This document shows, in pieces, positions 1-64,000 of a stretch of 64,000 nucleotides of DNA. The position numbers and the translations under genes were made by a program. The notes below the pieces were generated by a model. That model saw nothing but the letters and a program-made list of their open reading frames with translations, was not told the DNA's origin and ran no database searches. Positions within the stretch are counted from its first letter, which is position 1, and the number at the start of each line of letters is the position of its first letter. This DNA is from Saccostrea echinata (Eukaryota). The DNA is taken from the NCBI RefSeq assembly GCF_033153115.1, contig NW_026889794.1, positions 4,526,001 to 4,590,000 of the forward strand. The letters run 5' to 3'.

Positions 1-96
1 GATTAACTTTGACCCCCGCGTTCTTTTTGTTATTTACATGTAAATTAAAAAGTATTTAATGTATTTGTTTTTGTTTCAGTCTTGAACACATTCCAA

Positions 97-215
97 AGTT
101 TACCTGTAACTCTCCTTCTGTTTGTTTTAACTGTCCATTCTTTTTGAAAAAAAAACTGTCCATTCTTAAAAGAATGGACAGATTTTCAAGAAGAATGGAC
201 ACTTACAGGTAACTT
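97..215. repeat. Nested imperfect palindrome
   Basis: ttacctgtaa..ctgtccattct..ctgtccattcttaaaagaatggacag..agaatggacacttacaggtaa. Confidence 0.55.
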
Positions 216-784
216 AATGGATTGTTTGAGGAGTTAACTCAACATTAAGCTATAGAATGGGCAACACAAACAAAAGGTCCACGTCCAAATCATGTTTTAA
301 CTTAAAATAATTAACTAAATCTTAAAGACATTTTCCTCCTATAACAACTAGAAATATGAAATACGGATTTTGAATAGTGATCAGTTGTTAAACAAAGGAC
401 AAACAAGATATGGTAACGGCCCATTTTGACCCCTTATTTCATAAAAAATGAAAACAGTTGTGATATTTTGCAAGTAAGATGCTTGTTTTAAAACCAACTT
501 TAATTTTAATTCGAAGCCTACACGGAGTCCGCACGACGGTGCCAATGTAGGACATTGTACCTATTTTTCTCAGTTCTGATATAATTTTGTCAAACTTTAA
601 GATACTTTTCACTTTCTTAAAGATGAAGCACAAGCTTGCCTATTTGAGGTTTTTTATACACAAGATGCGTCTAAATGAAAAATGTCAGTCAAGATTCGAC
701 TTAATGATAGGCTGTATTTTGGTGACAAGGTTATTTTTTCGACCATAGAACTTACGAAATGATGACTTTAAATGAAACTGCTGA

Positions 785-2321
785 TACTACTAAGTCAAAG
801 GCGTACTGACATTCTCATTTTTACTGACAAACTTAGACAATTATTGACAATGTGCTACCTTTACTGCAAAACGTACTGCAAGAGAATTACTGACCATTTT
901 ACTGCCGGTGCTGATAAACTTAGAAAAATGCTGACAATCTTAGTCGGTGCTGATAAACGTTGACAATTACTGACCCGTTTCACTGTCCCTGCTGAAAAAC
1001 TTAGACAAGTGCTGACATTTACTGATAAGTACTGTTCATATTGTTCTCGCTCTCGGGGGTCTGCAGTGGTTTGAAAATGTTTGTGTATCATTAGAAACAG
1101 TCTTATTTTAATTTTCAAAATAAAGTTTCAGTTCCCGGATAGTTAAATTTTTTAACTAAGAATTTTATTATTGATATCTTTAAAATAATTCATAATACGA
1201 TGTACAATTAACTATGTGTGAATCAAATTTAAATAAATTTGTTGAATAATTGCACTTTATACCTATCCCTGTTCAATCTAAAGAAATAAATTAATTAATC
1301 AACAAATTAGTTTTTCATCAATTTATTCCTTAGCAGAAAGATGCTAAATAAACCCGTCTTTAAATGTATAGTTTGCTTTATTTGATGTTTTCATGAAATT
1401 ACGTTTCTATTTTTTTTATCAATAGGACAAACCCTTCTTATCAAACAAAAAAAAAATAAATGTTCTAAGACTTGAATAATTACAGATCAGTCATTTCATT
1501 TCTAAATGTTCTTGGACATCTGTATATACCGCTTGAATATTTATGTATTTACTTGTTCATTCGTTTCAGTTTCGATTAATATTGTTTTCACTTTCTTTTG
1601 TTTAAGATTAAGATTATACACTGTGGGTCCCCACTACCTCCCGTGCCAAGTTTCCTACCCTCCCATCTCTCTCTCTCCAAAAGATCAATATTGACCCCGG
1701 CGAAGAGAATGCAGATAGTTTGAGATATAGTGTAACACCGACTGAAAATAATTTTTTATTGTTATGATCTTGTTGCATGTAAATTGTTTTTGAATGATTA
1801 TTCTAAAATTGTTTATAAAAAGTTAAGAAAATAAACCTGGAATTATTTTCAGCTTTTTTTCTAATTTGATAAACAAGCTTTCCATGCATGTTAATGACAA
1901 CGCATTCATTATTTCTCTCTCACTTTACCGTCCCTTGAAATGTACATTTCATGCTAACCCGACTTAACAGCAAATATTAGGAAGAAACCCCTGTAAACCA
2001 TACTTTTGCAACACTTTAGTAGTGGCTTCCTCCTTTTCATTTACTTATTTTTGTTGTTTAAAAATTGCAGCTAAATGTTAAAAGTTTGTGTTCTTCCCGA
2101 ATTAGATTTTCACATTATATTTTTAATAAATTATTCAGCAGGGGCAGTGAAAAGGGTCAGTAATTGTCTAAGTTTATCAGCACCGACTAAGATTGTCAGC
2201 ACTTTTATAAGTTTTTCAGCACCGGCGGTAAAAAGGTCAGTAATTGTCTAAGTTTTGCAATAATTTTGTCAGTAATTGTCAGTAAAAATGGGAATGGCAG
2301 TACGTTTTTGACTTTGTAGTG
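785..2321. mobile_element. CACTA/EnSpm-like non-autonomous element with ~200-bp repeat-rich inverted arms
   Basis: Right end ...gactttgtagtg (rc CACTACAAAGTC), left end tactactaagtc. Arms contain ctgacaatcttagtcggtgctgataaac (931) and its reverse complement (2172). No clear TSD. Confidence 0.65.
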
Positions 2322-2440
2322 AGCTGCATGATATTCTTGTTTCATCAACTTGTTTGTCAGTAGGTTGCCTCGTTTTAAAATTTGTTCGTATGTAGAGCAT
2401 GCTCTTGCGTATCGAATCAACTGGAGACAAAAACCAGGTG
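2322..2440 (-). mobile_element. Penelope-like retroelement remnant
   Basis: QLIRYARACSTYEQILKRGNLLTNKLMKQ resembles the post-RT region of abundant bivalve Penelope-like elements (recalled motif). Confidence 0.6.
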
Positions 2441-2966
2441 ATATGGTATATTGCTACATGATTAAGGGAAGTTGACGATAGAAAAGTTGAAGTCATCACG
2501 TTTATCATAAAGTTTTGTCCTTCGATTACCATAAACGTCTTTTTCTAATTAAATATCCAAATATGAAACAGATTTGTCAGACTCTGTGCTATCTTTTATT
2601 TCAAGTTCACTGGGATATATCGAGTCGACATATGAATGAAATAAATAAATTTGGTAGATAGGCAAGTTTAATTTGTGCACTGCATCTTTCTGAAACAAAA
2701 TGTGCTGTAAAATTGTTGAAAATTTGGTTAAAATGAAAACATTCAGAAATTTTCATAATTTAAGACCTTCCTATGACCTTTATGTGTCCCATTACCTAGA
2801 ATCGATACTCATTTTGTAACAGGGATGGCAACAGGTTTTTACTGATGAACTGTTACATCGTTCCTAAAGACATTCTAGATCAGGGGCCAAAAAGGGGCCT
2901 CACCCTATCTTGCCCATTATATGACGCATGCCTTTCCCATCGAGATTACGATACAAATCTGAATTG

Positions 2967-3002
<36 letters not shown>
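2967..3002. repeat. (CT)n microsatellite
   Basis: Direct observation. Confidence 0.9.
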
Positions 3003-3563
3003 AGAAGTATGGAATCAAACAAAACTTGACAAACGAGCATTTTTACTGAAGTCCGCTTTTTCTAATGATAGTCGAATTGCAATGTACGGTCATGTTATCA
3101 TGAACTTAGGTATTCTGTTGCTAGATTATTTTTACTGCAATCTGTGATTTCTATAATTTTAGATCGCAGAAAATGAGACTTCAGAAGCACTGAAATCTTC
3201 ATTGGCATACAATGATTCAATACCACTGACTTCCATGTTAACTTGGGGGGTTGGGGGTTACTTTTGAGCTGTACAAACTAGGGTATTTGTTTCCGCAATC
3301 AAGTTTTTTTTCTAGATTTTTTTTAAATAGAATTTTTGTTGCATATAGCATGAGGTCAATTATAATATTCAAGGTTATTTGTTGTTACACTTCATAGTCT
3401 CACATGTAATAAAAAGACCACAATATTTTCATTACACATCATATTCCTTAATATAGAAATAAGTAATTTTTTAGAACAGAGAATTATTTTTTTTCTAAGT
3501 TGAAAAAAAGAAATCTTTAAAAAAGTACAATGAAATAATAAGCTATTTATCTCTTTAAAAACT

Positions 3564-6500
3564 TTACCATAAATCATACAAAGTATTATAGAGACAAATT
3601 GTAAAAGTCACAAATATCATAACAAATGTCCACCACTGTTTCATTGTTTTCTGACCTGAAAATACAGACAAACAACAATCAAAGTAATTAAAAAAAGGAC
3701 TTGTAACGACTTGTAAAGACGAATGTGTGCCATTATTTTAACCAATCAATTACTACTATTAAGTTTTTTTCACAAATTAAAAAAGACTCAAAAGGAAAAA
3801 GTATAACACTGCTGATTCTAGAATTGTTTTCGATCATCACAAATTAAGCAATATATGCACGCACCAAAGACTTGGAAAAGCGCTTCAGACGTCCACTAGG
3901 TTCAGGAATAACATGATTGTTTGAAATTCTTTATTGAATTTATAATTGGCAGTAACGAATTGATGTCCCTCGAAACACTCAACAGAAAACTATGCACTTT
4001 TCAAAGGACTCTATTTTTAAAATTTAAATATCCATGAAAACAACAATTATTTCACACATATTTACACTCTATTCAGAGCGTGAGTTAATCTATGAAATAT
4101 AAATAAAAAAGCTTATATATAATATTTATTCACACAAAGTAGATATCTCTTGTGCATGTCCCTGTGTACAGTTTTGTTCGTAAAACGTAACATTTCAGTA
4201 ATACACACGAAATCAATGTTCTAGTATTTATAAGTTTCTTTTTATCATGAGATATTTCTTTTCTGTCTGTTTCTTAAGATCAAATGAAAAAAGGAGGTAT
4301 ATGTATTCGCAACAAATCAATAGAAAGATGAAATAAAAACATCTTATCGTTGTTAGTGTCTCTAAATATACCTAAATAATTGTTAGAGTAAAAACGCTTT
4401 CCAAATAACAATTTAATAAAGTGATAAGTTTTAAAATTACCACATTTCGTCTACCATATGCCCATAAATTACTATTATTAATCATTAATTATGTTTAATG
4501 ATATACATACCATTGTTGCATTTTACGCCTTTCATCAATGGTTTAATGATGGCTTGTAGATACGAATGAACAAATGGCACTGCTTTGTCATCACAAAGTT
4601 CTTTTGTTTTATCATCTATACAGGTCGTCATTTTTGCTGCTACTCTGTGAATTCATTCAATATCAATTTAAAACTTTTAAAAATGGTATTAATCCTTTTA
4701 TTCAGAGATTTACAAGATTTTGCTATGCAAACAATTTTTAACGATGAATTTATCTGCAAGATTTTATGGTATTTTGGAGCAGCTTAAGTTTAAAGTCTTA
4801 GTCGTAAGTTCTTTAAATGGATCACTTAGATTGACGTCTCAAAATAAAACACTTGATTATTTCCTACAGTGATACAGTAGGCCTAACTTTACTTCCACTC
4901 AGATTTTTATGTTCTTAGGTAAAAAAAAATTACCTGCATTTTTCACTAGAAGTATCAGAACCCCTTTTGGTGTCTTGCTTTTCGATTAGTTGTTGGACGA
5001 GTTTCAAGCAAGACATTATGCTTGTTTGATTCACCACAAATTTGGTCATCACACATTGGAAATTTTCAATAAATCCTATTCAAGAGGGAAAAGAGGAAAA
5101 AAAAATAATATCACACAAATACCTTTTGGTTCCATCTTTTACTCATTTTTGCATTTTAAACCTATCTTCCAACTCGAGAAAAAGAAAGTCGAAACATTTT
5201 TTTCAGGCTATTTGGACATGTTTCATAAGAGGATCGTTACCGATATATATTAGAATGAAATTATCTATGTCCAAATAGCTGGATCTCACTTCCATTCTCG
5301 ATGACCATGTAGTGCAGCGAGAATTCCATTCCATCGAAAGCAAATTTTAATAACTTGCCTAGATGGCCGAGGGGTGTAGCGCGTCGTTCTTGCACTGCTA
5401 CGAGGCAGGTTCTACAGGTCAAGAGTTAAGTTACGGGTTTTGGCGGGAGTGAGTATCCTTGTACAGTGGGCCAAATGGTGTTTCCGCTGCTTCTCGCAGT
5501 TTATTAAAATAAAGCAGTTTTAAGCTTTTAAAGAAGTAATTTTCATGGAGTTGTCAAATTAATCAATTTTAAGGTAACAGAAGTAAAAAAAAAATATTTT
5601 CATTTTTCAAGACATGACCTTGTTAACGATTTTGTAACTCATAAATGGATTTTACGTCATTTTAAGCTCACCTGAGCCGAGGGTTCAAGTGAGCTTTTCT
5701 GATCAAAATTTGCCCGTTATCTATCGTCGTTGTCGTCGTCGTTGTCGTAGTAAACGTTTCACATTTTCATCTTTCTTCTTCGCAAGAACCACTGGGCCAA
5801 TTTTCAGTCAAACTTGCCCCAAATTATCCTTGGGTAAAGACAATTAAAATTTGTTCAAATGAAGGGCCACACCTTCTTCCAAAGGGAGATAAAATGATTT
5901 CGTGAAAAATTAATGGAATAATTTAAAAATCTTCTTCTTAAGAACAACTGTACTTGTACATATGAAACTTATGTGAAATCATTGTGAGGTAGTGTAGATT
6001 CAAAATTTTCATATCATGACCCCCGGGGGTAGGGTGGGGCCACAAAAGGTGATCAAAGTTTTACATAGGAATACATCAGAAAGGGTGGGACAACAATGGA
6101 TGATCAAAGTTTTAGAGAGGAAAACATAGGGAAAATCTTTAAAAACCTTCTTCTCAAGAACAGCACGCCATGATTGGTCATATTTATATTGAAGCATCCT
6201 CAGGTAGTGTAGATTCAAATTTGTTCAAAACATGACCCCCGGGGATAGGATGGGGCCACAATGGGCGATCAAAGTTTTACATAGGAATACACAGGAAAAA
6301 TCTTTAAAAATCTTCTCAAAAACAACGCCATGATTGGTCATACTTATAAGGAAGCATCATCAAGTAGTTTAGAGTCAGGTTTGTTCAAATCATTACCCCT
6401 GGGGATAGGGTGGGGCCACAATGGGTGATCAAAGTTTTACATAAGAATACAGGAAAAAATCTTTAAAATTCTTTACAAGAACAGCAAAGCTTTGATTGGT

Positions 6501-9500
6501 CATAATAATATTATTGCATCCTCAGGTAATGTTGATTTAAATTTCTTCAAATCATTACCCTCCAGGAGAATAGAGGGACCATAACAGGGTATCATAGTTA
6601 TACAACGAATATAAAGAATATTTCGATAAAATTTTCATCTTAAGAACAGTAAAGCCATTATGTGTCATATTTATTCATAGGCATCCTTAGGAAATGTAGA
6701 TTCAAGTTTGTTCATATCATAACCCCACCCCACTCCTCCGAACTACTTTTATATTTAAACTTTTCAATACTGAAATGATTTCTGCTTTTATCTACCAACG
6801 TGTGAGCGATGTTGCCCCTGGGCCTCTTGTTTGTGTTAGTGACGTTATGAGGAACTGAAGTTTTTAATAAGGGCCACAAAAAGTGCAAAAAAAAGAGAAG
6901 AGTACAAGTAATATGCTCTTGTGAAACATGGAGATTTGAAAATGTCACGATTATTTTTGGTTATCTTCTGCAAAAATTCCTAGTGCCTGTAAAGTGTTGT
7001 AGCATTCCATAAAAATAGGAAAATTCCGTATATATTGACAGTTTGAGATCCCCCTCTCCCTCTGGAAAGCAGACTGTATAAATTTGTACTTTTAATATAT
7101 AAAGTTCGGTATAGTATTACTGATCACATACTGTAATTTGAACAAGAAAACTACTGTAATATTTTTGTAATTTGCTTTGAGGTCAAAAAAACATTTCCCC
7201 ATATAATCCCATGGTAAGTGCAACTGTATTTTGAGATGGTCCCTTAAGATAGAAAAATATGCAGACAGTATATTTATGTTCCCCAAACGAAGTTTGGGAA
7301 CATATTGTTTTTACTCTGTTTCTTATTATTATTATTATTATTATTTTTCTTCCTGGGTACTTTTTTGTCCGTGAGTGATCTCCGAAACTACACATCCGAT
7401 TGAGGTGAAACCTTTTTAGGGTTAATAGGTATGTTATGTAGATTTGCGGAACGAAGGTCATTTTTCGCGCACGCGCATGCACGTGCGTGCGCGTGCAATG
7501 CGTAAAATGACCAATATACTTGATATAGCTGTAGCTTTTATATTTTTTGACGAAATGCTTTGATACTCAGAATATAAGGATATATTAATAGTGTAGACAA
7601 GATGACATGGTCAGAATGCGCATGCATGCACGTGCGCGCATGCGCATTGATTGAAATAACCAATACAATTGATATAGATTTAACTTGTACATTTTTTGAT
7701 GAATTGCATTGAAACTCAGAATATAAATATATATTAGAAGTGTACACAAGAAGACTTGATCAGCGCACACATGCATGCACATGCGTGCACGTGCGCGCGC
7801 GTGCAATGAGTAAAATGACAGATGTACTTGATATAGCTATAACTTTCATATCTTTTGATGAAATGCGTTGATACTCAGGATATCAGGAGATATTAAAAGT
7901 ATAGACAAGATGACATGGTCAGAATGCATATGCATGCACGTGTGCGCATGCGCAATGATTGAAATAACCAATACAAATGATAAAGAATTAACTTGTACAT
8001 TTTTTATGAATTGCTTTGAAACTCAGAATATAAATATATATTTGAAGTGTTCACAAGATGACATGATCAGCGCACACATGCATGCACTTGCAAGCACGTG
8101 CGCGCGCATGCAATGAGTAGAATGACCAATATACTTAATATAGCCAAAACTTTTACATCTTTTGATGAAATACTTTAATACTCAGAATATAAGGATATAT
8201 TAATAGTGTAGACAAGATGACATGGTCAGCATGCACATGCATGCACGTGCGCGCGTGTGCAATTATTGAAATAACCAATACAATTGATATAGACTTAACT
8301 TGCACATTTTTTGTTGAATTGCATTGAAACTCAGAATATAAATATATATTATAAATGTAGACAAGACGACATTGTCAACATGCACATGCGCGTGCATGCA
8401 ATGCTAAAATGACTAATATACTTGATATAGCTGTAACTTTTATACTTTTTGATGAAATGCTTTGATACTCAAAATATGTAGATATATTAATAGTGTTGAC
8501 AAGATGACACGGTCATCATGGGCATGCATGCACGTGCGCGCGCTTGCAATGCGTAAAATGACAGATATACTTAATATAGCCGATTTTTTTTTGTATCTTT
8601 TGATGAAATTTGAATATAAAGATGTATTAAAAGTGTAGACAAGTTGACATGGTCATTTTGAACATGCATGCCCGTGCCCGTGCGGGCGCGTGTAATGCGT
8701 GATAAAACCAATATACTTGATTGTTTTATTTAATGAAGCTTACAGGGAATAAGACACCAAAAGGAAGTTGGGGAGCGTTTGGGGAACATCTGTAACGGTC
8801 CCCGTTACAATTAATACTAGTTTACTGAAACTTTGCATGTACACTGAAATCAGTGTATGCTACACTTGCTATAAAGTAAAGAGTTTCTTTATTTTAGTTT
8901 TTACACAATAAAACCACAGTCGGCTCCCTTAAGTGAATTTTATTATGCTTTCTATATTATATTTCTTCACTAAGGGCAGCTATGCTAGTTTGAGTTATTA
9001 TGTATTAAATGTGCCTCAATTAACAGTATTGAATATCTTTGAAAAAAATTGTAATATATGTTCTTTAAGGTCTATAATTTTCTTCTATAATCATATAAGT
9101 TGAAACCCCTCTTACCTTCCTTTCCCTCAGAACATAAGAAGCTAGCAGCATTTAGAGATGTTTCTACAGAAAGTGTGCTTGGTGATTTACATGCGGTCCC
9201 GTATTCCTGCACACAGTTGCCTAACTGTTTTTGAATGCTGTGCCATTCAAGAAAATATATAAAATTAGAAATTCAGTACAATTTTCAACATCAATTGTTT
9301 ACAATTTCAGATATTAAAAATTGATGTCAAACGGTATAACGTGAAAGAATATCGTATCTAGGTGGTAGTGAGAGCACACCATATACATGTACATTTAATG
9401 ATGAAACGTTCAAGGGAATTTGATGATGATTTCAAATAAGTTAATTTTAAGAAACATAACATAATTTCAAACATGTATATTGATGAACTGAAATGAAAAT

Positions 9501-9870
9501 ATCACACTTGCCTACAAAATGTATGTACTGTTTTTTTAGTATCCAACGTCTTAATATCTGGTGATTTAAACATTTTTACGATTTCTTGTATAGAGAATTG
9601 GTTCATGCAATTCCGAATCCCAGTATTGTCACAATCTTGAGCAACTGTCCCTAAAAAAAACGAAATTAACTACACAAACAAGCAATTAATCACAAAGTGT
9701 GTGCATATAGCATGCTTAACAAACATCAAAAAATGGTTGTTAACTATAGGTGTCTTTGAAGAGTAAATATTTCCAACTTACAAGCAATAGTACTATGAAT
9801 AATTATTTTACTTACTTGACACAATGGCAAGCGATACAAGAAGGACAAATACCAAGCTTACAGATTTCAT
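3564..9870 (-). CDS. Gene A: secreted 12-Cys helical-module protein (DUF19/CPG4-like by recall), ~227 aa, hydrophobic C-tail (possible GPI/TM)
   Basis: Six exons spliced by hand: 9870-9816, 9650-9512, 9237-9116, 5075-4934, 4644-4511, 3655-3564 (684 nt, open frame). MKSVSLVFVLLVSLAIVSRTVAQDCDNTGIRNC...FLCSEGKEGFIENFQC...TTCIDDKTKELC...VKCNNGQKTMKQWWTFVMIFVTFTICLYNTLYDLW*. Signal peptide present; exon sizes, phases and Cys positions match genes B and C. Intron 2 has a GC donor. Confidence 0.85.
5662..6832 (+). mobile_element. HINE/Helentron-like non-autonomous element carrying ~165-170 bp Cg170-like satellite monomers
   Basis: 5' agctcacctgagc..aagtgagc, (gtc)n microsatellite, tandem units with catgacccccgggg..ggggccacaa (6015, 6231, 6391 and others), 3' gtgagcgatg..gcccctgggcctcttgttt hairpin; T-rich flanks. 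Confidence 0.8.
7274..8823 (+). mobile_element. HINE-like element with a ~150-bp tandem array rich in (GC/AT/AC) alternation, in gene A intron 3
   Basis: Inverted repeat atgttccccaaacg / cgtttggggaacat, (att)n microsatellite, 3' hairpin tgtaacgg..ccgttaca; units caagatgacatggtc at ~7598, 7747, 7906, 8054, 8213, 8362, 8500, 8640. Confidence 0.8.
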
Positions 9871-10949
9871 GATTATAATCCAATAGGTATATTTAGCTTC
9901 AGTATATGTTCATGTTTATTTCACAATGGAAAAACCATATTTAAGTACGTTTCAAAAAAAAGTGGGTCCCATCAGCCATGTACTTCAAAACACTTGACTT
10001 TGCAGCTAGTGCAATTAAATTCAAAAATAACTGCTTAATTTAGTATCCCAGTTTATAATATCTTGAAGAACACATTGCTGAAATGAATGCAAAGGGTGTC
10101 CTTGATAATATTACTTACAGCTTTCTGCACAAAGCAGACAACACGAGGGCGGAGAGATAATACATACTCCATAGAATATACAAGTTTGCGAGTCATTATA
10201 AATCTGGGTTCAAATCAAGCCGCTTTTTACGCGGAAGGGGGGGGGGGGTATTTCAATGTTCTCATTAGGATCATGGGACATGTATCTGTATTCAACTTTT
10301 CAGCAAGCTCACTGAAAAACGAATGAGTATATTTCTTGCATGTTGTGACTTTGGTGAGGGCCCTCTCGTCAACAATTATTATTCATCATCAGACAATTTG
10401 TCCGATGTGAGATGAGATACATGCTCATGAGCTAAGAGAACTATAGTTTTATGTTCTCTTTGTTAACTGGCTTTGTCATTTGTAAGCCTTGTGCAATTTC
10501 CGCTGTAATGTAGTGTTCGGAAGGACGTGTCATTCTGTTGTGAATGCACTTATTACTTTAGAACCAGCGCACGTGGAAAGTCATTTGATTCAGATCTCCA
10601 TCCGTACATAACAAAACAGAGTGATTGGAACTTAGTTAACGTGTGATAAATATCTACCTGTTTAATTAATACCAATAAAAATATAATCCAGGAACACTCA
10701 TTTGATAAATATGAACTGATTAATGCAGTCACCCAGTCACAATTCCAGATTCGTTTTGGTTTGCTACATTCTTATAAAACAGAATTTCCGTACTTTTCAT
10801 GCGTGGGTGCAGGGTTTTTCATCATCCATTGATCAATTCGTTATAATGGTATGCCTGTCTTCAATGCCAGTTGTGCACATGCAAACCAGTTTAGATTTAT
10901 ATATAGTATAAATCCAGGATTAATAGTATGACAACACCGAAACAAAAGA

Positions 10950-11895
10950 ATCCGTGAGATTATTAATTTCGTATTGTGCTATGCCGAATAAAATAACATT
11001 GCAATAGTCTAAATGTGAAATAACTAATGATAGAACTAAAATTTCCGTAGCTTCCTTCGTTAAATATTTGCGGATGCTTTTGATCCTTAAATAATTTAAC
11101 ATTGCTGTTCGACATTTCCTATTTACATGTTCTTTGAAATTAAGATTTTCATCTAAAAATGCACCCAAATATCGTATACATTCTTCGGACTTTATTTCAT
11201 TTTCATTAATGTTAATCACTTTTGTAGCACATTTTTCTAGTTGTTTTTTACTGCCAAATAGAATAAATTCTGTTTTTGATGCATTCATTTTTAGTTTATT
11301 AGCGTTCATCCAGTTGTTAATAATCTTTGCACAATCCTCAAGCTCGCGAATAGCCTCAATTTCGCTGTGTTTCGACGTTGGATTAAAGCGTGTAATTGCG
11401 GTATGGTCATCTGCAAAGCCGAAAACTGATATGGAAGGAGGAATGACATCAAATATAGTTCCTGCGTACGCCAGATATAACCAGGGTCCTAAGCAGCTAC
11501 CTTGTGGAACGCTGCATTGCAGCTGACGCACAGATGATGAAATGGAATTTACACATACTTGGCAGCCACGAGGTCGCAAGTATGAATCTACCCATTTTAA
11601 TGCCAAGCCACAGATTCCATATTGTTTTTGAAGTACTTTTATTAATATATCGTGGTCTACAGTATCGAATGCGGCGCTGAGATCGATTGCTATAAGAGTC
11701 GTTACGTCTTGTTTCTCCATAGAGTCAAGCAGGTCATTTACGAGTCTTAAAAGCGCAGATTCACAAGAATGGAAACGTCTGTATGCCGACTGATTTTTGG
11801 GGAGTAGATTGTTTTCATTAACATGCGAATTGAGTCTACAGAGAGCGGATTTTTCGATAAGTTTTGAAAGAAATGACAGGTATTGGCCTGTGTGT
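10950..11895 (-). mobile_element. L2/Crack-like LINE reverse transcriptase fragment
   Basis: ORF 10920-11720: DLSAAFDTVDH, VPQGSCLGP, GFADD, LKMNASKTE, ISHLDYCN. The frame continues upstream (QSAYRRFHSCESALLRLVNDLL). Truncated at both ends. Confidence 0.88.
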
Positions 11896-12154
11896 AAGTC
11901 TCTCTCACTGAATAGAGAAGTTCGTTGAATTCCATGTTTGTGTACATGCTCGTCATATCAGTTATTAATAATGCGTTTGTTGGTAGGCTCCTGATGATGG
12001 CGGATTTGCAGCTAATTAATAAACTATCAAAATCATAAGCCTCGTATATATCATACCACCAAAACACTAGATTAGTGTCGAGTCAAGTGATCTGAGGTAC
12101 GTGGCTGATGGGAGCCACTTTCTTTGGAAAAAATTATTACTATTTTTTACTTAC

Positions 12155-12209
12155 CTGACACAATGGCAAGCGATACAAGAAGGACAAATGCCATGCTTAC
12201 AGATTTCAT
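12155..12209 (-). other. Duplicate of gene A exon 1 (signal peptide) with its upstream flank; possible alternative first exon
   Basis: MKSVSMAFVLLVSLAIVS+G|gtaagt, near-identical to 9816-9870. Homology extends ~75 bp upstream (12210-12287 vs 9871-9950). ATG and phase-1 donor are intact. Confidence 0.75.
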
Positions 12210-12962
12210 GATTATAATCCAAGTATGTTTAGCTTTAGTATATAGATAATGTTTATTTCACACTGGAAAAACCATATTAGAGTACGTGTGTAAAGAGAGA
12301 TATGCATGGCTGCCTCCATACGTCAGAAGGTGTGTATTAGAAGACTAAACTGTCTCATTTACAATACTCATTATGCAAATTACTTGGTCAAGGTCTTGTA
12401 AAAAAAATTCTTTAAATGATATTACTCAGTAAAAATTTCCTGAAACTAAACATTTCGAAATTGAATTGATACACCTTAGTATTCAAAAAATTTACAAGTA
12501 TTGTTTTCAATTTGCATTTTACACATTCCGTGTTTTAATTATTATTTTTTTTATTTTCTTTATCTCTTACAATAAAGAAACTGATTGTTTAAGTGTGATT
12601 TTGAGGTCTCAGTCACATCTATGTAACAAAATAAATTCTTTGCAATCCATGACAATCAATGCGTTTAAATTTCTCGATAATATTTACTACGTGCTACAAT
12701 ACATCAAGGTTTCATCATTATTTGCTTTGAAACTTATGCATTGTGATATCATGTTATTTATCCCCGGCTCAAGACGGGTATACAGACATTTACACCCGGT
12801 TGCTATCCAATCAAATATCGTGTTACAACCTAGATAGGAAATAGATTTTATTATATTCACTTATATTATATAACACTGGACTGATAAATTTTTGATCCAA
12901 GCCAGTTAACTGATTGCAAAAAGAATTAAAATACACTTAATTACCCTTAGCATCTAAGCCTT

Positions 12963-13679
12963 CTCTAACAAAAAATACTATAGTGAACTATAAATCAAAG
13001 TTTCAGAGATTTTACTATAGTTAATCAAAGTTCCAAAGTTTTTACTGTAGTAAATCAAAGTTCCAAAGTTTTCACTATCGTAAATCAAAGTTCCAAAGCT
13101 TTCACAATAGTTTATCAACTTATTAAAGTATTTTTTAATATTGTTTTTATTTTGCCGTTTTTAGGGGGTGGAGGTTGTTGTATGTCTTAATTTAAATTTA
13201 CGAATTAGTTAACTGAAATGCAATATTTACATTTATAAACTGAAAAAAAAAATACATGTACAATACAATACTGAAGTTGTTGGAACAGGTATTTTTGTTT
13301 TAAATGACGCAATATTTATTTTATAGTATATTATTTTCCTTTCTCCATAAAGAGAACTTGCATTACACCTGCATTAAATTAAATACACCTAAATAAATGT
13401 TGCTTATCTATCGGCGCCAGAGACAATCTTACATTAAGTTCATTTCTTGTACATTAATTTCTATTAGGGAAAGGGTCGGTTTTATACAAAGTTCTCTGAT
13501 GCTTTTATGAACATCTTAAAATGTCAAAAATGGGAATCAAAGACATAATTCGACGGTTTTACGATAGTAAATCAAAGTTCCAAAGTTTTCACTATAGTAA
13601 ATCAAAGTTCCAAAGTTTTTACTTTGATACTATAGTTAACTATAGTAAACTATAGTTAACTATAGTATTTTTGTTAGGG
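12963..13679. mobile_element. Relative of the 32613 MITE with a ~430-bp unrelated core
   Basis: Same TIRs (ctaacaaaaaatactatagt / actatagtatttttgttaggg) and 30-bp repeats agtaaatcaaagttccaaagttttcactat at both ends. Confidence 0.75.
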
Positions 13680-13714
13680 TTTGACTCCTCTTGCATTTCT
13701 ATATTACACTCATA

Positions 13715-14052
13715 CAACAGTCTCATTTAAGGTCATCATTTCGTAAAATGTATGGTCGATACATTGATCTTGTCAGCAAGTACAATCTATCATTTAGTCA
13801 AATGCTGACTGATGTTTTTCATACTAGTTGTTAATCCATTATTTACACACTGAATTGTCGACGGACTTTCCCGTTATTTCCCGATCATTAGAAGCACAAG
13901 CGGATGCGACAGGTCGGAAGGGGATGCTCACTCTTCTATGGCACCTGATCCAACCTCTGATGTTTTAGAAGGTCCGTGTTTGCTTTGCCCCTAATTTTTA
14001 TTGTTTGAATGGACTTTTGAGTTTGAATACTCGTTATCTCCATATATTTCAT
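13715..14052 (+). mobile_element. Penelope-like 3' remnant and associated dispersed repeat
   Basis: HLRSSFRKMYGRYIDLVSKYN-like coding remnant, then gggatgctcactc..ggcacctgatcc..gtccgtgtt; a related piece lies at ~15430-15550. Confidence 0.55.
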
Positions 14053-14678
14053 ACATTGATTTCAGTTTTACGTAAAAGTCATATAATAAATGACACAGAC
14101 AACACCTGATTTTTTTAAACATTAGTTATATGGTTTTCATTAGAAAAGGCAGATTTAAAAAACCCACTGATCGGAGGATTCATACTTATTTAAGAAAGCA
14201 AAACCTGTTTTAAACAAACATATTAGTTATAAAGATTAATTAATTTAAATACATTAAATTATCTTATTTAAATTCATTTCGAGTCTCGAGAATGTATATG
14301 TATGTCCTAGCATTATTTTTCCTTTAAACTGCTGCGACAACCCATTTAGAGTCGTCCATTATTTGAAGTAGCAATAACTGGAAGAAAATTATGCAATTAC
14401 AATTAAGGTGATGTAAAAGATAAAGATAAGGAACAATGATCAATCTCATTTTATTTATTTCTTTTTTCAAATTATTTTACATAACATTCCAAAGCATCTT
14501 TACTCACCAAATTACCAAAATCCCATTTTCTCTTGACTGATTATTAGTAAGTAAATTGAAGAAGATTTGGTAGCCCCATCCCAAAGGAAATTCAGCTATC
14601 TCTTTAGTATCGCATATGTCTGGAGGGGGGGGGGGGGCATCAGTCACAATGGATGGATTTGCTGCATTTGCGTCAGAG

Positions 14679-14727
<49 letters not shown>

Positions 14728-16454
14728 TATTCCTACCAAACGCACAATTCTAAGTAGGCGTTATTAACTCAAAACAATCTTTTGAGAATATTTCTTTTCA
14801 GACCTTGAAAAGCAATTTATTTTACATATTTTAGTACCAAAAACACATAGCCATTCAACAAGGTACGCAAGTTTATTTCGGTCGAAGCTTAAGGAGATTG
14901 AAAATCAATAGTAGGGCCTAATCCACCCCTTTACTAAACTACATATAAAGAATTCAGAACACACATTTTAGAGAATCTGGTATATGCAGAAAGTTTACAT
15001 ATAGGTTTTCATTTCTTAAAAAAAAATCAGTCCCAGTCTAGGGAAAAAATGTCCGGTTCGGAAGGGGAGATTCAGGAATTATTTTGTGCCATGTTTTGAC
15101 GTGAACTTTAACTAGAATACTGTTATGACAATTTATACTTTCTTTTGGGGATATTTTCCCAGTCTTCAAATAAACCAGTCCTAAGTTGGACTTTACGGAG
15201 GCCGATGGAGTAGATTTGAAACTCAGGTGACAAGTTTATTGAGTCAGGGGTCATTATGTTGGAAAAGTAGCTAATTTAATATTAGCTCATAATTTGTTAC
15301 CCTGAGTTTTTCCCCTTCAGTTTAAAATTTGTATTTTCATTTCTGACTTTCAGATGCAAAAAAAAAAAAAAAAAAAAAATAAAGAATAATGTTGACCATT
15401 AACACAAAATATAGATCCCAACCATCCAATTGATCCAACTTCTGGAATTTTCAGGGGTCCGTATGTTATATCCTCTTCACATATTTGTACATGTATTGTT
15501 TATAAATTTTGTTTAGATCGATCACTCTTCGTTATCTTCGTCTCTTTTCATTTTAACCACTGCGCAAGTGTCTCTGTTAGTGGAGATTCTGTCCCCGAGA
15601 ATACTTATCGCTAGGTATATGTTCTACTATGGATTTTGAAAAGACAAACGGTTCTACACTGGTGACACAGAGCACAGTATTTAAAAAGCTGTCGAACTGC
15701 AGAACCTATAAGGGGCACAGGTTCTGACAGAATAATTGGTGCCCTAGGCCTCGAATTCTCCTTCGAGACATTCACAATTTATCTTAAATACAATCAACAG
15801 ATAAACAGATTTGGTATAAAAACAAACCAAACCTTTGCTAAAATTGAAGATTGCAAGGTTTTAATCAGATCTATTTCTGGCAATTCATTTTTAAACCCCA
15901 TGTGTTCAATCTACAAATGTTCTATTAAAAATTGCAAAACCTGTGACATTTTGATAAATAATTCTTTTATAGCAACCTTACTGGAAAAAGTTTTATACTA
16001 AAATTGGTAAAAAAATTGATCTGTAAAACTTCAATAATGTCTATGGAATTGAATGTACTCTTTGCAAACAGGTTTATATTGGAGAAAAAAGGTTTTCTCA
16101 ATAAGAGAATGTCTTGGCATAAGATTAAACTAAATAACAGGGGCCATCAACATCTTTATAAACATTTATTTTTGCCTAACACCTCTATTCTTTCAATGAG
16201 GGTAAACTTTAGAATTTTGGAAAAAAAATATATCATTCAATTAATAAATCAGAATAGATGCTGCAAACGTTAGTAACATTCTCAGCCATAGAAAAGCTTA
16301 CTATTGCATTCCACTATATTTGAAGTTGAAGTCTATACCCTTCATTTCCTATATATATTCCAAAACTGTTGCTTCCAACCTTTTTAATTATAAACAAACC
16401 TTGAGGTGCCTCTTATATAAACAAAATCTTCTTAAACGTTCTTTCTCTTTCTAT

Positions 16455-16770
16455 CTACTACAGCCCCGCTGGGCAAATCGTTGCTGATGATGTCAGTATA
16501 ATTGAAAATGAAGACCTAAAATCAATCATCTTAAACGGTCCTAATTGCGATCATTCATTTGGCGACAGAACTTCATTTCTATTCTGAATTCTGTCAAAGA
16601 TTATGCCAGACTTTCGGCCAAATTTGAAAAGAAAAATCTGAACACTTTATCAGAATGGATTAAGTGTTTTAGAAATATATAAAGAAAAAAGAATCGTATA
16701 AGAAATTTAAAAGGCAAAATGGAAACAATCTATCCTTCCATTTTCACTAAATCGGAGGTGGTAAAAGAAT
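16455..16770 (+). mobile_element. Penelope-like N-terminal coding remnant
   Basis: YSPAGQIVADDVSIIENEDLKSIILNGP-like decayed frame. Confidence 0.45.
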
Positions 16771-16917
16771 CACTAGTTTGTCTTCTGCAGTTGAAGTTCC
16801 TCCTAAGAAAAAATGTGCAATTTATTTCACGACTTATATTTACTTGAGATCATTATCTTCACAACTATTTTTACAGAACAATCCAAGCAAATAATGTTGG
16901 ACTTTTTAATGTTAAAT

Positions 16918-19900
16918 CTACTGTAATGAAATATCAGTTGTAAATGCCCATACGAAAGTTTGGATAAGTATGAAAAAGCAATTGTTTCCCAGAGTAGGAG
17001 AGGTTATGGTACTTGAACTTTCACCATGCTGGTCCATATAAACATTGCTGAGATATTTTCTTGGAGAATAACCTGCAATTAATAACATTAATGTTTTCTG
17101 ATATTTCAACTGTTACTCATTTAGAAACAAAGGTAAAAATTGATTGATATGCAATATTTAGATCATAAGTTTTATATTACCCTGAAATCTAAATTTTAAG
17201 ATATTCTTTATCCGGAAAGTTTGATTTTAATAACTGTTGATGATGAGATATTTTCACCTCTAAATTCTATCTTGCTTACACAATATCTTTTTGATATGAA
17301 GTTCAATGATGAACTTGTCAGTTTAACACTTAACAGAATTTTAAAAACATAGATGTTTTGAATACGAGAAATTCAAGTATGTGCATCAAATTTAAAATTT
17401 CGAAAAATCGCAAATATTTCAAATGTTGAAACTAAATGTTTGAAATAAATTTATTTTATGATAAAGATTGTGAAAATTTAGATTTAAAAATGTTTCGGAT
17501 GAAGCTACAAAATTTAACAAAATTTTATCCATGTTTCGAAGCTAAAGTAATTGGAATTTGAGTTTAGATTTTAGACTTAGATTAAAGTTTTTAAATGTGG
17601 GATTTTGAACAAAAAATTAAAAATTCCAAAAGTCTAAAACAGAAGTTAAAGCAAGTATAACAGAAACCGTGGACCTACCATTTTCACATGTAATATTTGA
17701 CATCAATGGTCGGATTTTTGCTTCAAAGTAAGCATTCGTGAATGCTCCTGCTTCCTCACCACACAATGTCCTGCTTTTCTCTTGAAAACAACTAAATGTC
17801 TCATTTGCTGCTCTAAAAAATTAATATTAAAAATATATAAAAATACTGAACATTTGAGAGCATAACTTACATGAATGTTTCACACTTATATATTCCTTCA
17901 TGTAATGCATAAAATTATGCTTAGAATGCAATTTACAAATTAAGTACATGTATTACTTAAGTTTTTTTTTAAATGCTTGTTTTTTTTAAGAGGGGAAAGA
18001 ACCATGTTAAATTGCATCTATTTTCAACGTACGAAAATATACCTGCATAGATTTTCAGAAACTTTGCTTGAAATGCCAGAACCACTTGCATCTGCCTCAA
18101 TTATGTTTCTCGTTAGTTTTGCCATGTAAGTTTTTGTACAGAAATCAAGACCTTTGTTAAGGAGAAGGTCGTACATCACACACTGAAAGTTCTTTACGAA
18201 GCCTGTAAAAGACAAGTTAATCATTTTATTATTGTTCCATTAAAATGTACAGTTTCATTCAATTACTTTTTATTTTAAATTTCGGAAGCATAATTCAAAC
18301 TCTTAAGGTACTTTTACACTTAAACATATACCTTGTCTTCCTACAGAACACAGGAAGTTTTCAGCAGAAAGCATGATATCTATGTCAAGAGAGATGCTGT
18401 TTGTAAAATGACATGTGGTCTTGATGTCTTCCAAGCAATGGCTGGGCTTCCTTATGATACTGTTCAATACAGAAAAAAAAGGCTTATTAACCACAGCACT
18501 TACTTGAGGAACATTTTTCTCTTTTACCCTTTCATAAGTTACCGAGCCAAGAATTTCCTTGACTACTCAAAAATCATATTCATTAATAATGGCAAATTCT
18601 TTCTAAGTCGATTTGAATACTCAAGAGCAACTTACAGCAAGCACAATTGTGGAATCAATTTGGGAATTTTTCCGGTAATAACTAATTATTTACAAGCTCT
18701 TGGGGGTATAATGTCATATTTCAGTATTCATTGAGGTTGTAAGACCTTGTGCAAGAGACATCCACGAAAACCACTCAAATATTGTACATCTAAGAAAAAA
18801 TGATTTCATAATTTCTCCTCTTAGTATTAAATCAGCTTTAGTAGTATGCATTATCTCTATAGAATATTATGGAACGTACATAGAATCAACAACTTTTATC
18901 AAAATCTTCAAGAAAAATTGATCCAAATTCACATTAGTTTCATAACATTAAACAATAAAGACGAAAAACTTTCTTAAAGCATTCGCTTAAAGACGGCTTA
19001 AAGGTGGTTTAAAGAGGGACTAAAGAAATTGATTTCTATACTCCACCATTAAGGATGAGATTTACTCAAATGATAAAAAATTCCACTGATAACAACGAAA
19101 ATCCAATTATTGTTCATTGTAGACCTAGACTGTAGTGTTTTTATTCACTTTCAAATAATTAGATATTTCTCTTCAAATAATAAAACCGTTCACGGTAGCT
19201 CAGTCGGTAGAGCGCTCGCTCCGTGATCGGGAGGTCGTGAGTTCGAATCTCGGCCGCGACAGACCTAAGTCGATAAATTAATAGGTAGCAACTGTTCCTT
19301 CGCCATGCGCTCGGCACTTTGGAGTGAAAAGTTGCGGGTCTTTCGGATGAGACCTTAAAAACCAAGGCCCCGTGTCACGGCAGGCGTTGGCACGATAAAG
19401 ATCTCTCACTGCTCAATGGCCCTGAGTGCCGAGTAAAGGTCAAAATTTGAAGCCCTTCACCGGTATATGGTGACGTCTCTATATGAGTGAAAAATTCTCG
19501 AATGGGACGTAAAACAACATACAATCAATCAATCAATCAAATAATAAAATTTCAAATTTTCAAATGGATACTGAGTCGTAACATGAATATTTTGTCTATT
19601 TAGAACAATCTTTTGATCTAACGTATAGTACTTTATAGCATTGCATTTCTGCCAACTAAAACCCTGCGTAAACGTCATCCTTAAGCAACCTTTAAGCTGC
19701 AGCTAATAAGTGCTACATGTAAATGTCCAAACTGTTTTAAGCCACCATTAAGTAACCTTTAAGCTCTAGCATATAGGTGCTTAATGTCCCAACTTCTTTA
19801 AGCCATTTTTAAGTAATTTTTAAGCCACTTTTAAGTAATCTTTAAGCCAACTTTACGCAACTCTTTAACCAGTCTTTAAACTACAGTGTATTAAGTTAAA

Positions 19901-22900
19901 ATTATCTTTAAGTATCATTTACGCTAGTAAAATCTTACTCAATTCATAATGCTGACTATCTAATTTTAATTCTAAGTTCTGTCAATGCGTATAAACATAA
20001 ACACTTAGAACTGCTCCTGCAAGTAATCTTAAAAATTTCGCTACCAAAAAATCTTTGTTTAAATACTTGTTTTAAATTATTTTTATCCTAAACACATACC
20101 TTATAATTCAACGAAAAGAAAAAAAAAAACACGTTATAATTTTCTTTCGTGTGTGGAGAGTCATGTTCCGCTGCTGAATTCATAAGAAGTATTATACGAT
20201 AGAGTTCTTTTGTTCTTAAATTAAAAGAAGATTTTGAATATTCCGTAAATCGAATAAATCGAACTTAGATATTAAATTACACGCACTTTGTTTTGATATA
20301 AACGCATATTGTTATCATTTTTTTTTAATTAAAGACGACCTTTAATCCATCATTAAGGACCTTTAAGCCGTCTCTAAATTATTTGAAATTAAAAGCGTAT
20401 TACGTTCCTTATGGCCACAATTTATAAATTCTGTGTTTTTACTGTGGATAAATCGCGGTAATTAACCAATTATTGACTCAAATGAAAACCCCTGGATTAA
20501 AAATCTAAGTTAATTAGATAGCTATCACGTGACCCTGTGACGTCAAAGGCGACAATGGCTGATCAGCTCTTCATTAATCTTACTAAAATATACGCGATAC
20601 AACCTGAATTTTCTGCGTTGTGAATGACCAAATCACTTATTTTGTCGATATAAAATTGAATATTCAACCTTATATGTTAGAATTGTAAGCAAGAAAAAAT
20701 CTGAAAAATCTAACATTGTAAAAATAGCAGCGACGATAGCGAGGGAGACGCAGCGAAGACGAAGAAACTCGCCATAACAATGCAATTTGATTTGTCATCT
20801 TATCACATGTATTATTTGATTCACAAATTAAACATTATATAACTTTGTTATTCTTCGTTTTGTATATAATATTAATTTATGCAAGTCTTCATATGTTTTT
20901 TAAAGGATGGCGATCTTGAAAAATAATTTCCCGATCACGAAACATTGCCGTAATTAGAGCTACAGCTAGGTTCTAAATGTTTTGAATAAAAAACGAAAAT
21001 ATCTTAAAAGCCTTATACCTTAGAACTAATTAATGTTTCTATGATAATTGAAAATCATATAAGGAATTAATTTTTTCAGCATTTTTCGTAATTTAGCTGC
21101 ATTTGTCATTGATAACTCCGTTAATAGTGTGCATATTCTCATCTCTCTATCACCGAATTGTCGCCTATGACGTCAGAGCAGTATTTCGCCGAAATCCGAC
21201 TGAAATATGCATATTGCCGTATTTGAATTTCAACTCTTAATATCTCTTAAAATATGCTTTCAACAACGATTATTGTATTCAGCATTTTGATGAATAAGGT
21301 TATAGATAATATTTTTCATAAAATTACGATTTTTGAAAGATCATGCGATAAGTCCTTTAAAGGAAGTTTTTCTTGTGCAAATGCTGCAGCTGTTCTGAGT
21401 ATTCTCTTAATATTCAAAATATTTCCTTTCTGTAGCTTTGCTAGCATGAATACTAAAGGCCGTAAGTACATACAGCAATGTAACTAGTAACTAATACGCT
21501 TGTTTTTATGCGACAAGCATCAAGAAGATGTTTAGTTACAATGAGAACAAATCAACATGATTCATGAAACAGTTTAACTCCATGTTATATACACAGAGAC
21601 ATTTCATTGGTCAGAAAGTTTCATTCTTGAGTTCAAGTTTTCTCAGGATGCCCATACTTTAAATTTATTTCATATTCAAAACTATTTGAAAGTTTTATCC
21701 CTTTATCAGAGACTTAAAAATATGTAATAAATAAGGTTTTTACCTGCAATATTCATCAACAGTCTCTTGAGCATTTAAAATCTTTGAATTGTTCATTAAT
21801 CTTATTTCCTTTATGAAATCTGGTAGAGATGACTGTATTAGGCAGTTAGAAAATCCGTCTTTGTTACATCCATGCACATGTAGTAGCGTCTCTAAAATGA
21901 AAATATCCTTGTTCTTTCTGAATACTTAAGTCAATGAGATTACTTCTTGATTAATTTTAAAAGTATCTTAAACTTCAGAATGAATAACATGTCAAATGAA
22001 GTGTTCACATTACATGAATATGCTGAATATTGATTGTGTTTCTTTTATTTTGTAAAGAAGTTCACTCTCCTGATACACAGAACAGTGATGTAATTTAAGC
22101 AAAAGTTACCACTGCTCAACTTTTGAATTGAAGAAGATAACATCAAATGTGTAATGATATTTCAGACTAATTTGAAATAACTATCATTCTGCATGGTTCT
22201 TCAAGGGTCGTCGTTTAACTTGGCGACCCCGTGCCAGTTAAATTCCTTAGTTTCACAGTTAAAAAATTAGCGCCATAGTTCCGCTAAGTAAAAAATTAGC
22301 GGCTCAGTAAGATCGTCGTCTATCATGAAGATTAAATTTTATGTATAAATTTATAAACTCAAACATGAACTGAACCTCCATATTATGTACTGTTTTTTAA
22401 TGCTTAACCGTTATTTAGTCCCATTAGAGACAATGTTGGGCTTGCACATTCAATTATCTGCTAGGCCTCGCTGGACTTTACGCATGAATGAAAAGAGACA
22501 ACCTTTTTCACACTCCCCGGTAATTGCAAATGATTTTTAATGCTAATTTTAAAACTACTTAGCTTTACTAAAGATAACCACGTCTCTAAAATTGCATTGG
22601 CACTGTAAGTCAAACATCGTACGTGTATCGTAATCATGTATTGCTGTAAAGTTGAAAAATGAACGATAATCCATCAAAGCAGCATTTTATGACTTCAAAC
22701 AGCTAATTTAAATTTGCATTGATACTGTAGTCAACCGAAACCAATATTGCAAATATATCTGGCTGATGAAAGCTTGATTGTGCTAGAAATTCCTCTGTCC
22801 TGACACTGTAAGTGTATAATTTACATTTTGTAAAAAAAAAAAATATCTTTTGAAAAAATCAGATTAAACACTTAAAACTTGTTATTACTGGTACTAATAT

Positions 22901-25125
22901 TTTCAGATTTTTATAAGCTTATTATTTTTTGTTTTTTTAAGTACGTTGTGTTGTGTTGGCTGGGGGCGGGGTGTCAAAGAAAACTTGTATAACGGAAACG
23001 TTCTTGTTTCTCTTTTACACTATGTTAAATTTGATATCCATTAATTGATTTTAATTATCGTTTGATTTAAATCCCAATTTGCCAAATATTTAATACAACT
23101 TGTGTATTACAATAGTGATTCAGAAAAGTTGTGTTTTTCAATTTATTCATTGTAACTTCCCGAATTCAGTCGCTAAAAGACCGCGAATATTAGCATTTCG
23201 CATACGTCTTGCGCCACAGTTAAATTTGAAATGTTGAGAATTCGAACCCTGATTCTGAAGTTTGACATCACTCGTTATAAGGGATTTCAATTCAATATAC
23301 ATAATTTTGTCTTTCTCTATTAGAAGATTTAGTGAATTATTTATTTTTTAGCGAAATTATGTATTCGCGATTGATTTTTGTACATGTAAGTAAAAAAAGG
23401 TAACAAAAAACAAATTCATGAATGAGATTTGGATTTTTTTTTCAATGGTGAGAAAATATGAATCCCTCTTAAATGAGTAGACATAAAATATCTAAAAACA
23501 CATATGACGTTCTTTTGTCTTTTTTTCAAGCCACAGATAGCTTAATTTAAAAATATACATACTATTTTCACACGATATGTCCTTCATCAATGGCTGAATC
23601 GCAGCTTCCGTTTTTGTTCGCATAACCTTGCTTGCTTCGTCACTGCATACTCTTTTTCCTTCTTCTTCCATACAAGTTACAATTTTATTTGCTGCTCTAA
23701 ACGGTTATATATAGTTTTATAGTTTTAAATTTGATATAACTTTAAAAAAATGTATACACTAACACGTTTGAGAGAAAAATATTACCTATTAAAGATTTTG
23801 ATCATTAGTAATCAATAATTGATTGTTCATATTCCCATTGAAGGTCATGATACTTTAGGATAATATTTGAATACATAACTGAAGCAAAATTGAAAGTATG
23901 TTTTCATAATCATTACAACTTTTACAAAAGCTGTGTAAGACTTCTTATTTTTCTATCATGTGATATATAATTGTACATAAAATTTACCTGCATATTTTGC
24001 CATAATTATTATTACCACTTCTTTGGGCCTCTATGAAAGAATCGAATAAATCCAACATATCTTTTTGGCAACTCTTAAAACTCGTTTCATTTTGGATATG
24101 ATCGAGAATCACACATTGAAAATGATCAATGAAATCTGCAAAAGAATTTTTTAAAGCTGACCTATATTCAGATATGTAAAAGGTCAAATATATAAATCAA
24201 AGAAAGCTATAATGTTTTTGAGATTAGCGTATTAGCAGTGTTAGAAGTGACAAATCTGTATTGCAATATTTTTTCCGTACTATGTGTCAAGCACAATGTC
24301 ACTATTTATGAACCATAGTACCTCGTTTTCCCTCTGAACACAGGTAGTTTATCAGAGAAAGCGCCATGTCTATTGATAAAGTGATTCTGTTTGTAGATAA
24401 ACATGTTGTTTTGACGTCCTGTAGACATGATGTTAAGCCCTTTGTTATGCTTTCCAAGAAAAGAAAAAAAAAAAAAAATTAAAAATTTAATATTTGGTGC
24501 ATTTAAAATTTTCATATTAAAATCACTTTAGGGTGCAAATGATTACTTTGTAATAAACATTGAATTAAAAATCATATAGGCTACATTCCCTACTATTCAT
24601 TTAAAGAGTAGTAAAAGAAAACGATATGGATTTTTTTTTATATGAAGCACCTTTCCATTTAAATACATGTAGAACGATCCAGAGAACGTCATTAACTATT
24701 TGTACATGTATTAAGGATTTTGTATCAAACTAAATCAGCACATGAACTAACAGTTGGTAACTTACCTACAATATTCCTCTACAGTATCCTGAGCTTTCAG
24801 TATCCTTAAAATGTTTGGTGAGTTAATCTTGTGTGTATAATTTAGTAGTGATGGTTGCATAAAGCAATTAATGATCTCCGTATGGGTACATCCTTTAGCA
24901 AAGGTCCCTAAAACAAATGCTTCAATTATTTCTGGTAAATTCATACCCTCATCTATTAAATACAGTACCTAGGATAGAGGCAATAAATCGTGAAGAGACG
25001 TCCGATTTGTTGTGTCAGTTTTGCACGTTTTACAAATTAGGATTATTTCGCTATAAATAAATGAGTTAAAACTTGTCTCACTTACCTAGTATACTAAGAA
25101 GTGTAACTAGTAGGAGGTAGACCAT
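16918..25125 (-). CDS. Gene B: secreted protein with two tandem 12-Cys modules, ~438 aa, Ser/Thr linker and hydrophobic C-tail (possible GPI signal)
   Basis: Ten exons: 25125-25086, 24907-24766, 24449-24322, 24135-23988, 23696-23563, 21891-21744, 18459-18332, 18202-18043, 17812-17679, 17072-16918 (1317 nt, open frame, all GT-AG). Starts MVYLLLVTLLSILGTFAKGC; ends SSSTITSPTLGNNCFFILIQTFVWAFTTDISLQ*. ORF-track fragments 24762, 23984, 18303, 18024 and 16918 are its exons. Confidence 0.82.
19186..19536 (+). mobile_element. Full-length tRNA-derived SINE (Meta + Deu/Nin-like body), (CAAT)n tail
   Basis: A box gtagctcagtcggtagagc, B box gagttcgaatc, central tcggatgagac..aaacc..ggcccc..taaagat, and a 13-bp TSD tcaaataataaaa (19173-19185 / 19537-19549). 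Confidence 0.9.
20446..21356. mobile_element. Kolobok-like non-autonomous element, left end unclear
   Basis: Right end gcgataagtcct|ttaa; internal inverted pair tgacgtcaaaggcgacaat (20538) / attgtcgcctatgacgtca (21157). Confidence 0.45.
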
Positions 25126-26257
25126 TCTTACTAATTTTAATTCATGATGACATTAATTTTATTCTCAATATTTTATATCAGATGATCATTTCTTCATGGA
25201 AAATCCAAAAGGGTTTTTTACGCATGCATACTCTTTCTATGCGTCAGTTATTTGCATATTTTTTTTTCACTGGAGGCAGTAAATGCAATTAAGTTAAGAA
25301 GCTAAGTCAATTTTTAAGCATGTATTTTTTTTTTTTGTTAACAAGTATATTTAATTTGCCTTTGTAATTTGAATGCAGCTTGCTTAAGAATTGTATTTTA
25401 GGTAATTCTAAACATGGACATAGACTATAGATCTCGAATTATATAAATTTACTTGGACCCTTGTTTAAGTTTTTAGACTTCGATGAAAACTTTATATTAA
25501 GGAATACATGTAGTAACATGGAATGTTTAAAACTACGAAAAAGAATTTTTCCATGAATAAGATGTGTACACCTCGAAACATGCCACGATCTATGATCCGT
25601 TTGCAAACATGAAAAAATGATAAATTTTCAGAACTATAGTGTTCCAAGGAACACGTTTGTCACCTCCTTCGTGGCATCATTAAAGATAGCAATAAATCGA
25701 AGGGTGGTCAGTTATTTATTGCCAACTAGCATATCGATCATTATTTATAACAGCAAAGAAAAAATCCACAAATATTCAGACCGATTAAATGTAGCATTTA
25801 TCATATAAAATCTGACATTCACGTAGAAATGTGATTCCCTAGCTTTCAAAGCTAGAGTGAATAATGAAATTGAAATAAAATATTACAATTTTTTTTCATT
25901 TTGAAACATATTTACAAGATTAAATTTCTTTTTGTCCGAGATTAAACTACAAATAGTAAAATAGCTTGATTTCTTCATAAAGTTATTGTTTCAACCATAG
26001 GGGTGGTTAAAAAATTGACGGAGAGAGAGAGAGAAGTTGGAGGGGCTTTGACTGAGCTTGTGAATTTGCGGAAACGTGGTACATGTAATATAAAGAATAA
26101 CTGTCCATTTTTTTGGTTTTATGATGTGATCATGCAATGGTTTGCTTGAGCAATTTAAAATATTACCTCTAGGAAGATCGCAAATTGCTATATAGAACTC
26201 AGTAGGAAAGATAATGCAGAAGATAGTTCATTCTTGTTGATTTCATATTTATATTAA

Positions 26258-27038
26258 AGGTGCTTAGACACAGATTTGAACTTAATATTTTCTCAAATTT
26301 TCTGTATAATATCACGACTTATATATTGCAATAGCATTTCACACGAAAATATAATAAAAAAACTTATTTTATCTGGAAATTATTGGAACTACGAATTCCG
26401 GGACGCGTTTGATTAACACATCTTTGCACTTACACAAATTTTAACATTATCCTTAATATTTAAGAAAAGAAGCGATTTTGTTATGTAAAAATGAAAAATA
26501 TTACATCTAAAATCCAGAAAATTCAGAGTAGAAATGTTCGAAAGCAAAACCAAATCACCAGTATTGTCAGTACGTGCTCTGTGATGTGTATAGAATTTAA
26601 CAAATTAAACACATCCGTGAAACGTAAACTGTTTTTGTAAACAGGGCACGAGCTCTGTTATTATTAATGTTTACGATTCACCGGGTGTGTTCAATTGTTA
26701 AACTCTGCACACACCACTGAGCACGGACTTACAATACTGTGAGTGAGTTTTGCTTTCGAACATTTCCACTCTGAATTTACTGGGTTATAGTTTTAATATT
26801 TTTCATTAATACACAACAAAATTGCCACTTTTCTTCAGTATTAAGAATAAAATTAAAATATGTGAAAGCGCAAGGATGTGTCAATCAAACGCGTCCAGAA
26901 ATTCGAAGTTTTAATAACTTCGAGATGAAATAAGATTTTTATTGTATTTTAGTATGAAATGCTATGGCAACATATAAGTCACGAAATTATACCGACAATT
27001 TGAGAAAATATTAACTTCAATTCTGTGTCCAAGCACCT
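26258..27038. mobile_element. TTAA-flanked (Kolobok-like) foldback element with ~330-bp inverted arms
   Basis: TTAA|aggtgcttagacacaga ... tctgtgtccaagcacct|TTAA. Arms are colinear inverted copies, e.g. ggacgcgtttgatt 26401 vs tcaaacgcgtcc 26885. Confidence 0.85.
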
Positions 27039-27758
27039 TTAAATAGAACAACACCTATTCTAATTTTAATATAAATCAGGTAATCATCCTTAAATGGAGA
27101 ATCCAAAGGGAATTTTTAGATATGCGTGCTGATTCTATGTGTCATATATTTGCATATATGAATTCTTCATGTTGTTTTTCTCAAGTATAAATATACAAGG
27201 GTTGTTCGGAAGTTATTGAGACATTGTGTATATTCTTTCAAATGAACATAGTTTGGTGAAAATTGGCATTTGCGTTAAACTTACAAAAATAAATAAATAA
27301 ATAGATCAATTAATTAATTAATTAATACATAAAGGCAAGAAATGAAATATTTCAGAAATATTTTTATTTCTTGTTATGGTATATCAATGAATTGATGATA
27401 TGGTAACCCGGCGCAGTCAAGAAATCGGATAATGACAATTAGTATATTACTACGTAAATAGTTCAGGTTGGACAAGTGGGAAAATTATATAAATTATGTT
27501 TGTAATTTTTAAGATTTTTTTTTTTGGTCTTTGTTTTATGCAGGTTTGATAGAATTTGGACAAGAAATACAGAGATAGAAATCAGATAACGACAGCAAAA
27601 TGAATTGATGTCAAGGCGGAGCAATGAGCATATCTGGCATTTTGTGTCATTTTCATTTTCAATTCAGTCTTCAAAGTAAAATTAAAATACTGTTTAAAGA
27701 GTACACAAAATGATAAACATACTACACAAAACTGTAAATGAGCAAAGTTTAAAAGGAA

Positions 27759-27790
<32 letters not shown>

Positions 27791-27977
27791 TTAAGGCAAA
27801 TGAAAATTTAATCATTCTGGTAATAACAGAGGTGAATCATTTATTCAGAACATTACCGATAAAAAGAATAAATAATCTTAAACGGACAATTAATAAAAAC
27901 ACTGTAATAAAAATATTATTAAAGCAATTGAACATTTAAACTTATGGATTTCTCTTCAATTTTGCAAGGTTTAAACG

Positions 27978-30111
27978 TCATAATCCATTTGTGACTGGTC
28001 TAGGAAGGCTATAGAGGATATGACATTTACAGTAATCCTCAGGACAGTGTCCTGCTTTACATGTGTTTAAACACCAGGAAGCAGCGTCATCTTTGGCGCC
28101 AAATTTTGACAAGACTGGCTCACACACAAGAACCTGTGTTGGAATTTGGCAGTCACAGGTACAGAGGTTCTCGGGACAGTTACCAAGCTTACAGTTGGTT
28201 TCACACCAGCCATCCATCTCCTTTTTTGTGCTCTCCAGGACGGGTGTGGCAGAGCTTTGAGGATATTTATAACAATATTTTATACAGGTTTTTCCAACGA
28301 TGTGCACATTCTGTGAAGTGGGATATTCATTTGGTGAATGACCTGTGATGGAGAATCATAAAAAATTATTGAATAGGAATAAATANNNNNNNNNNNNNNN
28401 NNNNNNNNNNNNNNNNNNNNNNNNNNNNNNNNNNNNNNNNNNNNNNNNNNNNNNNNNNNNNNNNNNNNNNNNNNNNNNNNNNNNNNNNNNNNNNNNNNNN
28501 NNNNNNNNNNNNNNNNNNNNNNNNNNNNNNNNNNNNNNNNCAAATGTTCAGATGTACAAATTTGTATGAAGTGTACTCACTGTGGTTACACTGTACGTCT
28601 TTCAGTAATGGTTGAAGGGTTGCTTCGAGATAATGATGGACAAATTGACCTGCAGATTCCCCACATGATATCTTAGTTTTCTCCTCAATGCAAGTTATTG
28701 CTTCTTTTGATGTCCTGCAAGATAAAACAAGCCCCATAAAACTCTGTAAAATAGCCGTAATTATCGAAGCATCGAAGCAAAATGAAATACATGTCATTCT
28801 TTTTTACAAATTTGAAATTTAATCTTTATCGTGTTTCAAATGAAGAAAAATTCTTAATCAAATGTCTGAAAATAGTATTTTACAGTTATCCCTAAAACAG
28901 CCCCATAAATACATACATTGCTTTAGCAACAGAAACTAAAAAATGCATTAATCCAAAGCAGACATTAAAACTACGACATCGTATATTTTCAGGTATGAAC
29001 CTTTACCTGCATTTTTCACTGGAAAGATTCCGACCATTGTCCTTGGCCTTGCTTACATTTTTGGACAGCTCCATCATATCATTCATACAAGTCAATGTGC
29101 TGGTTTGAAACGCATCAGTCATCAAGCAGTGGAAATGATTAATGAAACCTGTACCGTTGTGAAAATACAAATTCTATGTTTATTTTACCTTTCTTGATAT
29201 TATTTGTTTTTTATTGTGCAAGATGGTAATTTTTTTATTAGTTGCAGTTTTTATATTTGTAAGGTAATTACAATCATTTTTGACTCATTAAAAATTAAAG
29301 AATGCTACATTGTTTTACCTTGTTTACCATCTGTGCACAGAAAATTTCCAGCTGATATGATGGTGTCTAATGACAGAGTGTCGTCGGAAGGACAATTAGT
29401 TCTGTAGTCTTGCATGCATAAATCGAGTTTTGTTTGAGCACTAAAAGAACAAATTTACGGCATTTAGTCGTTTCAAAGATAAATTTCGAGAGAAGAATTT
29501 GAAAGAAATAATGTTTTTCAAACGGTTCTGAATACAGTTTATGTATCAAAAAGTGTGCAAGTCTTCAATATATTCATTTTTACAATTTCTTGAAGAGAAA
29601 AAAAAACAAAAAAAAAACGATCCATTTCCTTTAAGCTCCTTTCTATCAGACCTCAGTTAAAAAAAATCCAACTACACAAAAAGTGGACTTACCTACAATA
29701 TTCCTCAGTTGCATATTGGGCATTCAAAGTCTTCAAGAATTCAGGTGTTCTAAACCTGTTCATGATTTCTGGCACAGATGACTCACTCCAGCATTTTAAA
29801 ACACCATTAATGTCACACTGTTGTACAGTGGTTCCTAGTAAAAATATATTTCGCGATTAATCCAAAATGCTATTCAATTTTTTTTCCTAAGGATCGAGGC
29901 CCTTAAAGTTTCTATTAATTCATTTAATTTTAAACACAGGAATTGGCAAAGCTTCTTTAATTTCATTGTGTAATAAAAGTAAAAAATATAGCTTTATCTT
30001 GTTGATAAAATTTAGGAGTTGCTCTGTTTCTTAGAACATCTGTTACTTGACCGTGGTTCTCTGCTTACCTGCTATAACGACAGACAACACCAGTATAGGT
30101 AGCTGCTTCAT
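27978..30111 (-). CDS. Gene C: secreted 12-Cys module protein with two C-terminal WCxx[NT]CxxGxCPxxxCxC repeats, ~315 aa
   Basis: Exons 30111-30069, 29834-29693, 29440-29319, 29148-29007, 28714-28581, 28342-27978 (948 nt, open frame, GT-AG). [21 protein letters not shown]...; tail [21 protein letters not shown] ... [20 protein letters not shown]. The last intron contains the N gap. Confidence 0.82.
28386..28540. other. Assembly gap (155 N)
   Basis: Run of n inside gene C intron 5. Confidence 1.
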
Positions 30112-30767
30112 ATTTGGTGAATACTTCATTTCTATTTCTGTCTTATTATTGTCTCAAATATAATAGTAAGAAAACCATCCCCTCAGAAGTGAGGTAATTG
30201 TTTTAAAAACACTCTTATTAACCTGTTTACGTCAGAATACGTGCAGCACAGGAAGTTGACCTATCATCTTAAGATATTGTTTCACGGTACAAAAGAAATG
30301 ACGCATTTCACCTTGAAAACAAATATAGTTTTTTTTATTGGTCAATTTAAGGCGGGGGAGATGTACTGAGGATTTCCGGATTGTTAGAGAGGAAGCAACT
30401 AATATATTGGGAGTAAATAAATAAATAAAAGAAATGAATATGAAAATGACAGTGGTACGGTAAGGAGGATAACCATTACTGTTGGAAACAAATGTCATTC
30501 CAGAAGAAATGAACTGGAGCGGATAAAGAAATGAAACATTTTCTTGCTGAAACGTCGTATCTCATTTATTCCTTAAAGCTTTTTACATCTTCTAAGCATT
30601 ATATCATGATTTAAAAGCAAAACAAAACAAAAACTATATTTTAAAAAGACATATACATCAACATGAATATAAATATGAATATCTGCATTTCCTAGGATGT
30701 CTGCAGGTTAAAACATCTCTAAAACAGGCAATATTGAGAGACTAGAAACTTTACTCATTAAAAAGTA

Positions 30768-30939
30768 CAGTTAATCTTCGGTATCTCGAAACTGATATAT
30801 CTCGAATACCATGGATAATTCGAAATGATTTGGAAGCCCCTACTTATTCTTTAAGTATTTTACCCTCGATATCTCGAATCCTCGGACATCTCAATTTTTT
30901 TTCCCGGTCCATTGAGTTCGAGATAGTGAGGTTTAACTG
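30768..30939. mobile_element. pogo/Tigger-like MITE
   Basis: TA|cagttaatcttcggtatctcgaa ... ttcgagatagtgaggtttaactg|TA, with repeated atatctcga. Confidence 0.75.
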
Positions 30940-31472
30940 TAGATGGACATGGTTAGGCAAATATGAGGTGAAAAACTAAAATTCAATTCTAACAAAATTT
31001 CTTTGATATTTCATCTAACATTAAAGTATACTTTACGTAAAATCTCCACAATGTGCAAAAATCTCACAAAGATTGAAATCATTTGCCTACAATTTAGTAT
31101 ACACACACCAAAGAGGGCAAACAGGGTGATTTTCTCATATTTTAACACAATTTTCCATGTGAGTGGGTCTTTTCTCCATTTTTTTGAACGTTTATCCTCA
31201 AAGGTTGCGTAAAAATGTACATTTTCGGTTAACAAAAATACGGAGCAAAGACCCATAATACCTTAAAAATTTACTTTGTATGACACAACATTCGCATCTT
31301 TCCGAGAAATACTTTAGAAGTCTATTTAGTCAAGGGTCATATCACAAACATGATTTAAATGCCAATACTCATAAGGAGGTGTGTAGCATACTGGTTATCG
31401 TGTTAATCTCAAAGGAAAATTATACTCAGTATTTTTATTGCTAGGGTTCGAACCCCTAGAATATCACATTAT

Positions 31473-32470
31473 TTTTAGCTCACCTCAATGAAGTCGGGGG
31501 AGCTTAATATGCAAAACCCTCGGCGTCGGTGTCAGCTTCGGCGTCCCAGATTAAAGTTTTTTGAGCAGATATCTTTTCAAGTACTTCTATGCCCTATATT
31601 AATCGGAGATACATGGAAGAGGCTTCTAGTGTGTTTCATTGTACCAGTCAAGGTTTCAGATGCTGCAATTTCAGCTAAAGAATGACAAGGTTAATGTTTT
31701 TGGAGCAGGTTAAAGTTTTTGGAGCAGGTCTCGTTTCAAAGTAAATATAAGGCCTATGTTTACCAAACTTGCATGGATGATACATCTAAGGATGCACACT
31801 ACCAGACTTGCTTTGGATGTTGGATCTGACCTACATTTTCCGGATGAGTGATCAGGTAAACATTTTTGGAGCAGACCTCATTTCCAAGTAACTATAAGCC
31901 CTATATTGACCAAACTTGCATGGATGATACTTCTAAGGATGCAAACTACTTGACTTGCTTTGGATGCTGGATCTGACCTACATTTCCGGATGAGTGACCA
32001 GATGAAAGATTTTGGTGCAGATCTCATTTCTTATTAACTATAAGCCCCATATTGACCAAACTTGCATGGATGATACATCTAAGGATGCGCACTACTGGAT
32101 TTGCTTCGGATGCTGTATCTAACCTACATTTTCCAGATGAGTGACCAGGTTAAAGGTTTTGGTTCAGGTCCATTGCCAAGAAACTATAAGGCCTATCTGA
32201 ACCAAACTTGCATGGATGCTGCATTAGTTACCAACACTCTTAAACTTGCTTCAGATGCTGGATTTGACTAACATTTTCTGGATGAGTTACTAGTTTTAAG
32301 TTTTTAGATAAGTACATTCCCAAGTAACTGCAAGCCATATAAGATCAAAATTGCATAATATTGCATCTAGGATTGCACACTAGTAGATTATTAGTTTAGT
32401 TGGGAATTTGCCTTACTTAAAGACAACATTCGTTGAGGTGAGCTCTGTCATCTCTGATTACCTATGTTTT
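31473..32470 (+). mobile_element. HINE-like element with a ~146-bp tandem array
   Basis: Subterminal inverted repeat agctcacctcaa(t)gaa / ttcgttgaggtgagct; units ccaaacttgcatggatg at ~31763, 31910, 32056, 32202. Confidence 0.75.
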
Positions 32471-32612
32471 AATAATAGAAAAAAAAATTTGCAGAGAAAA
32501 TTTTCCTTAGAAATTTTTTGTTTGTCAAATTTTCATAAATTTTAACAATGAAAATTTTACTCTAAATACTTAATTCACAAAATGAATATGATTTTTAATA
32601 TATCTGAAGCTA

Positions 32613-33031
32613 CCCTAACAAAAAAATACTATAGTATAGTTAACTATAGTTTACTATAGTTAACTATAGTAAATCAAAGTGTCAAAGTTATCACTATAGT
32701 AAATCAAAGTTTTCAAAGTGATCGCTATAGTGTCATAGTGATCACTATAGTAAATCAAAGTTTTCAAAGTGATCACTATAGTGTCAAAGTTATCACTATA
32801 GTAAATCAACGTTTTCAAAGTTATCATCATAGTAAATCAACGTTTTAACCATAGTAAATCAAAGTTTTCATAGTGATCACTATAATAAATCAAAGTTTTC
32901 ATATTTAAACACTTTAGTAAATCAAAGTGTCAAAGTTATCACTATAGTAAATCAAAGTTTTCATAGTGTCAAAGTTATCACTATAGTTAACTATAGTAAA
33001 CTATAGTTAACTATAGTATTTTTTGTTAGGG
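32613..33031. mobile_element. TA-flanked MITE filled with 19-32 bp tandem repeats
   Basis: TA|ccctaacaaaaaaatactatagt ... actatagtattttttgttaggg|TA; interior is (cactatagtaaatcaaagt...)n. Confidence 0.8.
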
Positions 33032-33425
33032 TATACGCATACTGCAAGCCTTATTCGCCCATCTCCTTTTTGAAACTAATTTAAAAAGTTCTCTTTTGAA
33101 ATAGGTCGCTGTTTTCATATATTGTTCGTCTTTATTTGTCTATCTCCTTGCAATTCTTTAGTAGCGAAGGGTACAACCTTTCAAAATGTTTCTAAATACT
33201 CTTTTCCTGAACTTAAAAAAACCAAAACATTTCTTTGTTTATTATCTTGTCTGCAGATAAACAAAGTAATAGACACATATAAAAGCATTCGTCGTCTTTA
33301 TTTGGAGGCAAAGGCAGAGAAGAAGAAATTATTTGGAAGAACAGTTATTCGACATTATTTTTCCAAGGCCTTTAAACAAAAAAAAAATCCCATTTAACTT
33401 TGACCGTTAATTTGAAATGATCTAA

Positions 33426-33487
33426 GGACGTCTCTATATGAGTGAAAAATTCTCGAATGGGACGTTAAACAACATACAATCAATCAA
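33426..33487 (+). mobile_element. 5'-truncated copy of the same SINE 3' tail
   Basis: Matches 19473-19535 with one mismatch; 13-bp TSD tgaaatgatctaa (33413-33425 / 33488-33500). Confidence 0.85.
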
Positions 33488-33509
33488 TGAAATGATCTAA
33501 ACCTTTACT

Positions 33510-33600
33510 TTTTAGCTCACCTGAGCCAAAGGCTCAAGTGAGCTTTTATGATCAAAATTTGTCCGTTGTCTGTCGTTGTCGTGGTCGTTGGCGTTGTCGT

Positions 33601-33637
<37 letters not shown>

Positions 33638-34217
33638 TACTAGACGAATTTTAACCAAACTTGGCACAGGGTATCCTTGGGTTAAGGGGATTCAAATTTG
33701 CTCAAATGAAGGGACACGCCCTCCTCCAAGAGGAGATAATTACGAAATAGCGAAAAATTATAGCATCATTGAAAAATCTTCTTCTCAAGAACCAATGGGC
33801 CAGGAAAGATGAAACTCATGTGGAATCATTGTCAGGTGGTGTAGGTTCAAGTTAGTTCAAATCATGACCCCCGGGGGTAGGGTGGGGCCACAATGGATGA
33901 TCAAAGTTTACACAGGAGATATGGAAGCATCCTCAGATAGCGTAGGTTCAAGTTTGTTCAAATCATGACCCCTTGGGGGTAGGTAGGGGCCACAATGAAA
34001 GTTCAAACTTGTAGGGAAAAAAGGTCACATTTAAAAAAAATATCTAAGCATCCTTCGTTATTGTAGATTCAATTGTGTTCAAATCATACCCTCCCCCTCT
34101 TCTTAGGGGTAGGTCGGGACCACTTTTGCATTTAAGCTTTTCAATACTAAACTGATTTTTGCTTTTTTCCTAGCCACATGCTCAGGTGAGCGATGTGGCC
34201 TCTGGGACTCTTGTTTA
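33510..34217 (+). mobile_element. Second copy of the Cg170-like HINE family
   Basis: Same termini (tttagctcacctgagcc ... ctcaggtgagcgatgtggcctctgggactcttgttt) and monomers as 5662-6832. Confidence 0.8.
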
Positions 34218-34702
34218 TATATGCATTTGAAATTTCTGGAACACAATGATCAAAATTCTACTTTTTTGCTGCCACCCTCATAAATCTATACAACTTTTCA
34301 TCACTTGTGAAGTCATAATTGTGAAACTTAGAATGAAAATTTAAATATAAGCGGAGAAATTATGCATTTACTTATATCAACAAGGCTTCAGTTGTTATTT
34401 TCATGAGTTTGAAAAAAAAAAAAAAATGTCCCAAGGTAGTTTTGAATTCTGCAGGTTCATATCCAAAGGGAAGACCTTATCTGTATACCATATCATATTT
34501 CTCTAACTGCAATCGGCCAGGACCTCAACAAATGTAAATAAAAAAAAGGCAAGGTTTGCACCATTTAATCAAATAACAAACAACTGTTGCTGGTTTTCAT
34601 TTAAGTCATTACGATGAGCAACCCGCGAAGTACAATATTCATCTCGCCCTTCATTTAATTAATTTTTTTAATGTATTTTTTTTTAAAAATTTTTTTAACC
34701 TA

Positions 34703-34929
34703 CCGTATAGCGGGTAATTTTAGCGGGGTGCTAATTTTGGTTTATTTTAGCGTTTTGGTAGTAGCCCAGTAAAATTTTAATCTCGAAAATATTCAGTATT
34801 CTTCTAAGTGTTCTTTTGAAAAGTGTTTGAGCCCTGTGTCCGCTACATTAATAACGCCAAAATTTTTGGCATGCTTTTGAGCAAGCAAAACGCTAAATTT
34901 TACCCCCGCCAAGAAAACCCGCTATAGGG
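34703..34929. mobile_element. TA-flanked MITE
   Basis: TA|ccgtatagcgggt..gcggggtg ... cccccgcc..acccgctataggg|TA. Confidence 0.7.
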
Positions 34930-35182
34930 TATTCATTTTTCGTGTATCTAAGACTAGAAATGGAACCTCGATTGTCTTAGTATGAGCCAATTCATGTTAT
35001 CAATACTATAATTAGCTCAAAAGTTTTACAGAATTCGGAGAATTTTTCTAGTTCTGAGCAAAATCTTTATAGTGAACATTTATTACTTAAAATTATTTAA
35101 AACATTCGCCATAAAATGCCTTTTTATTACTGTGAGAACTGCATTAAACAAGGACTGCATAACTGAACATCCTGAATACGTT

Positions 35183-36214
35183 CTATAAAACTGAGTTTGT
35201 TCTCCGATACGAAAGCAAAATATTGTCTGAACCTTTGGATCGGCGTTTGAAATCTTCTATGTCAGTGATAAAATTACGAATCTTGCTCTCCAAAGATCCG
35301 TCGCCTTTTGCCCAAGCGGCCATTTTTAACTTTCTTTCCTCTTTTTCTTTGTCGGGTTTACCGAATTTCTCTTCGTGTTGAATTTTGCTCATTTCCTCTA
35401 ACTCCCGCCTAGATTTTGTCTCCTTCATTTTCCGCGTATTAACACCAAACACTACCACAGGATGAATATCCACTGCCTCTAGAACCTCGCCATCTTTTAG
35501 CTGTCTTAATTTGGATGTCATAGGACGTCTCGTCCTACCACCAGATCTCTTTAAATCTCGAATGTTTCTCGCACGATCTCGTATGTTGGATGGTGCTGCA
35601 GACTGGGTTTGTCGAATGTTTGAAATAGACATGGACTGACGATGAAGGTCATCAGAAGGAGAATTGTTCTGTTTATTAGAGTTAAATCTTCTAAATGATA
35701 ACTTGAACATGGCCACATTAACAGGTCTAAGTTTAATTTCATCCTCAGATGCTTCGTTGGAATTATTTGCGTCTGTAGTATTTTCTTCCTTCTCTGTTGA
35801 CACTCTACTCTGATTGGAGTCTAGATTTTCATTTTTTGATTTAGATATCTCATTTTTATTAATATCCGTCTCCTCTTTCTCTGAAATAGTTTCTCTCATT
35901 ACAGCTGAAGTTCCACGAGATTTAGAAAAGGATCCAGATTTACTGCTAGACTCGTACAACTTGACACTGTTCGGTCGGTCTTTCTTTTTGATGGCTTTAC
36001 TTAATTGTTGTATTTCCTCAGCCTGACGCCGGGCCTCCATCAGACTATAATCACTGTCAATCGTGGCCTTGTACTTTGCCTTATGGATCTGGTGAATCCT
36101 ACTTTCCAGTTGAGAGTCCAGCTGGTCATTCTCCAGGTAAGTCTCACTCCAGTCTATTCCGGACTTTTTGAAGTCCATGTCTGAAGCAGACCTGGTTAAT
36201 GTGGGGGCTGACAT
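35183..36214 (-). CDS. Uncharacterised charged/low-complexity protein, 343 aa, single coding exon
   Basis: 1032-nt ORF in AT-rich DNA, K/R/E/S-rich with probable coiled segments. Acceptor tttcag| lies 11 nt upstream of the ATG (exon starts 36225). Candidate 5' non-coding exon donor gtaagt at ~37753, next to a CpG-richer patch at 37790-38040. No family recognised. Confidence 0.75.
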
Positions 36215-39200
36215 TGGTGTTACTTCTGAAAATCAGCAAACACATGAGTAAAGGAAAACAATAGACTTACAATAATGTGAAGTGTATTGTGAATAATAAG
36301 CTGATAATCCAGTCATAATTAGCATTTTAGATTTCAAAGATTTTGCATTAATAGTTTCATGCAGATAGATATTCCTCTCTGAAACAAATCATTTGATTAA
36401 AAAAAATCATTTCATATACATGTACGGGAAATTAAAGAAACATTTCAAGGTTAGAATAAAGTGCATCATAGTTACTTATTAGACTAAGTTACATTTTTGC
36501 ATTGTCAACGTCTTTGGAATGTAAAGAATATTCATTGTAATTAATAGTGCATGTTTACACAGAAAAAAAAATATTCAGCGATGCCATTCAACATTTTTTA
36601 ATTACCTAATTTTGACATGTTATGATTTATAATCACGATTTTGTCATAATAACTTTCACACTAGTACTTACATATATGTACCTGAACACATTTAGCAACA
36701 AACTCTCTCACAGCTATCATTAGGACATTAAACTTTCACATTAATAATCAACATGCATTACAATGAATCCCCATTAGATTTTATTTTAAAGAAAATTCTG
36801 AGTATTGTCCAACATTATTAACCACTCTTTATACCAAGCCATTCGGAAATTGATTTTATTCAAACGATATCAACTTTTGTTTGACACTTTAAATGCAGTG
36901 AAAGACAGGCAATTCAATACTTGCATTTTCAATACCTCTACATCCCTTTTTCTATAACTGCACGGAACTAGGTATTACATTACATCGATTTGAAGAATTT
37001 TAACAAACAATTCAACAAAAGCTGGCAAATGAAGCAGTGATTTGCAATTTAAGGAATAAAGAAAGTTATCATTAAAATGCAATTGACAGGTCTGATGGTA
37101 TATTTTACTTTTTTATTCTCGATAGATCAAGGTACATGAGATTGTATAGTGCAATTTAAAATCTTCTTTCTCAGTTGTCGAAGAAAAGAATTTCATATTT
37201 AGATCAATTTATCAAGTCCTTTTGTTGTTTGTAATAAAAATTTGCTCTCAAGACACGTTTTATTAAGAACTTTGAATAAAGTTTCTGAAATTTTTAAATA
37301 AACGCCTTGACATATTTAGTAAATCATCGATGTAAGGATCAATTTTGGTTGAAAATAACCACTTAATATTTGATTTTGCGATACCTTAATTCCAAGGCAA
37401 ACAATTAAATTGAATTTTACTAAAATCAAACACAATACGTAATGTTTTATTAAACATTCTGATTCGTTATCTATTGAGATGATATATACCGAGATACAAG
37501 TTGACATTCTCTTGCGATATTAAACTAACAAAAAAATGTGTTTAACATTTTAATTTGATGGGACATGTATACACTCTTTCACATGATATCGGTGGTCTGT
37601 CCGTTAAATGATTCCAATACATTTAATTACACTGCCATTTATTTTTATTTTAAAAAGGTGGATTCGTTGTTTTACGTGTATTACATCTTTTATAATAAAT
37701 GTTAATATCACACACGTCTCTTTACTCAAAAATAAATATTAAAAGTTACTTACCTATTTAAATCAACCAAACTTAAAAACTATTCATCCTCTGGCGCAGT
37801 GTCCCTTCGATCTGGTATTAAACTCCCCGTATTTACCTGATTTGTTTAAAATCTGAGAGTGGATAGATATCTTTTCATTTTACTGCAAATAATAAATATG
37901 TAATCCTGTATTCGTCCTCGCGTCAGTTTGAATTCATATGTCAATAAATTCGACATTTAGAGTAGCTGGCGCGGAAAGTCTTGTCCATTAGTTAACAACA
38001 AAAATAAATCCGCCAGACAGTTGCGCGACTGTCGCACAAAGAACATGTGGATGTTATTTAGTATTTGTGTTTAAAAATCACCCGAGTTTCAATGGTCTCT
38101 AAATCAAATATTTAATTCATATTTTCTGTAGGCCGATTAAATTCCTCCGATCATGCATTTGGTGATCGAATACTTTGATAGATATGAAAGGAAAAAGATC
38201 TCTTAAAGAGAGAATGAATTTTTAAGTGTATCTCTCCGTAGCAATCAGGTATTCATTCACATTTAGGCGCAGTGCATATTGAATTTAAAGTTTATTAACT
38301 ACATGTCCGAAATTTGTCTTTGGCATTTTTTTAATCAAATATACATAAACTCATCATATACTTTGTGCAAATGTATAAAATTTTCCTGCACAAATTTAAA
38401 TTGAAGAAATTTATAAATATATATATCAAAATACTATACAAACTGCACAGAAGTCTGTAATAAAAAAAAAATTTGCCATATCTATTTTTCCCATAGAGTC
38501 TCAATAATGATTACTCAACTAATGTCAAAGAAGAATCCTTTAAAAATTACCAGTTTCAAAGTGTTCAGAAATCTCCCTTTCATGAAGGCATTCAAGCATT
38601 GACTGGAGATTCAATTTAACTAAAGCAACAAATATTTAGAAGTTTTGCAGATATTTTCAAAAATCAATCACCCCTCCCCTACCATCTCTGTATTTCTCCC
38701 TTTCATTGAAACCCCCAAAATGTTATGGACGTTTTCTCAAACGTAGATAATGAAAAAAAAAAGAAAGAAAGAAAAGAAGAGAAAAAGATTAAAGTCATAC
38801 AAAATGTCCCTGTTATGTAAACATATATATCTTGTATGCATTTATATTAAAATTGCACATATAGTAAATCAAGATGAAATGCTTGCATAACGTAAAAATT
38901 TTATTTGCTTTTTGCGTCACCTCAAGTATCCCTCCAAAAATTACATAGCAGCAAAATGAGGTACTTTCAGAGTAAAAAAGTATTACATAATTCTATTGGT
39001 ATGGTCTCTTAAGTCGTTGCAGTTTAAAGGCCGAATTTTAAATTTATTTCTAATTTATTTGATTTGCATCGAACTAGCAGAATACGTTTGACTTTGCGCG
39101 AATATGCATGAAAAATTATTTGAAAGGTTTTCCTCCACACCATGAATAACTGAAGGATATTTTGAATTATTTGGATTTTCCGAACAATGCATATATTAAC

Positions 39201-39997
39201 AATTCATCTTTTAATCAACTAACGTTTTCTTCATTCTTCAGTATCACCCTCTGCTTATGATTTTATTATTATTTTTTTTTTTTTTATAAAAGGAGGAGGA
39301 CTTCCTCATGTCCAAAATATTTTTATGATGTAACCCTAGTGATCTGGCTAGGCTATTGCATAAGTTGTAATTGAATCAAAACAAAGACAAAGAATATTGA
39401 GTGTGAATTATTTAATGACAATAACTATACAACACAATTATAGTTGTGGGAAGATCACCAGGATAATAACAGCAAAAAAATCCTTAGTACAAAGAACGAT
39501 AAAATTGACAATGGGATCTCCCCTGTTGCAAACAATCATCAGTTTGGCAGAATATTTTAAACAAATAAAAGTAACACAAAACAAAAAGTTGTCAAAACGA
39601 AAAGCTGCCACCAAAAACAAACAGCTGTTTGCAACATCACAACGCCAAAACAACTTGTTTACACTTCAACATGTAAATCAGCGAAGTGATGCTATCTTGT
39701 GTCACGTGGTTTTAGCAATGACTACGATTGGATAATTAAAACTTTCTCCCAGTGGGAATGCTAATAACAAATAAAACTCATATCATCAATTAAAACTTCT
39801 ACATGTTACATATTACATAAAGGCTATATGTATAATAATGCGTACTTTTGTTAATAATTCTTGTTGTATGGAAATCTGTAAGTACATCTTCATTTTCAAA
39901 ATCGTTCAAAATACTAGTTATACTTTATTTAGATAACGTATATTGTCTCAGAAATTCTATTTTATGATACTGAAAAATAAAATTTCGAATATGTTTC

Positions 39998-42900
39998 TCA
40001 AAGCTTCGTGTTCATCGTTTTATTTCGTTTGTGAATGCCACTATTTTCAGTGTACCATAATTTAACTTCTATCAAAGACTGTGGAAGCTCCGTACCCCGT
40101 GTTTCAGGTACACACAGGATAAGTAATGTCACTATGAAGCACATTACAGAAAATATTGTTCCTGGAACCCAGGGTATTTCTTCGGCCTATAAAAAATTAG
40201 GAAAACATTGGAATACTTTTTTATAACCTTAGAGTTTTATAAGAATTATATTTTTAAAATATATTTTACCAACGTTCCAGCAAATGGTGATAATATTCCA
40301 CCAATTCTTGCAAAGGCTGAAGAAAAACCTATGCCAACGTTCCTAGAGGAAGGACAAAAATCATATTTTCAAACCTTCTTTCCTTATCGGTAAACCAATA
40401 TGTATTTATTACCCTTACTTTTACTTATCAGAATAGTATCTGCAGTATGTTTTCACTTTTATAGCAATAAGCACAAGCCTGTAAGAATCATGGCTGATAT
40501 CCCCCTTCATAAGCTGAAATGCTTCCAATGGACTCTAAACAAACCAAAACACGGCTAAACTTGAAGAAATATCTTAAAATTTAACCTACCTCAGATTTGT
40601 TGGATAGAGCTCAGGTGTATACAAGAAAAGAGTGCTGAAAGACCCTGCGATTGCCATTTTCCCAACAAATGTTGTTACCACTGATAACGTTTGAAGTGCA
40701 CTGTTATGTCCTTAAAATATTCAAATAGTCATCTTCCTTTATCAAAGTGTCGCACACACGTATTACTTTGATACAGGCTATTCCATCATGGAAATACCAA
40801 ATACTGTTTTATAAATTATAATTACATGGTTCACTGTTGTGCTCAAAGTATTTGCGGAAGTTGGTGGACATTGCCGAAATTAAAAGCTTTGTGTACCTAA
40901 ATTTTATTATAATAAAAATCTGTATGTAGTGGTTAAGGACATACGCAACGTAGTTTGATCTTAAATGTCTTTTTCCCTGAAGTTGAAGAGTTCCAATACG
41001 TGAAGGAACTGTGTGCTACATTTTAATGTCTACATATGCTGTTGTACACTTTTTCTAAAACAAGTTTGGGTAAAAAAAAACATCTAGAATACATGTTTAG
41101 TAATGTTTGTATATTTTTCTTTGAATTATACAAGAATTTTCATCAATTGATATTTTTTTCAAAACTCCTGGTAATACATGCTGATTTTTTGTCTACGAAC
41201 ATCTGATGACACTATAATCTTAAATTAAGAATATCTTGAAAAATTATCAGTAGGTGATGTACGTTGCTTATGTCCTTTAGTTTAGTTCAACTCCTGAATC
41301 AACATTGGTGCATATTTTAGCATATGACATAGACGAAACATATGTAAAAGTCAAAATGACATTTTTCTTTTGAAATGACAATGGATTGAAGACGGAAAGA
41401 AATATCCCTAGTTAAAACAATCGAATTTAAAGAAAGATGGTCAAAGGTTAATTAAAATAATATAATCAAGGTTTTTTTCGGTTTCTGGGTCTACATGCAA
41501 TACCATGATACCAAGTTTTTGCGAAACTGGAAAGATTGAAATTATGGACCTTCCCAATTTTCAGAATGTCCACAGAAAGAGGGAAGGAAAAGTAACTGCG
41601 TTTAGTCATAGTGAATTGTGAAGGGTTTCAAATGTTCAATGTTAAAAACAATGCAAAAAAACTTTAGATCATGTATTTGGTTTTGAAATGCATGGTAGAT
41701 AGAGAGAAATGTCCATGGCAAGATTGTCCTGCTTGGGAGTACTCTTAAAAAAGGAGATGTGTTGTAGATGGGAATAGGAAACAAAATATTCTCATTGATC
41801 AATCACAAATGGCTACCAAACAAAACTGTGTTGATCGACACTGTAGGTATATCAACCTAAAATGTCTGTAATCTTTTGGGGATGCATCAATCCTATGACT
41901 CTGTGAAAATTTGATGGGGATATAATTGCTTTGCAATAAATCAACATATGCATACTCGACCAAGGTCTATGATCAGGCATAGGATGAATTCACCATGCAT
42001 CGGACACCCTCGCACTTCAACAAGTTCTAGCGATATCGCTACCGACCGAATATTATCAAAATGGAACTTAACATGTAGTATGTGATTAAAATATAAATTT
42101 TTGACACAATCGTGTGCTCTTTATTGAGAAAATATCATTAAAACCCGATTTTTTCGAAATAAGTCAGAATTCACCATGGATCGGACAATATTCACCATGC
42201 ATCGGACATACGGTATTTTAACCAGAAAAATATCACACCTTGATCTCGGTGCTTTAAAATGAGTGAAATCGAAACATTTTTATCTTTTATTAAAAAATTA
42301 AACTTCTAGTTAAATTTGAATTACTATTTCGATCCACAAATGTGAAGAGATTTTAGGTGCATCACATCGCCTTAGAAAGGCTTTACAATGCTAGTAATAT
42401 GGCAACTCGCGCCTTTGTCTCGTGGGTTATCATCATCTAGTTTAAAGAAATAAATTGGGTCCACTTCTAGTCGTCATATATCGATAACTTGTATTTTCAC
42501 TTAAAATTTAGAGTTTTCATTTTCTATTTTCGTAAAAAACAGCTGTCATTTGGGTTTTATATGAGAATGGAAGTGATTACCCATGCATCGGAAAATGTCC
42601 GATGCATGGTTAATTTGTGTCCGATGTACGGTGAAATGAACATAATAGTAAAAAACAACTCTAAAAGTTATTATACAAACATTGAAGTAGAATTTTTGAA
42701 AAATTTCTGTAAAAATATCAATCATTGACAAATTTTACCTAGGCCCGACTCGTTCCGTTGAAGTCTATTTAAAAGACCGACAACTCTAAAAATTACAAAA
42801 TCGTAAAATTCTGGTTACTCCCCTTTGATGATGCAAAATATGACGTAATTTCAAGGCCATTCTTGTGGTATTTTTATCACAACATGGAAATAAAAATCGG

Positions 42901-45289
42901 CATCATTAAAAAGTTTAAATCTTCACCTTTAAGACAGAAACAAGTAAAAACACGGGGAGACTCAGGTTCAATGAAAGTTTATTGCTTAAAGTTGTCCGAA
43001 GCAAGGTATGTGTCCGACGCATGGTTAACTCACCCTATACATGTAGTTTGATATTTACCAAAAAAGTATTAATTATATAAATTCAGCATTTCATAAATCA
43101 TGTCCCCCGAAATAAATATTTTATAGGCCCATAGGAACAGGAGTCAGGGGGGAGGGCCCTTCCTTTCCAGAAATTTGTCGGTATATAATTTACACAAAAA
43201 AATCTCTTATTTACGAATATGACTCCTCAAAAATAACGCCTGATGACATTTTATTCTTTGTTAGTGGGTGTCATCCAAACTGAAATTCCTGCCTTCTATC
43301 CTGTTATAGAGAACTGATAGAAATTTCAAGCTCTACAAAGCTTGCGAAAGAAATCAGCTCCCCCGATCAAACATATTCAGAAGCTAAACAATGTACATGT
43401 CAATCTACAGACGCACTGTCGTCTGTGACATACATTGACATATACATTTTCTTTTGACAAGAAAGATAACTCTGAAATCGGTTCAGTCAATTTCCGCAAA
43501 TAATTAAGCAATAAGACATCAATTTCAAATATAGCATTGTGGCATGAATACCTGCAAAGTAATTCAATATCGTAGCTGAAGCTAAGGAAACTCCGCATAT
43601 GGCGTGAAAAATGATCGTTATAGCTCTTCTACCAAGACTAAAAAATAAAATTTTATCGTAAGTTTACTAACAATTTACTCAGTTTTTTTGAAAACTGCTC
43701 GAAATGCATTTTAATTGTTCATCAAATTGTCACATATATTAGGGGAAGAAAACTTTAAAATATTAATATTGAATGAAGATGTGATATTATTTCAAATTTC
43801 TTTTTTATCTAATTAAATAAATGAAATGTCTTTTTCTATCGTTTGATTTTGAAAGTTTTATTTTGAAATTCTTAACGAACTGCAACAAAGGTTGAGAGGA
43901 TATTCCCTCAAGACTTTGAATGAGTAACATTCAGCTACAAAGCTTAAAACCCAACATTTCATTCCATCTTTAATAACAAAATATGCTTGAGGTTGAAAAA
44001 AGAGCAGACTAGAGATTTAGTTTATAACTTACCAAAGAAGCATGACATGTGTAAGAATTACAGCAATATATTCCACAAAAGAGGATAGGAAGAAATTTAG
44101 GAAACGATCACCCGCCAATCTTGTAGAAGTCAAGGTTAATCCAAAGTATGTGAGTGTGTTGGTCACCCTACAATACAAAAACAACATCATTGTTTAATAC
44201 TACATGTATACTTATTTTAAATTGATAAATATTTTAGAACGTCTATTTATGGAATTATTATCTTGCTTTTAGGGTCTTTGGAGGTAGAAACCTCATTCAA
44301 ACACGAGATGATTCAGAGACTCTAATCATCAACGACTTATCAACTTTATTCACTTCCAAAACTAAAATGCTATTGTTTGCTTAAAAACTGAACTTACGAT
44401 GTGTTAATGACCTATATGTACGTATTTTATATCAAAATTTATGTCATTCCATACAACCCCAGTCTTTTACACACCAAAAATTATTTAAACATGGAAGCAA
44501 CCGATTCCACAACCCACTTTCTTTATGTGGGATAAATGACTGACGAAGAAAACGCTAAAGAAATCTTATTGGCGGTCTATTAAGATGATAGACCCAATTT
44601 TACTTATAGGATTATGTAGAAAATTGTATTGGATGTAGATATAGCACACTAATTTATAACCAACAACTTTATCTGATGCATGCTAACATAGGATGCATTA
44701 ATTTGTGGTTGTGCTAATTAGTATTACATCTTCAGAAAAACTGAATATACATTGCTCTAGGTACAGATGAATAGAATGTGCATAAATATTAACACTTATA
44801 CTAATCTATAGAAACTTACCATGTAAACCACATAATCAGCGATATTGCAAAAATGTTTTTATTTCGCAAAATTGTTAAAAATGAGTATTTCTCAACCAAA
44901 GGCAAATCAGACTTCTGGTATAGTTGGTCACTTTTCTTATCTTCTATCTGTTGCACAGAGACCGTTTTGGTAAGCGCCATTTTTCCTTCCACTATCTTCC
45001 TCAGATCTTCATAATTTAGTTTATTCCATTTTGCCACTTTTCGTATTACTCTATCAGCCTCCTCCTTTTTTCCATTTGCTGCAAGCCATCTTAAAGATTC
45101 ATCTTGAACCCTTCAGGTAAATGATTTATTAGTAAGTTGCATTCTACACTGCACATGATATATTTATATTGATATTTTTTCTTTGCAAACTGTATGCAAT
45201 GAAAATCCATGTGTTTGATGTTTGAAACAAATAATATTTACTATTTTGTGAGAATTTTAACTTCATGAAGTTAATATAACGTATCCTCT

Positions 45290-45333
<44 letters not shown>

Positions 45334-48300
45334 ATCAAAATAATTACTTAAAATTAATTCAAGCTGCAAATTCCAATAACTCCGGGAACACTAAAGATGT
45401 AAAGTACCATAAATATTGTTTTATGCCGAAGACTATTATATCTCTAGTAATTTCGTTAAATCGTCAACATTTTTAATATGAATTATTCAATTAAAGATAG
45501 TGTGAACAGATATATTTAATCAAATTTTGTTCCGAAAGAGAGAGCATAAAAATGTCTAAATTTAAAGAGTTCTTTTTGGTAGAAAAATTCCTACTGTTCC
45601 TATATCTACCATGCAGGAGAAATAGGTATCTTTTAAACGACGCTAAACTCAGTAGATTACTGAAGACGCTTTAGGTTACGTACTTAAATAACTTCATTCA
45701 TTCTTACCAATACTGTACCAGACTAAACAGAGAAAAACACGTAAGAGCTATCTGCAGATATCGCCAACTGTAGTCTTTCATCAGATAAGCAATGGGTGCC
45801 ATGATGATAAGTCCAGTAGTCCAGACAAACATACCTAATGTCTCTGTGTAAAAACGTGTTCTCTCCGGGAACAGTTCTAACGCTAACACCGCATTAGGCA
45901 TTACCATTCCCTATTTTAAAAAAACTACGTTTAACTCTTAGAAATGACTAGTATGCTGTTAACTGTATGTTTTCTTGTGATTATTAAAAAAAGCAAAGAA
46001 ACCAAACTCCTTTTATCTTCAATTTAGGTTTTTTTTAAAAAGTCTTTACCTTCATTCATTATACCCCTCAATTACCTGTTGTAAAACACCTAGAATGAAT
46101 TTCAAAATAGCCAGGGTTATGTAGCTTCGTGAGAAAGCAACACCAAAACCAAATGTCATGGTCAAAAGATGAGAGACAAGAAGAATGGTCTTCCTTCCAA
46201 ATTTGTCTGCGAGTGAAGATGCGAAGGCTGCTCCGACCAATTGTCCTGCCATGATCAACGTTTGGACAAGTTCAGCTAGGGGAGCTCGATCGCAGACAAG
46301 GTTCATCTGCAAAATATATTTATATCCACAAATTTTTCCTGTAATGAGAGGAGATAATTCTGGCTATTCGCAGCTTGTTTTGCTAAACATCTTGTATATA
46401 ATATTAAGAAAAACTCCGATTAAGTGAACATATCATTTATTAAACTAGCCAACAAAAGACTAAAACTATATTTACATATTACATAGACTTAGATAATAAT
46501 TAATTGGCTTAGCTAAAAATTATAGTAATATGACAAATTGACTAGTTTTACATGCTGACTATTCACATGACACAATTCTTACAAATCACATGACAAAAAT
46601 AGCGCAGCCAATAGACTAAACGTTAAAAACACCATAAAAAGCAATATATTTTAAAGCCAGGAAACTTTAAATCGCTGAGTCAAATTCTGAATTCTTTGTA
46701 AAACTTAGGAAGAAAAAGACGTATTAATCAGTTTTTAATTGTAGCAATGTAGTACTAGCATTAATCCGAAAGTAATGTCAAACGTAAATAAAATCTTAAA
46801 TAATGGGAAGTCATCAACATATTTTTTACACAAATGCCTATCTATTTTGACTTTTGCCTTAAAAGTAATTAAGTTACATGAAAAACTTTATAGAATAAAA
46901 TGATTAACACAATGCTAGTAGGTTACGCGCTATAACCGCACGACAAATATGTCACCCACGTCTTCATGGAGTTTCTTTTCAGAACTCATATCTAGTTCAT
47001 ATAAAATTCTATGAAATTTCTTACACCCGATTTAATTTCCATGCATTTTAAAAATCTTGAATGCAATTGTGGTAATAAGCATCTCTCTTTGAGTTGTTCT
47101 TTTCAAATTACATGTATTTGGATTGTCAAAAGTTAATTTTCAATTTCATTCCGTTCTGCTTAAATCTTCTAGTGTATTGTAAAAATCAGGAGTGATGACG
47201 TTAAAGCTTGTTTGATCATTAAATAACTTCCTTTTCCTCTGTTGGAATACAGAAAAAAAGTTGATTAAAAGTCAAGACAAAACCACAGAAACTTTAAATA
47301 CTAATAAGGAGAATAATTAATTTCATATACATGTAGATAAAACATTTTATAAAACAGCTTATAAATGGAATTTAGAAGATAGATAGGTGCAAGTAAGAGG
47401 AAGCAACCAACCTTTAATGTTCCGACGATACATGTACATGAGAAGATTTATACATAATCTGTCTCTTAACAGTGCAGGATCAGCATGTACATCAATGTAC
47501 ATTCCTAAATATTTTGAACTATATTGCGTGAAGAATCGTGCACTTGCATTCGCAATCGTGATCGTTCGAGTAACGCGTATAATCGTGTGCGGGAAGGATC
47601 GTTCGTGTATCAGGAATAATCGTGCGGAATCGTTCGTGTAACGTGATCATTCGTGTACAATAACGTTTCAGCCACTGTTTAATGAAATTTTCAATACCAA
47701 AAATTTACTTTAACAAAAAGTTAACACCTAAACACACACATACCATGTGTCTGAATGTTAACTATGTTCACCTAAGTTGGAGTTGGATGCTGGAGAAATA
47801 ATTTTCATAACCAATTGTATCAGTATGGAAATTCTAAATATTTTTGGAGCAATGTAGAAAAAAAAACCTTATGTTCACTTGGAAGTTCACCTGCAGGTGA
47901 ACATAACGTAGTATTTTTTTCTACGATGTTGAAACTCAGCCAATCAGAGAGGTAATAATAATTCAATTATATACATGTACCTCTGTTACTATTGTACTGT
48001 GCTTTCCTAGACTGTAGTGAAATCCATGAATACAAGTAGTCTGATTAATCAGCTGAGGTCTCCCTTGGTTTGTGTTGTTGAGAAATGTTTTGATGTGACA
48101 TTTTTCGTATGTTATGTAGATCGAATTGTTTTTACCATCTTTGTTCTCTATTTCGGGAATTGCACATTGAAAATCTGGTCGATAGCCTTTAAAAAAAAAC
48201 CGTTCGTCAACCTTTCCTTAAAAGTATTAACATTTAAAGACAAATTTACCCTCGAGGAACTAAATTGTTGTAATTAACACACGTATACAGTATAATAATA

Positions 48301-50396
48301 TCTTTTTCCAAGAAATTTAATCAAATTACACATAAATCTTTCAAATAGTAGGTTCTACCGCGTCAAACAAATTTTGAATTTGAATTCCTTAATACTAAAT
48401 ACAGAGTGACTTTTGTGATGGAATGACAGCTTTACAAACTGAATTAATAAATTTCAAAAACCTACCAATAAAAACTCCTATCAAGAGTTGGTATCCTGCT
48501 GGCCATATATTAAACAACGATATAGCTGTCTGAACAACTTGATATGGACCCCACTTTCCATATCTGCATTATATCAAATCAAATATCTTGAATTTCATGT
48601 TATACTTTAATGACATCATAAACTTACAAAATTGAAGTTACAGCACTTAGCAGTGTTATAAATTGCTTTGTATCAGAATATATCTAAGATCAAATAAGTG
48701 CTGTCGATGGATTTTTTATTATTATTATTGCAAAGTGTTTGTAAAATTGTGCGCTTTATAAATATGAAATGCTCACATGACATTATTTAAAAAAACAAAA
48801 TAAAACAAAACAACTGAAATGATATACGAGGGGCATTTGAAAAGTTCTGAGAACTGTTTGATAAAATATTAACCTTTTAACAGAAATTACAGAATTTGAT
48901 ATCATTGGTCATATCACAAAAATATACACATACTGTGTCGTCACTTTGTAATTTTTATTACGTAATAACTCTGAAAATGACATCAGAATCTCGAATGTCT
49001 AGCATACTGACCATAAAAATGACTTAACAAGAGACACAATTTCAGTAAAGTAAAATTTTAAAGTCAACTTTTGTTAATTACTCGGATCCAAGCTAACGGA
49101 CACAACTGCCAGTTGGAAAAATGTTTACATAGACAACAGTCTATCATATGAACTAATATTCAGGGGCTCCTATAGTTCTGAGATGGTTTACGAGTGTGTC
49201 AAACGTAGCATGTTATTATCGAATCTCTCGCAAAATATTGGGTGAAAAAGACGATGCTGTGAGAAAATCACAAAGTTGATGATCACAGAAGAATAGTGGA
49301 CGGCGTTACATAGTTTGCTGGCATTAATTCGTCAGGTATTTTAACCAATTTTGCGGGAACGATTAAAGCTCAAGAGAGGTTAAGCTAAGGGTGTCCTATA
49401 TTTTCTCGTAAAAACCAAAATGGCGCCGGTGTAGTTCTGACCCCACCGTAACTCGATATGTTCGAAAATTTTAAATCTTGGAAAACAGATAAGATTGTAC
49501 ATGGCAATGAAATTCAAATTTATTTTCTTGAGTCGAAAGTCAAAAGCAATAGTGTGTTTTGTATCGCCGAAGTTGAAATAATATGGAAAAAAAATACGCA
49601 CAAAAAGAAGTCCGGGTGAAGACTTATGTACGTCTTATTCGTACACGGTAAGAGCCCTGATACTCAAAATACATTTGTGGAAAAGTGCATTGTTACACTT
49701 CAGTTTTATATAGAATATATTTTATTTGATATAGTGGAGAGCTATATAATAGACCGAGAATTAAGCTATATCATACAAATAAGAATCTTTTATGAACGAC
49801 TAAGATAACATTACCGTTCTTATTAACCAAGCACAAAAAATAAAATATGGAATTGCTGATTTACCGTACCATTCTTAACGTCTTAATCTACCTCCTTGCA
49901 TATTTTCTTTGAAATATCTTTTCAAAGAAGCCTTTGAAAGCACTTTTTCGATCTTCTCATGTGGAAAAGAAGGCGACTTTTCATTTTTGGAGTTATTACG
50001 TCATGAATAAAAGAGAATGACCTTAATATAAGTGCAATTTTTTCAGCTCTTTTCAATGGTATCAAACTTATTAACGTCTGTGAAATGGTTAATATTTTAG
50101 CAAGCAGTTCTCAGAACTTTTCAAATGCCCCTCGTAAGAGTAAAAAAGTCATCAAGAAAAATGAAATTGGATTTTGTGGTTGTTTTTGAAAAGCTTTGAG
50201 TTTTAATAGAGACATGAAAAGAAATATTTTAAATTAAATTCGGTTAAAGATTAATTTGAGTTAATATGATAACTGATGCACAAAACTGACACAAACATGA
50301 AATGTATTTTCGCAACTGATCTACTTACATGTAATTATCATTCAATTCCTTCTCAGATACAGTTTCTTTTGACATCGTCTTTTCATTCTGCTCCAT
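39998..50396 (-). CDS. SLC22-family organic cation transporter-like protein (MFS), ~566 aa, 11 exons
   Basis: Exons 50396-50329, 48563-48466, 48186-47981, 46306-46076, 45910-45708, 45110-44820, 44167-44033, 43637-43552, 40710-40590, 40342-40270, 40186-39998 (1701 nt, open frame). Motifs [52 protein letters not shown]. Confidence 0.93.
40937..41276. mobile_element. Short TTAA-type MITE
   Basis: ttaa-ggacatacgcaacgta ... tacgttgcttatgtcc-ttta. Confidence 0.65.
41982..43035. mobile_element. TA-flanked non-autonomous DNA transposon in SLC22 intron 8
   Basis: TA|ggatgaattcaccatgcatcggaca ... tgtccgacgcatggttaactcaccc|TA, with the TIR core repeated internally (42172, 42194, 42581, 42597). Confidence 0.75.
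48827..50134 (+). mobile_element. Decayed mariner DNA transposon (~1.3 kb) in SLC22 intron 1
   Basis: TA|cgaggggcatttgaaaagttctgagaactg ... cagttctcagaacttttcaaatgcccctcg|TA: TIRs plus TA TSD. No intact transposase; orientation inferred from a weak YSPDLAPCDF-like remnant near 49870. Confidence 0.85.
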
Positions 50397-50656
50397 ATCA
50401 CAACCAAACAACAAACTAAGAGTGCATTACGTAAATTAACTGTATGAATGTCCCACTTATACAATTTCACACTAATTATATGTGGCCATGCATTGAATAC
50501 GTGAAACAATCCATGCACTGTTGAGACTGCTTTAATTATAAAAAATAAGATTATGTAGTAAAACAGGTGGCGAAAATGTGCACCAAATATAATGCCTCTT
50601 TCTTTCTAGGATTGGACATAACTTTAATTTGAACATTCACAGAGAAATCAATATAA

Positions 50657-50719
50657 TGAATGAATGATTGATTGATTGTATGTTGTCTTAGGTCCCGTTC
50701 GAGAATTTTTCACTCATAT
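50657..50719 (-). mobile_element. SINE 3' tail fragment, reverse orientation
   Basis: gattgattgattgtatgttgtcttaggtcccgttcgagaatttttcactcatat is the reverse complement of the SINE tail. Confidence 0.75.
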
Positions 50720-51924
50720 TCAGAAAATGATAACTTTTTAAGGTTACCAAATGTACAAAGCAAATGCACTTTACATTTTGTACAAATTCTGTAAAATCAT
50801 AAAAATTGAAACATAATTGAAGCAACCCTAAAATCAACATGTTTATCAAAATTGTTTCATAAATGATTCATTACATGTACTACAAATTAGATAAAAAGTT
50901 AGATTTATAAGTACTTCTACACAGTACTAGATATTATCACGTAATTTTATTGATTTCTGTAAGTTAACTAATTTTCAGAATGGATTTCAAATTACAGGAT
51001 TTCATCGAAATAAATAATATTTTATTATAAATCTAATCATTAAATTTTCAAAATATGCTGCATATAACTCTAAACAGATCTTCATTTTGTATCTAGTATT
51101 GTGGTTAAACAAAGAATGGATGAATTTTGTGCCGTGAATTCTAAGCTTGATTATAGAGATACAGTATGCACAGAAAACCGGAATAGGGAGTATAATGCTT
51201 TTTTTTTTTTAAATTTAATTAAAATATATATAATGTCAAGTGCCTATGACAGTATAATGATTACAAGCAGGCGACTATATCTTGATAGAATTCAGTGTCA
51301 TTGCTTCTTTTTCATTGTTTTACAATAGAAAATTTGAATGTTTTATCGTCCACGGATGATTCTGAAGAAATAAGGATTCAAGAGGAAAATAATAAAGGTA
51401 ATTTTTTGTACAGACATTTAAGCAGAACGGTCTTGTATGTTTATTTCTTCTGGTGTAAACATGTGCATATTATGTGTGCATATTATATGTGCATATTCTG
51501 CAATCAATTTAAAAAAAAAATAGATTGCAGAAATATTTTGAAATGGTAATTGGCAGAAAAAGTAAATAAAGATTACTCAGAGAGTCCTTTGAAATTACAT
51601 TGTATTCAGGGTTATCTCACTTCATGTTACAGTCTATTCTCTAAAAAAATTCATTGTGTTACAGCAACAACAAAAACTTGCATCTACTCACTCTTTCATT
51701 GCATATTCTTGAAGTTTTTTCACCAAAAATTTCATTAAAAACTGTTAAAAAATTTTCATACCGTATTGCATGTAATTGATGAATACAGAAAAAGACTAGA
51801 ATCTTTAGACCAGTTCTCGTCAAAACCTAAGGGATTGTTCCTCAATCAACGATAAAGATCCTATTCAACTTTCTGTAAAATTATCTCCAGAAAAACATAT
51901 TTAAAGTTCACTGGAATTCCCGAA

Positions 51925-52500
51925 ATGTCGGATGAGAACACTAACAATGTAATACTTAACACCATCAACAAATGTGTTTTGAATGAAGGGCAAATTTCAT
52001 TTAATGTCAATGCTATTAGTACTTCCCATCGTCTTGGACCTCCTCGTCAAGACAGGCCAAGGGACATTATTGTCAGATTTGTTCGATACAGTGACAAGGC
52101 CCTTGTTTACAACAACAAGAGCAACCTAAAGGGCTGGAATGACAACCCTACTAATTGCTACAAAATCTATATCAACGAGGCACTGACTCGAAGAAGGTCC
52201 ATGTTGTTCGCCAAGACCAGAGAAGCTGTCCGAAATCACCGGGCTAAAGGTTGTTGGACATATGACGGAAAAATCTATATTAAGAAAAACAATGACAAAA
52301 AGGCCGTTATTAAAAACATAACTGATTTGGACCGTCTTATAGTTACAAACACTCAGGCAAGGGAGACGATAGATGAGGCTGAGGACGATACACAGGAGGG
52401 GTTATATTCATCAGTGGTTAAGGCCACCTCTGCAGGAGCATCAACCAGCTCTCTCTCCGGAAATCAAGGTACGCCCCATGGTGAGAATTTAAACGGCTGA
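51925..52500 (+). pseudogene. LINE ORF1 C-terminal portion
   Basis: HRLG...RPRDIIVRF...IYINEALT...CWTYDGKIYIK is typical of CR1/L2-group ORF1; lies immediately upstream of ORF2. Confidence 0.8.
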
Positions 52501-52951
52501 CCATTTGATCAAACATGTAAAATAAATTTACCAGATGTCATATCGTCTATTTTCTTCATTCATAAATCATAATCATCTAGCAGAATTGTGCGCATAAACA
52601 CTTTCTCTATGGCAATCTGCCTAGTAAGACTCTGTTTGCTTAACTTGTTTATCATTCTAAACTACACCATAACCGTGTTTCGGTTTCAAACCCTTTATTC
52701 TCTTTTGTACATATATTACTTGTCTTTAATTTTCACTAAAGTCACTTATTTTTGTATATTTCTAGCATTTGCATTGTTTGCTTCTTCTTTGTTACATCGT
52801 TTCTTTTTTTATGTTAAAACAAAAAAGTGTGATTGTCAACCTATTTTTCAACAACCTTTTCCCTTGTATTTCTATTTGACACATATATACTTTCCTATGT
52901 GCGACCAAAACATCAATCACTTTTTATTTTGCATAAATACAGTCATGGACA

Positions 52952-55900
52952 ATGGGTAATACGGTTATGCAACATCGTGCCGCAATAGGAAATTTCTACC
53001 TTGCATGTAGAGGTATTTATACATCTTCAATGTTTGTTTTCTTTAGTTTTGTACAGTTATCGGAATACGCCCGTAAATTCTTCAAAAAACATTTGTCATG
53101 GGATTTGAAGAGTTTTATTAGAATATCGATGTGTGTAAACTTTTTCTTTCATTTTTTTATTTTTACTTTATTGTTGTCTGGTGATATCAAGATTAACCCT
53201 GGTCCCACTCATGAGAGTGTCCTCGACATTTTTCACTTAAACATTAGAAGCATAAGAAACAAGATAGATTATTTAAATACAATTATTCATGATTTTGATA
53301 TCGCCTGTTTCACTGAAACTCATTTAGACAATAGTATACTAAATGATGATCTTCATATCGAAGGATTTAACTGTATTATTCGCAAAGACAGGAATTCATT
53401 TGGGGGCGGTGTGATGATTTATCTATCAAATGCTATTTCTGCCCGTCGTCGGGTAGATTTAGAACCTACAAATATTGAATGTATATGGATTGAAATAGAA
53501 AACCCTACCTCTAACTATCTTCTGTGCTGTATATACCGCCCACCACACATTGAAAATGTTTTCTGGAGAAATTTTTCCTGGTCCATAGATAAAGCAGTCG
53601 AATTATCCAATCGAATAATAATTGTTGGTGACATAAACACAGATTTTTTAAACATTCCATTTTAACAACACTAAACATTGAAGCAAACGATTCAGGTGTT
53701 CTATATATAGACTCCTTTATAAGTGATCACAAAGCAACCAACATATCAATTTCACAAAACTACAATCTTAATAGTGCATATAAACGTAAAATATGGCAGT
53801 ATAAAAATACAGACATTGAAAAATTAAATAATTTAATTGAATCTTGTGATTGGGATGAGCTAATCTGTAATGCAGAAAACATAAACTCCGCTACTGAGCT
53901 TTTTTCTTCAAAATATTTGTCATATGTTCGTGAATGCATACCCGAACAAACAATTACTATAAGACCTAAAGACAAACCTTGGTTTGATTCCCTATTAAGA
54001 AAATTTATTAGAATACGAAATAGATTGCGAAATAAAGCGTTGAAAACTAAAAATGACTCTGACTGGGCTAACTATCGTAAAATTAGGAATAAAGTTAATA
54101 ATATGAAAAAGCATGCGCTGTCAAACTACTATGACAATATTGATATACAAATCAACGATGCAAATAAAAATAACAACAAATTATACTGGAAGCTAATGAA
54201 AGAAGCTTTCTGTACTAAACTTTCATCAGATATACCGCCCATTCACTATATATCCGAAAGTGGAAATAATGCAACAGCATTTTCTGATCTAGAAAAGGTT
54301 GAAATACTAAACAACTATTTCTCGTCTATTTCTAATATAGATGACAATGGCAATGAATTACCGAAAAAATATTCATTATGTAATGATAGGCTAAGTGATA
54401 TTTTGATTCAAGAACAGGAAATAATTGATATAATATCCATACTTCCGGTAAACAAAACTATAGGACCAGATTGCATAAGTCATAAAATGTTGAAAGCAAC
54501 AATCCAGACTATTTCAAAACCATTATGTAAACTATTTAACAGGTCTCTAAAAGAAAAAGTTGTCCCATACCACTGGAAACTAGCTCATGTACTGCCTCTT
54601 TTCAAAAAAGACGACCCGTCTTTAACATCAAATTATAGACCAGTATCATTACTGAGCTACGTAAGTAAAATTATGGAAAGAATAATTTTTAAGCATGTGT
54701 ATAATTATTTTCATACAAATGATTTGTTCTACAAATACCAGGCAGGTTTTCTACCTGGTCACTCAACCGTTTATCAATTGCTAGAAACATACCACAGTAT
54801 TGCTAAAAGTATTGATGAGGGAAAATCATGTTGTATGATATTTTGTGATTTATCAAAGGCTTTCGATAGAGTATGGCACAAGGGTCTTCTTCTTAAACTA
54901 CAAACGTATGGAATTTCGGGCAATCTTTTTGAATGGTTTCAAAGTTACCTGAACAATCGTACTCAAAAAGTTATGTACAAAGATACTTTGTCTTCTAGCA
55001 AGGCTATTAATGCCGGGGTATCCAAAGGCTCAGTCCTTGGACCCTTGTTATTTCTAATATATATAAATGATGTTTCAGAAAACATGTTATCACTTTGTAG
55101 ATTATTTGCAGATGACAATTCTATACAAAGTTCTTCGTCAAATGTTGCTAACATAGAATATAATGTTAATCACGATCTAGAAGTTTTAGATGAATGGTCT
55201 AAAAAATGGTTACTAAAATTTAATCCTTCAAAAACTAAAGCTATATTCTTTACACTTAAAAAAAAAATTTGAGCTTCCAAAACTATATTTTCAACAATGT
55301 CAAATACAGTGTGTATCCACGCATAAACATCTTGGTCTACTTTTTTCACAAGACTTAAGTTGGTCTGAATATATTAATAGCATAGTAAATACTGCATATA
55401 AAAAACTTGGTCTTTTGAAAAAACTCAAATTCACTCTTGGACGTAACACACTTTCTAAAATGTACATAGCTTTTGTTAGGCCTCACCTTGAATATGCATC
55501 CGTTGTCTGGGATGGATGTACACAATAAGATATTGAAAAATTAGAAAAAGTTCAGCTTACTGCCGCACGAATCATTACAGGTCTCCCCATTTTTGTTTCT
55601 AGTGAATCACTCTATTCAGAAACGGGATGGGAACCTCTTGTAGAGAGAAGGAAGAAAGCTAAATTAACTACAATGTTAAAAATACATAATAACACTGTCC
55701 CTGATTACTTAAAAGAGATTTTTCCAAATACTCGAGGGAACATTTCATCATACAATACTCGTAATACAGAAAACTACACAATTCCGAAATGTAGACTTGA
55801 AATCTTTAAAAAATCCTTTGTCCCAGACGTAATTAACAACTGGAATTCTCTCAATCTGGGAGTGAGGGAATTAAAGTCCATCAATCAATTTAAGAAAAGT

Positions 55901-56260
55901 ATTTGTACACCATCCTCTAAACCTCCCTCTTATTTTTCATATGGAAAACGTTTTTGGAATATAATTCACACTAAATTAAGACACAACTGTATCTTAAATA
56001 GCGACTTGTATCGGAGAAATATAATTTCTTCCCCCAAATGTACTTGCGGCCAAACTGAAGACATTTATCATTTTTTCTTTGTATGCAAGAAATATGAACG
56101 TCCAAGAAATGACTTAATAAACACTATTCTTCAACTTAACCAGCAAAATATAATAGATACTCAATTTTTATTGTGCGGAAACGAATCTTTGTCTACCGAT
56201 GTAAATATTAAAATTTTCTGTAGTGTCCAGAAATTTATTCGAGAATCAGATAGATTCTAA
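52952..56260 (+). pseudogene. LINE ORF2 (endonuclease/reverse transcriptase), disrupted
   Basis: ORF pieces 52952-53665 (APE), 53917-55272 (RT) and 55673-56260 (C-terminus), separated by a deletion, a frameshift and a stop. Confidence 0.9.
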
Positions 56261-56861
56261 TTCAAAACAGTGTCTTTGATTTCAATATGTATATGCAGAA
56301 TGAAAATTTTAAATGTTTTATCAAATATGAAAGCTTCTTGTTCAATAAACATTGTAATCAGTGCATATGTAACATTAGAGCTCGGATAGATTACTCAGTA
56401 TGTGTCTTTATAATTTTTCATATATATTACATGTACAACATAAATTTTCGTAAATTATCTCAATTTACTTATTATGACAATCATATATTGTATTCATTGT
56501 TTGTATAATAAGGAGAGGATTTATTAAGTTGAAAGAACTTGTATCCAATCCTTTTGTATGTATTATTACAATAAAATATGTTCAAATCAAAATTATCTTT
56601 TCATCTGTTTTTCACTTTAGGGGTTTATTGTGGATAAACAAGACAGGAGTACAGGCAGGAAAACGCAAGTTAAAATATAGCTTTTTTCAAAATTCGTTTT
56701 GAACATAGATAATGAGAAATATCACATGTAGATTTAATGGTTTTCTTTGACAATTCTGGATTTAAATTTGAAAAATTCCGTGCATTAGCATGAATGTGAG
56801 GATGAAAAAAGACTCAATCGCCACCACATACAATAGAAACTGAGAGCATGTCAAAGAGCAG

Positions 56862-56926
56862 CTAGTGATAGAGAACGAATCAATTAGTGATAGAGATCGA
56901 ATCAGCTATTGATAGAGATCGAATCA
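56862..56926. repeat. 22-23 bp minisatellite, 3 copies
   Basis: tagtgatagaga(t/a)cgaatca repeated three times. Confidence 0.7.
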
Positions 56927-57371
56927 TGTGCGATGTAGGAGTTACTTTCCCTAGCTGACCGAGATCATTTTTACCTTGATCAGATAAACAGATAAATGGA
57001 ATAATCCGTTGACAAATCAGTATGAAAAGAATGATCTGATAAAAGTAAATAAATGTAATACAATGCTTAGCACTTTGAAGCTTCGTTGAAGTTAAGGAAC
57101 ATATCGATCAAAAAACTATCCAGGGTAACACTTTTTTTGTTTTCTCTCTTTATTTTTTTATTTTCTTCAAGTTAAGAAATATCTTTAAAACAACTTCTTT
57201 GTCTCAATCAAAGAGTAGCTCGATATTCATGATAGGGTCAAGTCAAACTCATTATGGCTATTACAAGTAGAAGTTGCAGTATTTTGTTAGAAACATTCGG
57301 TCGAATTCAAATTTTGTGATACATTATATTGTTTTTTTTTTTTTTCGAAAAAGATTTTACCATTTTTAGTA

Positions 57372-57387
57372 CACCCACCCACACACT

Positions 57388-57437
<50 letters not shown>
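57372..57437. repeat. Compound (CA)n(GA)n microsatellite
   Basis: Direct observation. Confidence 0.9.
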
Positions 57438-57612
57438 TCGAGAGATCAATAATAAATAACAAGGCATTCTTGAAATATTTTATTCCATTTACAATTTATA
57501 AAGAAAAAATACAAGGTCGAAAACCTCCACTTTTATCTGCCATACTGAAAATAAGATATGTTACTAATTTAAAAATTGTCTAAAACACATGTGCCATAGG
57601 CACAAACTTGCT

Positions 57613-57748
57613 GCAGAATTGAAGCTCTCTGGTTGTGAAAATTTAGACGAAAGTGACGCCGTAAGTCGAAGGAATTTTACAGTGCTTGGAACTATAGCTT
57701 TCTGGTTTGTTGGTCTAAATTTTCTCAACCAAAGAGCTACAGTTCTGC
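57613..57748. repeat. Imperfect inverted repeat (probable small MITE)
   Basis: gcagaattgaagctctctggttgtgaaaatttagac ... gtctaaattttctcaaccaaagagctacagttctgc. Confidence 0.55.
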
Positions 57749-58581
57749 TGCTAATGCAAAACTAATCCGGGTTGTGATGATATCGATAGATGTTAGTTAT
57801 TCCATCTATAAAAATCGTATACATATTGTGAAAATTTATATGATCAAACTTTAGAACGACCTACACTTACCGAAATGGATTTTTGAATGCAATTACATTT
57901 ACATATTTTTTTTTTCTTCCGTGTATTTCAAATATAAAATTCAAGCATATTTAGAAAACCACATGAGAAGAAAATTGAGTCTTTTTTCTTATAAACAAAC
58001 CATGATTATTTATCAATACGTTCTATTTCCATTAATGAACTCTTCAAAATTAGAGGCGCGTTTGGTCGTCTGACTGGGACAGCATGGCGTTGCGGATAAT
58101 GCAAAACATGCCAATCTCAATCCAATTTTAAATATTAAGTGTATTTGTCATTCCAATTAAAGAATAAAAGAACTAAAAGACATATGTAAGAGAGTGAGAA
58201 CCCTAAATTTATCATCCATTAATAAAAAATACGACATTTCCGAGGCATGTGTATTGTATTTAGATGTCCCATACGATAAATATGTACATACGATCAACAA
58301 TAGATGTAAATTGATATCGCTGTCATTCCTACTCTTGATGTATATAAAGTCCACAACAATAAAATATTTCATTTGCATTTTCTTAGGAATTGTTCATCGA
58401 CATTCAATATATTGTTTACATGTTTATGTTACGTTTTTCCCAGAAATCCCGTTAGATCTGTACATTTTCCGACTTTTTCACAAAAGAGCGCACTAAGAAG
58501 TAAAACTCTTCCATAGTGGAAATAGAACGTATTCTAAGCAAAGTGCTATTCCTTCTTAATGATAAGGAAAAGATGTACCAT

Positions 58582-60033
58582 TCAAGGATGGGGGTGGGGA
58601 CCACCGGGACCATGATGTACCCCTGGAAGGTCGTGATCTTTGAGACATTCACATCTACCATCCAGGCAATGGTAATGGGCGTCATGTTCACGACAGCGGC
58701 CAATTCCCATACAGTCCAGCATATCGGAGCAGACTGAAATATACAACACAATAAAAACTGAAGTAACAGCGCATTCCAAAGAGCAAGACGAAGCATGCTG
58801 CCATAGACATATAATTACTGTAAGCACAACGGTAATTGACACTCTTCTGATATATAATGCTTAAATGAAGACTGTTAACTTGTTACAGGTTGCCAAATAT
58901 TTACAAACATGTAGAACAAATGTATTTGTTGTTACATTTATAAAAAAATAATCAAAACAAGTGAATTTCCAATATTTCAGTGGCAATATAAATCGAAGAT
59001 ATTTACCGGTGTGGGCATCACAGGTGCATCTATCCTCATGACAAGCAATATGGGTTGAGTTGGATGGACATACTGTTAATGTACAGTCATCGACATGTTT
59101 GCAGACCTCCGCCAGAACACTTACTGTCATCAAATAATAAAATGCGTTGGTACGAAAACAAGATGTAGTTTTTGACTATAAAATTCATAATTTCTATATT
59201 GTTCAGAGACCCTTAAAAAGGTTTTTTTTTAAAGTCTAAACTGCAATTCCCTAAAATATTGCGTCGATCCGAAGTGTGTTGTGAATTTGAGATGAATATT
59301 CCACGTTGAAATTGTATGATCTTTTTTGAAAAAAAGGGGAGGAGGTGTAAATGTTCTAAGAACATTGTTCAAGTTAGGTCATAAATCAAGAGTACCGTAC
59401 GAAATAACTTCTACACCAGTGGCTAATTCATGCAGTCTGTTTTAAAAAAAAAAAGCTTATTATGCTCTGTTCTTGTGTACATTGAAAGAAAAACTGTAAA
59501 GTTTTGAACGATATTTTCCTTAATAACCAATCAGGTTCTAGAATCCAATTAAGGGTCAAGTTTTAAAGTATATACACTGTACAGTTTAAATTGGGGTTGA
59601 ATGCCCTTGACGTCGAAGATTTTACTGCACTTTATGATATTTCATGTCAAATCATCCAAAATTGATATTAATTTACAATATTTTGAAATGGAATTTTGAT
59701 GAGTATATAAGCAAAGATTCTTTTAAATTATGTATGCCTTTTTGCTTGATCATGTCATCAAATATTTTTCTTTACAATAACTTGTGTCATTCCTCAAAGT
59801 TGGTACTCAGCTAAAATGATATTCAGTCCACCCCTGGTTTGCTTATTCTCTGTAGCTTTGCTTAATGTTGTCAACTATGTTATACTCATTTTTTTATTCC
59901 CTTTTATATCTACTTCTATACATGTTAAGAACATCAGTTCCATATACATGGAGTGAACATAGAATTCAACAAAAAAAATACTAGGTCACTTACCACTGTA
60001 AAAAATAAAAGCACAGATAAATAAAGCCTTCAT
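58582..60033 (-). CDS. Serine protease inhibitor Cvsi-like (oyster family I84), ~102 aa, His/Pro/Gly tail
   Basis: Exons 60033-59994, 59123-59007, 58733-58582 (309 nt). MKALFICAFIFYSVSVLA-EVCKHVDDCTLTVCPSNSTHIACHEDRCTCDAHT-VCSDMLDCMGIGRCREHDAHYHCLDGRCECLKDHDLPGVHHGPGGPHPHP*. Signal peptide plus 12 Cys in two 6-Cys halves, as in the cvSI family. Confidence 0.85.
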
Positions 60034-60328
60034 GATGACCGACAATGCGATTTCAATGCTGAACCTATTCTGCTATACAGAAAGAAACAACCTTTATTGG
60101 GAATGAAGTACAAGATAAGACATGGCATTGTAGATTCTATGTCACGACAAGAAATAAGAATTTTATGATAAGAATATTTGACATAACATGGCTTACATCT
60201 ATAAACGCCAGTTTTCACACTTTAATATACACTTATCGTATACTCCATTTTATTTGTAAGATGTTGTAAAGCGTGTTTTTCCCTTGATTCCATAGATTCT
60301 TCCCGGGATTATATTTTTGTTTAACATA

Positions 60329-61663
60329 CGAGGGTCATTCAATAAATAATATAATAGGTCATCTAAAAGTAAGAAAAGTGAGAAATATATATTCTAAACA
60401 TTTTCAAACTCTTAAAGCATTCTCTGTTATCCTTTATACATGTCTTAAGTCTTTGTGCCCATGACCAGAAAACCTCAGCATACCCCTCTTTAGGGATGCC
60501 CCAAAGACACTGATGAATATCACTTTCCATGACATATCTAATATTGTACAATCTTCCATTGATTGTTTTCAAACATTTTTAGAATAAAAAGATCTCACAA
60601 TGGCTTAGATCTAGCCAATATGGGGGATGGTAAAGCTCTGTAAACTTCTTTTTTCGTCAGAGCTGCATTTATTTCTCTGTGCTTATTTGCAGGAGGTTGC
60701 CAGGTGCAAGAAAATTACCCTGGGGGCGGTATGTCGACTTCTTCTGCAGGAAATCTGTTTACCTTTCCTCGGTGCAATTTGAACATAAAAGTTACCATTG
60801 ATGGTCCTTCCTTCGGGTATATCTACATGTTTAACTGGGCCTCTTGAAAAAAATGAAAATTAATGAAACATGCTTGGAACCCTTGTTTCTCTTTACAATA
60901 ATAAGAACAATAGCTTTTTTTTTTAAATCCACTTTATTATTGATTTTCCTTTTTGGCTATAAAAAATGCACCCATGTTTCGTCATTCATCAGGCAAATTT
61001 AACAAATCTTCTATTTTGTTAAAATGTATGTTTTTAAGTAAACCGTTGGCACATTTAATGCGTATTTTTCTCTTAGGCAATTTTAAGAAAATAAGGCACA
61101 TATCTGATAGAAATATTATTATATTAATTTCCGTTGTCAGAATTCTATAAAATGTTATGACAATGAAATGCTTACTCTTCGTGCAATGTCTTTGGATGTA
61201 AATTTGACATTTTCAGATATCATGTTGCACATTGCATCGATAATTTTTGTTATCCCTACAAATTTCAATCGACCAGTTTGACTTTTATATTTTAACTCTC
61301 CTTTTTTACTTCTAAATCAATCTGAAAACTATACAGCGTTAAAGACTATTCTTTCCACATATAAAAATCATAATCCTTAATATGAGTTCTTCGGCGATTT
61401 ATTTAAAGAAACACAGTTTTCACATACGCTCTCATTTTCATCTTCTTGGCAGAGATCATTTTGAAAAGTTAATTTTCAGTTCAGTGTAATGACCATGCAT
61501 ATTTTAAAAGTAAATTTCTTTGCGAGGATAATAGAAAAATCATGGGGTTTTCTATGATTAGGAGCTCTTTAATTGAACATTTCAACTGTGAAAAAATAGA
61601 ATTAAATAGATTTACATTTACTGTGATATACTGTTTGTTGCATTACTTATTGAACGACCCTCG
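60329..61663 (-). mobile_element. Decayed mariner DNA transposon (~1.3 kb) between the Cvsi paralogs
   Basis: TA|cgagggtcattcaataa ... ttattgaacgaccctcg|TA. Minus-strand remnants DETWVHF (~60965-60985), HPPYWLDLS (~60600-60630) and a mariner-like C-terminus in ORF 60363-60572. Confidence 0.87.
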
Positions 61664-62371
61664 TATAACATCAGTTTAAGAAGATTCATGTAAATGCCTG
61701 CCGATGAATTTGATGTATGTTTATGGTGTAAAAACATCAAACTTCCAAACTTTTTAATTGCATAAAAATCTCTTAGATTCTTATATGTAGGAATCGGCCA
61801 TCTGAAACATGTCCTCCTACTAGCTGGAAAAAAGGACCTTCATAGTTATAATTCAAAAATCATCGGTCAGTTTAAGACAATTTTAATCTTGTTCTTTACA
61901 ATCAAGTTCAATTCTAATTATTTTTCATATACTGGAATCCAAAAGTTTACAAAAATCACAATGTACGATTAAAAATACAAAGCAGAAACCATGCACGAAA
62001 TGTTCCACCAAGAGAAACAAATTGATTGCAAATTCTAAAATAACTAAACTTTTTATGATAAACATGATTTAACTTCGATTTTTCTATCGCCAGCTTCTCT
62101 TATTTCATGAAACAGTATACCATTAATACCACATACAGTGTTACTGTGTTAATAAAGCATGTTCTGAGTATAACCCAGGTAGGTTACAAACAAGTAAGTT
62201 GAAGTTGCGAAAACCGTTTCAAGACAATATTTCTCCCATTTAATGATCAATATGATGATCTTATCTGTAGAGAAACAGTTTTTTTTATGTCGAATTCATT
62301 GAGTTTTAAATACAAAACAATGTTATTATTGTCTTTTGATTACGCTTTACTCTGTTTACCTTATCAAGATG

Positions 62372-62600
62372 TTCCCCGCATGGTGTAGTGCTCTAGAGTC
62401 GCGGCGTAAGGAGTTGATCCTTACTTTGTTGGTTCAAATCCACTGTGTGACGTGGAGTCCAGTCCTTCGGATGAGACCGTATAAATCGGGGTTCCCGTGA
62501 AGCAGTGGGTGCTGGCACGAAAAAGTTCCCTCACTGCTAAAAAGGTGTAAGTGCCGAGTACAGGTTTAAATTTGAATCTCACCTGTGATGTTTCCAGTGG
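62372..62600 (+). mobile_element. Older SINE sharing the Deu/Nin-like core but with a different head
   Basis: tcggatgagacc...tggcacga-aaag...ctcactgct...agtgccgagta-aggt-aaatttgaa aligns to 19342-19451; degenerate A/B boxes lie upstream. Confidence 0.65.
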
Positions 62601-63256
62601 TTTAAGTTTTCTCAGCTCTCAATTCTCAACATTCAATTGGGCTTTTGAGTGTTATTACTGTTCGTCATCTTCAAACTTTTTAAAAGACTTTTTTTTATTG
62701 TTTAAAGTGCAGCATATCTCAAAAGTATTGTGTTGTTTTTGTAAATAAGAAGAAAGTATAAATCTTGAACATCTTTGTTGTTGTTTTTATTTAATCTCCT
62801 ATTTCCAAGATGAAACAAATACTAACAACCATAAAAGTATACCAAAAAACCCCAAAACAAATACGTATAATGTATAAATTTGAGTTTTTATGAGCAAGAA
62901 ACGAGGATCGTGAAAAAAAAGAACACCTAAGATAGTAACTTATTACTTTTTTTCCATTTAATGTTTATTTTTCAAATGTGTGACAACAAAAGATAAGGTT
63001 GCAAAACGCATTTACCACGTAAATCTGGAAATAAAAACAAAAAGAATCTTAAATTCAGATAACTTAAAATTTTATTAGATTAGAATCTATTTCAAAAATT
63101 AAGACACAAAATGATCATATTTTCTTTCATTTACTTCTTAATCGAAAAATCTTAGTACACGTATTTTGCAACATACTTTGTGTATATGTGTTTTATAGTC
63201 CTTGTACTTGGGATAATATGTTCTATTATGTTAATAAAACGAAAGTAGCGCATTTT

Positions 63257-63830
63257 TTACCAATATGGAACATCTTTGTCTTCCATACAGGCGCAATTGT
63301 TATCCAAGCAGTGGTAGTGACTATTGTCATCATGACAACGTCCAATCCCCATGCAATCTAGAATGCTTGAGCATGCTGAAACAGGAAATCAAAGATATAA
63401 CATTCAAATATCTGTCATGTAAATTAATAGTAGACTAGCAGCTAGAGACCAGTAATTGAATTAATCATAGGATTGAAAGTACTTGTATCAGGTGATGTAA
63501 AAAAAAAATTAATCAATTTAAGACATTTGGATATTTTTATAGTATTTAGACATTTGGTAAATCAAATAATTTGCATTCTAACATTTTTTGAAATATTCAT
63601 TCATTACATTTTATGGACAGGAAATATTGCTAACTAAAGGTGAAAGATCGAGTGTTAATTTTCAACATTGCTTGTTGAAGTATTTCGTTGGGTATATATA
63701 TCATACAACTTACGAATAGAAGCGTCACATGTACACCTGTCTTCATGGCATGCAATGTGAGAAGAATTCGAAGAACACATGGTCAACTGACAGTCCCGTG
63801 CTTGTTTACACCGTTCAGCAATAATGCTGG
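63257..63830 (-). CDS. Second Cvsi-like inhibitor paralog (exons 2-3; exon 1 presumably beyond the window end)
   Basis: Exons 63830-63714 (SIIAERCKQARDCQLTMCSSNSSHIACHEDRCTCDASI) and 63375-63257 (PCSSILDCMGIGRCHDDNSHYHCLDNNCACMEDKDVPYW*). Same phases and Cys pattern as the 58582 gene; absent from the ORF track. Confidence 0.85.
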
Positions 63831-64000
63831 CTGAATTTAAAGTGGATAGAAGGTTGTGATTTGAGGATTATTATATGAGCATATTTTGTAGGTCTGGTAT
63901 AAAAGCCATTAAGAAATATATAAAGTAATTACATAAATTCCTATAGATAAGTAATACAATGTAATTCGGTTAAATGTACATATACATGTATATTACCGGT

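Follow-up and report, generated by a model that had tools for sequence, protein, structure and literature searches.

A 64,000-nucleotide stretch of the Saccostrea echinata genome (contig NW_026889794.1; hereafter the window, whose own numbering we use throughout) raises the question of where a cysteine-rich extracellular module might be sent, and to what it might be related, when neighboring genes join it to different C-terminal ends. Three spliced genes occupy the minus strand of the window, namely A (3564-9870), B (16918-25125) and C (27978-30129). A signal-peptide exon opens each of them, and they carry one, two and one copies, respectively, of a module of about 180 amino acids (Table 1). 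RefSeq has already modeled all three as ‘uncharacterized protein’: P0105 and P0001 are identical to our joined models of genes A and C, and P0090 agrees with our model of gene B up to its last exon. The preliminary description of this locus had called the cluster invisible, which is true of a bacterial-style open reading frame track but not of the annotation. Our sequence searches used exon references first and then these database proteins.

Table 1. Features of the three-gene cluster, in window positions.
Feature	Position	Strand	Basis
Gene A exon 0 (proximal), signal peptide	9816..9870	-	sequence; RefSeq protein P0105
Gene A second, distal copy of exon 0 with its 5' flank	12155..12209	-	sequence alignment
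Gene A module (e1 9650-9512, e2 9237-9116, e3 5075-4934, e4 4644-4511)	4511..9650	-	splice sites; P0105 identical to joined model
Gene A last exon: N-N-G, short polar spacer, hydrophobic C-terminus, stop	3564..3655	-	sequence; P0105; hydropathy
Gene B exon 0, signal peptide	25086..25125	-	joint 24907/25086 in X1 contig; P0090
Gene B module 1 (e1 24907-24766, e2 24449-24322, e3 24135-23988, e4 23696-23563)	23563..24907	-	X1 record 1, four pieces contiguous; P0090
Gene B module 2 (e1 21891-21744, e2 18459-18332, e3 18202-18043, e4 17812-17679)	17679..21891	-	BLASTP; splice sites; RefSeq model P0090
Gene B last exon: Ser/Thr-rich stalk and hydrophobic C-terminus	16918..17072	-	RefSeq model
Gene C exon 0: ATG and signal peptide, phase 1 end	30069..30129	-	N-terminus identical in P0001
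Gene C e1, 142 nt, 3 Cys	29693..29834	-	BLASTP; splice sites; X1 contig loose end at 29443 runs into e1 sequence
Gene C e2, 122 nt, 3 Cys	29319..29440	-	splice sites; contig pieces in X2 and X3
Gene C e3, 142 nt, 3 Cys	29007..29148	-	joints 29148/29319 (X2, X3) and 28714/29007 (all four runs)
Gene C e4, 134 nt, 3 Cys	28581..28714	-	splice sites; spliced contigs
Assembly gap (N run) in the gene C e4-tail intron	28386..28540	.	four runs join 28581 to 28342
Gene C last exon: linker, twin six-Cys repeat, stop	27978..28342	-	sequence; contigs; repeat searches

When the reading frames of the four exons of the first module of gene B (B1) were compared by BLASTP with all 1447 stop-to-stop segments of the window, each exon found exactly four copies, all on the minus strand, and no others (E values from 1e-5 to 3e-13). 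Splice sites located in the sequence give lengths, in the order A, B1, B2 and C, of 139, 142, 148 and 142 nt for the first exon (e1), 122, 128, 128 and 122 nt for e2, and 142, 148, 160 and 142 nt for e3; e4 is 134 nt in all four. The intron phases run 1-2-1-2-1, and the total lengths (537, 552, 570 and 540 nt) are all multiples of three. The modules are 34-42% identical to one another and share 12 aligned cysteines, three from each exon. This exon plan, proposed at the outset from the sequence, was confirmed. With a phase-1 intron on either side, the module is free to be duplicated or combined with other exons while the reading frame stays intact. We infer that it has undergone a tandem duplication inside gene B and has been combined with last exons of two kinds.

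Three paralogues, D, E and F, reside on the same contig as A-C, and the e4 exons of D and E, which lie outside the window, are likewise 134 nt long. Across 13 modules of the family the 12 cysteines align, and the proteins have signal peptides and contain the module either once or twice. These cysteines would form six disulfides. AlphaFold2 predicts that the module is a two-lobed, all-helical bundle (pLDDT mostly 79-93). An origin by internal duplication is at most hinted at: alignment of its N-terminal half with its C-terminal half reaches a P of only 0.014 in hhalign, but it brings into register the two junctions at which a cysteine is followed by a phase-2 intron.

Spliced contigs from public runs, three of which we designate X1, X2 and X3, bear out the proposed splicing of genes B and C. 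A contig from X1 matches exactly the junctions predicted for gene B from exon 0 through e1, e2, e3 and e4, whereas whole contigs in X2 and X3 cover e2, e3, e4 and the tail of gene C with junctions precisely as predicted. The joint between e4 and the tail of gene C is present in all four runs, passing from 28581 (donor GTGAGT) straight to 28342, where the tail exon starts after CACAG, in frame and in phase 1. Since four runs make this joint directly, the N run in the assembly is intronic and no coding letters are lost. The 3' UTR of gene C extends to about 27801. For the start of this gene, the preliminary description had chosen 30111, which is a second in-frame ATG within exon 0; the RefSeq start is 30129.

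Gene B may have an alternative end, in which e4 is not spliced but runs on to a stop codon at 17617-17619, its last codon ending at 17620. The X1 contig continues for 699 nt past 23563, consistent with a module of 570 nt plus 129 nt, and is compatible with both this read-through and the RefSeq last exon; our final model adopts the latter in place of the e4 read-through used initially. In gene A, the donor of e1 is GC. The distal copy of exon 0 of this gene is 88% identical to the proximal one over the aligned stretch, with higher identity across the exon and its 5' flank, and this makes it a possible alternative first exon.

Strong divergence among the copies is the sole point that might favor regarding them as decaying pseudogenes or an annotation artefact, a reading to which we give practically no credence. 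It is already contradicted by the spliced contigs that four runs yield and by the orthologues, which retain all 12 cysteines; furthermore, every frame is open and each splice site is either canonical or conserved. Orthologues of gene C share 86% identity in S. cucullata, 67% in Ostrea edulis and 64% in Crassostrea virginica, and a Logan transcript cluster for this gene has 78 members. We therefore treat the tandem cluster as three expressed genes, which would belong to a family of oyster extracellular proteins.

The last exons are of two kinds, as the preliminary description had noted: those of A and B end in a hydrophobic stretch, and that of C in two cysteine repeats. The architecture thus holds: some forms carry one or two modules ahead of a hydrophobic C-terminus, and another ends in cysteine repeats. 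In A, the residues N-N-G and a spacer of six amino acids are followed by a hydrophobic end of about 16-23 residues with Kyte-Doolittle values above 1.8, after which a few further residues follow. The C-terminal stretch of B is only moderately hydrophobic, and hydropathy analysis places hydrophobic windows at the N-terminus only, plus the C-terminus in A. On visual inspection and hydropathy, the pattern of a GPI signal (an omega site with small residues, then a polar spacer, then a hydrophobic C-terminus) is a good fit for A and a moderate one for B. Most likely, the last exon of A and B encodes a predicted GPI-attachment signal, or else a membrane span. The strong stretch of A, with so few residues beyond it, would also suit type I single-pass membrane proteins that have very short cytoplasmic tails and are not GPI-anchored. 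We doubt that A and B are of this type, because no basic residues come after the stretch, small residues and a short polar spacer come before it, and the stretch of B is less hydrophobic than a typical span would be; these arguments draw on what is generally known of GPI signals. By either route, the short polar spacer and hydrophobic C-terminus encoded by the last exons of A, B, D and E, as a putative GPI signal or membrane span, would display the module on the cell surface.

The last exon of gene C encodes the pattern D-x-W-C-x2-N-C-x2-G-x-C-P-x3-C-x-C twice. The cysteine spacing of the second unit is C-X16-C-X3-C-X4-C-X4-C-X1-C, and the first unit has X22 in the first place. This repeat matches 86 library proteins at E ≤ 0.001, and we scanned for domains in 79 tail-bearing proteins, namely 77 of these 86 and two other members of the cluster. 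At E ≤ 1e-5, LPMO_10 accompanies the tail in nine of the 79 and GH18 in two, and these are the only enzyme domains that recur. In these homologues, LPMOs (AA15/AA10-like) and GH18 chitinases, the repeat is located C-terminal to the enzyme domain. The proteins P0083 and P0085 start with what we take to be the end of a GH18 domain, and a Ser/Thr linker and two repeats come after it. Of the nine other tail matches in the S. echinata genome, six have LPMO_10 exon matches 0.4-2 kb upstream on the same strand.

Carbohydrate-binding modules usually sit at the C-terminus, after a linker. The earlier suggestion that gene C encodes a carbohydrate-targeted form gains support from the placement of the repeat behind LPMO_10 and GH18 domains in other proteins and beside LPMO exons in this genome, and the tail of C is probably a chitin anchor. 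Alternatively, the tail could form a knot with a protein-protein, metal-binding or inhibitor-like role that travels with secreted enzymes and binds no carbohydrate. Such a role would accommodate the 67 of the 79 scanned proteins in which no partner domain is recognizable at E ≤ 1e-5, and it would suit a fold with no solved relative. We nevertheless consider it rather unlikely, given that the only recurrent partners belong to two unrelated chitin-active enzyme families and that the repeat follows a linker at the C-terminus in both. Under the preferred assignment as a putative chitin anchor, the twin six-cysteine repeat of C and F would hold the module on chitin, such as that of the shell organic matrix or of some other chitinous structure. 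Because the repeat occurs after GH18 and also after an unrelated 12-cysteine module, it appears to be an independent domain and is a candidate for a new carbohydrate-binding module.

To what might the 12-cysteine module be related? The preliminary description had been reminded of DUF19, CPG4 and the insect 27-kDa haemolymph proteins. Pfam assigns A, B, C, F and the orthologues to no family at its curated cut-off, and a search exon by exon returns noise only. Among the three families named, DUF19 (PF01579; gathering score 23.2 bits) gives no match at E ≤ 10 for A, B, C, F or orthologues, DUF1397 (PF07165; 25.7 bits) gives no HMM match on any member, and CPG4 (PF15481) matches B at E 2.6e-4 and 21.9 bits (cut-off 32.7), in three stretches within the C-terminal half of its modules, but no other member of the family; none passes its gathering score. 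Six-frame searches of the genome, a weak test with such short exons, found nothing for DUF19 and DUF1397 and one weak CPG4 match, elsewhere in the genome. The ESM-Atlas clusters nearest to the module are DUF19 (0.89, 200 of 256 features), CPG4 and DUF1397, where a score below 0.9 is only a lead by the tool's own rating and 0.89 arises by chance a few times in 100. The Atlas neighbors and the CPG4 match lend the likeness weak backing, and they hint that the module may be a distant relative of the DUF19/CPG4/DUF1397 superfamily.

Foldseek against the PDB and a wide VIA search found no solved relative of the module (best Z 7.9, generic helical bundles) or of the tail (best Z 2.5), and among the structures searched none from the DUF19, CPG4 or DUF1397 families turned up. 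When PDB sequences were searched with the family profile, nothing but designed helical repeats came up, none better than E 0.1, and we take these as spurious; an Atlas search with the tail gave no usable match.

Two other origins deserve attention. First, the module could be an orphan of the oyster lineage, a helical, disulfide-stapled domain that has merely converged on the cysteine pattern of DUF19, CPG4 and DUF1397 and shares no ancestry with them. All sequence searches, which are limited by word matching and query length, find family members in Ostreidae only; no Pfam match exceeds its cut-off, and the Atlas score is of a size that chance can produce. However, the Atlas and Pfam are independent methods that converge on the same three related families, and silence outside oysters is weak evidence given those limits, so that we regard the orphan origin as possible but unlikely. 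A Crassostrea gigas protein, K1PB63, has been named ‘DUF19 domain-containing protein’ (PMC10058639), and it is not among the matches of our family sequence search. Second, the GPI-like appearance of the C-termini might recall RGM-like co-receptors, with the module containing a domain of the RGM N-terminal type. RGM_N comes near its cut-off of 24.2 bits in B (23.3 bits, E 7.8e-5) and in the S. cucullata orthologue (23.5 bits), and gives E 0.12 in A. The match covers only 29 of 70 profile positions (19-47) and one C-x8-C-x7-C motif, and RGM_C is absent from the Pfam results for every member, which leaves this identity highly improbable.

Taken together, these observations lead us to favor, with some reservation, a single family of extracellular modules, presented at the cell surface by A and B and held on chitin by C. 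We see in it a probable, if very remote, lophotrochozoan relative of the small secreted DUF19, CPG4 and DUF1397 families. More speculatively, the two kinds of protein could be a matched pair: modules on the cell membrane (A, B, D and E) and on the chitin matrix (C and F) would bind one another or share a ligand, and so couple a secreting epithelium to its chitinous scaffold. We consider this proposal improbable as it stands. If true, it would make the function of the large orphan DUF19/CPG4/DUF1397 superfamily approachable for the first time and would establish the LPMO-type twin six-cysteine repeat as an autonomous, shuffled chitin-binding module.

DUF19, CPG4 and DUF1397 account for many secreted proteins of invertebrates, some of them induced by infection and none with a known biochemical function. 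By indicating where the module is likely to be destined, at the cell surface or on chitin, the oyster last exons narrow the search for such a function. Three RefSeq loci annotated as uncharacterized also gain a domain architecture.

Pfam describes DUF19 as having 12 conserved cysteines, and the oyster proteins agree with this description: they are secreted and carry a domain with 12 conserved cysteines, in one copy or two. Like the nematode DUF19 proteins, their nearest Atlas cluster, they are small and secreted with a single type of cysteine-rich domain, but the oyster module spans about 180 residues compared with 157 profile positions, and no HMM match accompanies the likeness. We know of no DUF19 protein with a hydrophobic or chitin-type tail. 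Caenorhabditis elegans has 51 DUF19 genes encoding proteins of 140-220 amino acids, of which 42 have a signal peptide and 14 are infection-induced (PMC3534327). CPG4 is likewise an Atlas neighbor whose profile matches the modules of B, but its 94 positions correspond to about half a module, and B alone matches, below the cut-off. The insect 27-kDa haemolymph family, DUF1397, is secreted, of unknown function and also an Atlas neighbor, in this case with no HMM match on any oyster member; to our knowledge, it has no anchor or chitin-type tail. Proteins of this family rise upon infection in Galleria (PMC4224417) and are present in centipede venom (PMC4379518).

The closest parallel for the tail of C is an unexplained appendix of insect LPMO15-1, the only setting in which the twin six-cysteine repeat was previously known. 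This group I AA15 protein carries two repeats with the spacing C-X15-C-X3-C-X6-9-C-X4-C-X1-C, for which chitin binding is only suspected (PMC9156745). Compared by published spacing alone, both proteins fit two six-cysteine repeats into about 74 amino acids with nearly equal spacing; they differ in the first interval, which is 22 and 16 in the two units of oyster C and 15 in the published repeats, and in the third, which is 4 in oyster C and 6-9 in the published repeats. They differ also in what precedes the motif: in C and F it follows the 12-cysteine module rather than an LPMO catalytic domain.

The three minus-strand genes A, B and C are spliced and conserved, and each combines a signal peptide, a 12-Cys module of ~180 aa between phase-1 introns, and one of two kinds of last exon. 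The window, AT-rich eukaryotic DNA, yields 1447 stop-to-stop segments. A BLASTP comparison of all of them with the four exon ORFs visible for one module (e1 to e4) gave every exon exactly four minus-strand matches (E 1e-5 to 3e-13) and no other notable hit. With splice sites read from the sequence, the copies in A, in the first and second modules of B (B1, B2) and in C measure 139/142/148/142 nt for e1, 122/128/128/122 nt for e2, 142/148/160/142 nt for e3 and 134 nt in all four cases for e4. Intron phases are 1-2-1-2-1, every module has an integral number of codons, and B1 and B2 are directly joined in phase 1 (23563 to 21891). The modules are 34-42% identical and have 12 aligned Cys residues in common, three per exon. 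The preliminary description, which had given this copy number, the 134-nt e4, these phases and this Cys distribution, was right in detail.

Positions of the family genes and associated features (window coordinates unless a contig or stretch is named; C45 is the contig that holds the window)
Feature	Position	Strand	Remark
Window	C45:4526001-4590000		assembly 923 Mb
Gene A	exon 0 9870-9816; last exon 3655-3564	minus	one module
Gene B	exon 0 25125-25086; RefSeq last exon 17072-16918	minus	two modules
Gene C	signal-peptide exon 30129-30069; last exon 28342-27978	minus	four module exons
Paralogue D (stretch L001)	G000:C45 4484001-4494000		~33 kb below window
Paralogue E (stretch L004)	G000:C45 4366001-4376000		~155 kb below window
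Paralogue F (stretch L002)	G000:C45 4349001-4359000		same contig
428-aa open frame	L002 8534-9817
X1 contig, gene B	23563-23696, 23988-24135, 24322-24449, 24766-24907, then 25086	minus	exact borders
X2 and X3 contigs, gene C	27801-28342, 28581-28714, 29007-29148, 29319-29440	minus
Run of Ns	28386-28540
Deletion in one X3 contig	27894-27926		31 nt, 3' UTR of C
A first-exon copies	12100-12300; 9760-9960	minus	with ~90 nt 5' flank
Reverse-transcriptase fragment	10920-12067	minus	RVT_1, E 1.8e-18
GC donors after e1	9510-9511 (A); L004 near 5100 (E)		AG|GCAAGT
Satellite-like tandem arrays	6082-6560; 7475-8580		intron 2 of A (4 kb)
Foldback element	26254-27042		between B and C, ~790 bp
LPMO_10-type genes with tail	G000:C2 32372273-32373727; C54 near 7.43, 38.56, 42.05 Mb

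The exon borders of our B and C models are reproduced by spliced contigs from public runs (X1 for B, X2 and X3 for C). One run search found six small runs; in five of these, 9-13% of the words sampled from the B region are present, about the share expected from the exons of B alone. Four runs, whose nature we guess to be RNA, were aligned to 23450-29449. A 1286-nt X1 contig matches B in separate pieces and extends a further 699 nt past 23563, a length equal to that of the second module (570 nt) plus 129 nt. X1 and X5 contigs cover the last (tail) exon and e4 of C. Every skipped stretch is bounded by GT..AG on the minus strand, and because canonical introns are precisely removed in these contigs, spliced transcripts exist. 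Position 28581 is joined straight to 28342 in all four runs, with the frame continuous in phase 1; the run of Ns therefore lies inside an intron, and this assembly gap conceals no exon. The X3 contig with the deletion also differs at several exon positions, and probably represents an allele or a close relative.

A search of 1.84 billion library proteins with the last exon of C returned P0001 (321 aa), which is identical to our model of C. Profile searches, built from database proteins and single exons, recovered the proteins of gene B, P0090 (438 aa), and of gene A, P0105 (227 aa, ‘isoform X2’). RefSeq lists the three for S. echinata as ‘uncharacterized protein’ (loci LOC133201688, LOC133201749 and LOC133201717). 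P0105 equals the A model, GC donor after e1 included, and P0090 equals the B model through its second module; from there RefSeq has a separate last exon in place of the read-through of e4 in our first model. Orthologues of C occur in S. cucullata (86% identity), Ostrea edulis (67%) and Crassostrea virginica (64%), and C is also matched by a 78-member Logan transcript cluster. The searches, constrained by word matching and by query length, found no family members outside oysters, a result that does not imply absence elsewhere. The three genes are a real, neatly organised family, which RefSeq already lists as uncharacterised loci; it shows a new domain combination and has a plausible, testable logic of localisation.

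Several features surround these genes. The two copies of the A first exon share 88% identity across the full alignment, and more over exon and 5' flank; an ATG and a GTAAGT donor are intact in both. At the junction the proximal copy yields Arg; with the distal copy the residue would be Gly, which B and C also have there. RefSeq labels the proximal form ‘isoform X2’, and alternative first exons of A are therefore likely. The reverse-transcriptase fragment between the copies is probably a LINE. The GC-AG intron of A, employed by the RefSeq model, recurs in E, and D has GT at this donor. The arrays in A intron 2 have a 160-bp unit and a 149/307-bp unit (3.5-7 copies). The foldback element consists of nested inverted repeats with arms 76-88% complementary; in each of the four runs it is covered very deeply by contigs 90-95% alike, which marks it as a multi-copy element that may be transcribed.

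The contig that holds the window carries three further family genes. Of these, D and E are A-type with hydrophobic tails, and F (P0092) is C-type with a long Ser/Thr/Pro mucin-like linker; the 134-nt e4 recurs in D and E but not in F. The open frame in the stretch holding F contains a degenerate tail-like repeat and has no Pfam match. In a tree of 13 modules, which has a midpoint root only and does not settle the order of the tail swaps, the hydrophobic-tail forms A, E, D, B1 and B2 form one clade (support 96/98). Within it B1 pairs with B2 (92/93), in keeping with a putative internal duplication in B. C-type modules from four oyster species fall outside this clade, and F is very divergent.

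From a shallow alignment (17 rows, 12 of these single exons), the AlphaFold2 prediction for the module is all-helical, with most pLDDT values at 79-93. Structure-search matches split between residues ~21-88 and 89-197, which suggests that the modelled module is two-lobed. Foldseek gave no PDB match at E <= 0.001, and the best match in a wide VIA search (Z 7.9, generic helical bundles) was rated uninformative by the tool. No Pfam family exceeded its cut-off on any family member. Below threshold, B matched CPG4 (E 2.6e-4, 21.9 bits, cut-off 32.7, three stretches) and RGM_N (E 7.8e-5, 23.3 bits, cut-off 24.2, 29 of 70 positions). Each half of the module has one ‘Cys, then C-x8-C-x7/8-C’ motif, and it is on this motif that both matches fall. 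The C-x8-C-x7/8-C motifs and phase-2 introns of the two halves align in register by hhalign, with P only 0.014. In the ESM Atlas, the clusters nearest to the C module are DUF19 (0.89, 200/256 features), an arthropod cluster, CPG4 and DUF19/DUF1397. Atlas neighbours and sub-threshold CPG4 thus provide two weak, independent lines toward the DUF19, CPG4 and 27-kDa haemolymph proteins to which the module had been likened, but the Pfam cut-off was never reached. We consider it fairly likely that the module belongs to the DUF19/CPG4/DUF1397 superfamily, and assign it to no single Pfam family. These related families, infection-induced in C. elegans and Galleria, offer only hints on its role.

At the C-terminus of A, N-N-G and a polar spacer of six residues precede a strongly hydrophobic end; in B, a stalk rich in Ser and Thr leads to an end that is moderately hydrophobic. 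In both, basic residues are absent after the hydrophobic stretch. Small residues, a polar spacer and a hydrophobic end without trailing basic residues are the layout of a GPI-attachment signal, and we regard both termini as putative signals of this kind on composition.

The tail of C, encoded by its last exon, holds two repeat units whose consensus reads D-x-W-C-x2-N-C-x2-G-x-C-P-x3-C-x-C; the positions of this consensus are invariant or almost so in alignments of tail-bearing proteins. This repeat is matched by 86 library proteins (E <= 0.001). A partner-domain scan of 79 tail-bearing proteins (77 of the 86 and two other cluster members) found LPMO_10 in nine and GH18 in two (E <= 1e-5); the sole other partner was EGF, in one protein. 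In the fragments P0083 and P0085, a starting segment that we take to be the end of a GH18 domain is followed by a Ser/Thr linker and both repeats. At least 27 LPMO_10 exon matches were found in this genome, and six of the nine other tail matches lie 0.4-2 kb downstream of such matches on the same strand (contigs C2 and C54). The LPMO_10-type genes of S. echinata commonly terminate in this twin repeat. A second AlphaFold2 model places the best part of the tail at pLDDT 87-91, and a structure search with it found no PDB relative.

Given the LPMO_10 and GH18 partners, the genomic adjacency to LPMO_10 and a motif of insect LPMOs, we lean slightly toward predicting that the tail is a shuffled, chitin-binding module. 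The family would most likely work as follows: the module would be extracellular and hold six disulfides, A and B would expose it at the cell surface in one or two copies, and C and F would bring it to chitin. In insects, group I AA15 LPMOs have a C-terminal 74-aa motif of two six-Cys repeats, unrelated to CBM14, for which the authors suspect chitin binding (PMC9156745). The Cys spacing of the C tail is close to that of this insect motif.

Follow-up and report, generated by a model that had tools for sequence, protein, structure and literature searches.

The window, a 64,000-nt stretch of Saccostrea echinata DNA, carries three paralogous genes, here called A, B and C, that encode a cysteine-rich module predicted to be helical. 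This locus raises the question why such a module should end in a putative hydrophobic tail in some copies and in two cysteine repeats in gene C, and where these tails would place it. An earlier interpretation of the sequence (in the following: the original prediction) had proposed that the repeats bind a polysaccharide and were shuffled onto gene C in place of a membrane tail.

Gene C and its helical module

Gene C is a real, conserved and expressed gene. Its six exons (Table 1), separated by introns of phases 1, 2, 1, 2 and 1, join to an open frame of 321 codons, and the product is 100% identical to NCBI LOC133201688 (Saccostrea echinata, uncharacterized). Orthologues are found in S. cucullata, Ostrea edulis and Crassostrea virginica, i.e. 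the gene is present in four oyster species. The N-terminus has a hydropathy of 2.67. The terminal exon comprises 365 nt; the intron before it is of phase 1 and ends in an AG acceptor. According to transcript contigs, the 3' UTR extends to at least position 27801.

Splicing was assessed with four transcript runs from at most three samples and two studies, whose RNA nature was guessed and rests on intron-precise joints. Since intron-precise skipping is the behaviour of mRNA, the runs can be used as splicing evidence for gene C. In all four runs, contigs skip positions 28580-28343 exactly (CT..AC on the plus strand). This means that the N stretch of the assembly at this site is intronic and, in these transcripts, covers no hidden coding exon. 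Single contigs from runs X1 and X4, which represent one sample, reach from exon 2 to the 3' UTR. A coding exon concealed beneath the N stretch and an assignment of the terminal exon to a separate gene were both ruled out by the transcript contigs. The predicted junction of 28581 to 28342 was thus recovered, and translation, acceptor and contigs agree with two repeats in one exon. One low-depth contig of run X2 (window 29834-30222) joins a site at about 30222 to exon 2 and bypasses the putative signal-peptide exon.

Table 1. Positions of genes A, B and C and of the parts of gene C within the window
Feature	Position	Strand	Description	Support
Gene A	3564..9870	-	single-module paralogue; candidate hydrophobic last exon 3655-3564	sequence, not reads
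Gene B	16918..25125	-	paralogue; helical module present twice in tandem; last exon (17072-16918) hydrophobic; lacks the Cys repeat	
Gene C, exon 1	30069..30129	-	start codon (ATG); N-terminus hydrophobic, likely a signal peptide; phase 1 at end	junction in 2/4 runs
Gene C, exon 2	29693..29834	-	helical module part 1; phase 1->2	downstream junction in 4/4 runs
Gene C, exon 3	29319..29440	-	helical module part 2; phase 2->1	downstream junction in 3/4 runs
Gene C, exon 4	29007..29148	-	helical module part 3; phase 1->2	downstream junction in 4/4 runs
Gene C, exon 5	28581..28714	-	helical module part 4; phase 2->1	translated model and transcript contigs
Gene C, terminal coding exon	27978..28342	-	linker of ~18 aa, two Cys repeats, 14-aa end, stop	
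Repeat 1 (C220-C265)	28149..28286	-	8-Cys subtype: 6-Cys core (spacing 22-3-4-4-1) with an additional Cys pair (C220, C265)	
Repeat 2 (C274-C307)	28023..28124	-	6-Cys core spaced 16-3-4-4-1	

The helical module occupies residues 22-200 of the gene C product and is bounded by phase 1 at both ends. Its 12 cysteines are invariant in nine aligned proteins, and the predicted structure is all-helical. Foldseek and VIA-align searches with the whole gene C model gave no family-assigning match; the structural neighbours are generic helical bundles (best Z 7.5). In the ESM Atlas, the nearest neighbours of the protein are DUF19/CPG4 clusters with a score of 0.84, below the threshold of 0.9. The module resembles DUF19 (PF01579) and CPG4 (PF15481) in its size of ~180 aa, its cysteine content, its all-helical model and its tandem gene expansion. 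It differs in that neither Pfam model matches it in four orthologues or four paralogue-type proteins (E up to 10) and in that fusion of these families to the repeat was not found in the literature. A PF01579 search of the genome gave no match, but neither did its control, so that it carries no information. DUF19-like is used here as a lead only, and the module is not filed under DUF19. A Pacific oyster 'DUF19 domain-containing protein' is tabulated in PMC10058639.

The architecture had been called unrecognised. Indeed, neither Pfam nor NCBIfam has a model that covers it, and a description was not found; it combines a DUF19-like module with a repeat of a kind described on insect LPMOs. The open-access literature covered here describes the insect repeat, but holds nothing on the LOC identifiers, the fusion or binding by the repeat.

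The repeat and its partner domains

The two WC motifs of gene C, WCETNC (start 28208) and WCLNTC (start 28076), lie on the minus strand in a shared frame. The pattern WC-x3-C-x2-6-CP-x2-5-C-x-C matches twice in the window vs. not once in 200 mononucleotide shuffles of it, which rules out a motif by chance. The motif quoted in the original prediction is present twice as stated, but it is the back half of a longer unit of ~35-45 aa with six cysteines: a further Cys lies 16-22 residues upstream, and repeat 1 carries an extra Cys pair.

A phmmer search of 1.84 billion representatives (E up to 0.001) matched 85 proteins, in which the regular expression C-x(10-24)-C-x3-C-x(4-9)-C-x(3-5)-C-x-C found 215 repeats. 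The first spacing is most often 15 (127/215) and the Cys3-Cys4 spacing most often 4 (195/215). An aromatic residue precedes Cys2 in 100% of the repeats (W 88%, Y 9%, F 3%), Cys4 is flanked by G in 81% and by P in 92%, and 72% have an aromatic in the first loop. Judged by sequence, repeat 2 of gene C is canonical; its F282, W290, H299 and Y304 are at or adjoin the aromatic-rich positions of the family. Repeat 1 deviates by a longer first loop and the extra Cys pair. Moreover, few of the variable aromatic positions occur in it, which counts against chitin binding. Identities to the orthologues amount to 89/83/70% for repeat 1, 91/78/67% for repeat 2 and 86/66/64% for the helical module, so that the module is no better conserved than the repeats. 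In P0003, the S. cucullata orthologue, Phe replaces Cys305 of repeat 2, owing to an allele, an error or decay; this, too, speaks against chitin binding.

An AlphaFold model of the 120-aa tail from 47 aligned sequences has a pTM of 0.39. Repeat 2 is predicted as strand-helix-strand (pLDDT 83-89) and repeat 1 is modelled less well (pLDDT about 54-76). CxxxC would lie in the helix and CxC in a strand. Pfam has no match for the tail exon or for 17 aligned tails (E up to 10), and no NCBIfam model matches the repeat or gene C. A sequence search of the PDB was without significant match; the best hit of the tail profile was a scorpine domain (E 0.2). Foldseek and VIA-align matched the tail model, at its pTM of 0.39, to no CBM or other structure, which counts against chitin binding, and the ESM Atlas had no match for the tail alone. 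These missing family and structure matches do not amount to a new fold. A profile search with A2, among proteins of 763-2175 aa only, gave none that scored.

What accompanies the repeat? According to local profiles, the 85 matches, fragments included, comprise 21 AA15 proteins, 4 GH18 chitinases, 3 helical-module proteins and 57 proteins without a partner. Pfam, run on 84 of them, returned 8 LPMO_10, 3 GH18 (one weak), 1 EGF and 2 sub-cutoff matches. The 57 partnerless proteins include multi-repeat proteins; many are fragments, eight of which are close to the tails of helical-module genes, and some are apparently stand-alone. That 57 of 85 have no detectable enzyme partner counts against chitin binding. 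P0010 was rejected as a false match that carries no repeat. A search with a tail profile, whose query was enriched in AA15 tails, gave 23 matches: 9 have LPMO_10 and 9 GH18, and Pfam finds no domain in the other 5, four of which are gene C orthologues. The tail profile also matches one chitinase-tail profile with a probability of 97.3 (E 1.7e-11).

The S. echinata genome contains 14 repeat-bearing loci, 11 with AA15 and 3 helical-module genes. They derive from 16 matches to a consensus-like query and one from an exon search; a weak match on C27 without the motif was dropped. Nine of the 11 AA15 loci have the AA15 end in-frame; in another, AA15 exons lie immediately upstream, and the last was placed here because of its identity to an LPMO_10 protein. 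Tail and enzyme end share an exon in most oyster AA15 genes. Both in AA15 LPMOs and in GH18 chitinases the repeat is found at the C-terminal end behind Pro/Thr linkers, and several GH18 proteins carry a single repeat there. The cluster of one such GH18 includes a Porites evermanni protein. The original prediction had placed the motif at the C-termini of lophotrochozoan chitin-active proteins (AA15 LPMO-like). AA15 was confirmed as a partner (11/14 loci, 21/85 matches), but the occurrence on GH18 and in Porites makes the distribution wider than lophotrochozoans. As anticipated, the detected partners are mainly chitin enzymes (21 AA15 and 4 GH18 vs. 3 helical-module and 1 EGF).

Several proteins stand apart. 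P0006 (1459 aa) has 20-21 repeats. P0062 from Argonauta combines three repeats with an AA15-like domain that lacks the usual N-terminal His start. P0022, P0042, P0044, P0051 and P0068 are Ala-rich multi-repeat proteins in which no enzyme domain was found.

What the repeats may bind

Since the partners of the repeat are mainly chitin enzymes, gene C is likely tethered to chitin. The reading put forward here, with a probability of roughly 0.55, is that the gene C protein is likely secreted and that its two repeats likely bind chitin, by which the predicted-helical 12-Cys module would be held on a chitin-containing matrix. Partner domains, terminal position and conserved aromatics make chitin the likely ligand. 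Secretion, disulfide bonding and a role of the DUF19-like module in recognition or adhesion are presumed, as is the history outlined below.

Two known modules are instructive. In animal GH18 chitinases, a Pro/Thr linker is followed by CBM14 (peritrophin-A), a small module at the terminus with six cysteines. The same description fits the repeat, which occurs on the same enzyme families. It differs from CBM14 in that it has no Pfam CBM_14 match (E up to 10), another Cys spacing and a helix in the model. The combination of AA15 with CBM14 is known (PMC5823890). Insect group I LPMO15-1, an AA15 enzyme, ends in two C-X15-C-X3-C-X6-9-C-X4-C-X-C repeats (Qu et al., 2022, PMC9156745; PMC12955341), which were called unrelated to CBM14 (Qu et al., 2022, PMC9156745). 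Gene C likewise has two tandem C-terminal six-Cys repeats and agrees with this pattern in the order and in three of five spacings (X3, X4, X1). Furthermore, X15 is the commonest first spacing in the repeat family, which is also found on AA15. In contrast, the first spacings of gene C are X22 and X16, and Cys3-Cys4 is X4 in gene C and most of the family, not X6-9 (15/215). In addition, repeat 1 of gene C has the extra Cys pair, and the repeats of gene C accompany a helical, non-catalytic module, with no AA15 domain in the protein. The strict insect pattern has no instance in the 85 proteins, and no named insect protein was found among the repeat matches examined by name. Common descent of both repeats is likely, with the insect side compared by the published pattern only.

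A broader proposal is tentative and has somewhat less than even odds. The ~40-aa WC/CP six-Cys repeat would be an unclassified chitin-binding family that stands in for CBM14 in coral chitinases and mollusc AA15 LPMOs and equals the tail module of insect LPMO15-1. The array would then represent anchor switching by a swappable phase-1 last exon: in three genes, whose tethers are short, medium and of mucin length, the DUF19-like module may be placed on chitin, and in derived copies on the membrane.

Alternatively, the repeat might be a protein-interaction or oligomerisation module that docks chitin enzymes and helical proteins onto a shared matrix or mucus protein and makes no contact with sugar. 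Multi-repeat proteins without a detected enzyme domain such as P0006, a mucin-like linker of ~350 aa in one paralogue and an invariant Trp that could serve core packing would be compatible with such docking. It is unlikely, however, given that the repeat sits terminally and behind Pro/Thr linkers on two unrelated families of chitin enzymes. A terminal position behind a Pro/Thr linker is the typical placement of a CBM.

Binding of another polysaccharide, be it a glucan or a wall polymer of microbes or algae, which would make gene C a protein for recognition of food or microbes, is quite unlikely. The GH18 partners belong to a chitinase family, and neither GH71 nor any other glucanase was a partner in the 85 + 23 matches. 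On the other side, fungal CBM24, which binds alpha-1,3-glucan and accompanies GH71, consists of tandem Cys-rich repeats with a presumably similar Cys pattern. AA15 members active on cellulose besides chitin are also in line with such a ligand (PMC5823890, PMC8615602); the ligand of CBM24 is treated in PMC12394665.

A defensin-like identity of the repeats is highly improbable. Cysteine-stabilised alpha-beta defensins have the signature C..CxxxC..GxC..CxC, and antimicrobial units of this kind, released from or displayed on a carrier, would fit the C..CxxxC..C..CxC order of the gene C repeats, the predicted positions of CxxxC and CxC in helix and strand and the scorpine domain as top PDB match. 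However, this match is not significant, the repeat is partnered by chitin enzymes, each repeat has a net charge of -1 and is fused in a 321-aa protein instead of forming a cationic stand-alone peptide, and the Cys4-Cys5 gap of four residues is too short for the usual hairpin. The fold searches with the tail model (pTM 0.39) did not list a defensin fold of helix plus beta-hairpin.

Chitin tethering, the reading preferred here, bears on a wider class of enzymes. C-terminal regions of unknown function are present in 51% of AA15 LPMOs (PMC8615602), and many such regions or X modules are unassigned (Sabbadin et al., 2018; PMC8615602; PMC10154629). In the available text of these three sources, the gene C-type repeat is not named among them. 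The repeat is a recurring unit in such AA15 tails for which Pfam and NCBIfam have no family model. If it does bind chitin, it would constitute a new CBM family and provide the first clue to the location of the oyster DUF19-like helical proteins; if it does not, gene C is an annotated but uncharacterised domain combination. With its compact two-repeat tail, gene C offers an easy construct for binding work.

The gene array and the history of the tail

On contig C45, the module occurs 14 times in tandem within ~200 kb (4.352-4.556 Mb); all four exons were recovered for 11 copies, and 3 are partial. Several inner copies are near-identical or damaged (in-frame stop at ~4474 kb, apparent frameshift at ~4457 kb), and exons of the copies near 4503 and 4380 kb were not recovered. 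On the coding strand of a 275-kb region, the repeat profile matches only three genes, gene C at one end and two at the other; one opposite-strand match (E 0.16) was disregarded. Both far-end genes have the same 8-Cys + 6-Cys tail as gene C, and so do their orthologues. The linker is of medium length in one (orthologue P0013 of S. cucullata) and mucin-like in the other (orthologue P0096 of O. edulis). A further protein, P0072 (831 aa), combines two modules and EGF repeats with a plain two-repeat tail.

Hydrophobic tails had been described for both A and B. For gene B, the last exon was found spliced in two of four runs, and 8/9 junctions are supported among the matches listed; an interpretation as two genes was ruled out by transcript junctions. 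Runs X1 and X2 hardly cover gene B, but this was not taken as evidence on its expression. The last exon is moderately hydrophobic (hydropathy 1.73 vs. 0.97 for gene C), and this putative tail is likely membrane-anchoring. For gene A, the exon is a candidate only, supported by a paralogous hydrophobic candidate exon in one other copy of the array. For the remaining copies of the array, a last exon was not identified. An intron of gene B contains a short SINE- or MITE-like repeat (window 19190-19540) with very many transcript contigs.

A module tree was calculated with 18 rows; the 3 partial copies were excluded, and of the included copies one is apparently frameshifted while the last exon of another lies far away. 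Eight tail-less modules form a single clade (100/96) that is sister to the gene C orthologues (100/99), and the other tailed genes lie outside. Gene C is accordingly 36-42% identical to tail-less copies vs. 31-35% to the tailed paralogues. One change of state suffices to explain the distribution of the tail, and with a midpoint root or a P0072 root this change is a loss. The rooting rests on one long-branch outgroup, P0072, which was itself found via its tail; a search of the own genome with P0072 gave EGF-region matches only and hence no tail-less outgroup. Since the tail-less copies are nested beside gene C, the tail is probably ancestral. Its loss or replacement by hydrophobic tails in the A/B lineage, which is more parsimonious, is considered probable on these sequence comparisons. 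The 8-Cys subtype of repeat 1 in all three tailed genes points to one origin of the tail.

These data do not support the predicted gain of the tail by gene C alone: two more array genes and their orthologues share it, and the copies without it are one clade next to gene C. The corresponding scenario, in which the membrane-tailed form is ancestral and the gene C lineage gained the repeats by exon shuffling, is regarded as doubtful. The phase-1 boundaries would permit it, and attaching P0072 to the stem of the tail-less clade lowers the log-likelihood by 10 units without being rejected (p-AU 0.09). However, both the shared repeat-1 subtype and the closeness of gene C to the tail-less copies argue against it.

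Under loss or replacement in the A/B lineage, exon shuffling is likely to be the first origin of the fusion, based on the phase-1 ends of the module and on two symmetric phase 1-1 exons beside an AA15 gene. These exons (L014:1518-1912; C54, about 49.135 Mb) carry one repeat each, lie 3-4 kb downstream of the AA15 gene and are presumably joined to it. Hence, a phase-1 exon with the repeats may have been added to the module at an early stage, before Saccostrea and Ostrea diverged. Later, a gene-C-like copy would have lost the repeats or swapped them for a hydrophobic, GPI-signal-like exon and then expanded. The derived paralogues would be held on the membrane, so that the last exon may decide whether the module is displayed on chitin or on the membrane.

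The window contains further features. A reverse-transcriptase-like fragment, recognised by eye, is located between genes A and B (10923-12082, minus). A LINE-like element at 51856-56257 on the plus strand shows, again by eye, ORF1-like, endonuclease-like and reverse-transcriptase-like frames in pieces. An open frame of 349 aa (35186-36232, minus), charged and of low complexity, is probably a single large exon. Exons at 40001-46363 (minus) presumably encode a major-facilitator, SLC22-like transporter (motif DKFGRK). Finally, tandem short Cys-rich exons at 58585-59175 and 63658-63867 (minus) share CHEDRCTCD and possibly encode small secreted proteins; one of them is followed by a His/Pro/Gly-rich end.
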